Shown here: piece by piece, positions 1 to 64,000 of the stretch
Layout: every line of letters starts with the position of its first letter
How positions within the stretch are numbered: the first letter of the stretch is position 1
The notes under the pieces: generated by a model
Seen by the model: the letters and a program-made list of their open reading frames with translations, nothing else
What the model was told of the DNA's origin: nothing
Database searches by the model: none
DNA from: Trichosphaerium sp. ATCC 40318
Lineage: Eukaryota; Protista; Tubulinea
DNA length: 64,000 nucleotides
Reading direction: 5' to 3'
NCBI GenBank assembly: GCA_038496445.1
Contig: JALMLS010000065.1
Location: 248,001-312,000 of the forward strand
Made by a program: the position numbers and the translations under genes

Positions 1-1813
1 ACGTGTGATGTTATTTTCTCTCACAAAACAGAGAAAGCAAACAAACCTTTAGCTTTATTTTAGCTTCTTCTAGTGAAAGATGTTCATACATATTCCATAA
101 AACGAGTTCTCTTCCAAACACATCATTCACTGCTTGCTTTAAATTGCTTAAAGAAAAGGTACTTAGCACGTTGTACTTGTTTTACTTGCTAAGCCACGTA
201 CATTAAGTCTTTCATGTTGGTGTCAGGTTTCTCTACAATACGGAGTCAATGACAAGCTGTAGTAACTAAATAGACATACCTATAATCCCCATTAAACGTT
301 CAAGCTCTTCAATACCAGTAAAGCGCTTTGGCTCTACACCAAAGCAGCTTGCAAGAACAGCATTGTATTGAATTTGCTGAGCAGTGTAGTATCTACCGGA
401 TGCAGCTTCAAATAACCTTTAAACATCATCAGTATGCTTGTATTTTAAAGTATGAGTAATTGCTACATACTTGAGGTACTCTCCATGGCTTGTGTATGTG
501 CCTTGGTTTTTTGGATCATTTTGAAATGACACCAAGTCAAAAATAAATGGTACAGCTCCAAAGTTAACATCTAACGTCTCTCCATGACAATGCAAAGCCA
601 TAAAAGGATGGTGATACCCCAGTTCCTTTTCGTCCATAACAGGGTATATACCTGACACTTTGCCATTCAATGTGAAAAATACTGAGAAAAAAATGAGATT
701 AAAAAGGAAAGAAAAAAGAGGCCGAACCTTGTTTTGTTTCATAATTTATTCCACACCTTTTAAATACTTGTTAGTTTATTTAATACCTATAAGCCTTACC
801 CAATGACATCATTATCATGAAATAAGTCTCCAACTTCCTTTCCAAAACGAGAATCTGAGATATGAATGCCACCAGTATCTGTTTGAAAATGTCAAACAAC
901 TTTTTCACAAATCTGCAAAGAACTAACCCGCATGATATCCATAAGTGGCAGGAGCCCATCCAGGATATATCCTCGGAAAGTTTTAGAATAAAGCACCGTA
1001 ATAATCTTGCTTACTTGCTTAAACCTTGTGGAGCAAATCCAACACCACAAAATCGAAGTCTGTCTCTACAATGAATTGATAAGAACTTGTTATAAAATTG
1101 CATTGTAGCGATGATTCATACTCTGTAATGTTTCCCAAAAGCTTAACTTCATAATAAGCAGTGTTTCCGCGACCAATTGGCAATGGATAAAGAGGTGTCG
1201 TGCCAGTAAGGTTCTTAATGTAAATGTCAGAAATTGTTTTCTTAATGTTTCGGCTGAACTCACTCCTATGTGTTCTCGTGGTACGTTAGTGCTGTCTGGC
1301 ACAATACCTGGTAGTCCTTTAAACACTGCAAGAAGCGGAGATCGCAATTCCACAAGTTCTAAGCAAGATTCGTTACAAACGCGTGGGTAATCTACAAAAC
1401 AAACCCGTCGTGTCTTCTGTAACCTTCAACGTGTTTCTTAACACGCCTGCTTTATAAATCGCAACAAATAATCGCTTACATGTGACACTGTACTAGCAAG
1501 TTAATAATATACCGTAGTTAAACAGTTATACGCGTCTTACGCGGCATCAGGCGATTGTTTATCCAACAGATTAATTTCTGGTACACCAGCTGAGTAAATG
1601 GTGTGTAATACAGCTTTCCAGAAGTATTTCGATTCCAGAAGCCTTGAGAAGCGTTTACATGTTTTCAATAAGTTTATGAACGAAGGTATTGTTCTCGACA
1701 CGAATCTAAAGGCGTAAGCGCTTAGTTACAGCGAAACAAGCTATTACGCACTTTGATAAAGCATTAGTTACAATGTCATCTGGTACAGACACAAATAATG
1801 CTGTAGTACTCAT
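1..1813 (-). CDS. F-box + SPRY domain protein, spliced; 3' end runs off the window
   Basis: N-terminus MSTTALFVSVPDDIVTNAL..LLKTCKRF..YFW is F-box-like. Exons give GWAPATYGYH, NDVIG, VFFTLNGK and LDVNFGAVPFIFDL, which are SPRY (RanBP9/Ssh4-type) motifs. Confidence 0.7.
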
Positions 1814-1998
1814 AGTATCACTTACTGTACACTCAAACGAATCGTTGACTACTAATCATTGTTTGTGAGCATTCACGTAACTTAAGAGTGACAACTTTTT
1901 TTCGGCGTTGCCTGTGAAAGATTTTAACGTAACGGTGTATAACGGAGCTTTTGTTTACAAACAAACAAGTTTTATTCTTCGGAACTGATTTTTTTTTC

Positions 1999-3702
1999 TC
2001 ATTCTGGGTCTTGATCTTCATCAGCGTCAACTGCTGGTGACTCTTGTTTTTTGCCACCACTAATCCAATTGTATGGAACTTGAAGCGCTTCTCTCGATTG
2101 ATGAATCAGGGTACCCAACAACCCAACAAAAGCGCCATACATGAATGGAATCTTTAGACAAAAAAAAATAAGTATCAACACAAAACGACATTTGGGAGGG
2201 AACGGAGATGCTGAATTCACACCCAAAACAAACGGGAAAAACACCGCTACGTACATTATAAGATGAGTGAATTCCTCCCTTGTACAATTGAAGTAGAATT
2301 GAACCAATAGCAGTACCAGTGATTGCAAAAGAATGGCGCACTTTATGTGTTTGACTTACAGCAAATAAATAACCTATTACAGCATTCACACCACCAACAG
2401 TCGTTGCCAAATATCTAAAGAAAGGTAAGGACATTGCATTGAATCTCTTCAAACAAACACCGAAGTATTGGTGCGCAATAAATTAAGAAAATCAAAACAA
2501 ACTCGTTACAATTTTTTTTTGAAACATTGCAGTGTAAAACGACGTACTGTGGCACCATGACATGTCCTACTTGTTGAAAGTATATCCAACTTGTTATACC
2601 TACAATACTTCCACTCGTATATAAAGCCATAAAATTGAAAGGACCCATAAGATCAAATGCAACAGGAGCTATAAAAATGTCAATAAGAAAGAAATGAGAA
2701 AAATATGAAAAATATAAAAAAACTGAGCACGTACCGAACATAAACATCCCCCATAAATCGTATAATGTGTCTACAAAATCTCCATTGTGTATACTTGCAA
2801 AAACACATGAAAAATGATCGACAATTTGACTTCTGTTGTAGTTTGTCGCCCAAAAATACTTATGTGCTTGATTTTCCATTGTAACATACCAATAATCTGA
2901 AAGAAGCCCTACAGAAAGATGAAGAGCTCCAATAGCAAGACATAAAGAATTAGCTTCTGTTGAAGTGCCCTATTGTGCGTAAAAATAAGCGAAAACACCA
3001 AAAAGAAAAAAACAAAAAAAAAAATGAAAAAAACAAAATCGCGTTGTGTACCTTATCTTGGTACTCTTCAAAGTTGGCTTTTGGTGCAAACAATATTTCG
3101 CTATAAGCACTAATAGTTCATAAGCTTTCTGTACGAGATAGGCGAGTTGAGTAATAAAAAACTGTCAAAAAGTATTTTTGACGCTACAGCGTTAGTTTTT
3201 CGGTTTTTAGCTCGTACAATAGTCCAGTAAACGACTGGCAAGCTAGTGCAGCAGTCCAACACACCACAATAGACCCTACAGTCATAAATGGTACAGCGCT
3301 CGAAAAAAATAGCTCTGGGTTGCTTGTGTCCTTCACTTGAATGATGTCGTAACCGTAAGCGCCTGGCCGCCAGATTACATTTTCTGAAAAATTTTGATGT
3401 AACTCGTGCGCTGTGACGTCTGTGAAGTCCTGAGGCCTTATATATGCATAAGCGCAATTATTTACAGTGTGACTTCACTTTAAAACGTACGGTGCCTCCA
3501 CAAAGTTATTATCGCGTTGAGCTTCCCACGTTGGGTCGTCGTAATTGCCTGGATAAGCTCCAACAGCACTATCGCCCTCAGGTTGTTGTGTTGCGTTCTT
3601 TTCGTAATCAACAGCGTATTTGTTATATTCTTCAATCACAGAAGCTTTTTGCCTCTCATTTAGGCCTTTTAGAGCATCAGCAAGTTCAGTTGTTTCTGCC
3701 AT
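1999..3702 (-). CDS. Rhomboid-superfamily membrane protein, probably catalytically inactive, spliced
   Basis: Several hydrophobic helices. MGPFNFMALYTSGSIVG resembles the rhomboid G..F..LY..G helix. GGVNAVIG sits where GxSG is expected and IPFMYGAFVG where HxAHLGG is expected. Confidence 0.55.
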
Positions 3703-3849
3703 CGCTGCCCAGACCTCAGAGCGAACTGGCTGAAACTACAACACCAATTCTATGCGTAGCAACGCTTGTTTTATGTTTGGATAAAAAAATTGGTAAAACT
3801 GAGTCTTGTCGTTTACTAGTTACTGATAACGTTATTGGTATGTAGTATA

Positions 3850-6800
3850 ATGGAAGACTCAGAGGATACTTCTAAAGAGGATAGGAGCTCCGACTCATCA
3901 TCAGTTGCTCCAACAATACACCAATTTGTACCTACTATTCGTTTACGCATTTACATCGAAGAGAAAGATGTATACGCTGATGTCAGACCAAAACTCAGTT
4001 CTAAAATAAAAGGTTCGGTTAAACTTGCGGAAACGCATAAAAAAGGAATACTATGGCCATGTAGCTCATTTCTGTAAAGATGTAATTGTGAACCTTCATG
4101 CCAATGAATCATTGGCTTCTAGAGCAAAAGAATACGGACTATACGTGCCAACGGCCAAGAAAAAAGCTTTGTTGGAATTAGATAGCGGAGAAACGTTTCA
4201 AAAGTATCCTTACTTTGACCCAACTCTACCATACGCTGTACGACAACATCTCCCTTTACGCATTAAAACGTTTTTAATCAAAAGCATAACAGAACTTAGG
4301 TGCACGTTATTCTACGCCACACAACAGCTTCATATGTTCATGACGCGGTATGTCAAGTAGTTTGTATGCCTTTTCTGTTTAAAAGAGACTGTTTTTCTGA
4401 ACTTCTTGTTTAACTTGCGCTGTTAGGTGCCCGAAAACGCTGTGATGTCTTTCAGTGAGTTTTTAAGCTCTGAAAAAGATATTATGAGTACATCAGAGTC
4501 TCATCAAGAGAAGCATCCTTGGGTACTTTGCAGGTAAGTTGCTGGAATGCGTTTTTTTGTGGATTTTTTTTTTGCTTATGCTTACGTGCTTTTTCACATA
4601 AGAGAGTGTAATGAGGTTGTACGTTCTCCTAATCTTGAAAATCATACGAGATTTTGTCTTGTTAAAACGAAATATCGAGTACGTACTCTTCCAAAAAAGG
4701 CGTCAATCACGTGTTTTGCTCAACCTACGCTTTTTTTTTCTGACTCATTTTTTTTTAGGCTGGTTCTACTTTTGCGAATCCTTCCCTTCGTGCTCGTCGG
4801 TCAAAGACAGTTTCGGAGAGTCGTACGTGTTTTTTTTAATAGTACGAAGAAGGAAGTTGTTTTGACTTAATTCTAGTTACCTACTGGTACAAAAGATTTG
4901 ATGAGTTTTTTCATCTTGGTGTATGCACTGTTATTTCTTTTTTATTTGGATGGATGGGTTTCTCTTTGATTTGGTGTGTTGTTATACTCGTTTTCACTTT
5001 CAAAGTACATAAGAGTATTATGGAACGACGTTGGCAAAAGCGGTTTTGGGAGCTATACAAGGCTGAACAAAGCTACAAGGTTCGACTTTAATTTTTGTTG
5101 CAAAAAAAAGTTGAGTGACACTATTACGCAGGAATCTCGAATAACTGACGTTGAAAGTTGCGAATGGTTCTCTTTACTGATGAAAAGAGTATGGCCAACT
5201 GTAACTTCAATCATGAACGACCACTTAGTCGGCTTGTTGGAAGATACTCTTAACCAGAATACACCAAGGTAATACTAGCAACCATCAAATAACCTGTTTT
5301 TAACTTTTTTAATGTAGCGGTATTGATAAGATAGAAATAGCACCATTCACTTTTCCTGAAGCTCCTATTATAAGTATGATTAATGCTACTATTTATGAAT
5401 ACTAATAACGAATATGAAGGTCATATGCGTGCATACAGAACAAGTCAATGTGTGGACAATTTTAATTTCGAATGTGACATCAACTTTGTGCCGAATTCTG
5501 TCATCAAACTCACAGTATTTTCGAAGTTAGTGAAGGTACCAGTACTTATAAAGGTATGTATATAAAAACATCACCCATGCGTTTGTAAAAGAATGTACAA
5601 GTTCGATTTTTTACCTTTTTTGACTCGGATGCTTACTTTGTATTTTTTTTTGTTAGGATATTCAAATACGTGGGAGAATATTTGTGTCATTAAGTTTCTT
5701 GACAACATACCCTTATGTTAAGGACGTTATAGTTGCTTTTAAAGAGAAACCTTCAATATTAAATTTAGGTATTCAGGTACGTACTGAAGAACACAAAAGT
5801 TGAAAAACAAATAACTTTCATGAAACATTTTTATTGATTGTATTGTTTTTAGGTTGTAAAAGGCTTAAAATTTGAGATTATGGATATAGGATTCTTTAAT
5901 GATTGGCTCTTAGGATTAATGAGATCTCTCATCGATCAACATATTTTATTACCTCAAAAACTGGAGCTCAATATTCCAAGCCTTCTTGTGCGTACTTTTT
6001 ATTTTACAATAGAAAACAACCCTTCATCATTAGCTGTAGCTCTTCTTATATTTCTGATTAAACCTCTAATACTCTATGTTAGTCTGGCAAAAACATTCCA
6101 CAGTATGCTTCGAATGAATCACTGGTGGCTAACCATCACAACAAGAGTCATAGGAAATATGATGCAAAACAAGTTGAGCAATATTATCAAAGGATAGCAC
6201 AGAGATTTTATCACCCTGATATTCCTGATGCTGATGTACAGGAGCTTGCCTTTAAAGCCTTACAAAGCAAGAACCAGTTTTATTCTCAACACTCAAAGAG
6301 TAGCAAAGGCAGAAGAAGAAGAGAGTACGTGCCAATAACACTTCAATATTTTTAACAAGCACTGAAACTTACCTTGATTTCTTCATTTACTAACGTATTT
6401 ATAGCGTTCTTCTTAGTCTAGGAAAACGCAAAGCATCTAAGAAAACAAAAAGACAAAGTATATCTTCAGATAGACCTCAAGATGCGGATGTATCCGAGTT
6501 GGAAAAAAGAAATCTACATAAAGATTATAAAAAGTTTAAAGTCAAGCTTGCTGTACGGAGCTAGTCTCATCTTATAATATCTTTACAGTACTTTAGAAAA
6601 ATATAGAAACTAGTGCAGAGTTATCAAGCTCTGAATCGGTTAAATCAAGCCATATAAGCCAAGCTGAAGCGGAAATGACTTGCGTGTCTTGTACGTACTT
6701 TTTCGTTCGTTTTTTCAAGAGATTTTTTCATTGAATTGCACTCTTGTACTGTCGGCTGACTTTCTTTTAAAGCGCCTGTTGGAACACTTAAAATACATGT

Positions 6801-7155
6801 CATTGAGGCTAAAGGCCTTCACCGTGAGACTATTATATTAAATAGGTCATCAGTTGGACTTAGACCTTATTGTATTGTTAACTACTCTACAACTTACAAA
6901 AAGACTTCACGCTCGCATACTGGTAGTCCGGAATGGAATGAAGTTATGGAGTTTGCTCTTTGTGCAACTAAAGAGCGTAAAATATACCTTCAAGTTTTCT
7001 CTCAAAGTAAGTTACATGCAGATAGATCACTAGGAAATGAAGTTGTTGATTTTTCTGAACTTCAAAATGGTATTACAGCTGATATCTGGGTGCAGTTGAA
7101 AGGAAAAACAAATGGATCTGTACATCTTGCTTTAACGCTATACGAGGATTTATAA
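3850..7155 (+). CDS. Tricalbin/extended-synaptotagmin-like protein (TM hairpin + SMP + C2), spliced
   Basis: TM hairpin ISFLFGWMGFSLIW, SMP start ESCEWFSLLMKRVWP, and C-terminal C2 domain (GTLKIHVIEAKGL..PEWNE..DIWVQLKG..GSVHLAL). Confidence 0.75.
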
Positions 7156-7697
7156 TGTTAAAGAGGTTTGGTACATATAATTCATGAAAGACAACTTGAA
7201 ACACTTCCTCCTAAAACAATTTGTACAATGTTATTAAAAAAAAAAAGTATTTTATCTTGGTGTGACTACAAATGTGCAAAAGCGTTGGGTATGTATGCCT
7301 CCAATTCTTGCGAGCTAACTTTGCTTTTTGGCCGTATAGTTTTTGTTGACATAACATCGCTATCCGTATGATTTGACCTGAAATAACGCTATTTTGAGTT
7401 AGCGCTATGCTTGAACATTGGTGGACCTCGTGCAACTCTGCAAGCTTTCCATTAGTGCATCCTCATTGAGTACTGAATATAAGAGCAGAAAGTCACGTGC
7501 TACAATTCGGGAGTGGCATTTTAAAAGTAGACTTCCCAACGTAATTAGCAATAGACCTGCTGCTTTACAGTAGATTGTCCGTGTACACTTCGTGTTTTCT
7601 GGCAGCACAACTAGCTAATTAACGAACCTAGACCATAGTTGACTATATAATTTCAAGTTGCTACCTTCATTAAATAAAAAACTAACGTGGACATACT

Positions 7698-9094
7698 ATG
7701 GCCAACAAGACAAGAAAAAGATTGCAAATTAACAAACCAAGCGTAGGCGTGCCCGGCACAAGCATGGACAGAGTATTTAATGTGCCAGAGCTGGTTCTAG
7801 CTGTGATGGAGCAAACGAACAGTTTTAAAGCGATTATAGCCTTCTCAAGCACCAACAAGCTCGCTCGTGACATAATATGGTTTCCTTTGAATACAAAACA
7901 ATTATTCAAAGCTCAATGGGACAATCCTTTGTTTTACGGTCCAATTTGCGAATGGCCAACAAAACTGGATGGTGCCAGCACCGTAGATAACTTCAGTGCC
8001 TCACAATACCTATGTTTTGCACGTCACTTGGAGAAACAGTATCAAGTACGTCATTTTTAAAAATATAACTTTGAAAATCACGTGTACTTACATCTATACT
8101 TGAAGAGTGTCTTAAAAGTTGACAATGGTTTTTTCGATATTGAAACAGGAGAAATGATACCTGAACCCAACCACTCTTTAGCTTACAAAAGTCCTATGGG
8201 CGTATTCGATCCCCAATCATATCTACAATCTAAATTTGAGAATGGGGACACCTATGTCACTTTAAATGCTAGCACATGTGCTGGGTTTTGTAAAAAAACA
8301 AAAAAGAAACTGTGGGAAGTACAAACTAACAATTTCACCACAGTACTAGATAAGCACAATGTAATATTAGTTTGTGTTGAGAGTCAACCAAGTTTATTTT
8401 CGTCTACAAGAGCTATGTTTGCAGTAAACCTAAAGGATGGTATGAAGAAGTTTTAATTAAGAATCTAACCACTTTATGCATTTCTTTTGTTATGTTTGTT
8501 TTCTTTGGTTGACACAGTTTAGGCTCTATTTTATGGACAAAAGATGTTATAATGTCAGTTCCAGGAGAAATTTACTTATGGACCTTTGTTGTAGCAGGTA
8601 AGTGTATTTACATCAGATGTTCAGAAGAGGAAACTGTTGTGTTTGATATCAAAACTGGAACAAAGGTTGACATACTGAATCACCAAGTCTTTAGCGCTGC
8701 TCATTTAGGTAATAGTATATTTATTAGAGACCAAGAGTATGTATACAGGTATAAACAGTTCAAAAATATCTTTAAAATGGTATGGAAGAAAACAATCATA
8801 GGAAGAGAAACACAACTATATTTTTTTTCAAATAAATATGTTCTCATAGTCACTCTAATACTCGGTGGGTACAACAGTCAACAAGTTAATCTTAGATTGG
8901 TAGATAACTTAGGGGATGTACTTATATACATTGATTTGGGTTTTCCACGGCATACCCGCTTACGTAAACATGTTTCTATTCAGATAAGAGGAAAACAAGG
9001 AATTGTTTTTTTATCAAGAACAATGTTGATATCATATTGTGTTTGCCATTGTGTTGGATGGGATGGCTCTATAAAATGGACACGTGGTACATAG
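7698..9094 (+). CDS. F-box-like N-terminus + probable PQQ-type beta-propeller, 2 introns
   Basis: Basic leader KTRKR, F-box-like VFNVPELVLAVM..FSSTNK, and repeated blade-end motifs (KKLWE, DGSILWT, KMVWK, DGSIKW). Confidence 0.5.
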
Positions 9095-9197
9095 GATATT
9101 TGAAATGACACAAAGTAAATGTAGTTAATGTTATTTAATAAATCTGGTTTTCAGCAAGGTGTGTGAGGATAGTTTATAACTTGTTTTCTTCAAAATT

Positions 9198-10685
9198 TCA
9201 AATATCCATGTCAATATCCATATCACTTGCCTCATCTTCGCAGCTTGAGTATGACTCTAAAAAAAATAAATTAAATTAATGAAGGTACTTACAAGCAAGA
9301 ACTTGCCCCAGAATTGATCCAATAGATCATGGAGTTGTGGATCAAAATGAATTTCTTTATGGGTTCCAAAGGCATTGACAAAGAAGAATAGCCTTGTCAA
9401 AGTGCTAACAATAGAATTAATGAGGAATGACGGAAAAATATGAACCTCTTTTGGTCAGTTCTATGACATGATCGTAGATGCCAATACATTAAAGAATGTG
9501 CTTTAGAGCAATCAACTTGTTCGCCTGTAAAGTAATAATGAAAATGCTAATATTAGCCAAGTTTGTTATTACCTGTGCTATCGTACTGCGTTAGCACTTT
9601 TGCTGCTAATGACAGTAACTTTGGACGCTGAACCTTGTACGATTTAGTTGCAAAACAATTACAGTAGTGCGTTTGTACCTTAACTACAAGTTGTCCAATG
9701 AGTTCATCTTTGAGCTGCTCAGATTCTCTTAAAAAAGTTTGATTGTTAAATGATGACAACAGCAATGTAAGCGCTGTTACATTCAAGTCATAGTTCTAAA
9801 TTATATTATATACTCATTCTCCACTTTCTATTACTAACCTCCTTGCAAGAGAGTTTCTGAGCCAACGCACATACACACGGATTTTGGCCTATTGCACAAA
9901 ATGTTTGCTCTAAGTGAGAAAGGAATTAGCGTTACACTCTTCTCGGTTTGTTATCACGTGTTACCAAATGCGACAAGATAAAAATACGATATTAATTCGT
10001 TTGGAACACCACGTGCTACCAAGTGATAATAAAGAGGACCGTGTCTTCTTGTAGCTTGAGTCCAATCTTCAAGAGTTGACGGCACAAAAGCTTTCACAAA
10101 CGCTCGAATTGATATCTCCTAGAGCAGTGTCAATGTACATCTACAAAGAAAGCGTACTCTTAGCGATGGGATAGTTGTACATCCACTCTGATCTTTTAAT
10201 AATCTCGTAGAAGATCTTGAAGCGAATAAGCGAAAAAGATGGACTGCTACAAGCTGGCGTCGTGGGCCAATGCCTCGTATTGGACCGTCAAGGCCAGGAT
10301 CTTCACCGTTTATTACCGTTGAATCTGGGTTGTATTTAGTGAGTAAATAATATACCGTCTTTGTACCCGAAGGTCTTGGCAACATTGCTTCAAGAAGAAG
10401 CTCATACACTTTCGGTAAATTATTCGATACAACCATGTCAACATTGCGAATAAAGTCGTAGTGGCATTGACAAGGATGAAGGTGCGCTATGGGTGTACTA
10501 GTACAAGCACACTGAAATACGATGTTGTTCCAGTTAGAAAAAAACTCAATAAGGTTAACTGGGGGTGCGTGTTGTGGAAAACGAGGTGCTGAAGAAAGAA
10601 GTTAGGCAACGTTTTGTTGATTGTATAAAACCACTAAAATATCACGTGATAAAAACGTACAACCAAAAAAAGTGTAGCGGGTCAT
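9198..10685 (-). CDS. Hypothetical protein, spliced; 3' end uncertain
   Basis: Open exons joined by GT-AG introns from ATG at 10685 (MTRYTFFG|SPRFPQ..). No recognisable domain. Confidence 0.5.
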
Positions 10686-10867
10686 GTGAGTGTCAAATAG
10701 CAATAGTGCGTGAGTGCTTATACGTACAAAAGGCGAGTGAAACTAAATTGGCGCCAGTAAACCAAAGTCATCGCACTTAAATTAATGATGGTTAAGTGAG
10801 ATAAACGTTTATCTCACTTGTAATTTCAAGAAAGCGCTCCGTCTCGTCAAAAGCGTAGTATTACACG

Positions 10868-11981
10868 ATGGCTGATATAATCAAACGATTTTTTGGCCAA
10901 ACACCAAAAGCACCGTCTGTGCAGGATGCAATGGCATATATATCTGGTATGATGGCGTTGGTAGCTATCTTTGAGCTCTTTTGTAATTGCTGTTTGTTTG
11001 TTTGAAATGTATTTACATTATACCTCGCATCTATGCCAAATTACTTACTCTTACGCAGCCACACTCGAAATGTTAGAAAAAAAAGTAACGTACCTTGAAA
11101 AAAAGCAAGACGCGTGCACAACAGAAGCCACTGCTTTGCTTGCGAAGAACCAAAAGGCCAAAGCACTGTTATGTATTAAACGACGCCGTATGTATGCGGC
11201 TAGTCTAAAACAGCTTGAAAACGCGCAAACAAACCTAGAATTTGAGAGTACGGGCAATAGGCTTGACGTTAAACTATGTAACTTTATTTTTGTAGAGTTT
11301 GCTTTAGAAAACGCTCAAGTGGTCGGTGAAATACTCAAAGCTATAGAACTTGGAACAGCGACCTTAAAAGCGTACGAACAAACTGTTTAAAAAAAAAACG
11401 TTACGATCTACTAACGCATGTTATAGCCTTAATGACGGGCTTGGCGACGCTGAAACTATAATGGAGGAAGCTCAAGAACAGCGAGACATAGCTAACGAGG
11501 CAAGCGTCATTGTGCAGAAAATTGACTAAAAAAACCATCTCATCTCCCTCTCTCAGCATTCTGTTGTGTATTCATTGTTTTTCTAGACTTTTGAGCTTAT
11601 GAGCGAATTCACACCAGCTTGTTTGGATGGATATGATTCTGATGAATTACTAGCTGACTTCAAAGCAGTATGTCTTTTGGAAAGAATCCAAAAAAAAAAG
11701 TTTTCTTGTTTTTTTCTTTTATTGTCCATTTCACAGAACACTTGATTTGATTCAACATTGGACTCATATTCCTCTTATACCTAACGTGTTTTCTAATCAC
11801 TTCTTCCTAGGAAATTGAACAGGATAATGTAGTCATGCAACAAGATGTTTCTAACCTTGTACAACATGACTTATCAGAAATGTTCCCAACACCCCCAAGA
11901 AATGTAAATCAGCAAGAAAGCAAACAAACAGAAACAGAAGACGCTTTTGCTCAATTGAATGAGTGGGCTCAGGCTAACTAG
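10868..11981 (+). CDS. ESCRT-III Snf7/CHMP4-family protein, 5 introns (one GC-AG)
   Basis: MADIIKRFFG..LEMLEKKVTYLEKK..KALLCIKRRRMY..ALENAQ..DSDELLADF, ending in the acidic tail AFAQLNEWA. Confidence 0.85.
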
Positions 11982-12116
11982 TTGTAATAAATAATAAAAT
12001 TTGATAGATTAAGGTTGTTGCTTCATTTAAATAACTGTCTTGTAAATGAGATCTCAGCACACAAAATTTGCGAGTAGAACACCTGGTATCTAATTTACCA
12101 ACTATTGGTTTTATTT

Positions 12117-14786
12117 TCAGTTTACACTAACCTTTGTGCCTTGACTGTTGTCTGATGAAGTATACAAGCTTTTTACAGTTGCATAAACCATTTTTTTCCT
12201 ACGCCAAAAATCAACAGAACCTTTATGATTCTCTCCTCCTGGTCTTCCACATTTTACATCAATGTATGCACAGTTATTAGTGTTTGGTATGTATTTGCAT
12301 TCTCCACACTTTTTCGTGTCTTCATCATTCGCTTTTATATCATTGAACTGCCATAAAGTAATACCAGATATATACTGATTGGAAAGAGCAACACTTGCAT
12401 CTAGAAAGAAAAATAAGAAAAAAGGTACGAAACATGTCTTCCAAAAAACCCAACTCAAGCTATTCTTCTTTTAAAATGTTTTTAAGGAAGACATAAAAGG
12501 TTATGTGTCACACTATAAACTATACCAAGCAAGGTGAAAAGGCACTGTGGCTCGTTTTGACACGTAGAACTTGTTGGTTTTTTTTGGTTTTTTGCAATGA
12601 AAGGTACCTCTTTTAACGACTTCGTTTTGGTAAAGCTGGCTCCATTTAACGGCTGTTGTATTTGTATATTCCCATACACCACCAGCGCCAGTCTCACTTA
12701 TACAAAATGGTTTGCCTGGGTGTTTCTCATGAACTTGACTCGCTTGATCGTTCCAATAACTTGTTGTATAGTTCAAATCACCATACTTGTTATACCTATC
12801 TTTGAAGTTAGATTATCTCAACGGTAAACAAGCTCAGCGAAGTCATTGTCGACCTCAAACCAGCTGTTCTAAAAGAGTGTTGCGTGCCATGCTGGGTAAC
12901 TGTTGAAACTAATAACATCCTCGTATTCCATGCAAACATCACTCATTCCGTGGTTGTTTGCCCATGTGACAAAACGTGATGAACCTACTCTTGCTTTGAT
13001 AGCATCAGAGCTTGCTTTATACCCAACACATGCTTTTTCATCATTAGATGGACCTTCATTATAAAACCCGTGAAAGATAACGCCTTACAAAGTGTTAACT
13101 AGTAATTACAAGATGGAAAAATGATGTTCTTAAAAGCGCACTAGGATGGTTTACTGAGGCGTCAATCATCTCATTTACAGCTTGTAATTGGTATTTCATG
13201 AAGTAAGGGTTCAAAAGATCGTATGTGGATACACCAGGGCCAAGAGTTTCCTCCCAGATGGCTTAATACAATAAGTCAGCTTTTCGCTTCAAAAACGGTT
13301 GCAAAACGTACCTATACCATATTCATCACATAGATCTAAAAATCTCTGGTCTTGTGGATAGTGAGCACCACGTACATAGTTAGCACCCAAATCTCTTAAA
13401 AGAGCAACATCTTGCTGAACTTGTTCGAGAGTCAAAGCAGAACCTGTATCGTTGTACATTGTATGTCTGTTATACCCGTGAAGTTTAATTATTTCTCCAT
13501 TGATTGTAAACCGGTACGTTGCCTTGTCTACGCCCAATACACGTAATCCGAACCTTACTGTCACGTGATCTACCTTTTTACCGTTATCGTGAAGCCATAC
13601 GTCCATTGTATGGAGATTAGGAGTTTTCAAAGACCAAGGTTTTGCATTTGGAACGTTGATGTTTTTGATTGAAATTGTTGAGTTTGTTACTGTCATTGTT
13701 TCCGTTGGTGATTCTCTGTCATCATCGAATCTGTATGATATTGTAGCTTTAGATATAGCCGTTCCACTGAATACAATATTAGCGTCAATTGTCCCTGAGG
13801 TACTGACTGTGAAAGTCTCAACTCTCAAGATAAATGTATCAGAAGGAAGTTCATGAACAATGACGTTTCGTGTTATTCCTCCGTATTCCCAGAAATCACC
13901 TCCAGTATGTGTAGGAGCTATTGAAAGAATGAGAATTAACTCGTGAATGAGTACACTTTTGAACCTGTTTCTTTGTTGAATCGGTTATCAGCGGCAACGA
14001 AAATTTCACGTGTTTTTTGGGAACTTTCTGGAATTTCGAACCAAAATGGTTGGTATCCTCCCGCGCGATGATCACCGATTGATTTACCATCAATGAACGC
14101 TAAACAAGTTAGCCACTTTATAAAAACCAGAGGACAAAACAAAAAATGTCTCATTATTCAACACGTGCCATGACAATAAAAAGAACAAGCAGAGAAATAA
14201 ATCATTCCCTTTTTACCAGGAGGTAAGTCAAACGTTGTTCTATAGAAAGCAGTTCCGCGTCTTCCAAGTATTCCTGGTGGAGCTACATCAAAAGAGTTTG
14301 GTACAGTAACAGTCTCATTTGTATCAATAGCACTTGGTGAAATATTATCAAGATCAAAGTTGTCCTAAGAATTTTAGTGAAAAGTTTTTCGAAAACAGCG
14401 AATGTTCTGTTGTTCTTCATCAGAGTTTGGTATTTTTCAAAAACCCAGACTGTACTGGGATGCTAAAATAGTCTTTTTTGGTTATTTTCATGATGAAATC
14501 GCCTAGGGATCCCACAAAAAAAAAGGTTGGATAATTTTCGTGAGAAAAGTTTACCTTGTAAGAAAATGACCACGTGCCATCAAGAATTTGAAGATTTCTA
14601 TCTGGGTAATGAGGCCAAAAAGGTTCTTTTGTTGGCCAAGCGTTAACCCACACGATAGACGCTAGTAGAATAGCTAAGATAAACGTTCTAGAACAGAGTA
14701 AGTGGGTAAAAAGCGAAAAACGGAACCAGCTACTCAATTTTGAGCGTTACAAAATAATTTGTAGATTGAACGTACCGTGATACCAT
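12117..14786 (-). CDS. Secreted GH2 beta-glucuronidase/beta-galactosidase-like glycosidase, 8 introns
   Basis: Signal peptide; LDGTWSF, DFWEYGGITR, HGYNRH, GANYVRGAHYPQ..LCDEYGI, NHPSVIFHGFYNE (acid/base) and FCISETGA (nucleophile). Confidence 0.9.
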
Positions 14787-14999
14787 CCCTTGCGAACGCC
14801 AATAAGATCCAATTAGTTTGCTTAATGTAAGACTTAAGTTGTGTTCTACACGTGATACAACTTGTGCTTTTTTGTTCACATCAACAAGCCCAAGCGCATT
14901 CTAACATTAACTGGTAACAGGTCTCAAAATACAATTTATTTTTCTTCAGCAATATTTTTGACTCTGCCAACAAGCGATCTTGCTTGTACCAAGTTATGG

Positions 15000-15883
15000 C
15001 TAAGTTTCAAAGTATTTATCACTTGCATTACCAGCATACATAACCATGTTAACTGTTAACTTATCCAAAGGATCGAGTGGATCATAAAGAGAACTAGTAC
15101 TACCAGGAACACTTTTTTCAGGATGAGGACCACATAGAATAACCCTTCCTTGGCCAAACAATCCGGATATAATAGCAGGACAGTTCTTTATGTCTTTTTT
15201 CAACCTCTTTGACCATTTACCAGGTACAGTATCAACAGATGCAATGATGCCAATACCTTTGCACGTGTTTTGTTGATAAATAGCACCACTCACATAAGAA
15301 CATGTGAAGCCTGAACTACTCCTTAATACTGTTGGTAGTAGAGTCTGTGATGTATGTTTAGAGATGGGTTTGAGTGTTATGATGCCTCTAGCATTTCCAG
15401 GAGCGATTTTAAATTCGGCTGGTAATAGACCTAATGGGAAGAAACTCGGCCAAGAATTTTTTCTGTTTTGAGTCCTTTGTCCTCCAAGATATGCGCCTGC
15501 ACAGATACCCACATAGCCACCACCTGAAGAAACAAAGTCTTTGATAATCTTACAACCTTCTTCACCAATGGTACGAGCTATTGCTGCTGCTAGAAAAGAA
15601 GGAGAAAATCAGTGAAAACATTCTTTATTGAACGAATTTGTCTTTTTTTTTCTCAACTTGTGTCGGCGTTTTTTCAGTTTAAACAATTTAATTATAACAT
15701 ACCAGTGCCTCCTGGTACTACCATGACATCGTAATTATCAATAGTAAGAGTTTCAGGTATTATATTATGCGCAGAGATTATAGTGCTTGTACGAAGGCTA
15801 CGAAACGATTTTGTGGCTAAAATAGCTGGGTCTGCACCTTTACCAATAAAAACAAAGACTCTAATTTGCCCTGAGTGGTCCAT
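15000..15883 (-). CDS. Stand-alone class-I glutamine-amidotransferase-like protein (BPL_N-type), 1 intron
   Basis: VMVVPGG, IKDFVSSGGGYVGICAGAY (nucleophile-elbow Cys) and GRVILCGPHPE (His-Pro-Glu). Confidence 0.75.
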
Positions 15884-16107
15884 TGTTGAGTTATTCAAAA
15901 AAAATTAAACCATGACTTTCAACGACTTCTGTGTTCACTCCAGGTTTTTCTTTCGCAGTCATTATGTGAGACTGCTTGTTTGGCTTGATTTAAGTGTTAT
16001 CACTGTTTTTAAATGGCGTAGAATTCCTAATAGTTGTACGACATTGTCAGTGTAGTACAAGGTTAATACAAGACGTGGAGAGTCTTCGCAAATGGAATTG
16101 AATTTTT

Positions 16108-18700
16108 TTACATAGGTTTTGGCTTGTCTACAAGTTTTACGAGCAACTTTTTTATATTATGTTGCTGTATTGTTTCTACTATACTATTAGGATCATCACA
16201 AACATAATACTCGGTCATGCTACCATCCTTGAACCTAGTAACTAGTAAATCTCGAAGAACTTAAAAAAAAAAACAAAAAAAAAATACTCACCGAAATTGA
16301 ACAAAATCAACGCCTAGTACTATCTGAGAAATAACTTGGTAAGTGTGTGACGCTTTAATATCATTTGTTGTAGGATCCCTTCTCTTAATACCATCAGGAC
16401 CAACGTCCAAAATGCGATCTTGATCTAACAACAAAAATCAGAAAAAAATTAACAAGAAATCCACAAAATAAAATCATCACGCCATTTTCTTACAAAAAAA
16501 ATAGATTTATAACAACTCATACTATCTATAGCTATTATACCAGTTTTTTTTTTTCAAAATTGAAACCAAAGAACACGTACATCGGTAGTACCAATTGACT
16601 CTCTTCACAGGAAAAGTTCTCTCACCGTTTTCAGAACTTGTATGTGTATAAACAACTTGCGCTAAGTAATCATCTTTATCACTCTTTGGTGTAGTTTCTA
16701 CGCTCCACATCCATGATACAACATCCTTGACATAAGCAAGTACAGAGCTCTGGTCAGATGCTAACATCAAAAAAATTAGCGTTAAACAAAGAAGCAGTTT
16801 ATTTTGTTGTTTGCGTACTCTTGTTCTTCTTGGGTAACCCTAACTCATTCATTGTATCTCTAGGTATATTACCTTGTATACATGAATCAGGTAGAATAGC
16901 TTGAGCAATATGTGGCGGAATCTGCTTGAACTTTGGTACTTTTGATATTTCATCAACATTTGTCACTAAAGATGCCATTAACACAATTTCTCGTCTATTC
17001 TTATTTATAAAAATCACTTACACAGCATATTAACATATTCTAATCTCTCTTCAAATGATAGACTCTGAAATTTAGGTTGATCTAGGACTTCGTCCAGACT
17101 CTTTTGAAAAAAAAGGTGAGCTTGTTTTCAGTGAATAACATTCGTTACCTCGAGAAGCGTGCTTGTACAGAAATGTACTAAGTATCTACTTTTTTGTTTC
17201 AATCCTTCGTTTAGAATGACCATTATAAAGTTTTTAAAGTCTGGAGGATTACCAAGTTGAGTGGAGTGCTTTAGATGTGCTTTGTTGAAGACAGGAATGA
17301 GTTTCTTTTTTTGTACAAATGTGCATAGTTCAGGCATGCCAAGTAGAATTGTATCTGAGAATATATTCAATAAAACATTTCTATCAGCATTCTTTATATC
17401 TCCAGTATACATACTAAGCGTATTTAGGGTCAAACAACGCAGAGAAAAAGAGAAAAGAGAAAAAGACAAAAAGTCATTTTTGTTCGAGTCTGTGGTCCAA
17501 TTAAAGAGTTCAAAGTTAGTTCGTACTATTCCAACATTGCTTGTATAGAATTATAAGTCAAATTTACACCAAAAGTAACGCTTTGTGAGTTAGCTTCATC
17601 GAACTTTTTTCTGAAAAAGGACGAAATTTCTGAAAGATGTTTCTTCTTTGTAAACAACTGTTTGCCTTCAACATGAAATCTAAACAAAACCAAATAAATA
17701 TAAACATGTACTAATTAATCACCATTGAAAACAAGTGGAAAATAGGTGCATAGGCCTGACAAAAAGCATTTAAACGCACACTATATCTCCATGAGAAGGT
17801 TCAAGCCACAACGGACTTGTACATGCCAATTGATCAGAAAAACCAGGTGGCATATTTGTACATAGTCTCGTAGATTCTATATCTTCAGTAGGAATAGTCT
17901 AAGTAACAAAGACTAAGCACAATGACTACAAAAACCCAGTCCAGTTTCCAAAACATTAAAAAAAACAACTTTCGATTAAAACCTCGTCTGGAGGAACGCC
18001 AAGTACCCCAACTTGACCGTGATGCAATCTAGCGCCCTATCGTATATTAGAAGACCACTATCAGAAAACGGTAGCGCACTCTTTGATGAAGGTAGACAGC
18101 CATATGGCCTTTTCGTCTTGCAATAGCTAATGACATGGGAGTTTCTAACCAGCCAGCTGTAATCCTCGTTTTAGCGTTTATATCAGCACTGTGCTTAAGC
18201 AGCACGTCCACGCAGTCCTAAGTGGAAGAAACTAAGTTGGTGTTTGATTTGCTGAAAGAAGAATGCCAAAACGTGTGTGACGCTACGTACTTTACTGTCA
18301 GCGCTGACTGCTAGGTGTAATGGTGTGTAGGCATGTCCATACTTATCTACTAATGCTCCTGCCTCAATGAGCGCCTCAGCTATGCTTGCATAGCCGTAAG
18401 AAGCCGCCTATTCGAAGTTTTAGAAGGCGTGCTCGGTTAACGAAAAAAAAAAACGACAGAGTACTCACAATGTGAAGTGGTGTCCTCTCGCAAAAGTGGT
18501 ACGTATCGTTAACGTTGAATCCATGCTGTATTAGTACGTTTATTATTTGTAAACGTTTTTCTTCCCCTTCTACGCTATTTGTGCATATACAGACGCGATA
18601 TACCTCCTTTGTAAAGGGATTAACGAGCGATTCATTATTTGATGGTTTAAATCAAAATATCATACCAGTTCCTTGCCTGCACGCACGTCCACTTCTCCAT
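16108..18700 (-). CDS. Ankyrin-repeat + BTB/POZ protein with PH-like C-terminal domain, spliced
   Basis: Ankyrin motifs RTPLHIAASYG and YTPLHLAV; BTB GDIVFHVEGKQLFTKKKHLSEISSFFRKKF..AMLE.YTG; C-terminal VKRVNWYYRDQDRILDV. Confidence 0.7.
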
Positions 18701-18996
18701 TTTTAATACATTGCCGTATTTTAGTTATATCAAGTCGTTCAAGGGCGTCATTTAGTTGTATCTCATGCTTAGTGCGTATAGATGTACGTTCCGCCATTTA
18801 TTAGTCCCTTTGCATAGTTTTATGTGGAATTCTGAACTACAGTTTAAGCAAGGAACCCGACTTAAGATTATTTCAAACTGTACTGTAGATTATCTAGCTA
18901 GGTGTTTGAGCTACCAAGCTAGATGTGAACAGTTAGAGGTTTTCTCAAGAAAGTCATATCACGTGACACACGTAATATCCACAGAAATGGATAATT

Positions 18997-19136
18997 ATGT
19001 TAGCAACAGAACAAGCCCGCTCAAAACTACTTCAGTTACCGCCAGAGATGTTAAAATGATTGACGAAAGAGGAAGTATAGTGACCAATGCAGCTGTCATA
19101 CTAGCAACGACTATCAGTTCTTTTCAATTCAAATAA
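18997..19136 (+). pseudogene. F-box remnant
   Basis: ATG opens MLATEQARSKLLQLPPEMLK, followed by a frameshift or stop. Same LLQLP.E motif as the intact F-box genes. Confidence 0.35.
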
Positions 19137-19464
19137 GAGAAAAGCATAGTATAGTTATGACAAAGTCGCCTATTATTATGCAATTATGTTGCCTACACAT
19201 TCACATTAAAGTACAGGTTTGATAAAGTACTGTTCCAAAACTTTGGGAGTAGCACGCTGTCAACTCAGATGCAATAGACATTGTGTTGGTTGTATTTATC
19301 CATTACAGATTTGGATAAAAAGCGCACATAGTTTACTAAATAACACTCTGAATTGATTAAACAGACCATTTATTATATGTATTGAAGTTCAGTTTTGGTG
19401 GAACTCTCAATTGTTTAGAAAATCTTGTTTATAGCTATAACCTTGTAGGAAGTGTGTAACTTCT

Positions 19465-22400
19465 TTATTGCAGTCTGTGCGAGGATTTATCATTCTCAGG
19501 AGCGACTGTGATTGCTGGGCTATCGCTGAAAAAGTTGCAAGGTTGAAGCATAAAGCTCAGCTTATGTGTAGGCATACAAGGCCAGTCCTCTACAAGAAGA
19601 AAAAAATTAACCAAAAAAATCATTCAAATACAGCTTGTTGCTTGTTAGCTTACCTAGGCGAGGAATATGATTTGCAACAAGAGTGTACCATACAACAATA
19701 TCCTAATTATACTGTGAGTACTACGAATATAAACGATGATTGAACAGTGAAAGGCAGGAAAGCAAATTGCAATAGCAAAAAAAATAAAGTTAATTCATTC
19801 TTGTGCTTACGGTGTTTTCGATACTATCATCTCGTTTAATCCATGTTTCGAGTGTATCACTTCCATCGCTCTGGTTAGCGAACCTTAACACAAGTAAGTT
19901 TCGGAACCCAAAAAACAACAATATCTTGTCACGTGTGTTTAACAAACGTTAAGATTTCAATGAAAATTAATGGACTTCAGAAAAAAGAATTGAGACGTAC
20001 ATTCCTGAAGGGTATAACTCGTCATCGTGATATTTGGTTGTCCACAGATGATGCTAAGAAAATATTTTAGTACAAACCAGGAGAATAAATCACATACTTT
20101 GACCCAAGGTGCACGCTTAAGAACCCAAGCATCATCTTGTAGCATATGTGCTCCATTATCTTTTGGTAGGAGTCTCCATGCTACTGGTTTGCCCATATGA
20201 TTTAATGAACCGTCATTAACACTGTTAAAGAAATGTCAGGTACTTGTAGAGAAGAATATACGTTGTGTGAACTCAGAAAATAAAAGAAACAGTGAGAATC
20301 GAAGCAAAGCCTGCCAGAAAAAAAGTTACTATATTAACGTACAACTTCCAGTAACGACATGTTGATGTATCCAAGTCCGAGTACCCTGTTTGCTCAGTAC
20401 GCAATGTAGTTTCTTTAGCATAGTAAGCGTTACCCATTGGATTCTCAGGGCCTTGCTTAACCTTAATACTATCGACTTGAACAACCTAACATAAAAAGTA
20501 AGAATAACGGTTGGATAACTGGAAACAAATTCAATTACCTTATTTTTAACACCGTCTACCACTGGATCAATACGGAAAGAGAAGATATGCTGGTGATTTT
20601 GTGCTTCGAGACCTAAGGGTATAAAATTAATGCTATCTGAAGGAGGCGCTTAAATGGTAAAAATTCTATTCTATTCTTCAGTGCCAACACGTGCCTTTTT
20701 GCAATTTTATGCCATAAACAGATTCCTCTCCTTCAGCAATACCACTTGTATTAAGTAGACCTGTCATTTTAATTTCAGGTTCAATAGTACCATCCTTAAA
20801 AAGGTGTAAGTTCCAAGCATGATGGAAAAAAAAACCAAGTTGATAAAACTTGAAGTGTACTTGGTGGAAGTTCCAGTAAAATGCGTATTCGTAGTTTCCT
20901 ACTGTAGCAATAAACGATACAACCTGAATAATTCATTAACATAAGTGATAAGCACAAAGAGATCGACATACAAGTTTGGTACCACGTCTAACTTCTGGTT
21001 TTGCAATACGCCAATCTAAATGCTTCCAGAGCATTCCATCGTCTTCCTCATGAATACAAATAGTGTTCTTCTTAACAGTCACTTTTCCGTTACTTAAGTA
21101 GATTGTGTAAGCAAGCATTCAATCAAGTGATAGAAGTAGTTGGCTAAAAAAAGCCAAACTCGTGATCCATGTTTTAGCCAGAAGTTTTTTCCTGCTGTGA
21201 ACTAAACAGACATCTATTGCTTTTGCTAAAAGGTTTGAACGTACGCTGCAGTAAAATTCGAATTAAGGTATGCAATACTTCCTTTACAATCACAACCAAG
21301 TTCAAGGCTATTTGCAAGCTCACCAATACCATATTCACTAGTTATTGAGTTAACAAAAAGAGTTTGTGTCATAAAAAAGAAATAAGCCTGTATTACCCAA
21401 CATCGAAGGCGCATTTTCTATTGTGGTTATCGGCTGGGCTACCATAAGGTACAATCATTTCTGCCAAAGATAATCTAAAAAGTGAAACGTAGTTAGAAGT
21501 TATGTAGCCTTGACAATCAAAAAAAAGTGTGCCTATGGAATACTGGTCTATAGTTCTCACCATCTTTTATCTCTACCATATGAATGACAAGTCCTATTAA
21601 GGCTTAGAATGCAACTATCATTTTATGCAAACTCTTTTAGTAACAATAAAAGTACCTGATCGCAATTCCCAGCCAACACGGAATCGCCAGATATCCCATG
21701 TAATTTGATGTCCTTCAATTTTGAAATTGACACCTCAAATATTTGTTAACATCTTCGTTTATTACAATAAAAGTAATACTGAAATATAAACTTACCTTCA
21801 GGTTGCGTGATAAGATACGGTTTAGGTTCAGGGCGCATGTTTTTGATAAACTTTGCAACGTAGTTACCTAATTTGGTAAGAATTCAATGAAAATCGACAA
21901 ATGACTTTGCTGGCAGTTTAGTGCCAATGACATGTCAACCAATTTAAAAATCTTAATACCAGGAGTCTTTTCCATAGCCAAGAGTCTGTATAAAAGATAA
22001 GTACAATGCAAAAACAAGTAACAAGGTGCAACAAACATCAAATAAACAATAACGTACTTGTCATCAGGAACATCAATCACACGCTCAACTGTCAAGGTAT
22101 CCAAGTTGCAAACTACTACTAACCCCTAGTATACAATTATTACAAATAAATATGCCGTGTCTCTTGCCTCAACAGGGTGAGCATAACCTAAAAACAATCG
22201 AGTTAATAAGAGAGAACAGCTTAGTAGTAACAGCGTACCATTATCATGAGGATCATCCATACGTGTCCAAACTAGACATCTTAATATACGTTTTCCTTTT
22301 TCTTCAGGTGCATTTTTGTAACCAGCACTCCATGGCTCGCTAAAAGAAATACGTTAAAAAAAAACCAGCTGCCTCTTGTTGAAAAAAAAAACGTTAAAGG

Positions 22401-23431
22401 CGTACATCATCCAAAGAGATGGATCTGTTAATCCACGCCTTTTCATAGCAGCAATAACATCAGGGTGTTTAGACATAACTGAATCCATATCTTCAATCTC
22501 ACCACTTACGATAGCAGCTGAATAAAAACAACTTAACAAAAAAACAATAAAACAGAAAAAAAATATCTATTTCTGAAGCTTTAGGAAACCCTCCCTGCTT
22601 TCTTAGCCTTCGCACCTTGCTTTCCTAAATAATCAGGTTAGATACTACTACGATGTACAAATGAAGAATACAATCAAGCAGTGTTCATGGTACCTTCGTG
22701 AGCTGTCCACGACTCAAGTGTTTTTTTTGTGACATTAACAACAGCCTGGTAAGTTGTTGAAGAACCATCAACTAGACGCAAGAATAAACAGCGTATGCGC
22801 CTCTCATACGGTTCTCCTTCAGCGTAAGCAATCATTTCCGCCTTCTTTGGTTCGAACAAAGATAACCTAAGAGAGCTTTAGCTACAGAAAGGCGTACTAA
22901 GAAATTACAAAAAAGAAAAAACTTTTCAGTTTTTGCAACTCTTAATCGTCACGTGGTACCTTATAAGACGAACTGATGGCTTAGATTCACCAAATTTCTC
23001 AGGGCAGAACTTTTTAACAAGCAATTGGGCTGCTTCCTCAAGTTCTTGGAGTAGCGTTAGTTAAATCAATATCTAAACGCATAACAACGAGATAAAAGTG
23101 TTTTCTACGCGAACTCATTGGTTCCAGCCCGCTCGTAAGTTTTTTTTCACTTTTGTCAGGTTTTTTGTTATAAACTTCGTTTTGACGCTTGCTGTGCGTA
23201 CCCTCAACTGTTGGTGGATCAAGTGGATGCTTGTTATCGTGTAAGTTTATCACTTTACAGTTATGTTTCCCATTGCAGCTCTTAGCTGGTTGTTGCATGA
23301 AATATACGCCTGCAGCAGCACCCAGCATACCTACAGCGCCAATAGCTGCGCCAGCTAGGTATTAATTAGCAAAACGCTCACTACAACGTTTCTTGTTTAC
23401 CCATATAAGCCTTCATGTCCTTTGATGCCAT
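19465..23431 (-). CDS. Copper-containing (TPQ) primary amine oxidase, about 24 introns
   Basis: HPLDP, GYAHPVEGL, QPEG, AFDVGEYGIG, LGCDC, IHEEDDGMLWKH, TVGNYEY (topaquinone consensus), HQH copper ligands and EDWPCMP. Hydrophobic N-terminal anchor. Confidence 0.95.
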
Positions 23432-23893
23432 TATTTTAGCACTGTACTCTGAATAAGGTAGATCGCGCGGATATCGTTTAAGTCTCAACACCTTTTCGCG
23501 TGACAAGTCGATTAAACGCCATTTCTTAACTTATTAGTTCTATATAGCCAACATGTAGCTTTTTCAGGTAATCCTGGACAAGGAATCACAACCACTACCG
23601 TTGCAGAATGATAGCGTCGTATAACTGTTACTAGCATACGTAATAACGAATAACACTACGCGAGCCTTGAAATTACGAACATACGAACGATCTACAGACC
23701 GGAGCCGGCTTTAACTTTTCTCCGAAGATCAAATTGCTCGTGTAAACCTCAAGTGTACCACACTTGTCCACACGGAAAATTACGCTAGACTTTTTTTGTG
23801 TATACTAAATCGTGTTATAACCAAATACGCTATTCTAAGCACGTGCATGTTTGAGAGTTACATTGATCAAAGGTCAAAAAAAACCGTTTTATT

Positions 23894-26800
23894 TTACATT
23901 AGTCTTACAGGGCTTCCAAACGCAGCCATCCAATTGGTTAAAGATGCGTATGACTGTGCTTTAAATACTAGCTTTACATTGCTATCCTCTAAAGACATTT
24001 TGAGTTAGTAACATTTCAAAAGATACAGGCTAGAAGTCCAGTTGAACTTTGAGAAAAACGTACCTATGTACTTGAGAATAAACTGACTTTTGTTCATTTC
24101 TGCGTCATAACATAGTATGACTTTATTCATTTCAACATATCCAATAGGTGGTCCATACTATGTACTATTAGAAATAACGAACAAGTGCAAAAGTAATACC
24201 TCAGAGTGTTGGTAGTAGAATAAAGTGTTACCACGTAGTTCAACCCATGTTAACCTCCAGCCGTGACCAACTCTCATATTAAGCAAGCTCGTTTGTCGAG
24301 GTTGAGAGAATATATCAGGAATGAGGTACTTGGTAGTCTGAGCACGTCGTGCACGAATTTTCTTCAAAAAAAGTCAGAACGGAAAAATAAAGTGATTTAA
24401 AAATTGCAGGCCTCATTGTGGCTCTAAGTCGCCTACTTACTTTTATAGTAGCATTACCACTTTGATTATCATATAATTGGAATAAATGTTGTAACCACTG
24501 CTCTTTACGGAACTGTGTAGGTACATGTAATAAGAAGCTTTCTTTGCTATTATCTTTTGTAGTTATACACATTTGAAACGCTTTATGTATGCTATCTAAA
24601 CAATTTATCAGTACGCGCTGTAACCACCATTTAAAAATAAAACAACGTTCCAGAACAACAGGACCACAAGCGAAAACGAGAATATACCAAAAAAACACAA
24701 AAAAAAAAGAATACAAAAAAAAAACACGTACTGAGTACATCAACTTCTGGGATATCAAACACGTGCGTTTCAGGTACAAGATACCTATAATATATTAGTG
24801 AACAAAACCAATTGTGTTTTGAAAAAAAACAAAGAAAAGAGGAGCATACCAATGACGAAGTTTGTAATTATTATCTAAAAGAATGAATTGATCTGCGAAG
24901 AGCAAAGCAATCATAGATTCAGATCTTATTTCTGTTTGCTCATCAACTTCTGGAGATGTCATAACATCAACACGTGTTACTGGGCTATCAAACAATAGAG
25001 TTCTATTATCTAACTTCTAAAAAATAAAGTAAGAATCTCGCGCACAAAAAAAAGAAGCTTTTGAATAACAATAGCTTGTTGCTTTGTAAACACTTTAAAC
25101 AGTGTATACTTTTGTTGGATATATCCAACCACTTATAACTGCGTCATATTTCAAATAGGGTAATGAGGACGTTGCTATTAGGGTAGACGTACCAAGAATT
25201 TTGCATTCTCATTGTTCTTATAAATGAGTTCTAACGTCTCACGTTGTCTCTTTTTTCTATTCTCTACAGCTATTTTTTCTGTGCACTCCTTGAGTTTCTT
25301 ATCAAGCATATCGTGCGCTTTCATAACTGTACCAAATTCAGAAGAATCTGAAGGTAACTTCTTAGAGTACTCCTAAAACAAAAAAACATGTCAAAACAAG
25401 CACGTTTCTCGCCTTCACAAAGAAGTCAATGCGTACCTTGTGGAATAGTATCAATCGAGGAATATGCTGTACTGGTAATAATAATAAGCTCTCCAACGAT
25501 GTGTCCGTATGCCCTAAAGAGAACAATAAATAACTGCTTAGAGGACCAGTTAAGTTAACCTGAGAATTGTACGTCGCCACCAACGTTTAACTTGTTCATA
25601 AACTTATCAATACGTCCTTCTTGTGTTTCTACTTTCTAAAGGAATATCAATAAGATATCATACAAGCCATGAGTAGGACCTACCGTCAAGAACTTATCAA
25701 ATTCTCTGTTTGTTCGCCTCAGAGTTTTAATTGTTTCTTGTTGCTTTATGTAGTTCTATCTCAAAGTAAGTACGACTATTTACATTAAATACGAAGGTCG
25801 TACATCTTGATTAATGTATCCAGCATAGTGGGCAATATAATCCATCTAATGAAGATTAACATAAGAAAAACATCAAACAACAAAAAAAAAATCAGTTGTG
25901 GAATTTCTCCTTTACAGGGACATAGGGCACTCAAAAGTTAACTTACGTTGCTCAAGTAAATATCAGATACTAAACCTCTATACCCAAATTGAGCATTATG
26001 ATGCTCAAGAAGTAGTAAGACCTTCTGACTCTCCAAGAAAATTGTTTCGAGATAACCAAAGATATCATCTAACGCAGTCTTAGGAAGCAACTTCCTTTGT
26101 CGTAATTCCTATAACATTAAAACTAAGTAACCCAAGGAAGAATAAATAAATAAACAAAAACAATAGGAGCAAACTCATCATTGTAATGATGACACAAAGA
26201 GAGTAGATCAAAGAAAAAAAAACTCACCCAATAAAATCGCGTAACCAAAGTAGCCAGGTTTCTGATGTATTGCCTCTCATAGTCCAATATCTCGTTATGT
26301 ATATGATACAAGCTACTATCAGAGCCCTTTTGTGATATGTTAGTTCGTAGGTTTAAACAACGTGAATCCTCATACACTTGGTCCTTTATACTCAACAACA
26401 TGTTGCTTTGTGAGTTTTTCTTTGCTTTTACTCTTCTTTCCGTTCTTGAGTTTAGCTTTGCTCTCCTTTGATTTTTGAAGACTAGATTCTGTAATAGTTT
26501 AGTTAAATAATTCATATTTATCAATGTAATGATAACGACAATATAAAAAACACGTACTGTAATCTGCAGGTAAACTCTCAGTCTCTGACAGCTACAAAGG
26601 TATAAATATCATTAAATAAATGAGTTTGTTGACGTACCTCAGAGTCAGATGATTCAGATGATTCAGAAGAGTCAGAAGTGTGCGAGGAGGCGTCAGAATC
26701 TTGGTCTTGACCTTTATTTTTGCGGCTTGATTTCTTTGAATCTATTGTTGTTAATAAATATAGTTTATCACGCTTATGATACCTGCGGAGTACTGATCTA

Positions 26801-28130
26801 TAAGGTTAACGAAATCTTTAAGACCTTGAGATACTGCAAGATCATAACATGATTGCCCACGTGTATTTCTGTAAAAAACGTTCAGAAGATGATTACTTTA
26901 AAAAAAGAGGAATTTAACATACTTTCCCTTGAAAGCCTTATGCGCTATAGCACCGTGTTTAAGAAGCAGCTTTGCTGTAGTTAAACAACGTGTGGAAATG
27001 GCATAGTACAGCGGTGTGCGCCCAAGCCTAAGTTATATCAATTAGAGACAAGGTAAAAAATATAATGTCTTGGTACTCTGATGGTGTATTCGGATCTGCG
27101 CCATTTTTTAATAACACCTCTACAACAGAGCTCACGTGACCGAAACTGGCACAATGAAGGGGTGTTTCATCAGCATTAGACATTGCATTTATATTACAAC
27201 CAGATACAATCAACAAAGTGAACACCTTAACGTTCATTAGCGTCTAAAGTGTTTTCTCGGGATTTGCAAAAAAAAAAAAAAAGAAGAATTAGGTTTAGCA
27301 CCTACCTTTAAAAACAATAAATACTCATGCTCTGAGAGCTGTCTAGAAGCTTCAAATCGAACAAGGTAATGCAATGCTGTTTCACCACCGGCACCTCTCG
27401 AATCAACTGGAGCACCGTTTTGCAACAAAAAGTAGCACATTTCGTAATGCTAGGATATCACGTGTTAAAATGGTTCTCTGATGCTTTATATGTCGTAGTT
27501 ACGTACTCTTTTATGTGCCGCAAGCATAAGGGGAGTCCAATTAGTAGCTCCTTCCTCTTGAGCGTCTATTGGGAAGTCCTTAAACAAATTTAACGATTTT
27601 TCTTCTCAAGCGAATCAAAAAGAGCAAAAAGCGTCATGTTGGTGCTTCCCTACGCCGTGACGTTTTTACAAGGGCATTATTTCGCTGATTTTGTTTTTAA
27701 ATATTTAACGTACATCTTCCAAAAACGCTAGCACTGCTACCAAATCATTTCTGTGTATAGCTTGCCACATTTCTTTGTTCTTTGATGCTTTTTTGTACAA
27801 TGAAGCTGTATACTCGCTCTACAAGTTTGTTAGTTCGGTTTAGGGAGTGCCATTGCTTATACGCACACGCTCAGATCTTTGTGACCTGCCCAGTTCAAAG
27901 GTAGAACCAGTGAACCGAACACTTTTGTTTAACCGCACTGGCGTATGCACCTTGCCGCGAAAGCTTTCAGGGCCTAGATTTAATGATAAACTATCATTTT
28001 CAATACCCGCCAACGATAGTTCTCCGCGTGGTGATCGCGGTAGTGGTTTTTTAGAGCGAGCGGACTTCCTTTTGAACCCAAGCATGCTTCTGCCTGTGTT
28101 TTTCTTCTTAATTTTAGGTACAGCACTCAT
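23894..28130 (-). CDS. Ankyrin-repeat Rho GEF (ANK + DH + PH + PH), about 20 introns
   Basis: GETALHYL and ETPLHCAS ankyrins; DH motifs EILDYERQYIRNL and LESLLLLPVQHIPRL; two PH-like C-terminal domains (WVELRGNTLFYY, LTNWMAAF). Confidence 0.85.
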
Positions 28131-28689
28131 TGTGTAAGTTTGTGGGAGTATTAGCGAACGTCAAGCAAAGGATGACACCATCACCATCGGTTTAATTTGT
28201 ACAAAATTGAACTAAAATTGACGTTTACAACTTACCAGAATTCATTGCTTACGTCATAGTGCGTAACAAGGATCACTCATCACTGGCATTACTTTTCTGA
28301 AAGAGCAAGCAGCGCTTTTGGGCACCATTGCTTTTAGAAATTTGCTAATTTTTTGAGTTTGAAAAATATGGCTTTGACAGTGAGTGTCAGTACGTTTCCT
28401 CAGTACAGAAAAAACGAATCACAAAATGGGTTTTGCACCTATAAGTATAGACCATAGATACATATTCAAAATACCAGTGGTGGTGTAAGATTGTGCTGAG
28501 GTGAGTAAAAACGTCTCAAAGGTTCTTTCTTGAATTCCAGTGATTGGCAACAAGCAAATTCGTAATTTTCGACACTATGGGTACTTTAGAAATTTACAAA
28601 ACCATAAAATGCCAGAACGGATTTACATAAAAGGATTCTAACCAGATAATCTACAACTATGGTACTAAAAACGCTGTGCATTGCCTTGT

Positions 28690-29020
28690 TTACAACTTGT
28701 CCATTAACATAAACACAATGGTTTGCAAGCTGTCCAGGTACCACTCTCTGTAGTCGCCGTTTTGTATACCAACAACAAGCAGGTGTGTTTTGAGTTGCCC
28801 ATTGTAAATCACTCAATGTGCCATTATGTCTATCGATCAGATGGTAGAGAGTGGCAAGGAACTTCATAAATATGTAAATAATGGATTGAGCAAAGGATGG
28901 CAAGAGAATGAGCAACTTAGGAACATGGCAAACAGGTTAACTACTGGATGGTATGAAAAAGGACAACTGGTAGCACAAGGAGTTTATAGTATGAAAATGG
29001 ACGCTGGAATTGTTCACTGA
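28690..29020. pseudogene. Degenerate MORN-variant repeat fragments on opposite strands
   Basis: Minus strand: NGQLKTH..GIQNGDYREWY/GQLANHCVYVNGQ, frameshifted. Plus strand: NGLSKGWQENEQL..TGWYEKGQLVAQG. Confidence 0.55.
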
Positions 29021-29079
29021 ACAGCAACTGACGCTAATCTGGTCCAGCTGCCAGGTCAATTGCTTTCGTTCTATTTGTT

Positions 29080-29763
29080 ATGAAACGCAAAAGAGAACGT
29101 AATGTATTAGGTACGCGTGCTTCTTTACTTGTTATAACCGTACACATAGGTAAGAGGTCTACGATCACTCAACAGCTACCACCCGAAGTGTGGGACACGA
29201 TCCTATCGTATTTAACGACAGCTGGCCAGTTTAGAGATTTCGCGCAGTCATCACGACGATTTAACGCTTTAGCATGCTCCTCGCGCCATAAACCGCCTTC
29301 TTACGCCAACTTGATAGTCCATAACGCAATTAAATACGACCACGTGAAAAACCTTGTAGAATGCCTTAAATACTACAATCCCTGCTTAGACGGTTACAAA
29401 AAAGATAGTACACGTGATAGGATTTGGAAACTTAAATGCAGACCTCTTTCTGGGTACTACCTAGAACTTGATGTAGCAGAAAGTGACACTCTAAGAGAAT
29501 TCCGAGAACAGGTGTGTCTTGAACTTGGAGCAGAACATACCTTATTCTGGGCCGGTAAAAGACTAAAACCAGGGGTTCATTGGTACAGTGGTGTTACTGT
29601 TAAAGAAGATACTACAATGGGCAAATTGAATCCTGGCGTTAGAGGAGGTTTCCCAACTGTTCATTGTCTAGTTTGCCCCAACGATAAACAAGGTAGAAGG
29701 AGATCACCCCGTCTACAGTTGAAAAGAAAGGTGGTGAATGGTAAGAATATAATTTCAACATAA
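29080..29763 (+). CDS. F-box + ubiquitin-like domain protein
   Basis: Basic leader MKRKRER, likely 39-nt intron 29111-29149, F-box QLPPEVWDTILSYL..SSRRFN, and UBL-like LKCRPLSG..LDVAESDTLREFREQV..LFWAGKRL. Confidence 0.65.
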   Translation: MKRKRERNVLGTRASLLVITVHIGKRSTITQQLPPEVWDTILSYLTTAGQFRDFAQSSRRFNALACSSRHKPPSYANLIVHNAIKYDHVKNLVECLKYYNPCLDGYKKDSTRDRIWKLKCRPLSGYYLELDVAESDTLREFREQVCLELGAEHTLFWAGKRLKPGVHWYSGVTVKEDTTMGKLNPGVRGGFPTVHCLVCPNDKQGRRRSPRLQLKRKVVNGKNIIST

Positions 29764-30675
29764 ACAAGGTTGTTTTCTCTCTTCTTACTATTTTCTTAAG
29801 GCTCTTGTATTCTGTTTAAACGGTGGTCAAAACAACCTGGTAGGTTTAAATCAGCATGGCCTTCTGCCTATCAATACCTACTAGCAAGGACTGTAGAGTG
29901 CAATAGCCCTTGTGCAGCAAGAGTACTACTTAAAAGTAATAAATTAACAGAAAAGCAAGCCAAGAATGTACTGGAACACAAAGATCTTTGTAAATGGTTT
30001 GCAAAACACCATATTACATTTACATAATAAACATCTTACAGGGCTACATATGCGTAATTCTGTCGATTTACTCAAGGCTGAATAGCCAACTAAATTCGTC
30101 AGAATTCTACTTGCAAGACCATACTTAAGAAAACCAAAAAGTAACGCTACGTTATTTCTGAACATGTGAGATATTTCAAGCGTTTGAACAAACTAGCCTG
30201 ATCCAACAAAGCCAAACAACCAACTGAAGCAGTTTATACGATAGCAAGCAGAAATCACCGACTAAAACTATCACTTGCTTCTTTGAAAAATATGTTTCTT
30301 TATTTCATTGCATTCGCGATTGTGTTATGTAGACTGGAAATGTATGGGCCCAAACATGCGTTACTTGTGGTGTCACCCATTCTACAATAGCTGTTATTGG
30401 GAACGATATAGTAAGCATCAAAAACTGAAACTGATGACAGTTTACTATTACTACTGTATTTCTCAAAGTGGAGACATACGCAACACTTTCAATAAAATCT
30501 TGTTTCGCATTTTGCACTATTTATCGCACGCTTAACAAATTGCTAGTTTTTTGGTGATACACGTGAAGAATATTTCTGGTATTGTCGTTTTGTACTGACA
30601 AAACAATGTAGGTAAGTTATTGTGGTCAAAATCAGTCATTGATAAGTCGCTTTCACTGATTTTGTTTTAACAAGT

Positions 30676-31107
30676 TTGTTGGACCTACCCATGTCTTCTA
30701 ATATGCTTGGAAAGTATGGTTATGGCAAAGTTTACGCTCGTGTTATGATTTGGTATGCCCCAAAGCACGTCACAATGGAACAAATTAAGGATATTATTGA
30801 TGTTGAAGCAGAAGTAGTAGGTATTCTTCAGACTGAGGTTACTTTCGAGCACGAATCTAAACAGATTACGCGTCAACATTTTAGAGTACAGTTAGTAGAC
30901 AATGGAGATCCAAGCAGTATTATGGGGTCACAAGATATCAACAACAAGTTAAGCAAGTTATTTAAAGATAATTCTTGGCGTATGTCACGTGATTTGAAAA
31001 ATAACTCAGGCTGCCCTTCATGGACAGAACTTCTGCCATCTCCTTGTAGATCCATTGAACAACGCCCTATTCCTCCCTCACGCAGGCAGTATTGTTCGTT
31101 GATATAG
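30676..31107 (+). CDS. Hypothetical intronless ORF, possibly the 3' part of a decayed gene
   Basis: 143-codon open frame with protein-like composition. No recognisable domain. Confidence 0.35.
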   Translation: MLDLPMSSNMLGKYGYGKVYARVMIWYAPKHVTMEQIKDIIDVEAEVVGILQTEVTFEHESKQITRQHFRVQLVDNGDPSSIMGSQDINNKLSKLFKDNSWRMSRDLKNNSGCPSWTELLPSPCRSIEQRPIPPSRRQYCSLI

Positions 31108-31539
31108 TTAATTGCCAAGGAAACACCAGACCCTAGTAATGATATTTTAAAAACAATAAATACGAGAATTTACTTGTTCGATATCGCTTAAATAAGCAAG
31201 ACTTGCACTTGAGCGTCAGCTAGGGCAAAGACTCTAAACTCAAAGTGAGTGAGTGATAGGGAATACTAAAATAGAATACGTTAGAACGAGAAAGGACGCA
31301 CCGTTTTGGAAAGAAACTGTGAGTTGGAATTCTCTTTTTAGTCAATAGTGTCTCAAAATGAATACTACGGACAACTATCTTTCACCATAAGCACAAGCAA
31401 ATCGTTTCAAAAAACACCTACCACAAGTATGTAATTGTTGCAGTGTTGTCAAAAAAGATGGCAAACGTATCATTATCACAATATCAAACAAATTGATGTG
31501 CACTTGATTGGTTTATTGTACAACTTGTACAACCTAAAC

Positions 31540-32400
31540 AGGCGAATGATCTATTCTAAAATCCACATTGTTTATTGATTTCTATCACAAACCCTTATCT
31601 TTACCAGTGAATCCTACACGTGTTAACATTATATCAACAGTGGAATGTACTAACTTGTTTTTTAGTTGCGATATTGACAATGTCTTTAATATCACATTCA
31701 TCTACAATACTAATCCAGGAATCTGCAACTGCATGATAGTACTCAAACTGAGAATCAATCGAGATACCTGCTTTTGCATAGCAATATGTACGAAACCATA
31801 TAAGCGAAGCATTCACTATCCAACAAAAGTTTAAAGGCAAAACATGTGATTTAGCGTACAGTTGAGTTTTAGAATGTACATCTTGTGATCGTTAGCAAGG
31901 AGTACATCACAAGTATCCGGTGATAAAATACGAGCTCTTTTCGTCTGTGATATTACTTGTACGTCATCTATAGTATCTCTTGGTCGTTTCTTTTGCGTAG
32001 AACTTTGAGCATTTGTTTTTTTTTTCTTTTTAGTCTGAATGTTCCTGATTTTTTCTATTGACTGACATTGCCTAAAGTCTGGAACGTTACTACAATTAAA
32101 GATGCTAGTAGCCTCTCCAGATTTTGAAGTGCTTGTTATTCCATAAGAACGAAGCTTCCTTGCTGTCAGTTTATATGTTGCGTCTTTTCTCCACCCATTT
32201 TTCATGGCCTTCACAAACGGTTGTTTTTCAACTATAAACCTGTTCTCTATCAAAAAAAGCGAACAAAAAAACGGTTTATTGCTAACGTAGTTGGGGAAGT
32301 CCATTGAGCACGTGCATCGTTTTTATCCTCAAGTATTTTAAAAACAGGTACAAGTGCGTATCTTGTAATATAGACACTAAGGAATAGCGTTAAACATAGA
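31540..32400 (-). CDS. Hypothetical basic protein, spliced; boundaries uncertain
   Basis: Two adjacent open frames (31831-32304 and 31634-31840) with GT-AG candidates and NLS-like KKRPR and KRAR. Confidence 0.35.
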
Positions 32401-32989
32401 TGAGAAAGCGATCAACTAACCCTGAAGGAAGTTCACTTTTAACGTCATACAAAACATCGTTAGAAGTGGTTGTCTTGCTGCTAAACAGATTGTATACGCT
32501 CGATAACATTCAGTTTACTGTCTTGTCACGTACGTGTCTCAGGCGAAAGCAGTCAATAAACGTCCAAGATTAGTACACAACCCACTTAGGACAATCGCTC
32601 ATGAATAGCAGTGGTGTATGTTCATGAACCTTTTTGAAATGCACGTTCTGTTGAACGTTTTACAGTATTCTGGCTTGCAATAGAAACAACTAACATCTAC
32701 ATTCTAAGGTATTGTAGTACTTTCCTTTGTCCGCTCAACCATTAATTTCATATAGACATAGGAGCGTGCTTGTGAGACAGTTTTAAAACATTAGGATTGT
32801 TTGATTTTAAACAAATTTTCAAACTTGTGCAAAAACTGTGCTTGTACGATGTGTGATGTTATTTTTTTTCTTAGTTGGAAATCGCAGCAGATTTATTGGT
32901 TAATATTAGACTTGTTTGATTTGCTATAATTTTGCCGTCAGAACAACAAACACTTGCTGGCACTACCTGTTAAATAAATGGTTTGTCAA

Positions 32990-33370
32990 TGTTTTCACAC
33001 AAACACCTGTCAGCGCTTTAATCAATTTGTTTGATATTGAAGTGCGTGCCACTAACATCAAGTGTATGGACATTTTTAAGTGCTTTGACACCCTCATCTG
33101 TCTGGGGCAATAAGCAATGGAAATAGTATGCACATCTTTAAGTACTTTGATACCTTCATCTGATACTGAAGTGCCACTAAGATCAATTTCGTGTACATGT
33201 TTAAGTGCTTTGAAGCCCTCATTCTCACATTGGGACAATCAACAAGGGAAATAGTATGTACATCTTTGAGTGCTTTTATAGCCTCATATGTATGCATTCA
33301 CAAAGGCTGAGGTATGGATATTTGTGAGAGATTTGATGGCTGCATCTGTTACTGAAGTATAGCTCAGGCA
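32990..33370 (-). pseudogene. Decayed VHTI-type LRR array
   Basis: LSYTSVTDAAIKSL, KALKDVHTISL, VHEIDLSGTSVSDEGIKVL, spread across several frameshifts. Confidence 0.8.
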
Positions 33371-33859
33371 AAACCTTCCCTCAGAATGCCTTATAGGTTG
33401 GTCATATCTGTTTATGCTATTTGCTGTTTAAACAGAACTTGATTCGATTGCTGTACTAAGTGCGTATTTGATTCATTTAAAACCTATCAAACCTTCGTGG
33501 TTATCCGGTGTAATTGTATTAAAAACATTTGAATGGTTACTGCGATAATACGCCAGCACTTGTTCTATCGAAACACCCAAAAAATTTATCTTGGCTTGTT
33601 GCACACCGTTGAAGCTTGAGTTCTTGTGATTTTACCTGAAAACACGTGATTTACAGCTTTATTTTAGAGTCCTGATTCTCTTAGAACCTTTAACCTCTTA
33701 AGATATGAAGACGGCGATACAGTGATCATACAAAATAAATAGCACGTGTCAAAACAAAAAAACCTCACGTGATATTTGATTTTAATGTTAAAGTGTTTAA
33801 GAGTAAGGAACCAAGTTATTCCACTGTCAACTTTTTTCCTGACTGTCTTTTGTAAAGCA

Positions 33860-35899
33860 ATGGCTTTGCATTGTAGATGCGCACTCCTTGGAAGTAGTGT
33901 TAACCGCTCAAGTAGGCGTGTAGTTTATTCCAAAGCAATTATAGTAAAACCGCGTGTATCAGTTCGCTATGCTGTCTCTCCGCATCTACCAAAGAAAATA
34001 CAGGCAATTGAAGCTTCTATGGCCGCTAGAGAACTTTGGAAGACCCAATCTACTGAAGAGCGCACAGAGGTACTGTCATGTGTTTTTGGCATGCGTTTAA
34101 TGCTCACACAGCCTGGAATAACCGCGAAATTCAAAAACATGCCTGTAAATGAAAGAATGCTTCGCTACATACAAGAGGAAGGTTTTGGGCGATACAAAGC
34201 ACCTAGAGGTGTGAAAAAAGAAACTCAGATCGAAAATAAAAACAAACATCGCATGATACGAACAGAAACTGACAAGGTGCGCTTATTTCAATATTTGTGA
34301 CAGACTGTAGTCTATTTCAGAGCAGATACATCAAAACGACTCGTCGACGCGTCAAACGACTCTCTATATGATTGACACATTGTTGATAGGCTTTTGCGCG
34401 ATCGGAATTCCTAAAAGTGTTTGAGGCAGGACACAAGAGCGCATTTCCTAAAGAAACGCTTCCTGAAGTAGCGGTAATAGGTACACAATCGTTTTTAATA
34501 TATTATAAGAGAAAGACGGTTCTAACACGCTTGAAAGGGAGGAGTAACGTAGGAAAGAGCTCTTTCGTTAATGCCCTTACTGAGAAGTTTATAACTGGTG
34601 TATCAAGAAAGCCAGGGCATACACAGACGATCAGCTGGTACAGGTAACGTCTTTTTACTGAAGAAGAAAAAGATACTTCAAAAAAAAAGTTTGAAAAGTT
34701 TTTCGGTTTGTAATGTTTTTGCTGGTGCTTGCGCACATGTGATTTTATTCTAAAAATCTTGTATTTAATTAACACTATTTTAGTTTGCGCAAACAAATGT
34801 ATCTCGTTGATTTACCAGGGTACCAAGCTCGTAAAGAATTTATCTCTTTTTTTTTGACAGTTTTTTCTCTTGAGCATTTCTTGAGACTTTTTGCTATCAG
34901 AGAACGTTTAGATATATTCACATGCGAAGGTTGTGTTATATTAATTGCATAATTTCTAGGTATGGGTTTGCTTTGGCACCTCAAGAACGCAGAGAAAGTT
35001 GGGGAACAATGGTTATTAACTACATAACTATGAGGAAGACGTTGAAACGTGTTATTGTACTTATAGACTCAAGACAGTCATTTAAACAACTTGATTTTAC
35101 GCTTTGTGATTATTTAGAGAGGTATGTTTATAGACTCTATTGAACCGGGGGCAGAGTACAACTCCTCAAAAAGTTTTATTTTAATTTTCTTTTTTGGCTT
35201 GTTCTTTTGTTTTTGCTGTTCTGACGACTTTATTACAGTATTAAAATGAGATTTAATATTGTACTGACCAAAACGGATATGGTTGATCAAGAAGATCTCG
35301 CCAAACAACAACAATTAACTACAAAGGTAAAGGTCAAGCTTCAAAGAATAACAAAGCATTTTTTTATTGTTTCAATTGTAAAAATATTTTCGCTTGTAAA
35401 GTGGTTTAGATTATTGATCAATCTCTTCGAGTAATAGTTTATTAGATAGCACAAAAGTATAGATGTCACGTTGGTGAAGTACATATGATGAGTGCAAAGA
35501 CTTTCGCTGGTACAGCAATTTCCATCCGACTACAACTTTTTTTTTGTTCGGATCACAATTCTGTCACGTGTTTTTTAAGTGGACTCATTCATTATTTAAG
35601 GTGTTTCAAAAATACGTAATCTTTTATCTACGTTTACTTTTAGAAAAATAGGTGAGCATGAATACCTCAGTACCCTGTGTTTTAAATACTGACAATCAAA
35701 AAAAAATAGAGCAGAAAAACCTACACAACAGCAAAAGAAAAAACCTCCTAAACCTAACTTGGGTCTTCGTGATCTACTAAAAACAGAAAAGCAATTAAAA
35801 AATAATGAAAGATCAAAAGAGTATAAGGACAGGGTTGCAGCTGCTGAAAAAGCTAAGAAGAAGAGTGAGAAACCAACTTTAAAAAAAATTGCATTGTAA
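33860..35899 (+). CDS. EngB/YihA-family ribosome-biogenesis GTPase, probably organelle-targeted, spliced
   Basis: LPEVAVIGRSNVGKSS (G1), PGHTQ (G2), VDLPGYG (G3), LTKTD (G4). Arg/Ser-rich N-terminal extension. Confidence 0.9.
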
Positions 35900-36269
35900 A
35901 ATACCAAACAAAAAAGTCGCACTGGAGACGCACATGTGTTTACACCTTTATTTTTTTGCACTAACAGTGCATGTTATGTGTATCTACAAATAACACCTTG
36001 TATAAAGTGGCTATACGTACAGAGACATGTAAAGTACTCTTTGTTAAAATCAAGTTGCGTGTACTTTCTTTCTCCATTACTCGACTTGAGAATGCTGGTA
36101 CTCAAGTTTTTTGTATATTATCGTATCTCTCATTACGTTCACCATGTAGTTTTGTATAATCTCTAATCCTACTTACAACACGTGGTTCGTGCGTCAACTC
36201 TACACAATGATGCCGAATTTGGCAGCATAAATCACGTATTTGATGGATAAATACTAATACAACAGTGCA

Positions 36270-37204
36270 ATGAGTCTAATTAATACCTACGTAATCGTGC
36301 TGTTGTTTATTACCCTCTCAGCGGCGTTGTCTATCGAAATACCATTCCCTTTCCCTCCAGGTTACGATAAGGTTGCATTCAGTACACAAGCCATACTACG
36401 CCTGAAAATAGTTCCAAAGGCGTAAATACACTTGCTTTCATGCGTACAACGACAAAAACATACTATGTACCACAACAATACTTTTAAACATCTTCAATCG
36501 CTGTGACTACCTGTAAAAACCATCCTACATGTGTATATTCTTCTAATGTATTTTAGCTTAAGAACATTACTATACCTCTAGGAGGTGGCACTACGTCAAT
36601 AGACTCCACTATAACCTATCAAAACGACACAATTGTACGCTATGTCATAGGCTTATGAAAATCCTTTCTTTGGAGTTTGTTGTCAATACCTCTGAGTCAT
36701 TTCGTTGCTCCCAGTAAGCGTTACAAAACTCGTTATCCTTTCATTTCATAGTTTATTTACTTATGCAAACCTTAGAGAACAACATACGATACAGTTCCGT
36801 ATTGTACAGTATCACATGGTAACGCCTTTCCTGGAAACTGTAAAAAATGGCAAAAGGTAAACAATACAGCCGTTTTGATGGGCTGGCACTATCTCACTTG
36901 TTTATCACTTCAAGGATGGAACCACATGGTCTCGTTCATGTATTATAGTGGATGAACCGTATGGATATAAGACTAAGCTTGAAACAGTTGTTAAAATAGC
37001 AAATGGTGATATTTCTTCGATAAAGTTAGTTCAGAATGTTGATAGAATTTCAGTTACTCTTCTCCTTGAAGTAACAAAGCAACTACCATCTCCTACGTTA
37101 TCAACCTTCACCGTACGTATCGTTATTTTCTTAAAGCTATATAGTAACTTGTGCTTCAGATACCTCAACAATGCAAAAAAGAGTTTGGGGTCTTACAACA
37201 ATAA
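36270..37204 (+). CDS. Small secreted Cys-containing protein, possibly ependymin-related
   Basis: Signal peptide MSLINTYVIVLLFITLSAALS and C-terminal PTLSTFTIPQQC (F..P..C ending). Spliced, one GC donor at 36420. Confidence 0.5.
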
Positions 37205-37251
37205 ATAAGTTTTATCAATGAAGGTCAATCGAGTTTATTAGAATAGACAAC

Positions 37252-39547
37252 TTATTGAATATCAACATTTGTTTTGCACGGTCCAGTATACGTCTTACAT
37301 GGATAACCTATTTTTCATACGTTAACACCACATGCTAAACGACAATATTTTTTTCTTCTTTTTTTTCTATGTCTATTCTGTTTGGTTTTTGCGTACCAGG
37401 GCATCCTTGTGACGTGCAATTACCAGAAGGAGGTAATCCAGGAAGTATTGAATCATATAGAGACTGTGAAGTAAAATCACTTGGCGTTAAGGATGAGATT
37501 TGTGTATCAAAATCATATCCGCAGATATCTCCAAGATTGAATGCTCCTACTATACATGGACGTGGTAGGAAACCTTTTGATTGTATATCTGCCTTTCCTA
37601 TATTCTGTGGATCGTTATCGTTTACTTTAATATTAGGAGAAGCAACAAAGTTATTCCAAACTTCTTTCCAGTTTGCGCCAGCACGTGATCCTAGTGAAGA
37701 AAAAATCAGAAAAAAAAAAGAAAGAGTTTCACAAGTTTATTAGTTTTTCTCGTACCATCTGTTAGTACACCTCCTGTATCTCTCATATCTGGTTGATGGC
37801 ACTCAGCTTCGCCGTCCTATAGGTTTTTGGTGAGTTATGATTTTAAAGAACGAGTAGAGACATACTTGACAAGGAGCATTGGCGTTATTTCTGTTTGTTC
37901 CACGCCATCCCCAGCCTACCCATGAGATATCGTATTGTTCAGCCATGTTGACAATATTGTAAACAAAATATTCTGCATGAGCGAGATCGTTACATCCTCC
38001 GTTTCCTCGGCAGGCAGTACCGCCACTTCCTAGACCAAAAAATATTAAAACTAATGTGCTTTTAAAGTTGTCTTGTACCGCAGCAGTATTGACCAAACTC
38101 TGTAAATATAACAGGCCCAATCTCTTTCAGAGCAAGTGCTAGACGCAGTACACTTCTCAGTGAATGTTCTAAACCTAAGAACAGAGTTAGACATAGTAAG
38201 ATATTCCCGTAGGAGAAACCTTGAGCAAATCCTTGATAAGGATGAATGTTCCATACAACGTTATGAGGTTCAGAGCCTGCATCCGTTTTATACTGTAAGT
38301 AGAAAGCTAATCCGCTTTGTGCATCTAAAGCATACTGGTCCGCTCCTCCGATGATTACTAAGCCATCTGGATCATTTCTTTCGCAGAAAGTCAAAAAAAA
38401 GTAAAAACTCTTCGGTGTACTCACTTTCGGACAGCTGTGTACATCTCCTTCATACCAGCGTATTGAGAGTCACCACCATACCAAGATGTAAACGTTCTTA
38501 TCCACGGTTCGTTGTATAGCTCATACCTAAGGCTCTATGAGTTGAAGCAATCTTCGAAAGACTTACAGCACAAGAGGATTGTTTGCATATCTCTTTGAGA
38601 TGACATCCCACATATGGATAGCGCCTGGGTTACTTCCAAAGTTTCTCAAGGCCATAGCAGCTTGTGCTCCAGTACAACTAAGTTTTGTTGTATCCGGACA
38701 GTTCCAATGTAAGTCAATAATAACAGCAACTCCTTTCGAAGTGAAAGCAGTAACCATCTTATCAAGTATTTGCTGATATACAGTAGAGTTATTTGTATCT
38801 GTATCTGTATCGTACAAGTAACAGCTTCCGGTCATAGGCACCCTGTAACAACAACATGTGAGGTCAAAATGAAAGAAAGAAGAAAAAAGAGAAAACACAT
38901 GAAAATTCGAACCTGACGATTGGCATTTGTTTTGGTGCTTCACTATCAATAACCTTATCATAAGGAGCCTCAAAAGAGACTTTGGTAACCTTAGGGTTCT
39001 GCTGCCAATTTGTACTATTTGCGAGGTAGTTCAGTACGTTATCAACCTTAAGAAAAATGGGTGAGTCTTCTTGAAGGCAAAGTTGTTAGAAAAGTTGTTC
39101 TACATCGTAGAGCCTGAATGCACGTTACCTCTCCGTTCAATACAACGCTTCCACCAGCGGATGAAGGGCCACCGAAGCAATAGTGGTTTGCCCAATGACC
39201 TTTTTTAACTTGTAAACTTATCGCTCATACAAACGAACAATAAACCGTTCATGCTTCGTACCAGCGTAGTTATCACCCGAGTTTGGGTTATCCATACTAA
39301 CTTTGAGTTAAAATCACGTGATTGAGCGTATTTAACTTACCCAGGTTTGAGCATATACTCCGTACATGTTAAACCGATGCCTTTGAAGCGCAATTTAGAT
39401 GTTTGTTTATTTTTTTTTATTGTACTCTCACGTGCCTTTGAATTTTACCCATTGATTGTTGTAGTATATTTTATTGCCTTTAGTGATGAAGGCAGAATAT
39501 GCCGAAGAAATAAACAACGCACACAGAAGGTACGAAGTGATTTTCAT
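37252..39547 (-). CDS. Secreted GH5 (cellulase-family) glycoside hydrolase with Cys-rich C-terminus, spliced
   Basis: Signal peptide, FKGIGLTCTEY, VIIDLHW, YELYNEP (acid/base), IHPY, IFTEFG (nucleophile), SWVGWGW. Confidence 0.9.
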
Positions 39548-39678
39548 TTTGCTAACAAGTAGGAAAATAACAAAGCACGTTCCTTACTTAATCACGCTTT
39601 AAGGCAATCCTTGAATAAGTGTACTAAATTGAGGTCGGTGTATTACAACAGAGGTATTGTTCATTTCATATCACAGCG

Positions 39679-41418
39679 TTAAGTTGACTTCATTGAGAAC
39701 AAATCTTCTTCTTCTGCGCTATTGTCATTTACATTTTTTAAACTGACTCTTTTCTTTTTCAATTCTTCAATTGCTTTCTTCATACTGTCAATGTCCCTTG
39801 ATTTTTTTTGTCGTATCTCTTTATCTATTGCTTGAGGTGTATGTAAGAACTCAACAGCTTTTCTTGATCCTTCAACAAACTTCCTTGAACGATTACACAT
39901 CTTCCTTTCATACACCTTAAAAGCAGCTAATACATCACCTATAACACTTATCAAAACAACATCAAGTGTTTGTTGGGACTTTTTTACTTCGGGGCTTAAC
40001 AGTTTTTGAAACAACTCACACGCACCTTTAGCCTCGTCCAAGCAATCAACTAGTAATTTAGCATCTTGTAAAGCGTTGTTCGCTCCTTGACCTTTAAAAG
40101 GGCTCATGGGATGAGCTGAATCGCCCAGTAAAGTAACTCTACAAGTTGACCAAGGCTATCACAATTTAGAAGCTATAAATAAACCAGTACTGAACTTGTA
40201 TTGGATCTCTATCATAAAGACATCCTCCTCTCATGCTATCGCTAGGTGTACTCGCTATAAGTTTCCGAACCTCTTCAATCCATGTATTAACCTTTCTATT
40301 GTAGAGGAAAAGGAGTCAGATGCAAGCCCAACAAAGCGATTTTGTGAGGTTTTTTTGTACTCTTTTGCAATGGCCAAACATTGTTCATTATTGTTAAGTG
40401 TGTCGCCTTTGCTTTCGTCAAGGTGAAATGTGAGCTATATGATCTGTTAGCTCACAGTAGATTTTCTTTCAAAATTGCAAATCACGTGCCTGCCACATGA
40501 CACTATCTTTTTCAAAGGGTTTTGTAAATAATCTAGTTTTGCCATCAAGCACTTGAACAACACGATCTACAAACATAGGTTCCTTACAATCACAAATACC
40601 GTTTATCATGTAAACTGAAAAAAAAAAACCAAAATAAGAATAAAATAAGTATGTCCTTTTTTTTACCGCCTAAGTACTTGAGATCATCATTCAACAATCT
40701 ATACCTAATTCTTGATCGTATGCCATCACACGCAATCAATCCTTAACTTAGTTAAATCCGATTGTAGGCATCTCAGTCAAGCACCATCACAGTTAAAAGT
40801 TGATCCATCTTCAAAAGTAACTACTACGCCATCATCTGTGTCTTTTATATCTGTATAGGACATTCCCCAATTGACAACATCCTTGGGAAGTGCTTCAATC
40901 ATATGATATCTTAATAATTGCCTTGGAATAGGCAGGTTGTGTTTGGTACGCCAACCACTTTTGGCTCTATTTACACCCTAGTTTTGTTAATGTTTATCTA
41001 TTTTCTCAGCCCTCGTGCCTTCCCAAAGAGTAATAATGTTTCTCCTTCATAAGTCAACGTCTCGTGTTGCGCACAGCGTCTAAATTGTTCTAAACGAAAT
41101 CAGGAGGCCAGAAATTTGGCTTTTTTCGTTGAGATGACGCACTTTGTACTTTATTGCCTAATCCAATGTGTTTTAGTACTTTCATGCCCTGCTGGATAGT
41201 CAGGCTGTATCCTAGATGGTTGGTTATTGAATTTAAGAGCGTTAATATATTAATCTGCACATATACGCGTTCTACATGCCTTGGGGTCTATCAGCGAAAG
41301 CTTTATCGCGTTCAAAGACGGAAACGTCGTAATTGTGTTTAACAAGGTTTAATGCAACTGCCAAGCCACCAATACCACCGCCAATGACTGCAAACCGTAG
41401 TTTCCTCTTTTCCTCCAT
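39679..41418 (-). CDS. FAD-dependent monooxygenase (aromatic hydroxylase class), 8 introns
   Basis: VIGGGIGGL (Rossmann), [12 protein letters not shown] (DG motif), [19 protein letters not shown] (GD motif). Confidence 0.9.
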
Positions 41419-41563
41419 TAACAATAGGATACACAACGAGTTTTTACGTAAAAACAGTTTGCTGAAAAGCGAATTATTTTATTTTAAGTTTCCTCAAGAC
41501 TTAACACTTTTTACTCGCAGAGCCGTTTGTTATAGTAGTAAGCATAATGTCATTTATGGAATT

Positions 41564-42601
41564 TTATGTTTCTTCTCCTTTTTCTTCGTTTTCTTGAGCA
41601 TGTTTTTCGTCCTAAAGGAAAATGTCAAAAAAAATTTTGACTTGTGTCACGTGATATTCTGTGCGTACCCAAAACAAGGGGTGATATTTTATAAGTGTAT
41701 GTAATATATCTTCTTCCTTGAGCATGTACTTTTCTATTTCATTCTCTGTTAACGACCTATAACATTTATCAACTATCACGTGATACAAATCGAGGGTTTT
41801 TTTTCCGTGTTAAACATACGGTTTACCACTTTTTTCGCTGCCTAGACTCTCAGATTCAGTAATTGTTTCAGGATCTCCTAGAAGTAGAGGTGCAAAAGCC
41901 TCTGCAAGACTTCTTGCGTTCATTTGATTATATTTCGCTTTCTTATCTATTTCATGAAGAAGACTACTCAGCGCTTTGAATGTCGCTCTATTATCCTCAG
42001 GTAGAAGTGTCAAAACTTTCTTCAATATTTCTGTTCGATTATCAATCGGTACTGTCCCTAAAAACGAAAACCACAGTTAGCAACAAACCAAGAAAAAAAC
42101 TTTAAAAAAAACAAAAAAAAACCAGATATTTTGTCTCATGCCTTGTGCCGCCATCCAACACCCGAACAAATGATGCTCAGTGGCCAGAAGAGGATTTCTT
42201 AGCTCTTTAAAGTACAGTTTGATAACGTCTGCGGCTAAATAGGGCGATGCAAGTTTATCTAGTTTAGCAGTTGATCCTATACCATATTATCGTTTTAATG
42301 CTTATGACGCGACACTTATAAAGTATATAGAGTGTTAGAAATATCATTCGTACCTTTGTTAAGATCATGTAACACAGCTTTTATTGATTTAGGCTTCTCT
42401 ACGCTCTCAACCATAAATATACCTTCAGATTTAAGTCCTAATATCGCTTTTAGTAAAACACGTGACGAAAATCGTTTATACCATGTTTTCGGATATATTC
42501 AATCGCAAGCGTAACGCACGTGGGTACTATACCAGCTTTCTATAAAATCATCAATAAAAAATTAAATCGTGGCGTTATACACTACGTACGTTTTCTGCCA
42601 T
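41564..42601 (-). CDS. RhoGAP-domain protein, spliced
   Basis: GLKSEGIF, ADVIKLYFKELRNPLL, LLPEDNRATF, NQMNARSLAEAFAPLL. The usual arginine finger (EGIFR) reads EGIFM. Confidence 0.85.
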
Positions 42602-42777
42602 AGCGGCGTAAAGTGCTTTTAACGCAAACTAATAATTTGAACAATGTAGCCTTAATTAAGTTAAGCACACTTTATTCGTTTACAAATGTGGTTCCGTTAA
42701 GCGTTTTTTGCATGTTAACGCAACAATGGTTCAGTTTTGGTGATGTACTATGTCCATGTTAATTAGTCTATCTCGTT

Positions 42778-43340
42778 TTACAGTACTATAGTTTTATGCT
42801 GGAGTTCATCCTCACGCCAATATTTTATCTCTCCTGTTTGCTTTCCATCAACATAAAATCGTTGAATTCGTAATTGGCCATCGTCATGCCAACATGTTTC
42901 TTCTCCGTGTTGAACATTGACAAAAAAACATCGAACTGATAGTTTTTCATTCAAGTGCCACCACCTTGCCTCTCCGTGCTCTTTACCTTTGACATAGGTA
43001 AATTGTTTCTCTAACTGACCAGTTGAACGCCACCACTTTGCTTCTCCTTCTTTACAGCCATTGACATACAAAAAATGTGTCTCTAGTTGGCCGTTCATGT
43101 AGAATTGTTTATCTTCTCCATTCCTGATGAAAAGTTCTCTCCTTTACCATAAATGCATTGTTTCCTCAATTGCCCACTAGGAAGCCACTCTTTAACCTCA
43201 TATTTACCATCTTTAAGATTACTATATTGAATTTGTATTTGCCCATTCCTATACTTAAACTGACAAATACCTTCATCAATGTCATTTTTGATGTACAGGT
43301 ATTTACTTTTTAAATTGCCATTCTTATACCACAGGTGTGG
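42778..43340 (-). pseudogene. MORN-variant repeat gene with a frameshift near 43130 (pseudogene or read error)
   Basis: Repeats WYKNGNL, EWLPSGQL, YMNGQLE, WWRSTGQL and WHDDGQL lie in two frames. Confidence 0.7.
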
Positions 43341-43782
43341 CGTATTAGGGTAAAAAACAAAATACTAAAACTGTCGCTTTTAGTCAACATTCATAATCTT
43401 CAACAACAATTCATTCTAATTAGAGTTCTAACACTCTCAGTTTCCTTTCTTCTATCAACTAACCAAAGCACTAACTGTAGACGATGTTGGGAGGAAGACA
43501 AGTTGTCATGCTCTAGCGCAACGCCAAGCATTTGTTATATTATACAAGAACACTTGGAAAATAAAAGAAGGTTTTTTACAGTTTTTGAAAAACAAATTGA
43601 AAAGGAAATTTTAGGGTGGGATGTGGGTGATTGCTGCTCGCCATGTTGTTTATACGCTTTGTAGGTTGTTGTTGATTTATACGAAGTCAACTGAAGTTTT
43701 TCCTAACACGTGTACATCCAGAATTTTGGAGACGAAACAAATTAGTTTATTAAACTTGTTGCAAAAACACATGGTTATTTAT

Positions 43783-45877
43783 CTAATCCCTTCTATGAAC
43801 ATATACTTTTATACCTGTCATTGCCAGGTTTATAATCTTAGGAGTAGGCTTGACTTCATGTGTTGGATCAAGCGAGAATTTGAATCTTTGGAACAGCATT
43901 ATTAGCACTGTCTTTGCTTCCATTAAGGCCAGTCCTTTTCCTAAACATATTTGTGGTCCAGCGTGGAAAGGTATAAATTGGTAAGGGTGCTTAAGAAGGT
44001 GAGGATCATCCCAACGTTCTAATACATAGAGTTAATCATTTGATAGATGTTGTCATTTTGATTAATATTGAATGAAACGTGCCTGGTAAAAATTCCTCTG
44101 GTTTGTTCCACCACTGAGGGTCACGATGAGTCAAGTATTGACAGACTCGTGTCATTGTTCCCTAGATAATTGTTACGTTGGTCGTGTAAGAGCCTTGAAA
44201 AAGTTCAGCTTTTCTTTTTGATTGTGTACTGCTTTGACTTTGACTCCGCTTGGTAGTACATCATCTTTTATTGGAAATCTATGATTAATAGGTACTGGTG
44301 GAAATAATCTTAGTGTTTCTTGGATAACCTGAATAATAGATCGTCAAATTAACAAACACGAAGAAAAACAATGTACATTATGTAGTCTTGGCATATCCTT
44401 GTACTCTTTGCTTTCAGGTTCTTGTAAATTAGGAAACTTTTCATCTATTTCTTTTACTAGTTCATCGTATTTGCTTGGATTTTACAAAGCAAGTAAGTGG
44501 CCCATGACATAAGAACAGCTGTTGTATCTATAAAGTATAAGATTAGAAAATATATCATATATCTATAACAAGCCAATCAATGATAAAGTACCTCTACCAG
44601 CGATTAGGAAATTCATAAAAATATCTCGTAGGTATACATCTGCATAAGGATCACCATTTTCATCACGTAAGCACATAAAACGTGATAAAAGGTCCTTGAA
44701 TAAAGGAATAAATAAATAAAAGAAAAAACTAGGAAAAATGCCAAATGAAAAAAAAAAAAAACACTGTCGCACTGTTTTCTTGAGTAGTTCCTCACGTGGT
44801 AGTTTTTTACGTCTTGATATAAAAGAATATATATAACTTTCTATTATGTCAATATGATGGTCAAGTTCTTTAGCAGCAGAAGTAAACTATAAGGTGTATC
44901 AGCGATACCCAAAAGGAAAAAAAAAACGAAATTGTATTCGAAAACGTACACCCAAGAAAGGATTAAGGAAAGACTCTGTTACAATGTGCTGTGTCTTATC
45001 AAAAGAAGTTGAAAATTCTGGTTTATCCCGAATGGCATTGAGATCTTCTCCAAATCCCAACTTGCCGAAAGTATCGAGAGTGTATCTAAAGTACAAATCT
45101 TGGATATCTAGCGTTTTTCTGGATGTGACATGTTCGTTCAATATATCTATAACTGTGAAAGTGTTCCCTTTGAATTTCGGCATCATCTCATTAACCACTA
45201 GTTTATGAAAGAGTGGTCTAGCGGTTTTCCTTGAGAGGTTTTTATTAAAAAACAAAGGAAAAAAAGGAGAAAAACAAATCGATACAACCAAGACATTGTC
45301 TTACCGTACCTTTGTTGGCGCCAATTTTCACCCCACGCGTTGAAAATACCCCCACCAAGCCATTTAAACCAGTATTTATTATGGTTATTTCCTAGGTAAA
45401 TACACAATTACCAAAAACCGTGCGTTTGTAAAACTGTAAAACTCATCCTTACCCTCACGTGTGTAGTTCTTACTATTCGTATATAAGATATGCTTATAAT
45501 CTTCTGGATGTACCAAAATTATACTATCGTTAAACAAGTCAGAAAGGAAAATCTGAGTGCCGTACTACGAAGCTTTGTTAGAACAGATTTTTTTGAATTC
45601 GAAAGTTTTTGTCTTCGTACTTCTTTTTGTAGGTTAGTCATGTACTGGAACATGCTGTCACGGTTTTTGACTGCATCGTACATGAAACCAATAATCGGTA
45701 GACCATCAGGACCATTACAAGGTCTATTTCGCAGGCGATGCTAATTTACGAATTAAAAAGCGGAGGTTTACGTATTTCAAAGTCACATGTGAAAAATTTT
45801 ACCCAGTGTCTAGCGTAAACCATTCCAACAAGAGCAAGTGGAAGTATTATGGCCACCAAAGCCAATAAGAGTAGCAT
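43783..45877 (-). CDS. Cytochrome P450 (CYP86/CYP704-like), spliced, with one apparent 1-nt deletion
   Basis: TM anchor, NFLIAGRDTT (I-helix), ETLR, PERW and FHAGPQICLG (heme Cys). Frame breaks at the 4-nt run 44480-44483. Confidence 0.9.
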
Positions 45878-46258
45878 CGATCTTTTTAAAATGGTATTCT
45901 ACAGCAACTACTTAATCTAAGCTGCCTTAATAGTACTTTGAGGTTGTCTTCGCACTTCTTCAATTTCATTGTTTAACATACTTTCGTAGTATTAGGGAAG
46001 TGTGTATAAACCATTAGTTAGCAAAAAGAATACTAAGTAAACAAGAAATCCATTACAACTTTTCTTTTATTTAATCCCAACTTGTAAACCACGTGCTGAC
46101 TTTTGTTTATACCGAGGCATTGGAGTCGTAATAGCAGTACCACCAGAGCTCCCGAAGAGCGTTTTTTTAGAAGACTATTTTGGTTTTGCGTGAACACGTG
46201 AAGTTGGTCAATAAATTTCTCGAAAAAATAATCACGTGTGGAAAGTACGCAGTAAGCC

Positions 46259-46913
46259 ATGGACCGCGCAAAATTAAGTAGTATAAGATTTTCCTTCTGG
46301 CAAGCTTTTGGAAAAATTTGCAGGAGTTCATACAATTTATCTCAAGCGTTCAGCTTTGTCAAATAGATTAGTGAAAATATTCGCTGGTGTTCACACTATT
46401 GATCTTACTGCGAACTACGCTGTAACAGATGAAGGCATAAAGTCACTTGCTGGTGTTCATACTATTAACCTCACCTATACCTCTGTAACAGATACTATTA
46501 TCCTCCATAGATGTTATCTAATTACTGTTGAAGGAATCAAAGCACTCAAAGATGTTCATGAGATTAAACTTACCTTCCCAAAAGACTCATGGCTAAAACA
46601 CCTTTGCAATGTACACTCTGTCGCTATTTACTCTACAAAGACTCTAACAGATGATGGAATCAAAGCATTGGTAAATGTCAAATGCCTTGAGCTTTACTGT
46701 TGCCACTCACTAACTGACTTGGCTTTTGAGACATTGGTTAACCTTGAAGAACTCAGACTGGGCTTATGCGCCAACATTACAAATGGTTGTTTACAGCACT
46801 TAAAGTCTCTGAAACGTTTTATATCTTTGAACGACTGCCCCGTTACAAAAGAGGCCGTTGCGTCAATGGGTATTCAATATGAAGAAGTCAACATGAGAAG
46901 CACACTCCGCTAG
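46259..46913 (+). CDS. VHTI-type LRR protein with damaged 5' end, possible pseudogene
   Basis: AGVHTIDLT..VTDEGIKSLAGVHTI repeats. The ATG at 46259 is out of frame with the repeat ORF and no intact F-box is visible. Confidence 0.6.
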
Positions 46914-47088
46914 GTCATAAGAATGGAAAGGTTTAAACCCTTAATATGGAAAGGTGATACATTGTGTTTAATTAACTGTACTTGTCAACTGGATTGTGAG
47001 GTATCTTGTAATAAACCAAAGATTTATTAACCAGAAAAGATTTTTACAGCTCGTCAATACTTCCGACTTTTTTGCCTTTTCCAAGCGA

Positions 47089-49395
47089 TTATTTTGTTTT
47101 TATTTTGATAGTATTTTTTGATGAGGACTTCCATTGTTCGACATTAAGGTAAAGGTATGTAATAAAAAACATTACAAATGAAAATGTAGTAAACATTAGT
47201 GCGTATATATGTGGATAACGCTCTGGAGGTGGTATAAATAATTCCATTAGATGCATAGCAGCCATACACAATAATCCTAACTGAAACGACAAAAAGTTAA
47301 AAAAACGGAATTAAATAAGAAAAGAAAAATGAAGTCTACGCAGAACGTACGGTGAACCATAGTTTTTTTAAATTTAAGAATGTATATACTGATATTATAT
47401 ATATTGTCATAACAGCTATATAAGCAAGTTGTAGTTTATCCTTAGCAAGTTGTGGGTACATACTAAAAAAATAAAGTAAGAATCACTTCGAAGTTGTTGA
47501 CTTTGCTACACGGTGAGGCCTATGAGAAAAAGGTGCGTTTTAACACGAGACAGGTACCTGAGATGTTCTGGTCAAGAAATTTCAGATTAAAAGTAAGAAG
47601 TGGGGAAGTACACAAGTCTAAGAAAATACTTTGTAAACCGTTTTTTTCTGGGGTTTTTTGAAAAATAATTTGTTGCTTTACCTGAAAGTAGATACAATAC
47701 CCATCCATGTGGCGATATTAGGATAATATATTGTGAGAAGAAGTAGTGGTACAATAGGTTGTATGATTGTTTTTTCGTGAACTTGAAGTGAGAAAAAGAA
47801 AAATGAAAAAGAGCAGTTCACCAATGAAAGAACAAAATTCTTGAAAGTGGGCCATCTCAATACGACAATATTTGAAGGCATAGTTCCAACAAGAGTAACA
47901 CCAACGCTACCAATTAAAATAAGTTCAAAACAGCAAATCTAAGCATATGTTCCAGGGAAGGAAAACGCACCAAATTTTAATCAGAGTAGGTAACTCAAAG
48001 ATTTGCTTCGCTTTGAAAACAGGCTCGATGGAGCACCATAAATTAGCTACTTTGTCCTCATATAGACCTCTACCCACTGGAAAAATACGTTGCACTACCT
48101 AAAGTGTGGACTATTAGTAAAGTAAACGTGGCACCAAATGACGTACATCAAGTGCCGTTTCGGAATTTTTTAAGAAAGGAATCCAAGTCACAATAAACGT
48201 GCTTATAACTACTACACCGATTGCTATAACGTTCAATAATCCATAACATCTATGATTATTATTTATTAATACGCGGGAGTCTAAAGAACTCAAAGTTTGT
48301 TGTACCTCTGAGATGATGACATTTTAAATGACGAAAAAATATTCTTACCAAGTAGGTAAAAGAAAAAAGTTAAGCTGTAGTATAAGTTCATTATTTTGAA
48401 GTTAATAGCCAATACGAATAGAATACTAGCGTTAAGATCAGATCCATCCATTATAAATTTAATAGACCAAATAAGAAGACCAAGACTGACTGTATTGTAT
48501 CTCAAAGAGTTAAAGAAGTTTGGAAACATCATAAAAAAAAAGAAGTAAGGAAGAATGTTTTCGGATACTGAAAGTGACCGTGGTCAATAAGAATAACACC
48601 TGGATAAAGCAATATTAGTAATACAGCTACTACCTATAATAAAAGGGTAAGTGACATCACAAGAGATGCAACAGTGATCATGTACGTGACCTTTTTTGCT
48701 TTTGATTCTTTCAATTTGTAAACAATAGCAATAATTCCAGTGAAATACATCAACACATCTGTTGCTAATACTGTCATACGCATGAACGTCTTATGTGATG
48801 GCGTTTGATATCCACGAGAAGTAAACAAAGCCATACTCTCCGGCTCAAAAAGTGCTGACCTACAAGCAATAAAAACATTCAACTTAAAAACAAGCATTTT
48901 CTCAAAATAAACTCGTTTCTACAATTAATCTAACCCACGTGCCCAAAATTGTATAAAGGTATTCGAACACGTGGTAAAAAAGTTCAAATTTTAATAAGAC
49001 TACGTACAATTTACCCAATAGCCAAGAATGATAAGCTGTAAGTGGCGGATAGTCTAAACCCCAATATTGCAAGTCATTATCAGTTGTGTTCTTGTACCAT
49101 TCGTGAATAGGTAAGTTTGTTGTCAACTCCATCCAATGACGCTGTGCTTCGTAATCTCCGTACATTGGTGGCGTATTTTCACCTTTTACACGCCATTTTA
49201 GACATTTCGCTTAAAAAAGCTTAAAAACGTACCTGAATGGCCATGCAATGCTACAAGACATCTTATGAGCACGCAGAAGAAAAAAACAGCCGTTAATGAA
49301 GGTGTAAACCCTAGAACGGCTTCTGAAGAAGTATTTTTCTTTTCTTTAGCCTTTTTATCCTTCCTAGAGGACGTGCGCCTCTTTTGAGTACTCAT
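47089..49395 (-). CDS. ALG6: Dolichyl-P-Glc:Man9GlcNAc2-PP-dolichol alpha-1,3-glucosyltransferase
   Basis: [67 protein letters not shown]. Confidence 0.95.
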
Positions 49396-49502
49396 ACGTG
49401 GTATGCTAGCGACTTTGACTTGACTTTTATTCAATTGATTTACAAACAACTGCAATGCTCTCAACATCATGCTGGAATATTTTTAGCGCGTAGAGGACGT
49501 AT

Positions 49503-51034
49503 ATGAGAGGTATTAACGGTAGAAATAAACAATAACAATCTAAACCGTATTACAAGGACACCTAACATCATATAATCTGCGAAGTGACCATATTCGTCGA
49601 TTTGGCATCAAATATAACGAAACTCAACCAGCACTTCCTCAAAGGTATTCAAAAGCGTACAATAAACGCTTCCAAACTCATCACTTTCGGTTATAACCCT
49701 TTTTGTGTAAAATAACGCTTGTTTCACAGTTTTCAAATACCACATCATGTGAAAGCCAACCAACGGCGCTGTTTGAATAAGATTGCAAAGAAATTGAACT
49801 ACAAAACATGTAGCGACTGGTACAAATGTACAACAGCTGAAATAAGAAAAAATGGAGGGCTTCACGTGCTATCAAGGTAATAAAAAAAAGCAACAATTCT
49901 TTTTTCTTCAGTTTCTAAGTTTACCAAGGTTTAACGGCTCTATATATATGGTAAGCGTTTGGTTGTGATTTATAAAGTATTGTTAATATAACTTACAGGC
50001 ATTGGCGGTATTATTTGACAAGTATAATTGGGTAGCTTGGCGTTTCAAGTGCGTTTTGGTTAAGTGAAGTTTTGTACTCTTTTTTTTCTTTTGCTTTTTT
50101 TTTTGTTCTTACTCGGGGTTTTAGGTGTGTTCCTATGAATTTCTGGGATGATTTATTGAAGCAAAGAGCATTGTTTGACGATTTGGGAAGCTCCATGGGA
50201 GTTAAATTGATGACTGATTGGTATAACATCACAAATGATGATATTGTAAAGTATAGAGGATCAGGACTTACCAAAAATAGGTATGTTTCTCGTAACATAT
50301 TAGACCACGTGACTTATATTATTTATTTTTAGATACATTGGTCTCAATGATGCACTAAGGACAATATATCCAGAGTACAATTGGTCATTCAAGTAAGTAT
50401 TTGAACACAACAATCTTTCTTTGGGACTTGTGTTCATTTTTTCATAGAAATTCCCCAGCGTTACGTTATCCTAAAGGATATTTCGCTCAAAAAGATAATC
50501 AAATAGACTTTATACGTAATTTATCGACACATTTTGACATACAAGATCCCTATGCATGGTATAACAAAGCGAAATTTGAAACTCAAAAAAAAAGATTCAA
50601 CAAAAAAAAAGTCAAGATGACAAGTCTGGTCTCCAGGCGATTTTCTATGTTGCCAAATCCATATATCGCTTGTTGAGCGTTTGTAGATTAGGCAGTGTAG
50701 AAAGCTGACAAAATCTGTTTATTGACTAAGCTCCAGTATTCGTTTTTTCATGCTTACCTTTAGTTGTTTTTTTTTGTTTTACTTCTTCCCTTAGGCAACG
50801 TGTTTCTCGCCTTGAACTCAAGGAGCTTGCTGGTAGTGGTATTTTTAAGTATTTCCCTGATATGTTGAGGTTATTTTATCCTGGATATACATGGGAATGG
50901 AGTAGATCTCCATTCAATTCATGCTTAAAAGCAAAACAAAGGTAAAAACCATGCATGTTGCTTTTCAATGAAAAACTGTGCTAACTACCCATTTCCATAG
51001 GTCTCTAGCTACATCTGCAAATAGACTCTTCTAA
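49503..51034 (+). CDS. Protein with three roughly 70-aa FW..NQ..DWY..GG..YP..W repeats; start uncertain
   Basis: Spliced exons give NQRRCL..SDWY..NGG..FDKYNW; FWDDLLKQR..TDWY..RGSG..IYPEYNW; YFAQKDNQ..YAW..AGSG..FYPGYTW. Confidence 0.65.
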
Positions 51035-51875
51035 GTATTGTATTACGCAATCCTAAAATGTACAAAATAAAAATATAAGTAGAAAGTGTAGGTGATAGTA
51101 TGCTCATTTTTGGATGTGTACAATTGTTTTCCAAATCCGATTTAGGGCACAAAGCCATATTTTGTTTGAAAAATTTTAAAATTAAAGTCCTATTTGTGAT
51201 TGTGAATAAGCACTACATAGCACTTGCTTACATATATTAATATTCTCATAGAGCGTAAATGTTCGTTGTTGTTTATCCAGCTTCCAACACATTAACCAAC
51301 AACAGCTGATTTTTTGATGCCATTTTTTTTCAAAAATCTAAAATTTGTTACCTTCTAAAAGTTGAAACAGTTTTTCTTGTGCTTGTTACAATTATGACGC
51401 CATTAATGTAACATATAAAGCATGTTTGTAGATGATTTTAAAATTTTCAAGTGCTACAAGTACGTGCATACCTCTGGGTGCTTCAGGGAATACTTGCCTA
51501 AATGGCACTATTTTTTGGTGTACCATTTACGATAACCTATATAACTATTGTTACAGGATAGGCATATTGTTGTGACCTTTGTTATACGCAGTATACTACA
51601 GCTTGAACAGCTTGCTAAATTGGTATCTGAAAATATAATGAGTGAAAGGCCCAGTGATTCTACAAAATTGTGTTTAAAAAACAGCGTTTTTGGGTGGCTA
51701 TTTTTTTTGCTTTTTGACTGTAGCTATACAGTGAAGGGTAACAGGACAGTGATGATGTTGTATTATTTCTTTTCTGTCTTAGTGCCTACAATAGCAGGAA
51801 GGTTCTCTATTAACACATACTTCAAACTCTAAAGCTACTAAATCACGTTATCTTTATTTTGCCTGTATAAGTTGC

Positions 51876-53534
51876 TTACATATACACGTTAGTCCCTATT
51901 AACATTCTAACCCCTTCAATACTGGCGAGGGATTCAGATACTGAAGTTTCATAAGCGTAAATAGAATGTGCTCCAGCAAGTGCTTTGACACCCTCATCTG
52001 TTACTGAAGTGTTACTAAGGTCAATAGTGTGAGCTCCAGCAAGCGCTTTAGCACCTTCATCAGTTACTAAAGTGCGAGAAAGGTAAATAGAATGGGATCC
52101 AGCAAGCGCTTTGACACCTTCATCAGTTATTGAAGTGTCAGAGAGCCTAACTGTATAAACCCCAGCAAGTGCTTTGACACCTTCATCAGTTACTGAAGTG
52201 TTACGAAGGTCAATAGTATGAACTCCAGCAAGTGCTTTCACACCTTCATCAGTTACTTTGGTGTTACGAAGGTCAATAGTGTGAACTCCAGCAAGTGCTT
52301 TGACACCTTCATCAGTTACTGAAGTGTTACTAAGGCCAATAGTATGGACTCCAGCGAGTGCTTTGACACCTTCACCAGTTACTGAAGTGCTACTAAGGTC
52401 AATAGTATGGACTCCAGCAAGTGCTTTCACACCCTCATCTGTTACAAAAGTGTTTGTGAGACCAATAGTATGGACTCCAGCAAGTGATTTAACACTTTCA
52501 TCAGTTACTGAAGTGCCAGAAAGGAAAATGCCATGGGCTCCAGCAAGCGCTTTAACACCTTCATCAGTTACTAAAGTGTTACTAAGGCCAATAGTATGGA
52601 CTCCAGCGAGTGCTTTGACACCTTCATCAGTTACTGAAGTGTTACTAAGGTCAATAGTATGGACTCTAGCAAGTGATTTAACACCTTCATCAGTCAGTTC
52701 TTTACATTCGTTGAGGCTGATGGTATGAACTCCAGCGAGTGCTTTCACACCTTTATCAGTTACTGAAGTGTTACTAAGGTCAATAGTGTGAGCTCCAGAA
52801 AGTGATTTCAACCCTTCATCTGTAATGTGTTGACAATATAATAGAATAATCACATGTACACCAGTTAGCGCTTTGACGCCTTCATCAGTTACTGAAGTGT
52901 AACTAAGGTCAATAGTGTGAGCTCCAGCAAGTGCTTTCACTCCTTCATCAGTTACTGAAGTGTTACTAAGGTCAATAGTATGGACTCCAGCAAGTGCTTT
53001 CACGCCTTCACCAGTTGCTGAAGTGCTACTAAGGTCAATAGTATGGACTCCAGAAAGTGCTTTGACACCTTCATCAGTTACTTTAGTTGTACGAAGGTTA
53101 ATAGTATGAACTCCAGCAAGTGCTTTGACACCTTCATCAGTTACTGAAGTGTAACTAAGGCCAATAGTATGCACACCAGCAAGTGCTTTGACACCTTCAT
53201 CTGTTATCCGAGCATTCTTAAGGTCAATAGTATGAGCTCCCGCAAATTGTTTGGTAATATTGTCATCAACACTCCATCGTAGCGTGATTTTTGTGTATTT
53301 CAGAATACCAGCATGTTTTACAGCTGATTTTGCTTGAGCTAACGTTTTAATCATAATAGCATGGTATCCAATAATGTCGTGAACAATAGAAGCAAGTAAA
53401 CGACAGGTTTGACAAGCTGAAAAGCGCGAATTGGTCGTTTGACGCAGGATGAGCGCTATTATCTCTGTCGGTAGCTGCAGTAAACTTTTATGGGTGGTAC
53501 TGTTGATTATACCACACTTTGAGGTAGAAAGCAT
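51876..53534 (-). CDS. Intronless F-box + LRR protein (about 21 repeats)
   Basis: LLQLPTEIIALIL..QTCRLL F-box, then 21-aa AGVHTIxLxxTSVTDEGVKAL repeats with two 22-aa Cys variants. Confidence 0.9.
   Translation of the reverse strand: MLSTSKCGIINSTTHKSLLQLPTEIIALILRQTTNSRFSACQTCRLLASIVHDIIGYHAIMIKTLAQAKSAVKHAGILKYTKITLRWSVDDNITKQFAGAHTIDLKNARITDEGVKALAGVHTIGLSYTSVTDEGVKALAGVHTINLRTTKVTDEGVKALSGVHTIDLSSTSATGEGVKALAGVHTIDLSNTSVTDEGVKALAGAHTIDLSYTSVTDEGVKALTGVHVIILLYCQHITDEGLKSLSGAHTIDLSNTSVTDKGVKALAGVHTISLNECKELTDEGVKSLARVHTIDLSNTSVTDEGVKALAGVHTIGLSNTLVTDEGVKALAGAHGIFLSGTSVTDESVKSLAGVHTIGLTNTFVTDEGVKALAGVHTIDLSSTSVTGEGVKALAGVHTIGLSNTSVTDEGVKALAGVHTIDLRNTKVTDEGVKALAGVHTIDLRNTSVTDEGVKALAGVYTVRLSDTSITDEGVKALAGSHSIYLSRTLVTDEGAKALAGAHTIDLSNTSVTDEGVKALAGAHSIYAYETSVSESLASIEGVRMLIGTNVYM
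51940..53243 (-). repeat. 63-bp coding tandem array (about 20 units, high DNA identity)
   Basis: Near-identical units, read on the plus strand as ccagcaagtgctttgacaccttcatcagttactgaagtg..ggtcaatagtatg. Confidence 0.95.
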
Positions 53535-53937
53535 AGTATCGTCTTTAAAGATGTAATACAAACGATTATAATTAGGCGCAATATCACGTGATATAAAATT
53601 ACCGGTTGACTTAAAAACGTTTTGCTACCCGCTAAGTCGCTATAATCAAATTGTCGAAACTCGGTTTTCTGAGCTCTAACTTAATTGGTACGTGCAGGTG
53701 TAACGTAACGCCATTTATCACGTGCTCTAACAACTTACTGCCGACAAAATTGTTTGCCTGATAGAACATGCGGATGAACTATTTTTCCACAGCGGAAAAC
53801 ACCAAATGACGTTCAGGTATTTTACGCCTGGGAAAAGGAGAGGGAGTTGAAAAGCTACGACCATGACTAGCTTTTGATCCTATCAACTAACACCCCTCCT
53901 AGTACTCCCTAAATAAATCACGTCATTTCCTAAGACA

Positions 53938-54150
53938 ATGTTGGTTGGATGTCATAAGATCACAGAGCCTTGTGGGAGTACAATAAATGATCGTGATCTT
54001 GAAGCACTTACTGGAGTTCATACCATCAGCCTCAACAGTTGTAAAGAAGTGACTGATGTAGGTATTAAATCACTTGCTGGAGTTCACGAAATTGATCTTG
54101 GTTTCTGCACTTCAATTGGAGATGAAGGTATTAAAGCGTTGAAAGGTGTT
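53938..54150 (+). pseudogene. Orphan VHTI-LRR cassette (about 3 repeats)
   Basis: ALTGVHTISLNSCKEVTDVGIKSLAGVHEIDLGFCTSIGDEGIKALKGV, with no intact F-box. Confidence 0.75.
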
Positions 54151-54695
54151 CAAGTAGCCTTGCATTTATCACGTACCACCAGAGATCTAACAAAAGCATA
54201 CAAGGTTTCCATTGAATGGATATGTTAGCTTGTGTATTGGAATAAGATGCTCAATCAAGCTTTTCAACCTAGACAAGGTTGAGTGTCCGACTGGTTAGTC
54301 TGTTGATTTGAATGCTTGTAAATTAATCCTTTTATCTCAATGCCACTAAAATGGTAGCCATTTCAATCTTGATCTAAATGCCATATAAATTGGTAGGCAT
54401 TTCAAAAGTGTTTAAACATCGTAGTCTCCAGTAAAACTTTGCAGCCTGGAGGTTGGGACCCTGGTTCGTCTCCTACAACAAACTCCTGGAACTCACTTGA
54501 GCTTCTTAAAAAATAATACATATAAATAATACTACAAAGTCACTCCTTCAATGTTACGGTCCATCTGGTACGGTCTGTAAGGACTCAATGCCAAATAGTT
54601 AACCTAACAAACTACTAATGTCCATCTCTTAAAACCCTAACCCTACATAGACTGTGGACTCATAAAAAAAAAAAATTTATTTATTTAGCAGTATT

Positions 54696-55780
54696 TTACT
54701 CAAAGTCTGCATCCTCAAGGTTTTTACCAGTTATCTCAAAGTATTTACATTTAAACTCCTTAATGAAAAGCGCAGTGTCTGTTGGTATTGGTTGTTCTAA
54801 AATAGTCTTCATTGCAGCCATTGTTGCCACTCCATCAATAATATCATATCCAGGAAATGCTTTAACAAACACACAGTGAACAAAGTAATAGTGAGTGCAA
54901 TGTACACTACAAAACTTACAAAACTTGAGTTTGCACTGTGTCCCTGTTAGCAATTTAGACAACCGCCTTCTTGCAGTCTTTTTACGGGTTTGGGCAAGGC
55001 CTCTCAAAAATGTAAGAGTAACTGATGGAATTCCCTTTTTTTCAACAAAAAGACAGTTAAATGACTTGTATTCACTCATACAAACCTCTTGGTGTATTTC
55101 AGTGTCTCCATTTTCAATAGCATTCTTGAGCCTTCGAATAGCAATATACCTACAATGAGGGTCAGGGACTCAAAAACACTACAAAAGGACCAGGGACTCA
55201 TAAAAACACCCTTGTCTCAACAAAACTGGTCCCAAAAAAAAAATAATAATAAATAACTTACATGGTCTTGTCTGATTCATTTGCATGCTCTTCATAAACA
55301 TGTCTAACCATTTGTCCGAATGTAGAGAATCCTGTATTGCAGATGAAGCATGATGGGTACAATCTAGTATATCCAGGTACATCAGAGAGAGATATGGTAG
55401 TGTCCACATCCTTTTAGACAGGGGTGTTTTGGGGTCCCTGTGTCCACATTAGATTGATTACTGTAGGGTCCGAGTCTGATAAACGAAAATTATATGATTA
55501 CACTTACCATCTAACTCAGGGTCCATCTTCCTTCTCTTTGGAGAGTTTTCGTTGATGGGTGTCACTGTGCGTCTCTTGGTGGAAGTTGATGTTGGTGCTG
55601 ACTTGTTTCTTTTACCTAGTAGAAAGTTAGGACCAGCGCAGTCCTCTATTGCAAAAAAACAAAAATTTCAAAAGTACTTGATCCAGTAATACCCAATGCA
55701 GTGGTTCTTGCTCTATATTGCTTCTGTGCCAGTACACTGACCTTCTTCAATGTCATCTCCAAGTAATTCATAGTTGCCAT
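54696..55780 (-). CDS. C2H2 zinc-finger protein with NLS-like basic patches, spliced; one junction unresolved
   Basis: An exon reads CFIC-x12-HVYEEH (C-x2-C-x12-H-x4-H) in a frame the ORF track misses. Also SPKRRK. Confidence 0.55.
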
Positions 55781-55917
55781 CCATTTAGGGGCAGATTTGC
55801 TACATAGAAGTTACTAAGATTGATTGTGATTGATTTTTTGAAAATAGAAAAAAAAAGTGAGGCCTTGTTTTTGTTGACAGGGGGGTTTTTCAGCCTTATG
55901 AGTCCACAGACCGGCCT

Positions 55918-56175
55918 TTATGCGTACTTTATGTCCTTCATTGTTTTTAGTATGTCCTGAAGGATCCTTTTTTTCGCTTGAATGTCCAGTAGCTTACTGG
56001 TGTTGTCCAGACTGCTTAGGAACTCATTCCACTTTGGTGCAGGTAGATTTTCTTTTAAGTGTTGCAGTAATTCTTCACTGCCACTGAATAATGCAAACTC
56101 CAGGTCTTTGGTACCTACTATCTGGTACTTCAGCATTCCATTTGCGCTTAATGGAAGTGAGGACTTGTTGCTCAT
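55918..56175 (-). CDS. Hypothetical 85-aa protein
   Basis: ATG-initiated intronless ORF with helical, protein-like composition, inside the putative insertion. Confidence 0.45.
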   Translation of the reverse strand: MSNKSSLPLSANGMLKYQIVGTKDLEFALFSGSEELLQHLKENLPAPKWNEFLSSLDNTSKLLDIQAKKRILQDILKTMKDIKYA

Positions 56176-56531
56176 GTTGTGCTTGTGCTGTTTAATGGTA
56201 GTTAAGTTGCACCTTATCTTTCTTTCAATCTGTATTCAATCGCTTTCTCTAGCCATGACTAAACCCCTACAAGGTGTATTATGAGACCCATAGTCCATAA
56301 ATAAATAGAATTTAGTGTTTTCAATCAAGACTACTTCTTTGATGATAGAAAATTTCATGGTAGAAAATCCGTGATTGAAAACGGACCTTTATTTTTCAGT
56401 CAGGGGTGCCAAATAATAATAGGGTCCTGTCCGAACTTACTTTTTTTTAACTCTAGACCGAGTCCGTGATAAGTCCATTTATAACTGTGAGCCAATATTA
56501 TACTTACGACCCTCGGACTGTGGTCTCTGTG

Positions 56532-56748
56532 TAATTACTCTAAAACGTGAGATCAAATAAGCGAAAATAGCGTTTTTAATACCTCGCACCAGCGCTGTTC
56601 TGTGTAATAGCGTAATTTCGTCAATAACCTCACCTAAAGCGTAATCACTCTAAAACACGTGATTGATTATGTAAAAATAAGCGCTTTAGTACCTTGAACT
56701 AGCGCTATTATGTATAAGAGCGTAATGTGCCATATCACACCTAAAGTG
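56532..56748. repeat. Imperfect tandem duplication, 2 x about 108 bp
   Basis: taat(t/c)actctaaaac..agcgct..agcgtaat..cacctaaag repeated at about 56532 and 56642. Confidence 0.75.
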
Positions 56749-57526
56749 TTTAAATTTTACTCTGGGCACTAGCGCTCAGCAAACAACATAATTTTATTGT
56801 GTGTCCTTCTTGATTGATATTTTTTTTTGAGGTCTGAATTTATTTGACAAGGTTGTATTTTGAGTCTTTGGGTCCATCAAGTAGTTGGTGTCCTAGTCAC
56901 ATACACATGTGGAATATTGGTTTGGTGCAACTCCAAATGTCAACCCTTACTGAGCACCAATTTAGGCTTGCTTAAGAATGGGTCAGTCCCAGCGCTTAGA
57001 CAAATAAAAGTAAAGTAAGCTTTTCAACCATTGAAATAAACACCATATAATTTTTCCATGAGTCAAATTTCCGTGGCGAATGTGATGAATTGCAAGATTC
57101 AATAGTATCTAGCAATGGTAAATGTTCAAATTGGGCGCAGTTGTACTACCTATCATGCTCTTTGGCACGTTTACGATCTCGCTTTTTTTGAGGATTCTAA
57201 TTGCTAAAAACGTTAGAAACGATACCAACCCATTAGCATACTAATTTAATACTTTACCACGTGATAAAAACCGTTTAAGCAGTTCCCATGAAGATATTAT
57301 ACCAACAACTGTAAACGTCAAAAAAAGCCTTTCTTGGGCGCCACTGTACTTGTTGTGTTCAAGGCGTATTTGGGAGATAGTAGTTAACGGTTGTAGCAGC
57401 AAAATTAATACCTGTGAACATTTTTAACAATAGAAAAAAACAAGAAAGGACGCGAAAAAAACTGAATTTTCGGACGAATTCTTAGGCAATTTTCATAACC
57501 TACAGCAACACGACCAAGAAAACGGT

Positions 57527-58850
57527 ATGGCAGCGAGACGAAAAGTATGTACAATATATTTTTAACGTATTAACATGTTTTGACGCTGAATAGAGGACAC
57601 GCAAACAAAAACGGAATAAAACGAGTCTTCTCCAACTCCCAGTGGAGCTACAACTTGATATCATGGACTTGGATTGTTCTGCTTATGTTAAATGGCCATT
57701 GCTATCCAAACAAGCCGCATTGTGCTCAAGGTTTGATATCGACTTGAAAAAACAAGGTAAATGGATGAGATACAACGGTGGTAAGAAAGTAGGCGAAAGG
57801 TTTTATTCTGGTGGACTCAAACAAGGCGTTCTCAAGACTTGGCGGAAACGAGGTTCGCAGAAAAAACAATGTCATTACATTGATGACGTACTTGATGGCG
57901 AGTACAAGGCATGGACGATCAAAGGATTCCTTGAGAAACATCGGTTTTATAAGAATGGTAGGAAACATGGAGACAGCAAAATGTTCAGGAGATCAGACGG
58001 TTCTATTGTCACGCTCCTACCCTATGTCAATGGGAAGGCACATGGTGAATATAAGGTGTGGCACAACAATGGTAGACTGAAAGAGAAGTCCAATTACATT
58101 AATGGCAAGTACAGTGGAGAAAGAAAGTCTTGGTACAAGAACGGACAAGTATCACTTGAGTACTGTTTTGTTGATGGATTCATGACAAAGAAAGAGTTTT
58201 ATAAAAGTGGCAAACCAAAATATTCGTTTTTGCCGATAGGGAAAGATGGTAGAAGTGAAGAAAAGAAGTGGTATCGGAATGGTAAACTACAGCGTGAGCG
58301 TGTTTATATTAACGGCAAGAAACATGGAGAAGAAAAGTGTTGGTACAAGAATGGTAATCTGAGAAATCAGTGCTTCTATTTTGAGGATATAAAAAAAGGA
58401 GAAGAAAAATACTGGTATGAGAATGGAACCCTAAAAAGTATTTGTTATTATGACACCAACAATTCAGAAGATAAGTTTATGTCAAATAAAGAAGGTGAGG
58501 AAAAGTATTGGTTCGAAAATGGACAACTAGAGTCCCACCGCTTTTATGTTAATGGTAAGAAGGAAGGTGAAGAAAAGCGTTATTATTCATCTAATGGTCA
58601 GATACTCTCACAATGTACGTATGTAAGAAATGACAAAAACGGAGAATACAAGCTGTGGCATGAGAATGGACAACTAAAGAGGCATTGTTTTTGGGTTGAT
58701 GGACGTAAACATGGTGAAGAAAAGAATTGGTACTCTAATGGTCAATTGAAGCGTCAATGTGTTTATGTTGATGGTAAAGAACAAAATAAAAAGAACTGGA
58801 ATCGTAATGGCAAACCAATAATAGCTGATACAGATAGCTTCTGGTGGTGA
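57527..58850 (+). CDS. F-box-like + MORN-variant (MORN_2/YwqK-like) repeat protein, one intron 57545-57593
   Basis: Spliced start MAARRK|RTRKQKRNKTSLLQLPVELQLDI, then about 13 G.K.GE.K.WY.NGQL repeats in one exon. Confidence 0.85.
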
Positions 58851-59197
58851 ATTTTGTTTTAGATTGTTTGGTATTCAAGTGATAACTTTGTTGTGATTGG
58901 AATTATACAAGTGCTGCTATGCTTGCGTGTATATACATAAATACTTTACTTGACACGTGCTTTGAAGAGATTACTATTAAAAAGGCACGTTTCCAAATAA
59001 AATAATGGTTTCTATTGGTACCGTATCAATATCAACGCAGTCCTGTAAGACTTTGGTAAAGGAGCTAGTTATCTATTCCTGGTTTGTAATGTGTACGAGT
59101 ATTATAGTCCTAGGAATGTCTGAACGTTCTTAGGAATACTTAGAAAGGTAGTTCGTGTAACGGAATCCACACGTGACTACCCAACGCAATACCTTAA

Positions 59198-60040
59198 ATG
59201 AACTTAACAACAGCCATCACGTATTCCCAACTGTTGGTTCTTCTAACGTCTTTCAAGCGTATGCATCTAGAGCTATTAAATCTGTACATAGGAGAGCGCG
59301 CTAAAGTGTTGAATAACACACCGTCACGTGACAATACAATCAGTGAATACCCGACCCACTATCTACATACTCTGAGATCATTTGCTACGAATACGTGCTT
59401 GTTCTACTCAACAATACATTCTGCGAATATGTAGTGGACCACAGTGCTGTGTACCAAACCAAACATTAACGGGTTTGACTCTATCATTTAATACAAACCC
59501 AATACCCAAATTACAATGTATAACCCAAAGCATACAATGACAAGTGTTATCACTGTCAAAGTAAACTTTACTGAAGACCTTCCTAATGGCCCTTATGCGA
59601 CAAACAATGGTGGCAGTATCCTTTATATTTTTGCTCCAAACAGAGTAGCTAAAGGCTCGGAACATTGGTTTCGGAAGCTATGCTATAACCGAAGCCAATG
59701 TTGCGACTGCCTTTATTCAAGGTTCACTTATTAAAAGTCCTTAACACGTGAAGTGTTAGAAGCTAATATTCCAGAAACCAGCCTATGTAGAGATGCAGCA
59801 CAAGTCACAGTTGATTGTATGTCGAGAAATCAAGGAAAAGCAATGGAAGACAATCGTTTTGCTAAGATGGAAATGACTGCTGTACCATCAATAACTCAAG
59901 TTATGTTCAAAGGAGGTTTGATAGAAATGGAATCTCAGCTTGTACCTTCAGGCGTAAAAACTGGAGACACTCTAGAAATGCATGTTAGTATGAGCGTAGA
60001 GACTAAAATCAAGCATAAGAATCATTGCTACATTTTGTAA
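59198..60040 (+). CDS. Hypothetical spliced protein, possibly ML/NPC2-like lipid-binding fold; model incomplete
   Basis: LTLSFNTNPIP..VITVKVNFTEDL..SLC..DC pattern. A frameshift or missing exon is needed near 59510. Confidence 0.3.
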
Positions 60041-60250
60041 ATAAACAATTAAAAACGATTTCATCGGTAGCTAAAAAAACTGCTAAGCCCGTGTTTATTT
60101 AGGACAACTATGTAGCCTCCTGTGTTAAACCCAATACTGAGAATGCTTATCTTACAGAAGCAGGAATCTTCATTTATTTACGTCTTTAACAGTTTGATGA
60201 GAGTCAGAAACTTGACAATGTGTTAGCCACAGGAACACTATTGACAATGT

Positions 60251-61084
60251 TTACGGTAAGCCGTATACTCTTTGAGCTCCACTTAGCCATTTAGAAGCAC
60301 CTTCAGCTGTAACTGATGTACCAGATAATTCTATTGTATGAACGCCAGAAAGTGCTTTAATTCCTTCATCAGTAATATTATCACAATCACCAAGATTAAT
60401 AGTATGAACACCAGCAAGCGCTTTAACACCTTCATCAGTTATAAGTTCATTTTCAGAGAGATTAATGAAGTGAACGCCAGCAAGTGCTTTAATACCTTCA
60501 TCAGTAATATCAAGACAATCACTAAGATTTATAGTATGAACACCAGAAAGCGCTTGAACTCCTTTATCTGTAATTTCAGAGCAACAACAAAGATCAATTT
60601 CATGAACACCAGAAAGAGCTTTAATCCCTTCATCAGTAATTTGATCACAGCAAGCAAGGTTAATAGTATGTACACCAGAAAGCGCTTTAACACCTTCATC
60701 TGTAATACCATAACAATCACCGAGATGAATAGTATGAACACCAGCAAACTCTTTTAGGATAGTATCATTAAACTGTCCATTAAGTGTTATTTTTGTACGT
60801 TGTAGAGCGCTAGCATGTTTTAAAAGCGCTTTCGCTTGTTCTGCTGTTGATATTGTAACGCTATCGTATCCAATAACATCGTGAATGAGAGAAGCGAGTT
60901 GGTGGCATGTTTGAGAGACCGCAAAGCGTGCTTTAGTAGTTTTCCTTAAAATAAGGGCTAAAATCTCCGAAGGCAAGTGTAACATGCTTGTCTCTTGGCT
61001 AAAACGTATTAAAACAGTTAACGGAATAAAGAAAGAGAGTGCAATATACCTTTGGAACTCCGTAACTAAGCGTTTTCTTGACAT
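60251..61084 (-). CDS. F-box + LRR protein (6 x 22-aa + 1 repeat), paralog of 51876-53534
   Basis: Basic leader MSRKR, probable in-frame 51-nt intron, and LHLPSEILALIL..QTCHQLASLIHDVIGY..TKITL shared with the 51.9-kb gene. Confidence 0.9.
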   Translation of the reverse strand: MSRKRLVTEFQRYIALSFFIPLTVLIRFSQETSMLHLPSEILALILRKTTKARFAVSQTCHQLASLIHDVIGYDSVTISTAEQAKALLKHASALQRTKITLNGQFNDTILKEFAGVHTIHLGDCYGITDEGVKALSGVHTINLACCDQITDEGIKALSGVHEIDLCCCSEITDKGVQALSGVHTINLSDCLDITDEGIKALAGVHFINLSENELITDEGVKALAGVHTINLGDCDNITDEGIKALSGVHTIELSGTSVTAEGASKWLSGAQRVYGLP

Positions 61085-61630
61085 GCTGCAGCTATTTACT
61101 AAGTGCTAAAGTTCTAAGAACTTAAACAAAGAAGGGTAATGAATAATCTCATTCACGTAACATTTTACACAACCATCTCCTCGTTCACGGAATGTGATGC
61201 CAAGGAAAACGTCCAGAGTTCATCGTCTTCCGGGAATAAACTAGATAACCACCTCCTTTCTGTACTCGTTCTATGTAAACCTCCCACATTGTTTGTTTCT
61301 GTTAGGACTTGTGTTATTGATTAGAATGCTATCAATGTCACTTCCCCTTCCCTCTTGCTGTTGCAACTCCTGGTACTTCCCGAATAAATGCATGCTGTTA
61401 ACAGCTTTAATTTGGTTATCTGACCCTGTTTTTTAGATAGTTCAGACACATATCACATTCAGACATTCCACATGATATTCAATGTTATGCAACTTGATAA
61501 AGAAGCTTGAAAAGTTTCACACACTTTCAATTTAAGCAATCAACACACAATAAAATCACATACTCAAAAAACGCGGTACATTGGCGTCGAAGCCAGTTTA
61601 AAACTTATGAACTGAGTTGTCGTGTTTATT

Positions 61631-63860
61631 TTATACGCAGTTTGATTCAGTTGCAATGTTACCTTTGCATTCTTGGTATTTTTGAAGAGTTTGGTGGAGA
61701 TCAGCAAGGTCACTTGGACTCGTCATATTTACCAAGTTTTTCATCTAAAACGTTTACTTAATGATGGTTGGTCAATAAAAAATTGAGATACCTGGTATGG
61801 ATCGCTGTCAATGTCATATAATTCTCTGAACTCAACAGATGTGTTAGACCATGTCCACGTGCTATCAAATTCAATATATACAAGGTTCTTGGTTTCGTTC
61901 AAGACACGCAAAGCACGCCAAGAGTTTGAAGACAGACTGTCAATGTACCAACAAGTGCCTATGTTTTTAGTGAGTTATAATCTAATTACACGATAACTCA
62001 CCATCACCCACGCCTTTACCAAGCACACATTTTTTAGTACCTACTGGTGATCTTGGCCCTCTACCATTATGACCATGGTAAGTGTTATCAGGTACCTAAT
62101 TATTGTCAACAAGGACATTGTAGTTTTGGAGCAAAGAGTTTTTCTGTACCCATATATCTGCGTGGTCATTGAAGGAGTCTGAAAGAGCTTTAAACTCAAT
62201 TAAAAAGTGCTTTCTCCACTCGTTTGAATACTTTTGTTTTTCTTCAGGAGCAAGAGGTTTAAAATAAGGGTTTTCTTCAGAAATAAAGAAAGGTGCAAGA
62301 CTCTTTCCTAAAAATAGCTATTAATAATCTGCTTGCACGAGTATTGTTGTTTATAAGGTACCATCCATAAATTTTGGCTTTGCAACTCCAGCTAGATCGA
62401 GCAAGGTCGGTGTAAAATCAACGTTGCCGCTGACTTGCGGAATCTTGGCACCTGGCTTAATACCAGGGCCGCGAACAATGTAAGGGATACGGATGTCAGT
62501 TTCATAAGGCTGTAATTTAGCTGTAGGTAAGCGCCATTGACCTAGTTTATATCCCTAAAAACCAAGAACTAAGTTGTAAAGACTCATAAAGGTAAAAAAA
62601 TAATTGTTACTATTTGCGCACGTGATCACTTGAGTAAAATATGTATGTATCGTCAAGTATGTCTAATTTTTCGAGAAGCTGAATCACTGAGGATACTATT
62701 TCGTCTACAGATATAAGTGAGCTCCACCTGTCCTTCATTTGTTGCTCTATCCATTGAGCTGCAAGTTCATTAAAAGGAGGATTTTGTCTTATCATCTGAT
62801 GTTTGTCCGGAGAAGATGCATTCCAGTTCGGTGTTACTGGGTATGTCAAGTTTTCAAAAGGAGTGTTTTGAACCCACGGTGCTGGTGTAGCAGGATAGTG
62901 AGGTGCATGAGGACCAATATACGCGAAGAAAGGTTGACCTGTTGGGCTGTTAAAACGACATAAACAAAGTGTCAAAAAAGACGGATTCGTGCCTGTTTTA
63001 ACAATTTCGTTGATCCAAGATAGCGACCTGTTTCCAATTTGACTCGTTTGATATGTCTCTGGCTTCATTTCTAACTGTTCTATGTGTTTAGACCCATTTG
63101 GATACTTAACAAAGTATTTTTTTGAATAAAAGACATTGTAGTCACAAGGAGAGCTTATCATAGTCATTCCTGCGTCTCTTTTCTTTCCACAAAAGTACTC
63201 TGTCTGGTCGTTTGTAACTTTACCAAATACACCTTTGAAGAGATAGGAATGTAAGCTTTATACGGAAAAAGAGAAGGAAGAGTCGAATCGATTGAAAAAT
63301 CGATGGAAAAGTAGAACTCAGAAATTTATATCACCTCCGGTTTTTCTCACCTGTGGCGTAACCTGCGCTTTCGAGAATACCGAACATACTCGCAGTTACA
63401 TTGAATACATTGTCTTCAGCATTTATATGCATACAAGTACCATTGGGAGCGCCAATGTTGTGATAATAGCGGCCTTGTTGTTACAAGTTAAAACAACGGT
63501 TCTAACCACGTGATCTTATCACGTGCCTGTAATAAATTCTGTTCGGGAAGGACAACAAACTGGTGTCGCTACAAAAAAGTTCTCGAAATACGCTCCTTCA
63601 TCAATCAACAGCTTTCTAGTTTCTGGCATCGCCTAAAGCTCATATAAACTAATAGTACTCTATTGTTGTAAAAAGGGACTTCAGTTGGTACAATTTATTT
63701 AAGATCGTACCGCAAGCGAGCCTATATCTGTGTATTCACGTGGGTTTCTTCCAAGTTGAATATCTTGATCATCAGTTAGAATAAACACGAAATTAGGTTG
63801 TTTCGCTGCTATAACAATAAAAACGGTAAACAAGCATATTGCGTTTACAAGTGTCATCAT
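61631..63860 (-). CDS. Secreted sulfatase (N-acetylglucosamine-6-sulfatase/Sulf-like), spliced
   Basis: Signal peptide, [23 protein letters not shown] (formylglycine motif), [24 protein letters not shown]. Confidence 0.9.
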
Positions 63861-64000
63861 TGTATTGAACTTCTATCTAACAACAAACGTGAGTGCACAC
63901 TGTGACTTAAGTTTGAAGGTAGAGCCACAAATTTATTATCTCCACGTGATGATGCTATGTAGGTTTGTTTTTTGTTCTCATGAAGTCATCCAAAGCATAG

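Follow-up and report, generated by a model that had tools for sequence, protein, structure and literature searches.

F-box-like genes with LRR or MORN arrays in Trichosphaerium: evidence for two large families probably amplified in the host

The F-box-like genes found in a 64-kb stretch of the genome of the marine amoeba Trichosphaerium sp. (the window, on scaffold 23, or scaffold 00023, of the Tekle 2023 assembly) are best read, with a probability of roughly 60%, as members of two large lineage-specific families of SCF adaptors that were amplified in the host by birth and death and exchanged only a few genes with viruses. The genome would carry one very large family joining an F-box to a GVHTI-type LRR_6 array and another joining an F-box-like three-helix domain to MORN_2 repeats, each with about a thousand candidate copies, alongside small families in which an F-box-like segment precedes a ubiquitin-like region or an unknown C-terminus. 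Five intact genes in the window have an F-box(-like) N-terminus (Table 1); their C-terminal parts are LRR_6 arrays in two, MORN_2 repeats in one, a weak ubiquitin-like region in one and an unassigned region in one. A first-pass annotation of this DNA had counted at least six F-box(-like) genes. Five intact ones do lie where it placed them, but none of them (0/5) reaches the Pfam F-box gathering score.

Table 1. F-box-like genes, related remnants and doubtful traces in the window
Feature	Position	Strand	Structure or evidence
F-box-like gene with unassigned C-terminus	7698-9094	+	Family of ~12 copies
Doubtful, very weak MORN-like traces	28589-29017	.	Family HMM E 0.01-0.4, several frames; Pfam MORN_2 E 0.075
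F-box-like gene with putative ubiquitin-like region (UBL gene)	29080-30027	+	Family of 6
Decayed F-box-LRR copy	32966-33631	-	HMM matches in four ORFs, differing frames
Decayed MORN_2 copy	42781-43364	-	Two frames; without N-terminal domain
LRR-only open frame, F-box-LRR family	46287-46910	+	Without F-box and linker
F-box-like gene with LRR_6 array of ~18 repeats	51876-53533	-	Intronless; Pfam and family HMM
Short LRR fragment, ~3 repeats	53917-54225	+	Family HMM E 7e-26; Pfam LRR_6 28.7 bits
MORN_2-repeat gene	57527-58850	+	18-nt exon 1 57527-57544; exon 2 57594-58850
F-box-LRR gene	60251-61084	-	Pfam; exon 1 61050-61084, exon 2 60251-60998

The gene at 51876, whose probable start ATG was placed at 53533 by reading the upstream sequence, scored 187 bits for LRR_6 and 20.7 bits for F-box-like in Pfam. 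In the gene at 60251, a 51-nt GT..AG intron (60999-61049) separates a 35-nt exon 1 from an exon 2 that encodes, in order, an F-box (20.4 bits in Pfam, cut-off 20.5; F-box-like 22.8 bits), a linker and seven LRR_6 repeats (80.7 bits). A 35-nt exon 1, mostly of the MS[KR]KR type, was modelled in 7 of 11 paralogs examined, this LRR subtype retains the exon together with an intron of 45-67 nt, and the splice of a 60251-type gene is visible in the transcript-derived protein of a paralog.

The MORN_2 gene at 57527 (107.8 bits in Pfam) has a 49-nt GT..AG intron (57545-57593). Both this intron and that of the 60251 gene had been called in the first-pass annotation, and both hold their positions in paralogs; in the MORN family the 18-nt exon 1 and an intron of 42-60 nt are retained even in paralogs that are about 40% identical. 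At the start of exon 2 of the MORN gene lies a three-helix N-terminal domain with an LP.E motif; the domain is conserved among the paralogs, and the AF2 model (pLDDT 85) resolves it into helices 17-26, 28-36 and 39-45. Neither this gene nor any of 48 family members (0/48) had a Pfam F-box match at E 0.01 or better. The comparison with F-box in hhalign gave 18.7% over 15 columns and, with a wider alignment, 69.7% over 22 columns, and the domain matches F-box profiles over its first helix only. Fold searches with the MORN protein were dominated by MORN hairpins. Transcript-derived proteins agree with the modelled micro-exons and introns: from residue 11 onward P0122 shares 99% identity with one paralog, P0013 shares 95% with a second, and P0189 begins MAAT. 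The strongly basic leader is restricted to the close clade of the window MORN gene; an earlier description of the repertoire as possibly nucleus-targeted is not supported.

Each N-terminal type goes with a single C-terminal module, and swapping is not seen. Wherever an LRR-type N-terminus was examined, LRR came next, and MORN_2 follows the MORN-type N-terminus at the roughly 30 loci examined and in 42 of 48 proteins, none of which has LRR. The modules had been described as swappable and built on a common layout; instead, whole genes were copied, promoter and intron included, and each family has inherited a 5' exon of its own (35 nt, phase 2, in the LRR family; 18 nt, phase 0, in the MORN family). 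Since each big family has kept its own micro-exon and intron, the copies arose by DNA duplication in the host. DNA similarity of 84-92% extends into the flanks of the MORN gene, for about 630 bp upstream and some 130 bp downstream, and crosses a 2.75-kb insertion that is present in the window copy only. The duplication unit is about 2 kb, includes the promoter and the intron, contains host-type upstream DNA and has copies on other contigs. We suggest that each family was founded once, as judged from the intron position conserved in a few dozen sampled copies, after which such promoter-bearing units were duplicated at the DNA level across the host genome. The pattern is that of a birth-and-death family and not of modules exchanged between genes.

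The genome-wide census that had been proposed did find large families. The LRR-type N-terminus gave 1039 and the MORN-type N-terminus 1331 first-look candidates, and in each case 150 of the 150 scored were strong; a PF00646 search gave 1398, of which all 150 scored were above the cut-off. These copy numbers are counts of first-look candidates, unvalidated as genes, and they are inflated since identical matches on contig pairs (e.g. C25/C370, C294/C459 and C1/C429) indicate redundant contigs in the assembly. Spread over 70.3 Mb, the roughly 3000 first-look candidates would put about 2-3 in every 64 kb by chance, so these families are present in the window at a typical to mildly enriched density, not an exceptional one. 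The copies are scattered singly among intron-rich host genes. Six of the 13 window ORFs of at least 150 aa come from these families, and the published mean exon of this genome is 154 bp (PMC10521059), so the contrast between intron-poor modules and their intron-dense neighbours is real, as the first-pass annotation had it.

Seven remnants had been reported, of which those at 33.0, 42.8, 46.3 and 53.9 kb are clear by family HMMs and Pfam. The copy at 32966-33631 is frameshifted across several frames and belongs to a subtype with a long N-terminal extension, its N-terminal piece (33476-33631) being similar to the start of P0121 and P0126. The decayed MORN_2 copy has family HMM matches of E 1.6e-30 and 7e-10 (Pfam MORN_2 48.7 and 26.4 bits). 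The open frame at 46287 covers HMM positions 115-273 only, and a search for an F-box upstream of it found none. The end of the LRR fragment at 53917 falls within the ~2-kb unit duplicated with the MORN gene. The traces at 28.7 kb are doubtful, the family HMM found nothing at 19.0 kb, and the supposed remnant at 29.9 kb belongs to the UBL gene, as its conserved 3' exon.

Frameshifted or truncated copies thus stand beside intact ones, and young duplicates exist (dS 0.13-0.17 between nearest paralog pairs), which bears out the birth and death that had been proposed. Over whole regions these pairs have dN/dS of 0.26-0.61; purifying selection on the copies is moderate, and many of them decay. A largely non-adaptive amplification, in which short intron-poor units are easily copied, perhaps via mobile elements, and most copies are dispensable and decaying, would account for remnants nearly as numerous as intact copies in the window, for the short open frames (<150 aa) of 26 of the 150 best MORN-type N-termini (17%), for the compact unit with copies on other contigs and for the mobile-element insertion immediately beside one copy. 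We nevertheless consider it quite unlikely, as dN/dS lies below the value of about 1 expected, many family members are complete ORFs in transcriptomes and the N-terminal domains are strongly conserved. In addition, a non-exhaustive search found no terminal repeats or transposase bounding the unit.

The F-box families that have expanded in nematodes and plants have been suggested to recognise pathogens. By analogy, the variable LRR and MORN arrays could form an innate-immunity-like repertoire that recognises proteins of viruses or intracellular bacteria and sends them to the proteasome. The very large repertoire and its turnover of young duplicates and pseudogenes are consistent with such a role, the look-alike proteins of giant viruses could serve as mimics or decoys, and comparable arguments have been made for C. 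elegans F-box genes (PMC8120010). On the other hand, dN/dS of the young pairs is below 1, albeit averaged over whole regions, and non-adaptive drift can produce a pattern of this kind, an argument made for chlamydial families (PMC4209131); we regard the immune reading as rather improbable.

Whatever their targets, the genes probably encode SCF-type adaptors, as had been suggested before, because an F-box(-like) N-terminus occurs in a genome that has Skp1 at 3-4 loci and Cullin 1 in its published gene table (PMC10521059). The N-terminus would dock on Skp1-Cul1 and the repeat array would select the target, a function deduced from domain content. The expanded F-box families of Caenorhabditis and plants, which are birth-and-death SCF adaptors, likewise number hundreds of genes, vary in the substrate-binding domain, have grown in a lineage-specific way, include many pseudogenes and have been proposed to recognise pathogens (PMC8120010). 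Their partner domains are FBA/FTH or kelch, whereas those in Trichosphaerium are GVHTI-type LRR_6 and MORN_2, at a far higher copy number per Mb and, in the window, with divergent F-boxes below the Pfam cut-offs. The F-box/BTB-plus-LRR effectors of amoeba-associated Chlamydiae (Domman et al. 2014, PMC4209131) also join an N-terminal F-box(-like) domain to LRRs and form large families with birth and death, pseudogenes and an amoeba-host ecology. However, those genes are bacterial and intronless and their products are secreted into the host, while the Trichosphaerium genes lie in the host nucleus and have spliceosomal introns.

The reading as domesticated viral genes is already published for this genome. 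Tekle et al. 2023 (PMC10521059) assigned a giant-virus origin to 1581 gene models, in which F-box and MORN were the most frequent domains, and concluded lateral transfer from Alien Index scores, every model being counted as a transfer. Their study covers the same genome, in which scaffold 00023 is the contig of the window, and the same gene families. In their tables the best matches of models on this scaffold are the Indivirus ILV1 'F-box domain protein', Harvfovirus and Tupanvirus, and these virus-like models adjoin the P450 gene of the window, with gene ids mapped by gene order only. Family architecture, micro-exon and intron, DNA-level duplication units, pseudogenes and copy numbers are absent from that paper, and our evidence fits few founders with amplification in the host rather than one transfer per model.

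That the founder of each family, or many members independently, came from Nucleocytoviricota by lateral transfer is suggested further by the long intron-poor exons against the 154-bp mean and by the MORN N-terminus, whose BFVD fold matches and atlas neighbours are giant-virus MORN and MORN_2-plus-F-box proteins. Giant-virus repeat families (MORN, F-box, ankyrin and LRR proteins in Mimiviridae, Pithoviridae, Orpheovirus and Pandoraviridae; PMC5753266, PMC5995976) have the same domain pairs, and the best BFVD fold matches are the MORN proteins from Orpheovirus, Pithovirus, Hyperionvirus and Harvfovirus. The NCLDV contig L100, bona fide viral by its capping enzyme, Erv1 and Rpb1, carries a gene with an F-box and GVHTI-LRR that is 56% identical to the 60251 protein over 149 residues (E 1e-45). 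The common part, however, is consensus-like LRR only, and the F-box and linker differ. The viral genes are without introns. The LRR-type N-terminus with its linker was found in Clydonella, another amoebozoan (E 4.7e-4), but gave no match to the viral protein (E 0.6). A search of 1.84 billion cluster representatives with the MORN-type N-terminal profile matched 50, among which HMMER gave no viral match at E 0.001 or better; of ten sampled, nine are transcriptome records, and the two that were mapped agree with this genome at 95-99%. Viral contigs scanned three times, with the proteins or with the family alignment, gave no matches, and no viral hallmark genes were seen among the window ORFs, where the copies stand singly between host genes. 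With family-specific spliceosomal introns and micro-exons retained through the expansions and host-type upstream DNA in the duplicated units, no more than a few founder transfers are needed, not hundreds, and we consider a mainly viral origin unlikely.

Hijacking of host ubiquitination has been proposed for F-box effectors of Legionella and amoeba-associated chlamydiae. Giant viruses may likewise have picked up old amoebozoan SCF adaptors for this use, a less probable reading that draws on the same architecture in transcriptomes of Clydonella and Stygamoeba, on the N-terminus and linker in Clydonella, on introns ancestral to the host families and on the huge host copy number and diversity as against single genes on a viral contig; the F-box-LRR effector families of amoeba symbionts are a precedent (PMC4209131). 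The viral side is one examined locus, though, its F-box is unlike the host type, so that simple capture of a whole host gene is unsupported, and presence in two other amoebae could itself come from transfers. Under the preferred reading of host amplification, amoeba and virus would at some point have exchanged genes, because giant viruses carry the same LRR type with a different F-box, and nearly all copies here would be host-made duplicates rather than separate transfers.

The two small families differ from the description first given of them. The UBL gene has an N-terminus scoring 22.1 bits for Pfam F-box-like (cut-off 24.3; E 1.3e-4) and paralogs of 50-54% identity; no homologs were found beyond this genome. 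It had been drawn with one 39-nt intron (29111-29149) before a large exon, but that segment is in frame and none of the five paralogs (0/5) shares it. Instead, a big exon (29080-29740) is separated by a 60-nt intron (29741-29800) from a 3' exon of 73 residues (29801-30027), which is kept in 5/5 paralogs at 49-59% identity. The proposed ubiquitin-like fold lacks Pfam support (ubiquitin E 0.17 at best), and the AF2 model, with elements in the order beta-beta-alpha-beta-beta, is poor (pLDDT 38). For the gene at 7698, Pfam gave zero matches for the unjoined pieces, and the propeller once assigned to it is without Pfam support. Its exon 1 (7698-8045) is called F-box-like solely from a profile comparison of the family with the genome's F-box alignment (hhalign 70%, E 4e-5, 45 columns) and from protein-atlas neighbours, which are F-box clusters (score 0.92). 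Reading of splice sites gave at least two further exons (~8106-8439 and ~8523-9094), without an assigned domain, and the paralogs are 64-88% identical.

Five intact genes were found at the positions given by the first-pass annotation, which had described them as F-box genes joined to other modules, and two of these modules are well founded. LRR modules, recognised as tandem 22-24-residue repeats scoring above the PF13516 cut-off, are present in the genes at 51876 and 60251 (genes are named by their start), with LRR_6 scores of 187 and 80.7 bits, respectively. The MORN-variant module of the 57527 gene, recognised as tandem PF07661 repeats above cut-off with a beta-hairpin fold, scored 107.8 bits over nine MORN_2 stretches, and its structural model shows hairpins past residue 55. 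The best fold matches of this model are MORN proteins, including SET7/9, radial-spoke proteins and viral MORN proteins. For the ubiquitin-like (UBL) region of the 29080 gene, the PF00240 match is weak (E 0.17) and Pfam gives no support for a ubiquitin-like fold; the AF2 model has a beta-beta-alpha-beta-beta order of elements at a poor pLDDT of 38, which is too low to judge. Homologs of the UBL-type gene were not found outside this genome. The propeller proposed for the 7698 gene has no support from Pfam, where exons 2 and 3 matched no propeller family at E values up to 5.

Adaptor-like genes and decayed copies in the window and on the giant-virus contig L100 (IMGVR_UViG_3300027739_000006)
Feature	Position	Strand	Description
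Sixth F-box-like gene	1540-1855	-	outside the range of the first-pass finding; F-box apparently intron-split
LRR copy	32966-33631		frameshifted; subtype with long N-terminal extension
MORN copy	42781-43364		spread over two frames
LRR-only open frame	46287-46910		F-box and linker absent; found by family HMM only
LRR gene	51876-53533	-	strong LRR_6, F-box-like below cut-off
LRR fragment	53917-54225		three repeats; LRR_6 28.7 bits
LRR gene	60251-61084	-	strong LRR_6, F-box just below cut-off
F-box-LRR gene	L100:2765-3406		giant-virus contig
LP.E-type N-terminus with ankyrin repeats	L100:6199-7182		3 kb from the F-box-LRR gene

The F-box identity of the N-termini was judged in two ways, and protein searches for the families were run exon by exon on unspliced pieces. 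When an F-box was called only if a curated model (PF00646 or PF12937) scored above its gathering cut-off, none of the five intact genes in the range of the first-pass finding reached that score. In Pfam, the 60251 gene scored 20.4 (cut-off 20.5) and 22.8 (cut-off 24.3) with the F-box models, the 29080 and 51876 genes reached 22.1 and 20.7 bits with the F-box-like model (cut-off 24.3), and the N-terminus of 57527 and exon 1 of 7698 gave no F-box match. The F-box assignment therefore stays below threshold for the window genes but stands for LRR-family paralogs at other loci of the same genome, which exceed the Pfam cut-off with scores of ~40 bits. None of 48 MORN-family proteins matched Pfam F-box models at E 0.01 or better. 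By the second definition, a ~45-residue N-terminal three-helix domain opening with L-P-x-E, all five genes carry the motif, and the three helices are seen in the AF2 model of the 57527 N-terminus. In addition, a sixth F-box-like gene lies nearer the start of the window; its beginning (MSTT...VPDDIV) is in an open frame at 1709-1855 and the second half of its F-box in another at 1540-1725, where three Pfam F-box models match at E 0.006-0.02.

Profile comparisons placed the 7698 and MORN families differently with respect to the F-box. With hhalign, the 7698 family matched 22 bona fide F-boxes of the same genome at 70% probability over 45 columns, and the protein-atlas neighbours of 7698-type proteins are F-box clusters (0.92). 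The MORN family aligned with the F-box profile over 15 columns at 19%, which a wider alignment raised to 22 columns at 70%, and the overlap is confined to the first helix. In the atlas this family lies beside giant-virus clusters, where a Pfam F-box accompanies MORN_2 in 10-19% of members (0.86, a lead only). In the AF2 model of the 57527 N-terminus (pLDDT 85), the N-terminal domain consists of three short helices (residues 17-26, 28-36 and 39-45, with a block-mean pLDDT of 80-89) preceding the hairpins, and it is strongly conserved within the MORN family. PDB sequence profiles gave no match for MORN-type or 7698-type N-termini. When searched with Foldseek and VIA, the MORN N-terminal model retrieved beta-hairpin and MORN matches alone, which is uninformative on the fold of the helical part. 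The MORN-type N-terminal domain is thus putatively F-box-like, on weaker evidence than in the 7698 family.

The exon structure of the two large families is distinctive and conserved. Three small introns had been described, and those of 49 nt (57545-57593) and 51 nt (60999-61049) have GT..AG ends at positions kept in paralogs, whereas the 39-nt intron of the UBL-type gene is in frame and occurs in none of five paralogs. This gene does have a real-looking 60-nt intron (29741-29800), followed by a 3' exon on the forward strand (29801-30027) whose 73 residues are 49-59% identical in all five paralogs and match no Pfam family. Genes of the MORN family begin with an 18-nt exon 1 (MAARRK, MSARRK, MATNKK and similar), after which comes a phase-0 intron of 42-60 nt; both are retained even in paralogs of ~40% identity. 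In the LRR subtype, a 35-nt exon 1 precedes a 45-67-nt phase-2 intron; this exon was modelled in seven of the 11 LRR paralogs examined, and most start with MS[KR]KR. Three transcript-derived database proteins (P0122, P0189 and P0013) are consistent with these micro-exon models. P0122 is 99% identical to a genomic paralog from residue 11 on, its first ten residues being encoded by another exon; P0189 starts with MAAT, and P0013 is 95% identical to a different genomic paralog.

The families turn over as whole genes, by birth and death. The first-pass annotation had seen swappable modules here, yet MORN_2 follows the MORN-type N-terminus at all of the ~30 loci read, and this N-terminus is accompanied by MORN_2 in 42 of 48 database proteins and by LRRs in none. 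Likewise, the LRR-type N-terminus is followed by its linker and LRRs in every case read. The pairing is thus fixed among the loci and proteins read, which show no sign of ongoing domain shuffling, and that reading is rejected. New copies arise as segments of DNA. The 57527 MORN gene is 84-92% identical at the nucleotide level to paralogs on contigs C25 and C9, with the shared DNA extending from ~630 bp upstream to ~130 bp downstream. Retroposition is rejected, since the intron and upstream DNA were copied along with the gene. A 2.75-kb insertion (54271-57016) is present only in the window copy; the paralog on C25 is homologous over 54153-54270 and again from 57017 on, and ~14 bp of it matched on both sides of the insertion, a repeat that fits a target-site duplication. 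Among MORN and 7698 paralogs the nearest pairs have dS values of 0.13-0.17 and dN/dS ratios of 0.26-0.61, indicating that duplication is continuing and that the proteins are under constraint. The transcript proteins are 95-99% identical to other genomic paralogs.

[quoted passage not shown] Of the decayed copies that had been listed, four were recovered with family HMMs built on paralog loci (Table), whereas these HMMs recognised nothing at 19.0 kb and the supposed remnant at 29.9 kb is the UBL-type 3' exon. The site at 28.6-29.0 kb is doubtful as a remnant.

Genome-wide searches (70.28 Mb, 642 contigs, ~37% GC) gave 1398 first-look candidates for PF00646, 1039 for the LRR-type F-box plus linker and 1331 for the MORN-type N-terminal domain, all of which are counts of candidates, not of genes. 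The best 150 of the 1398 PF00646 candidates were all above cut-off, and the 150 scored matches were uniformly strong in each search, so that the candidate lists are saturated. The other families are small, with six UBL copies and ~12 of the 7698 type. Several contig pairs have matches with equal scores and open-frame lengths (C25:2574 and C370:26783, C294:20229 and C459:1086, C1:579369 and C429:18024, C165:16431 and C406:12599), a sign that the assembly may include redundant contigs or haplotigs, which would raise family counts artificially.

A viral link of F-box and MORN genes in this genome is already in print: 1581 gene models were reported to be "of giant virus origin", with F-box and MORN as their commonest domains, in a genome whose exons and introns average 154 bp and 75 bp, respectively (PMC10521059). 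The lateral transfer table of that study contains three models directly after a P450 gene, which in the window lies at ~45 kb: TRSP22807 (Harvfovirus hit, one intron), TRSP22810 (Tupanvirus hit, no intron) and TRSP22815 (Indivirus "F-box domain protein" hit, one intron) (PMC10521059). From their order and intron number, these probably correspond to the 46.3-kb open frame, 51876 and 60251, respectively. Scans of viral contigs with single proteins and with a family alignment (A4) found nothing. With a degenerate DNA pattern for the LRR unit, one 102-kb IMG/VR contig of the Nucleocytoviricota (L100) was recovered, which carries a capping enzyme, an Erv1/E10 oxidase and an RNA polymerase fragment. 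The F-box-LRR protein of this contig, 213 residues long, and the 60251 protein share 56% identity across 149 residues, and the neighbouring LP.E-ankyrin gene indicates that one virus has several adaptor-like proteins that differ in their repeat modules. In BFVD, the fold matches of the MORN model are MORN proteins from Orpheovirus, Pithovirus, Hyperionvirus and Harvfovirus. The giant-virus link of the families is thus real.

What this link says about the number of transfers is a separate matter. An endogenous giant-virus island is rejected, as the genes around the family members in the window (GH2, Snf7, P450, sulfatase and cellulase) belong to the host and are rich in introns, and introns are present in the families too; neither gene structure nor context is of viral type, with spliceosomal introns conserved in both large families. 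The L100 protein shares only its consensus-like LRR part with the amoeba type, and an HMM of the amoeba F-box and linker matched a Clydonella protein at E 4.7e-4 and the viral protein at E 0.6. Amoebozoan homologs thus exist as well; a single viral sequence was compared. Of 1.84 billion protein-cluster representatives, a profile of the MORN-type N-terminus matched only 50, with no viral match; nine of ten sampled were transcriptome records, and the two that were mapped match this genome at 95-99%. This N-terminal domain is well defined, and its matches lie almost exclusively in what appear to be Trichosphaerium transcriptome records. The only sampled representative from outside the MMETSP/JGI transcriptome records, P0228, is from an ENA metagenome contig of 11,225 nt and differs in amino-acid composition. 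In word searches with the whole MORN protein, most matches were to YwqK-type proteins of bacteria or to unnamed metagenome proteins, at identities of 23-43%, which reflect the repeats and are no guide to origin.

Against many independent transfers, then, stand the conserved introns and micro-exons, the copied host upstream DNA, the host neighbours, the restriction of similarity to the LRRs in the viral protein and the apparently near-exclusive Trichosphaerium range of the MORN-type N-terminus. The pattern fits one founder per family, which would then have been amplified inside the host genome. The founders may have come from a virus, or alternatively the viral copies may have been taken from amoebae.

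Skp1 (PF01466) is present at 3-4 loci in this genome, one of them at C137:79701-79844, and cullin 1 is listed in the published gene table (PMC10521059), and with the F-box(-like) domains this points to the family proteins as putative SCF adaptors. The strongly basic leader behind the suggested targeting to the nucleus is restricted to the close clade of the 57527 MORN gene. A role in defence is conceivable by analogy with the F-box expansions of nematodes and plants (PMC8120010). The same pattern could stem from non-adaptive drift, an argument made for the F-box-LRR families of chlamydiae (PMC4209131). Our most far-reaching reading is tentative, with a probability of roughly 0.2. It holds that perhaps ~2000 F-box(-like) adaptors, which plausibly make up several per cent of the Trichosphaerium genes, would form a diversifying intracellular recognition repertoire in an arms race with giant viruses, in which viral GVHTI-LRR and MORN_2 modules on the viruses' own F-boxes would act as mimics or decoys. 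The "unprecedented viral gene trafficking" reported for this amoeba would then be largely the footprint of a shared family and not of 1581 transfers. If this is true, the headline claim of 1581 giant-virus genes (Tekle et al. 2023) needs re-weighing, as most of these models may stem from a few founders by duplication within the host, and exchange may have run in either direction. The families offer a tractable protist case of extreme expansion of ubiquitin-ligase adaptors, and their viral look-alikes are possible mimics.

The window itself is not special. With a density of ~1 family member per 20-30 kb genome-wide, five genes in 64 kb are typical to mildly enriched, and the same pattern is expected in most windows of this genome. 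The small families are, however, found clustered with the large ones. On contig C131, one 7698-type, one UBL-type, one MORN-type and one LRR-type gene lie within 10 kb (49500-59300; loci L095, L010 and L050), with order and orientation as for the first three in the window. Chance is an unlikely source of two such neighbourhoods when only six UBL and ~12 7698-type copies are spread over 70 Mb (rough estimate 1e-3).
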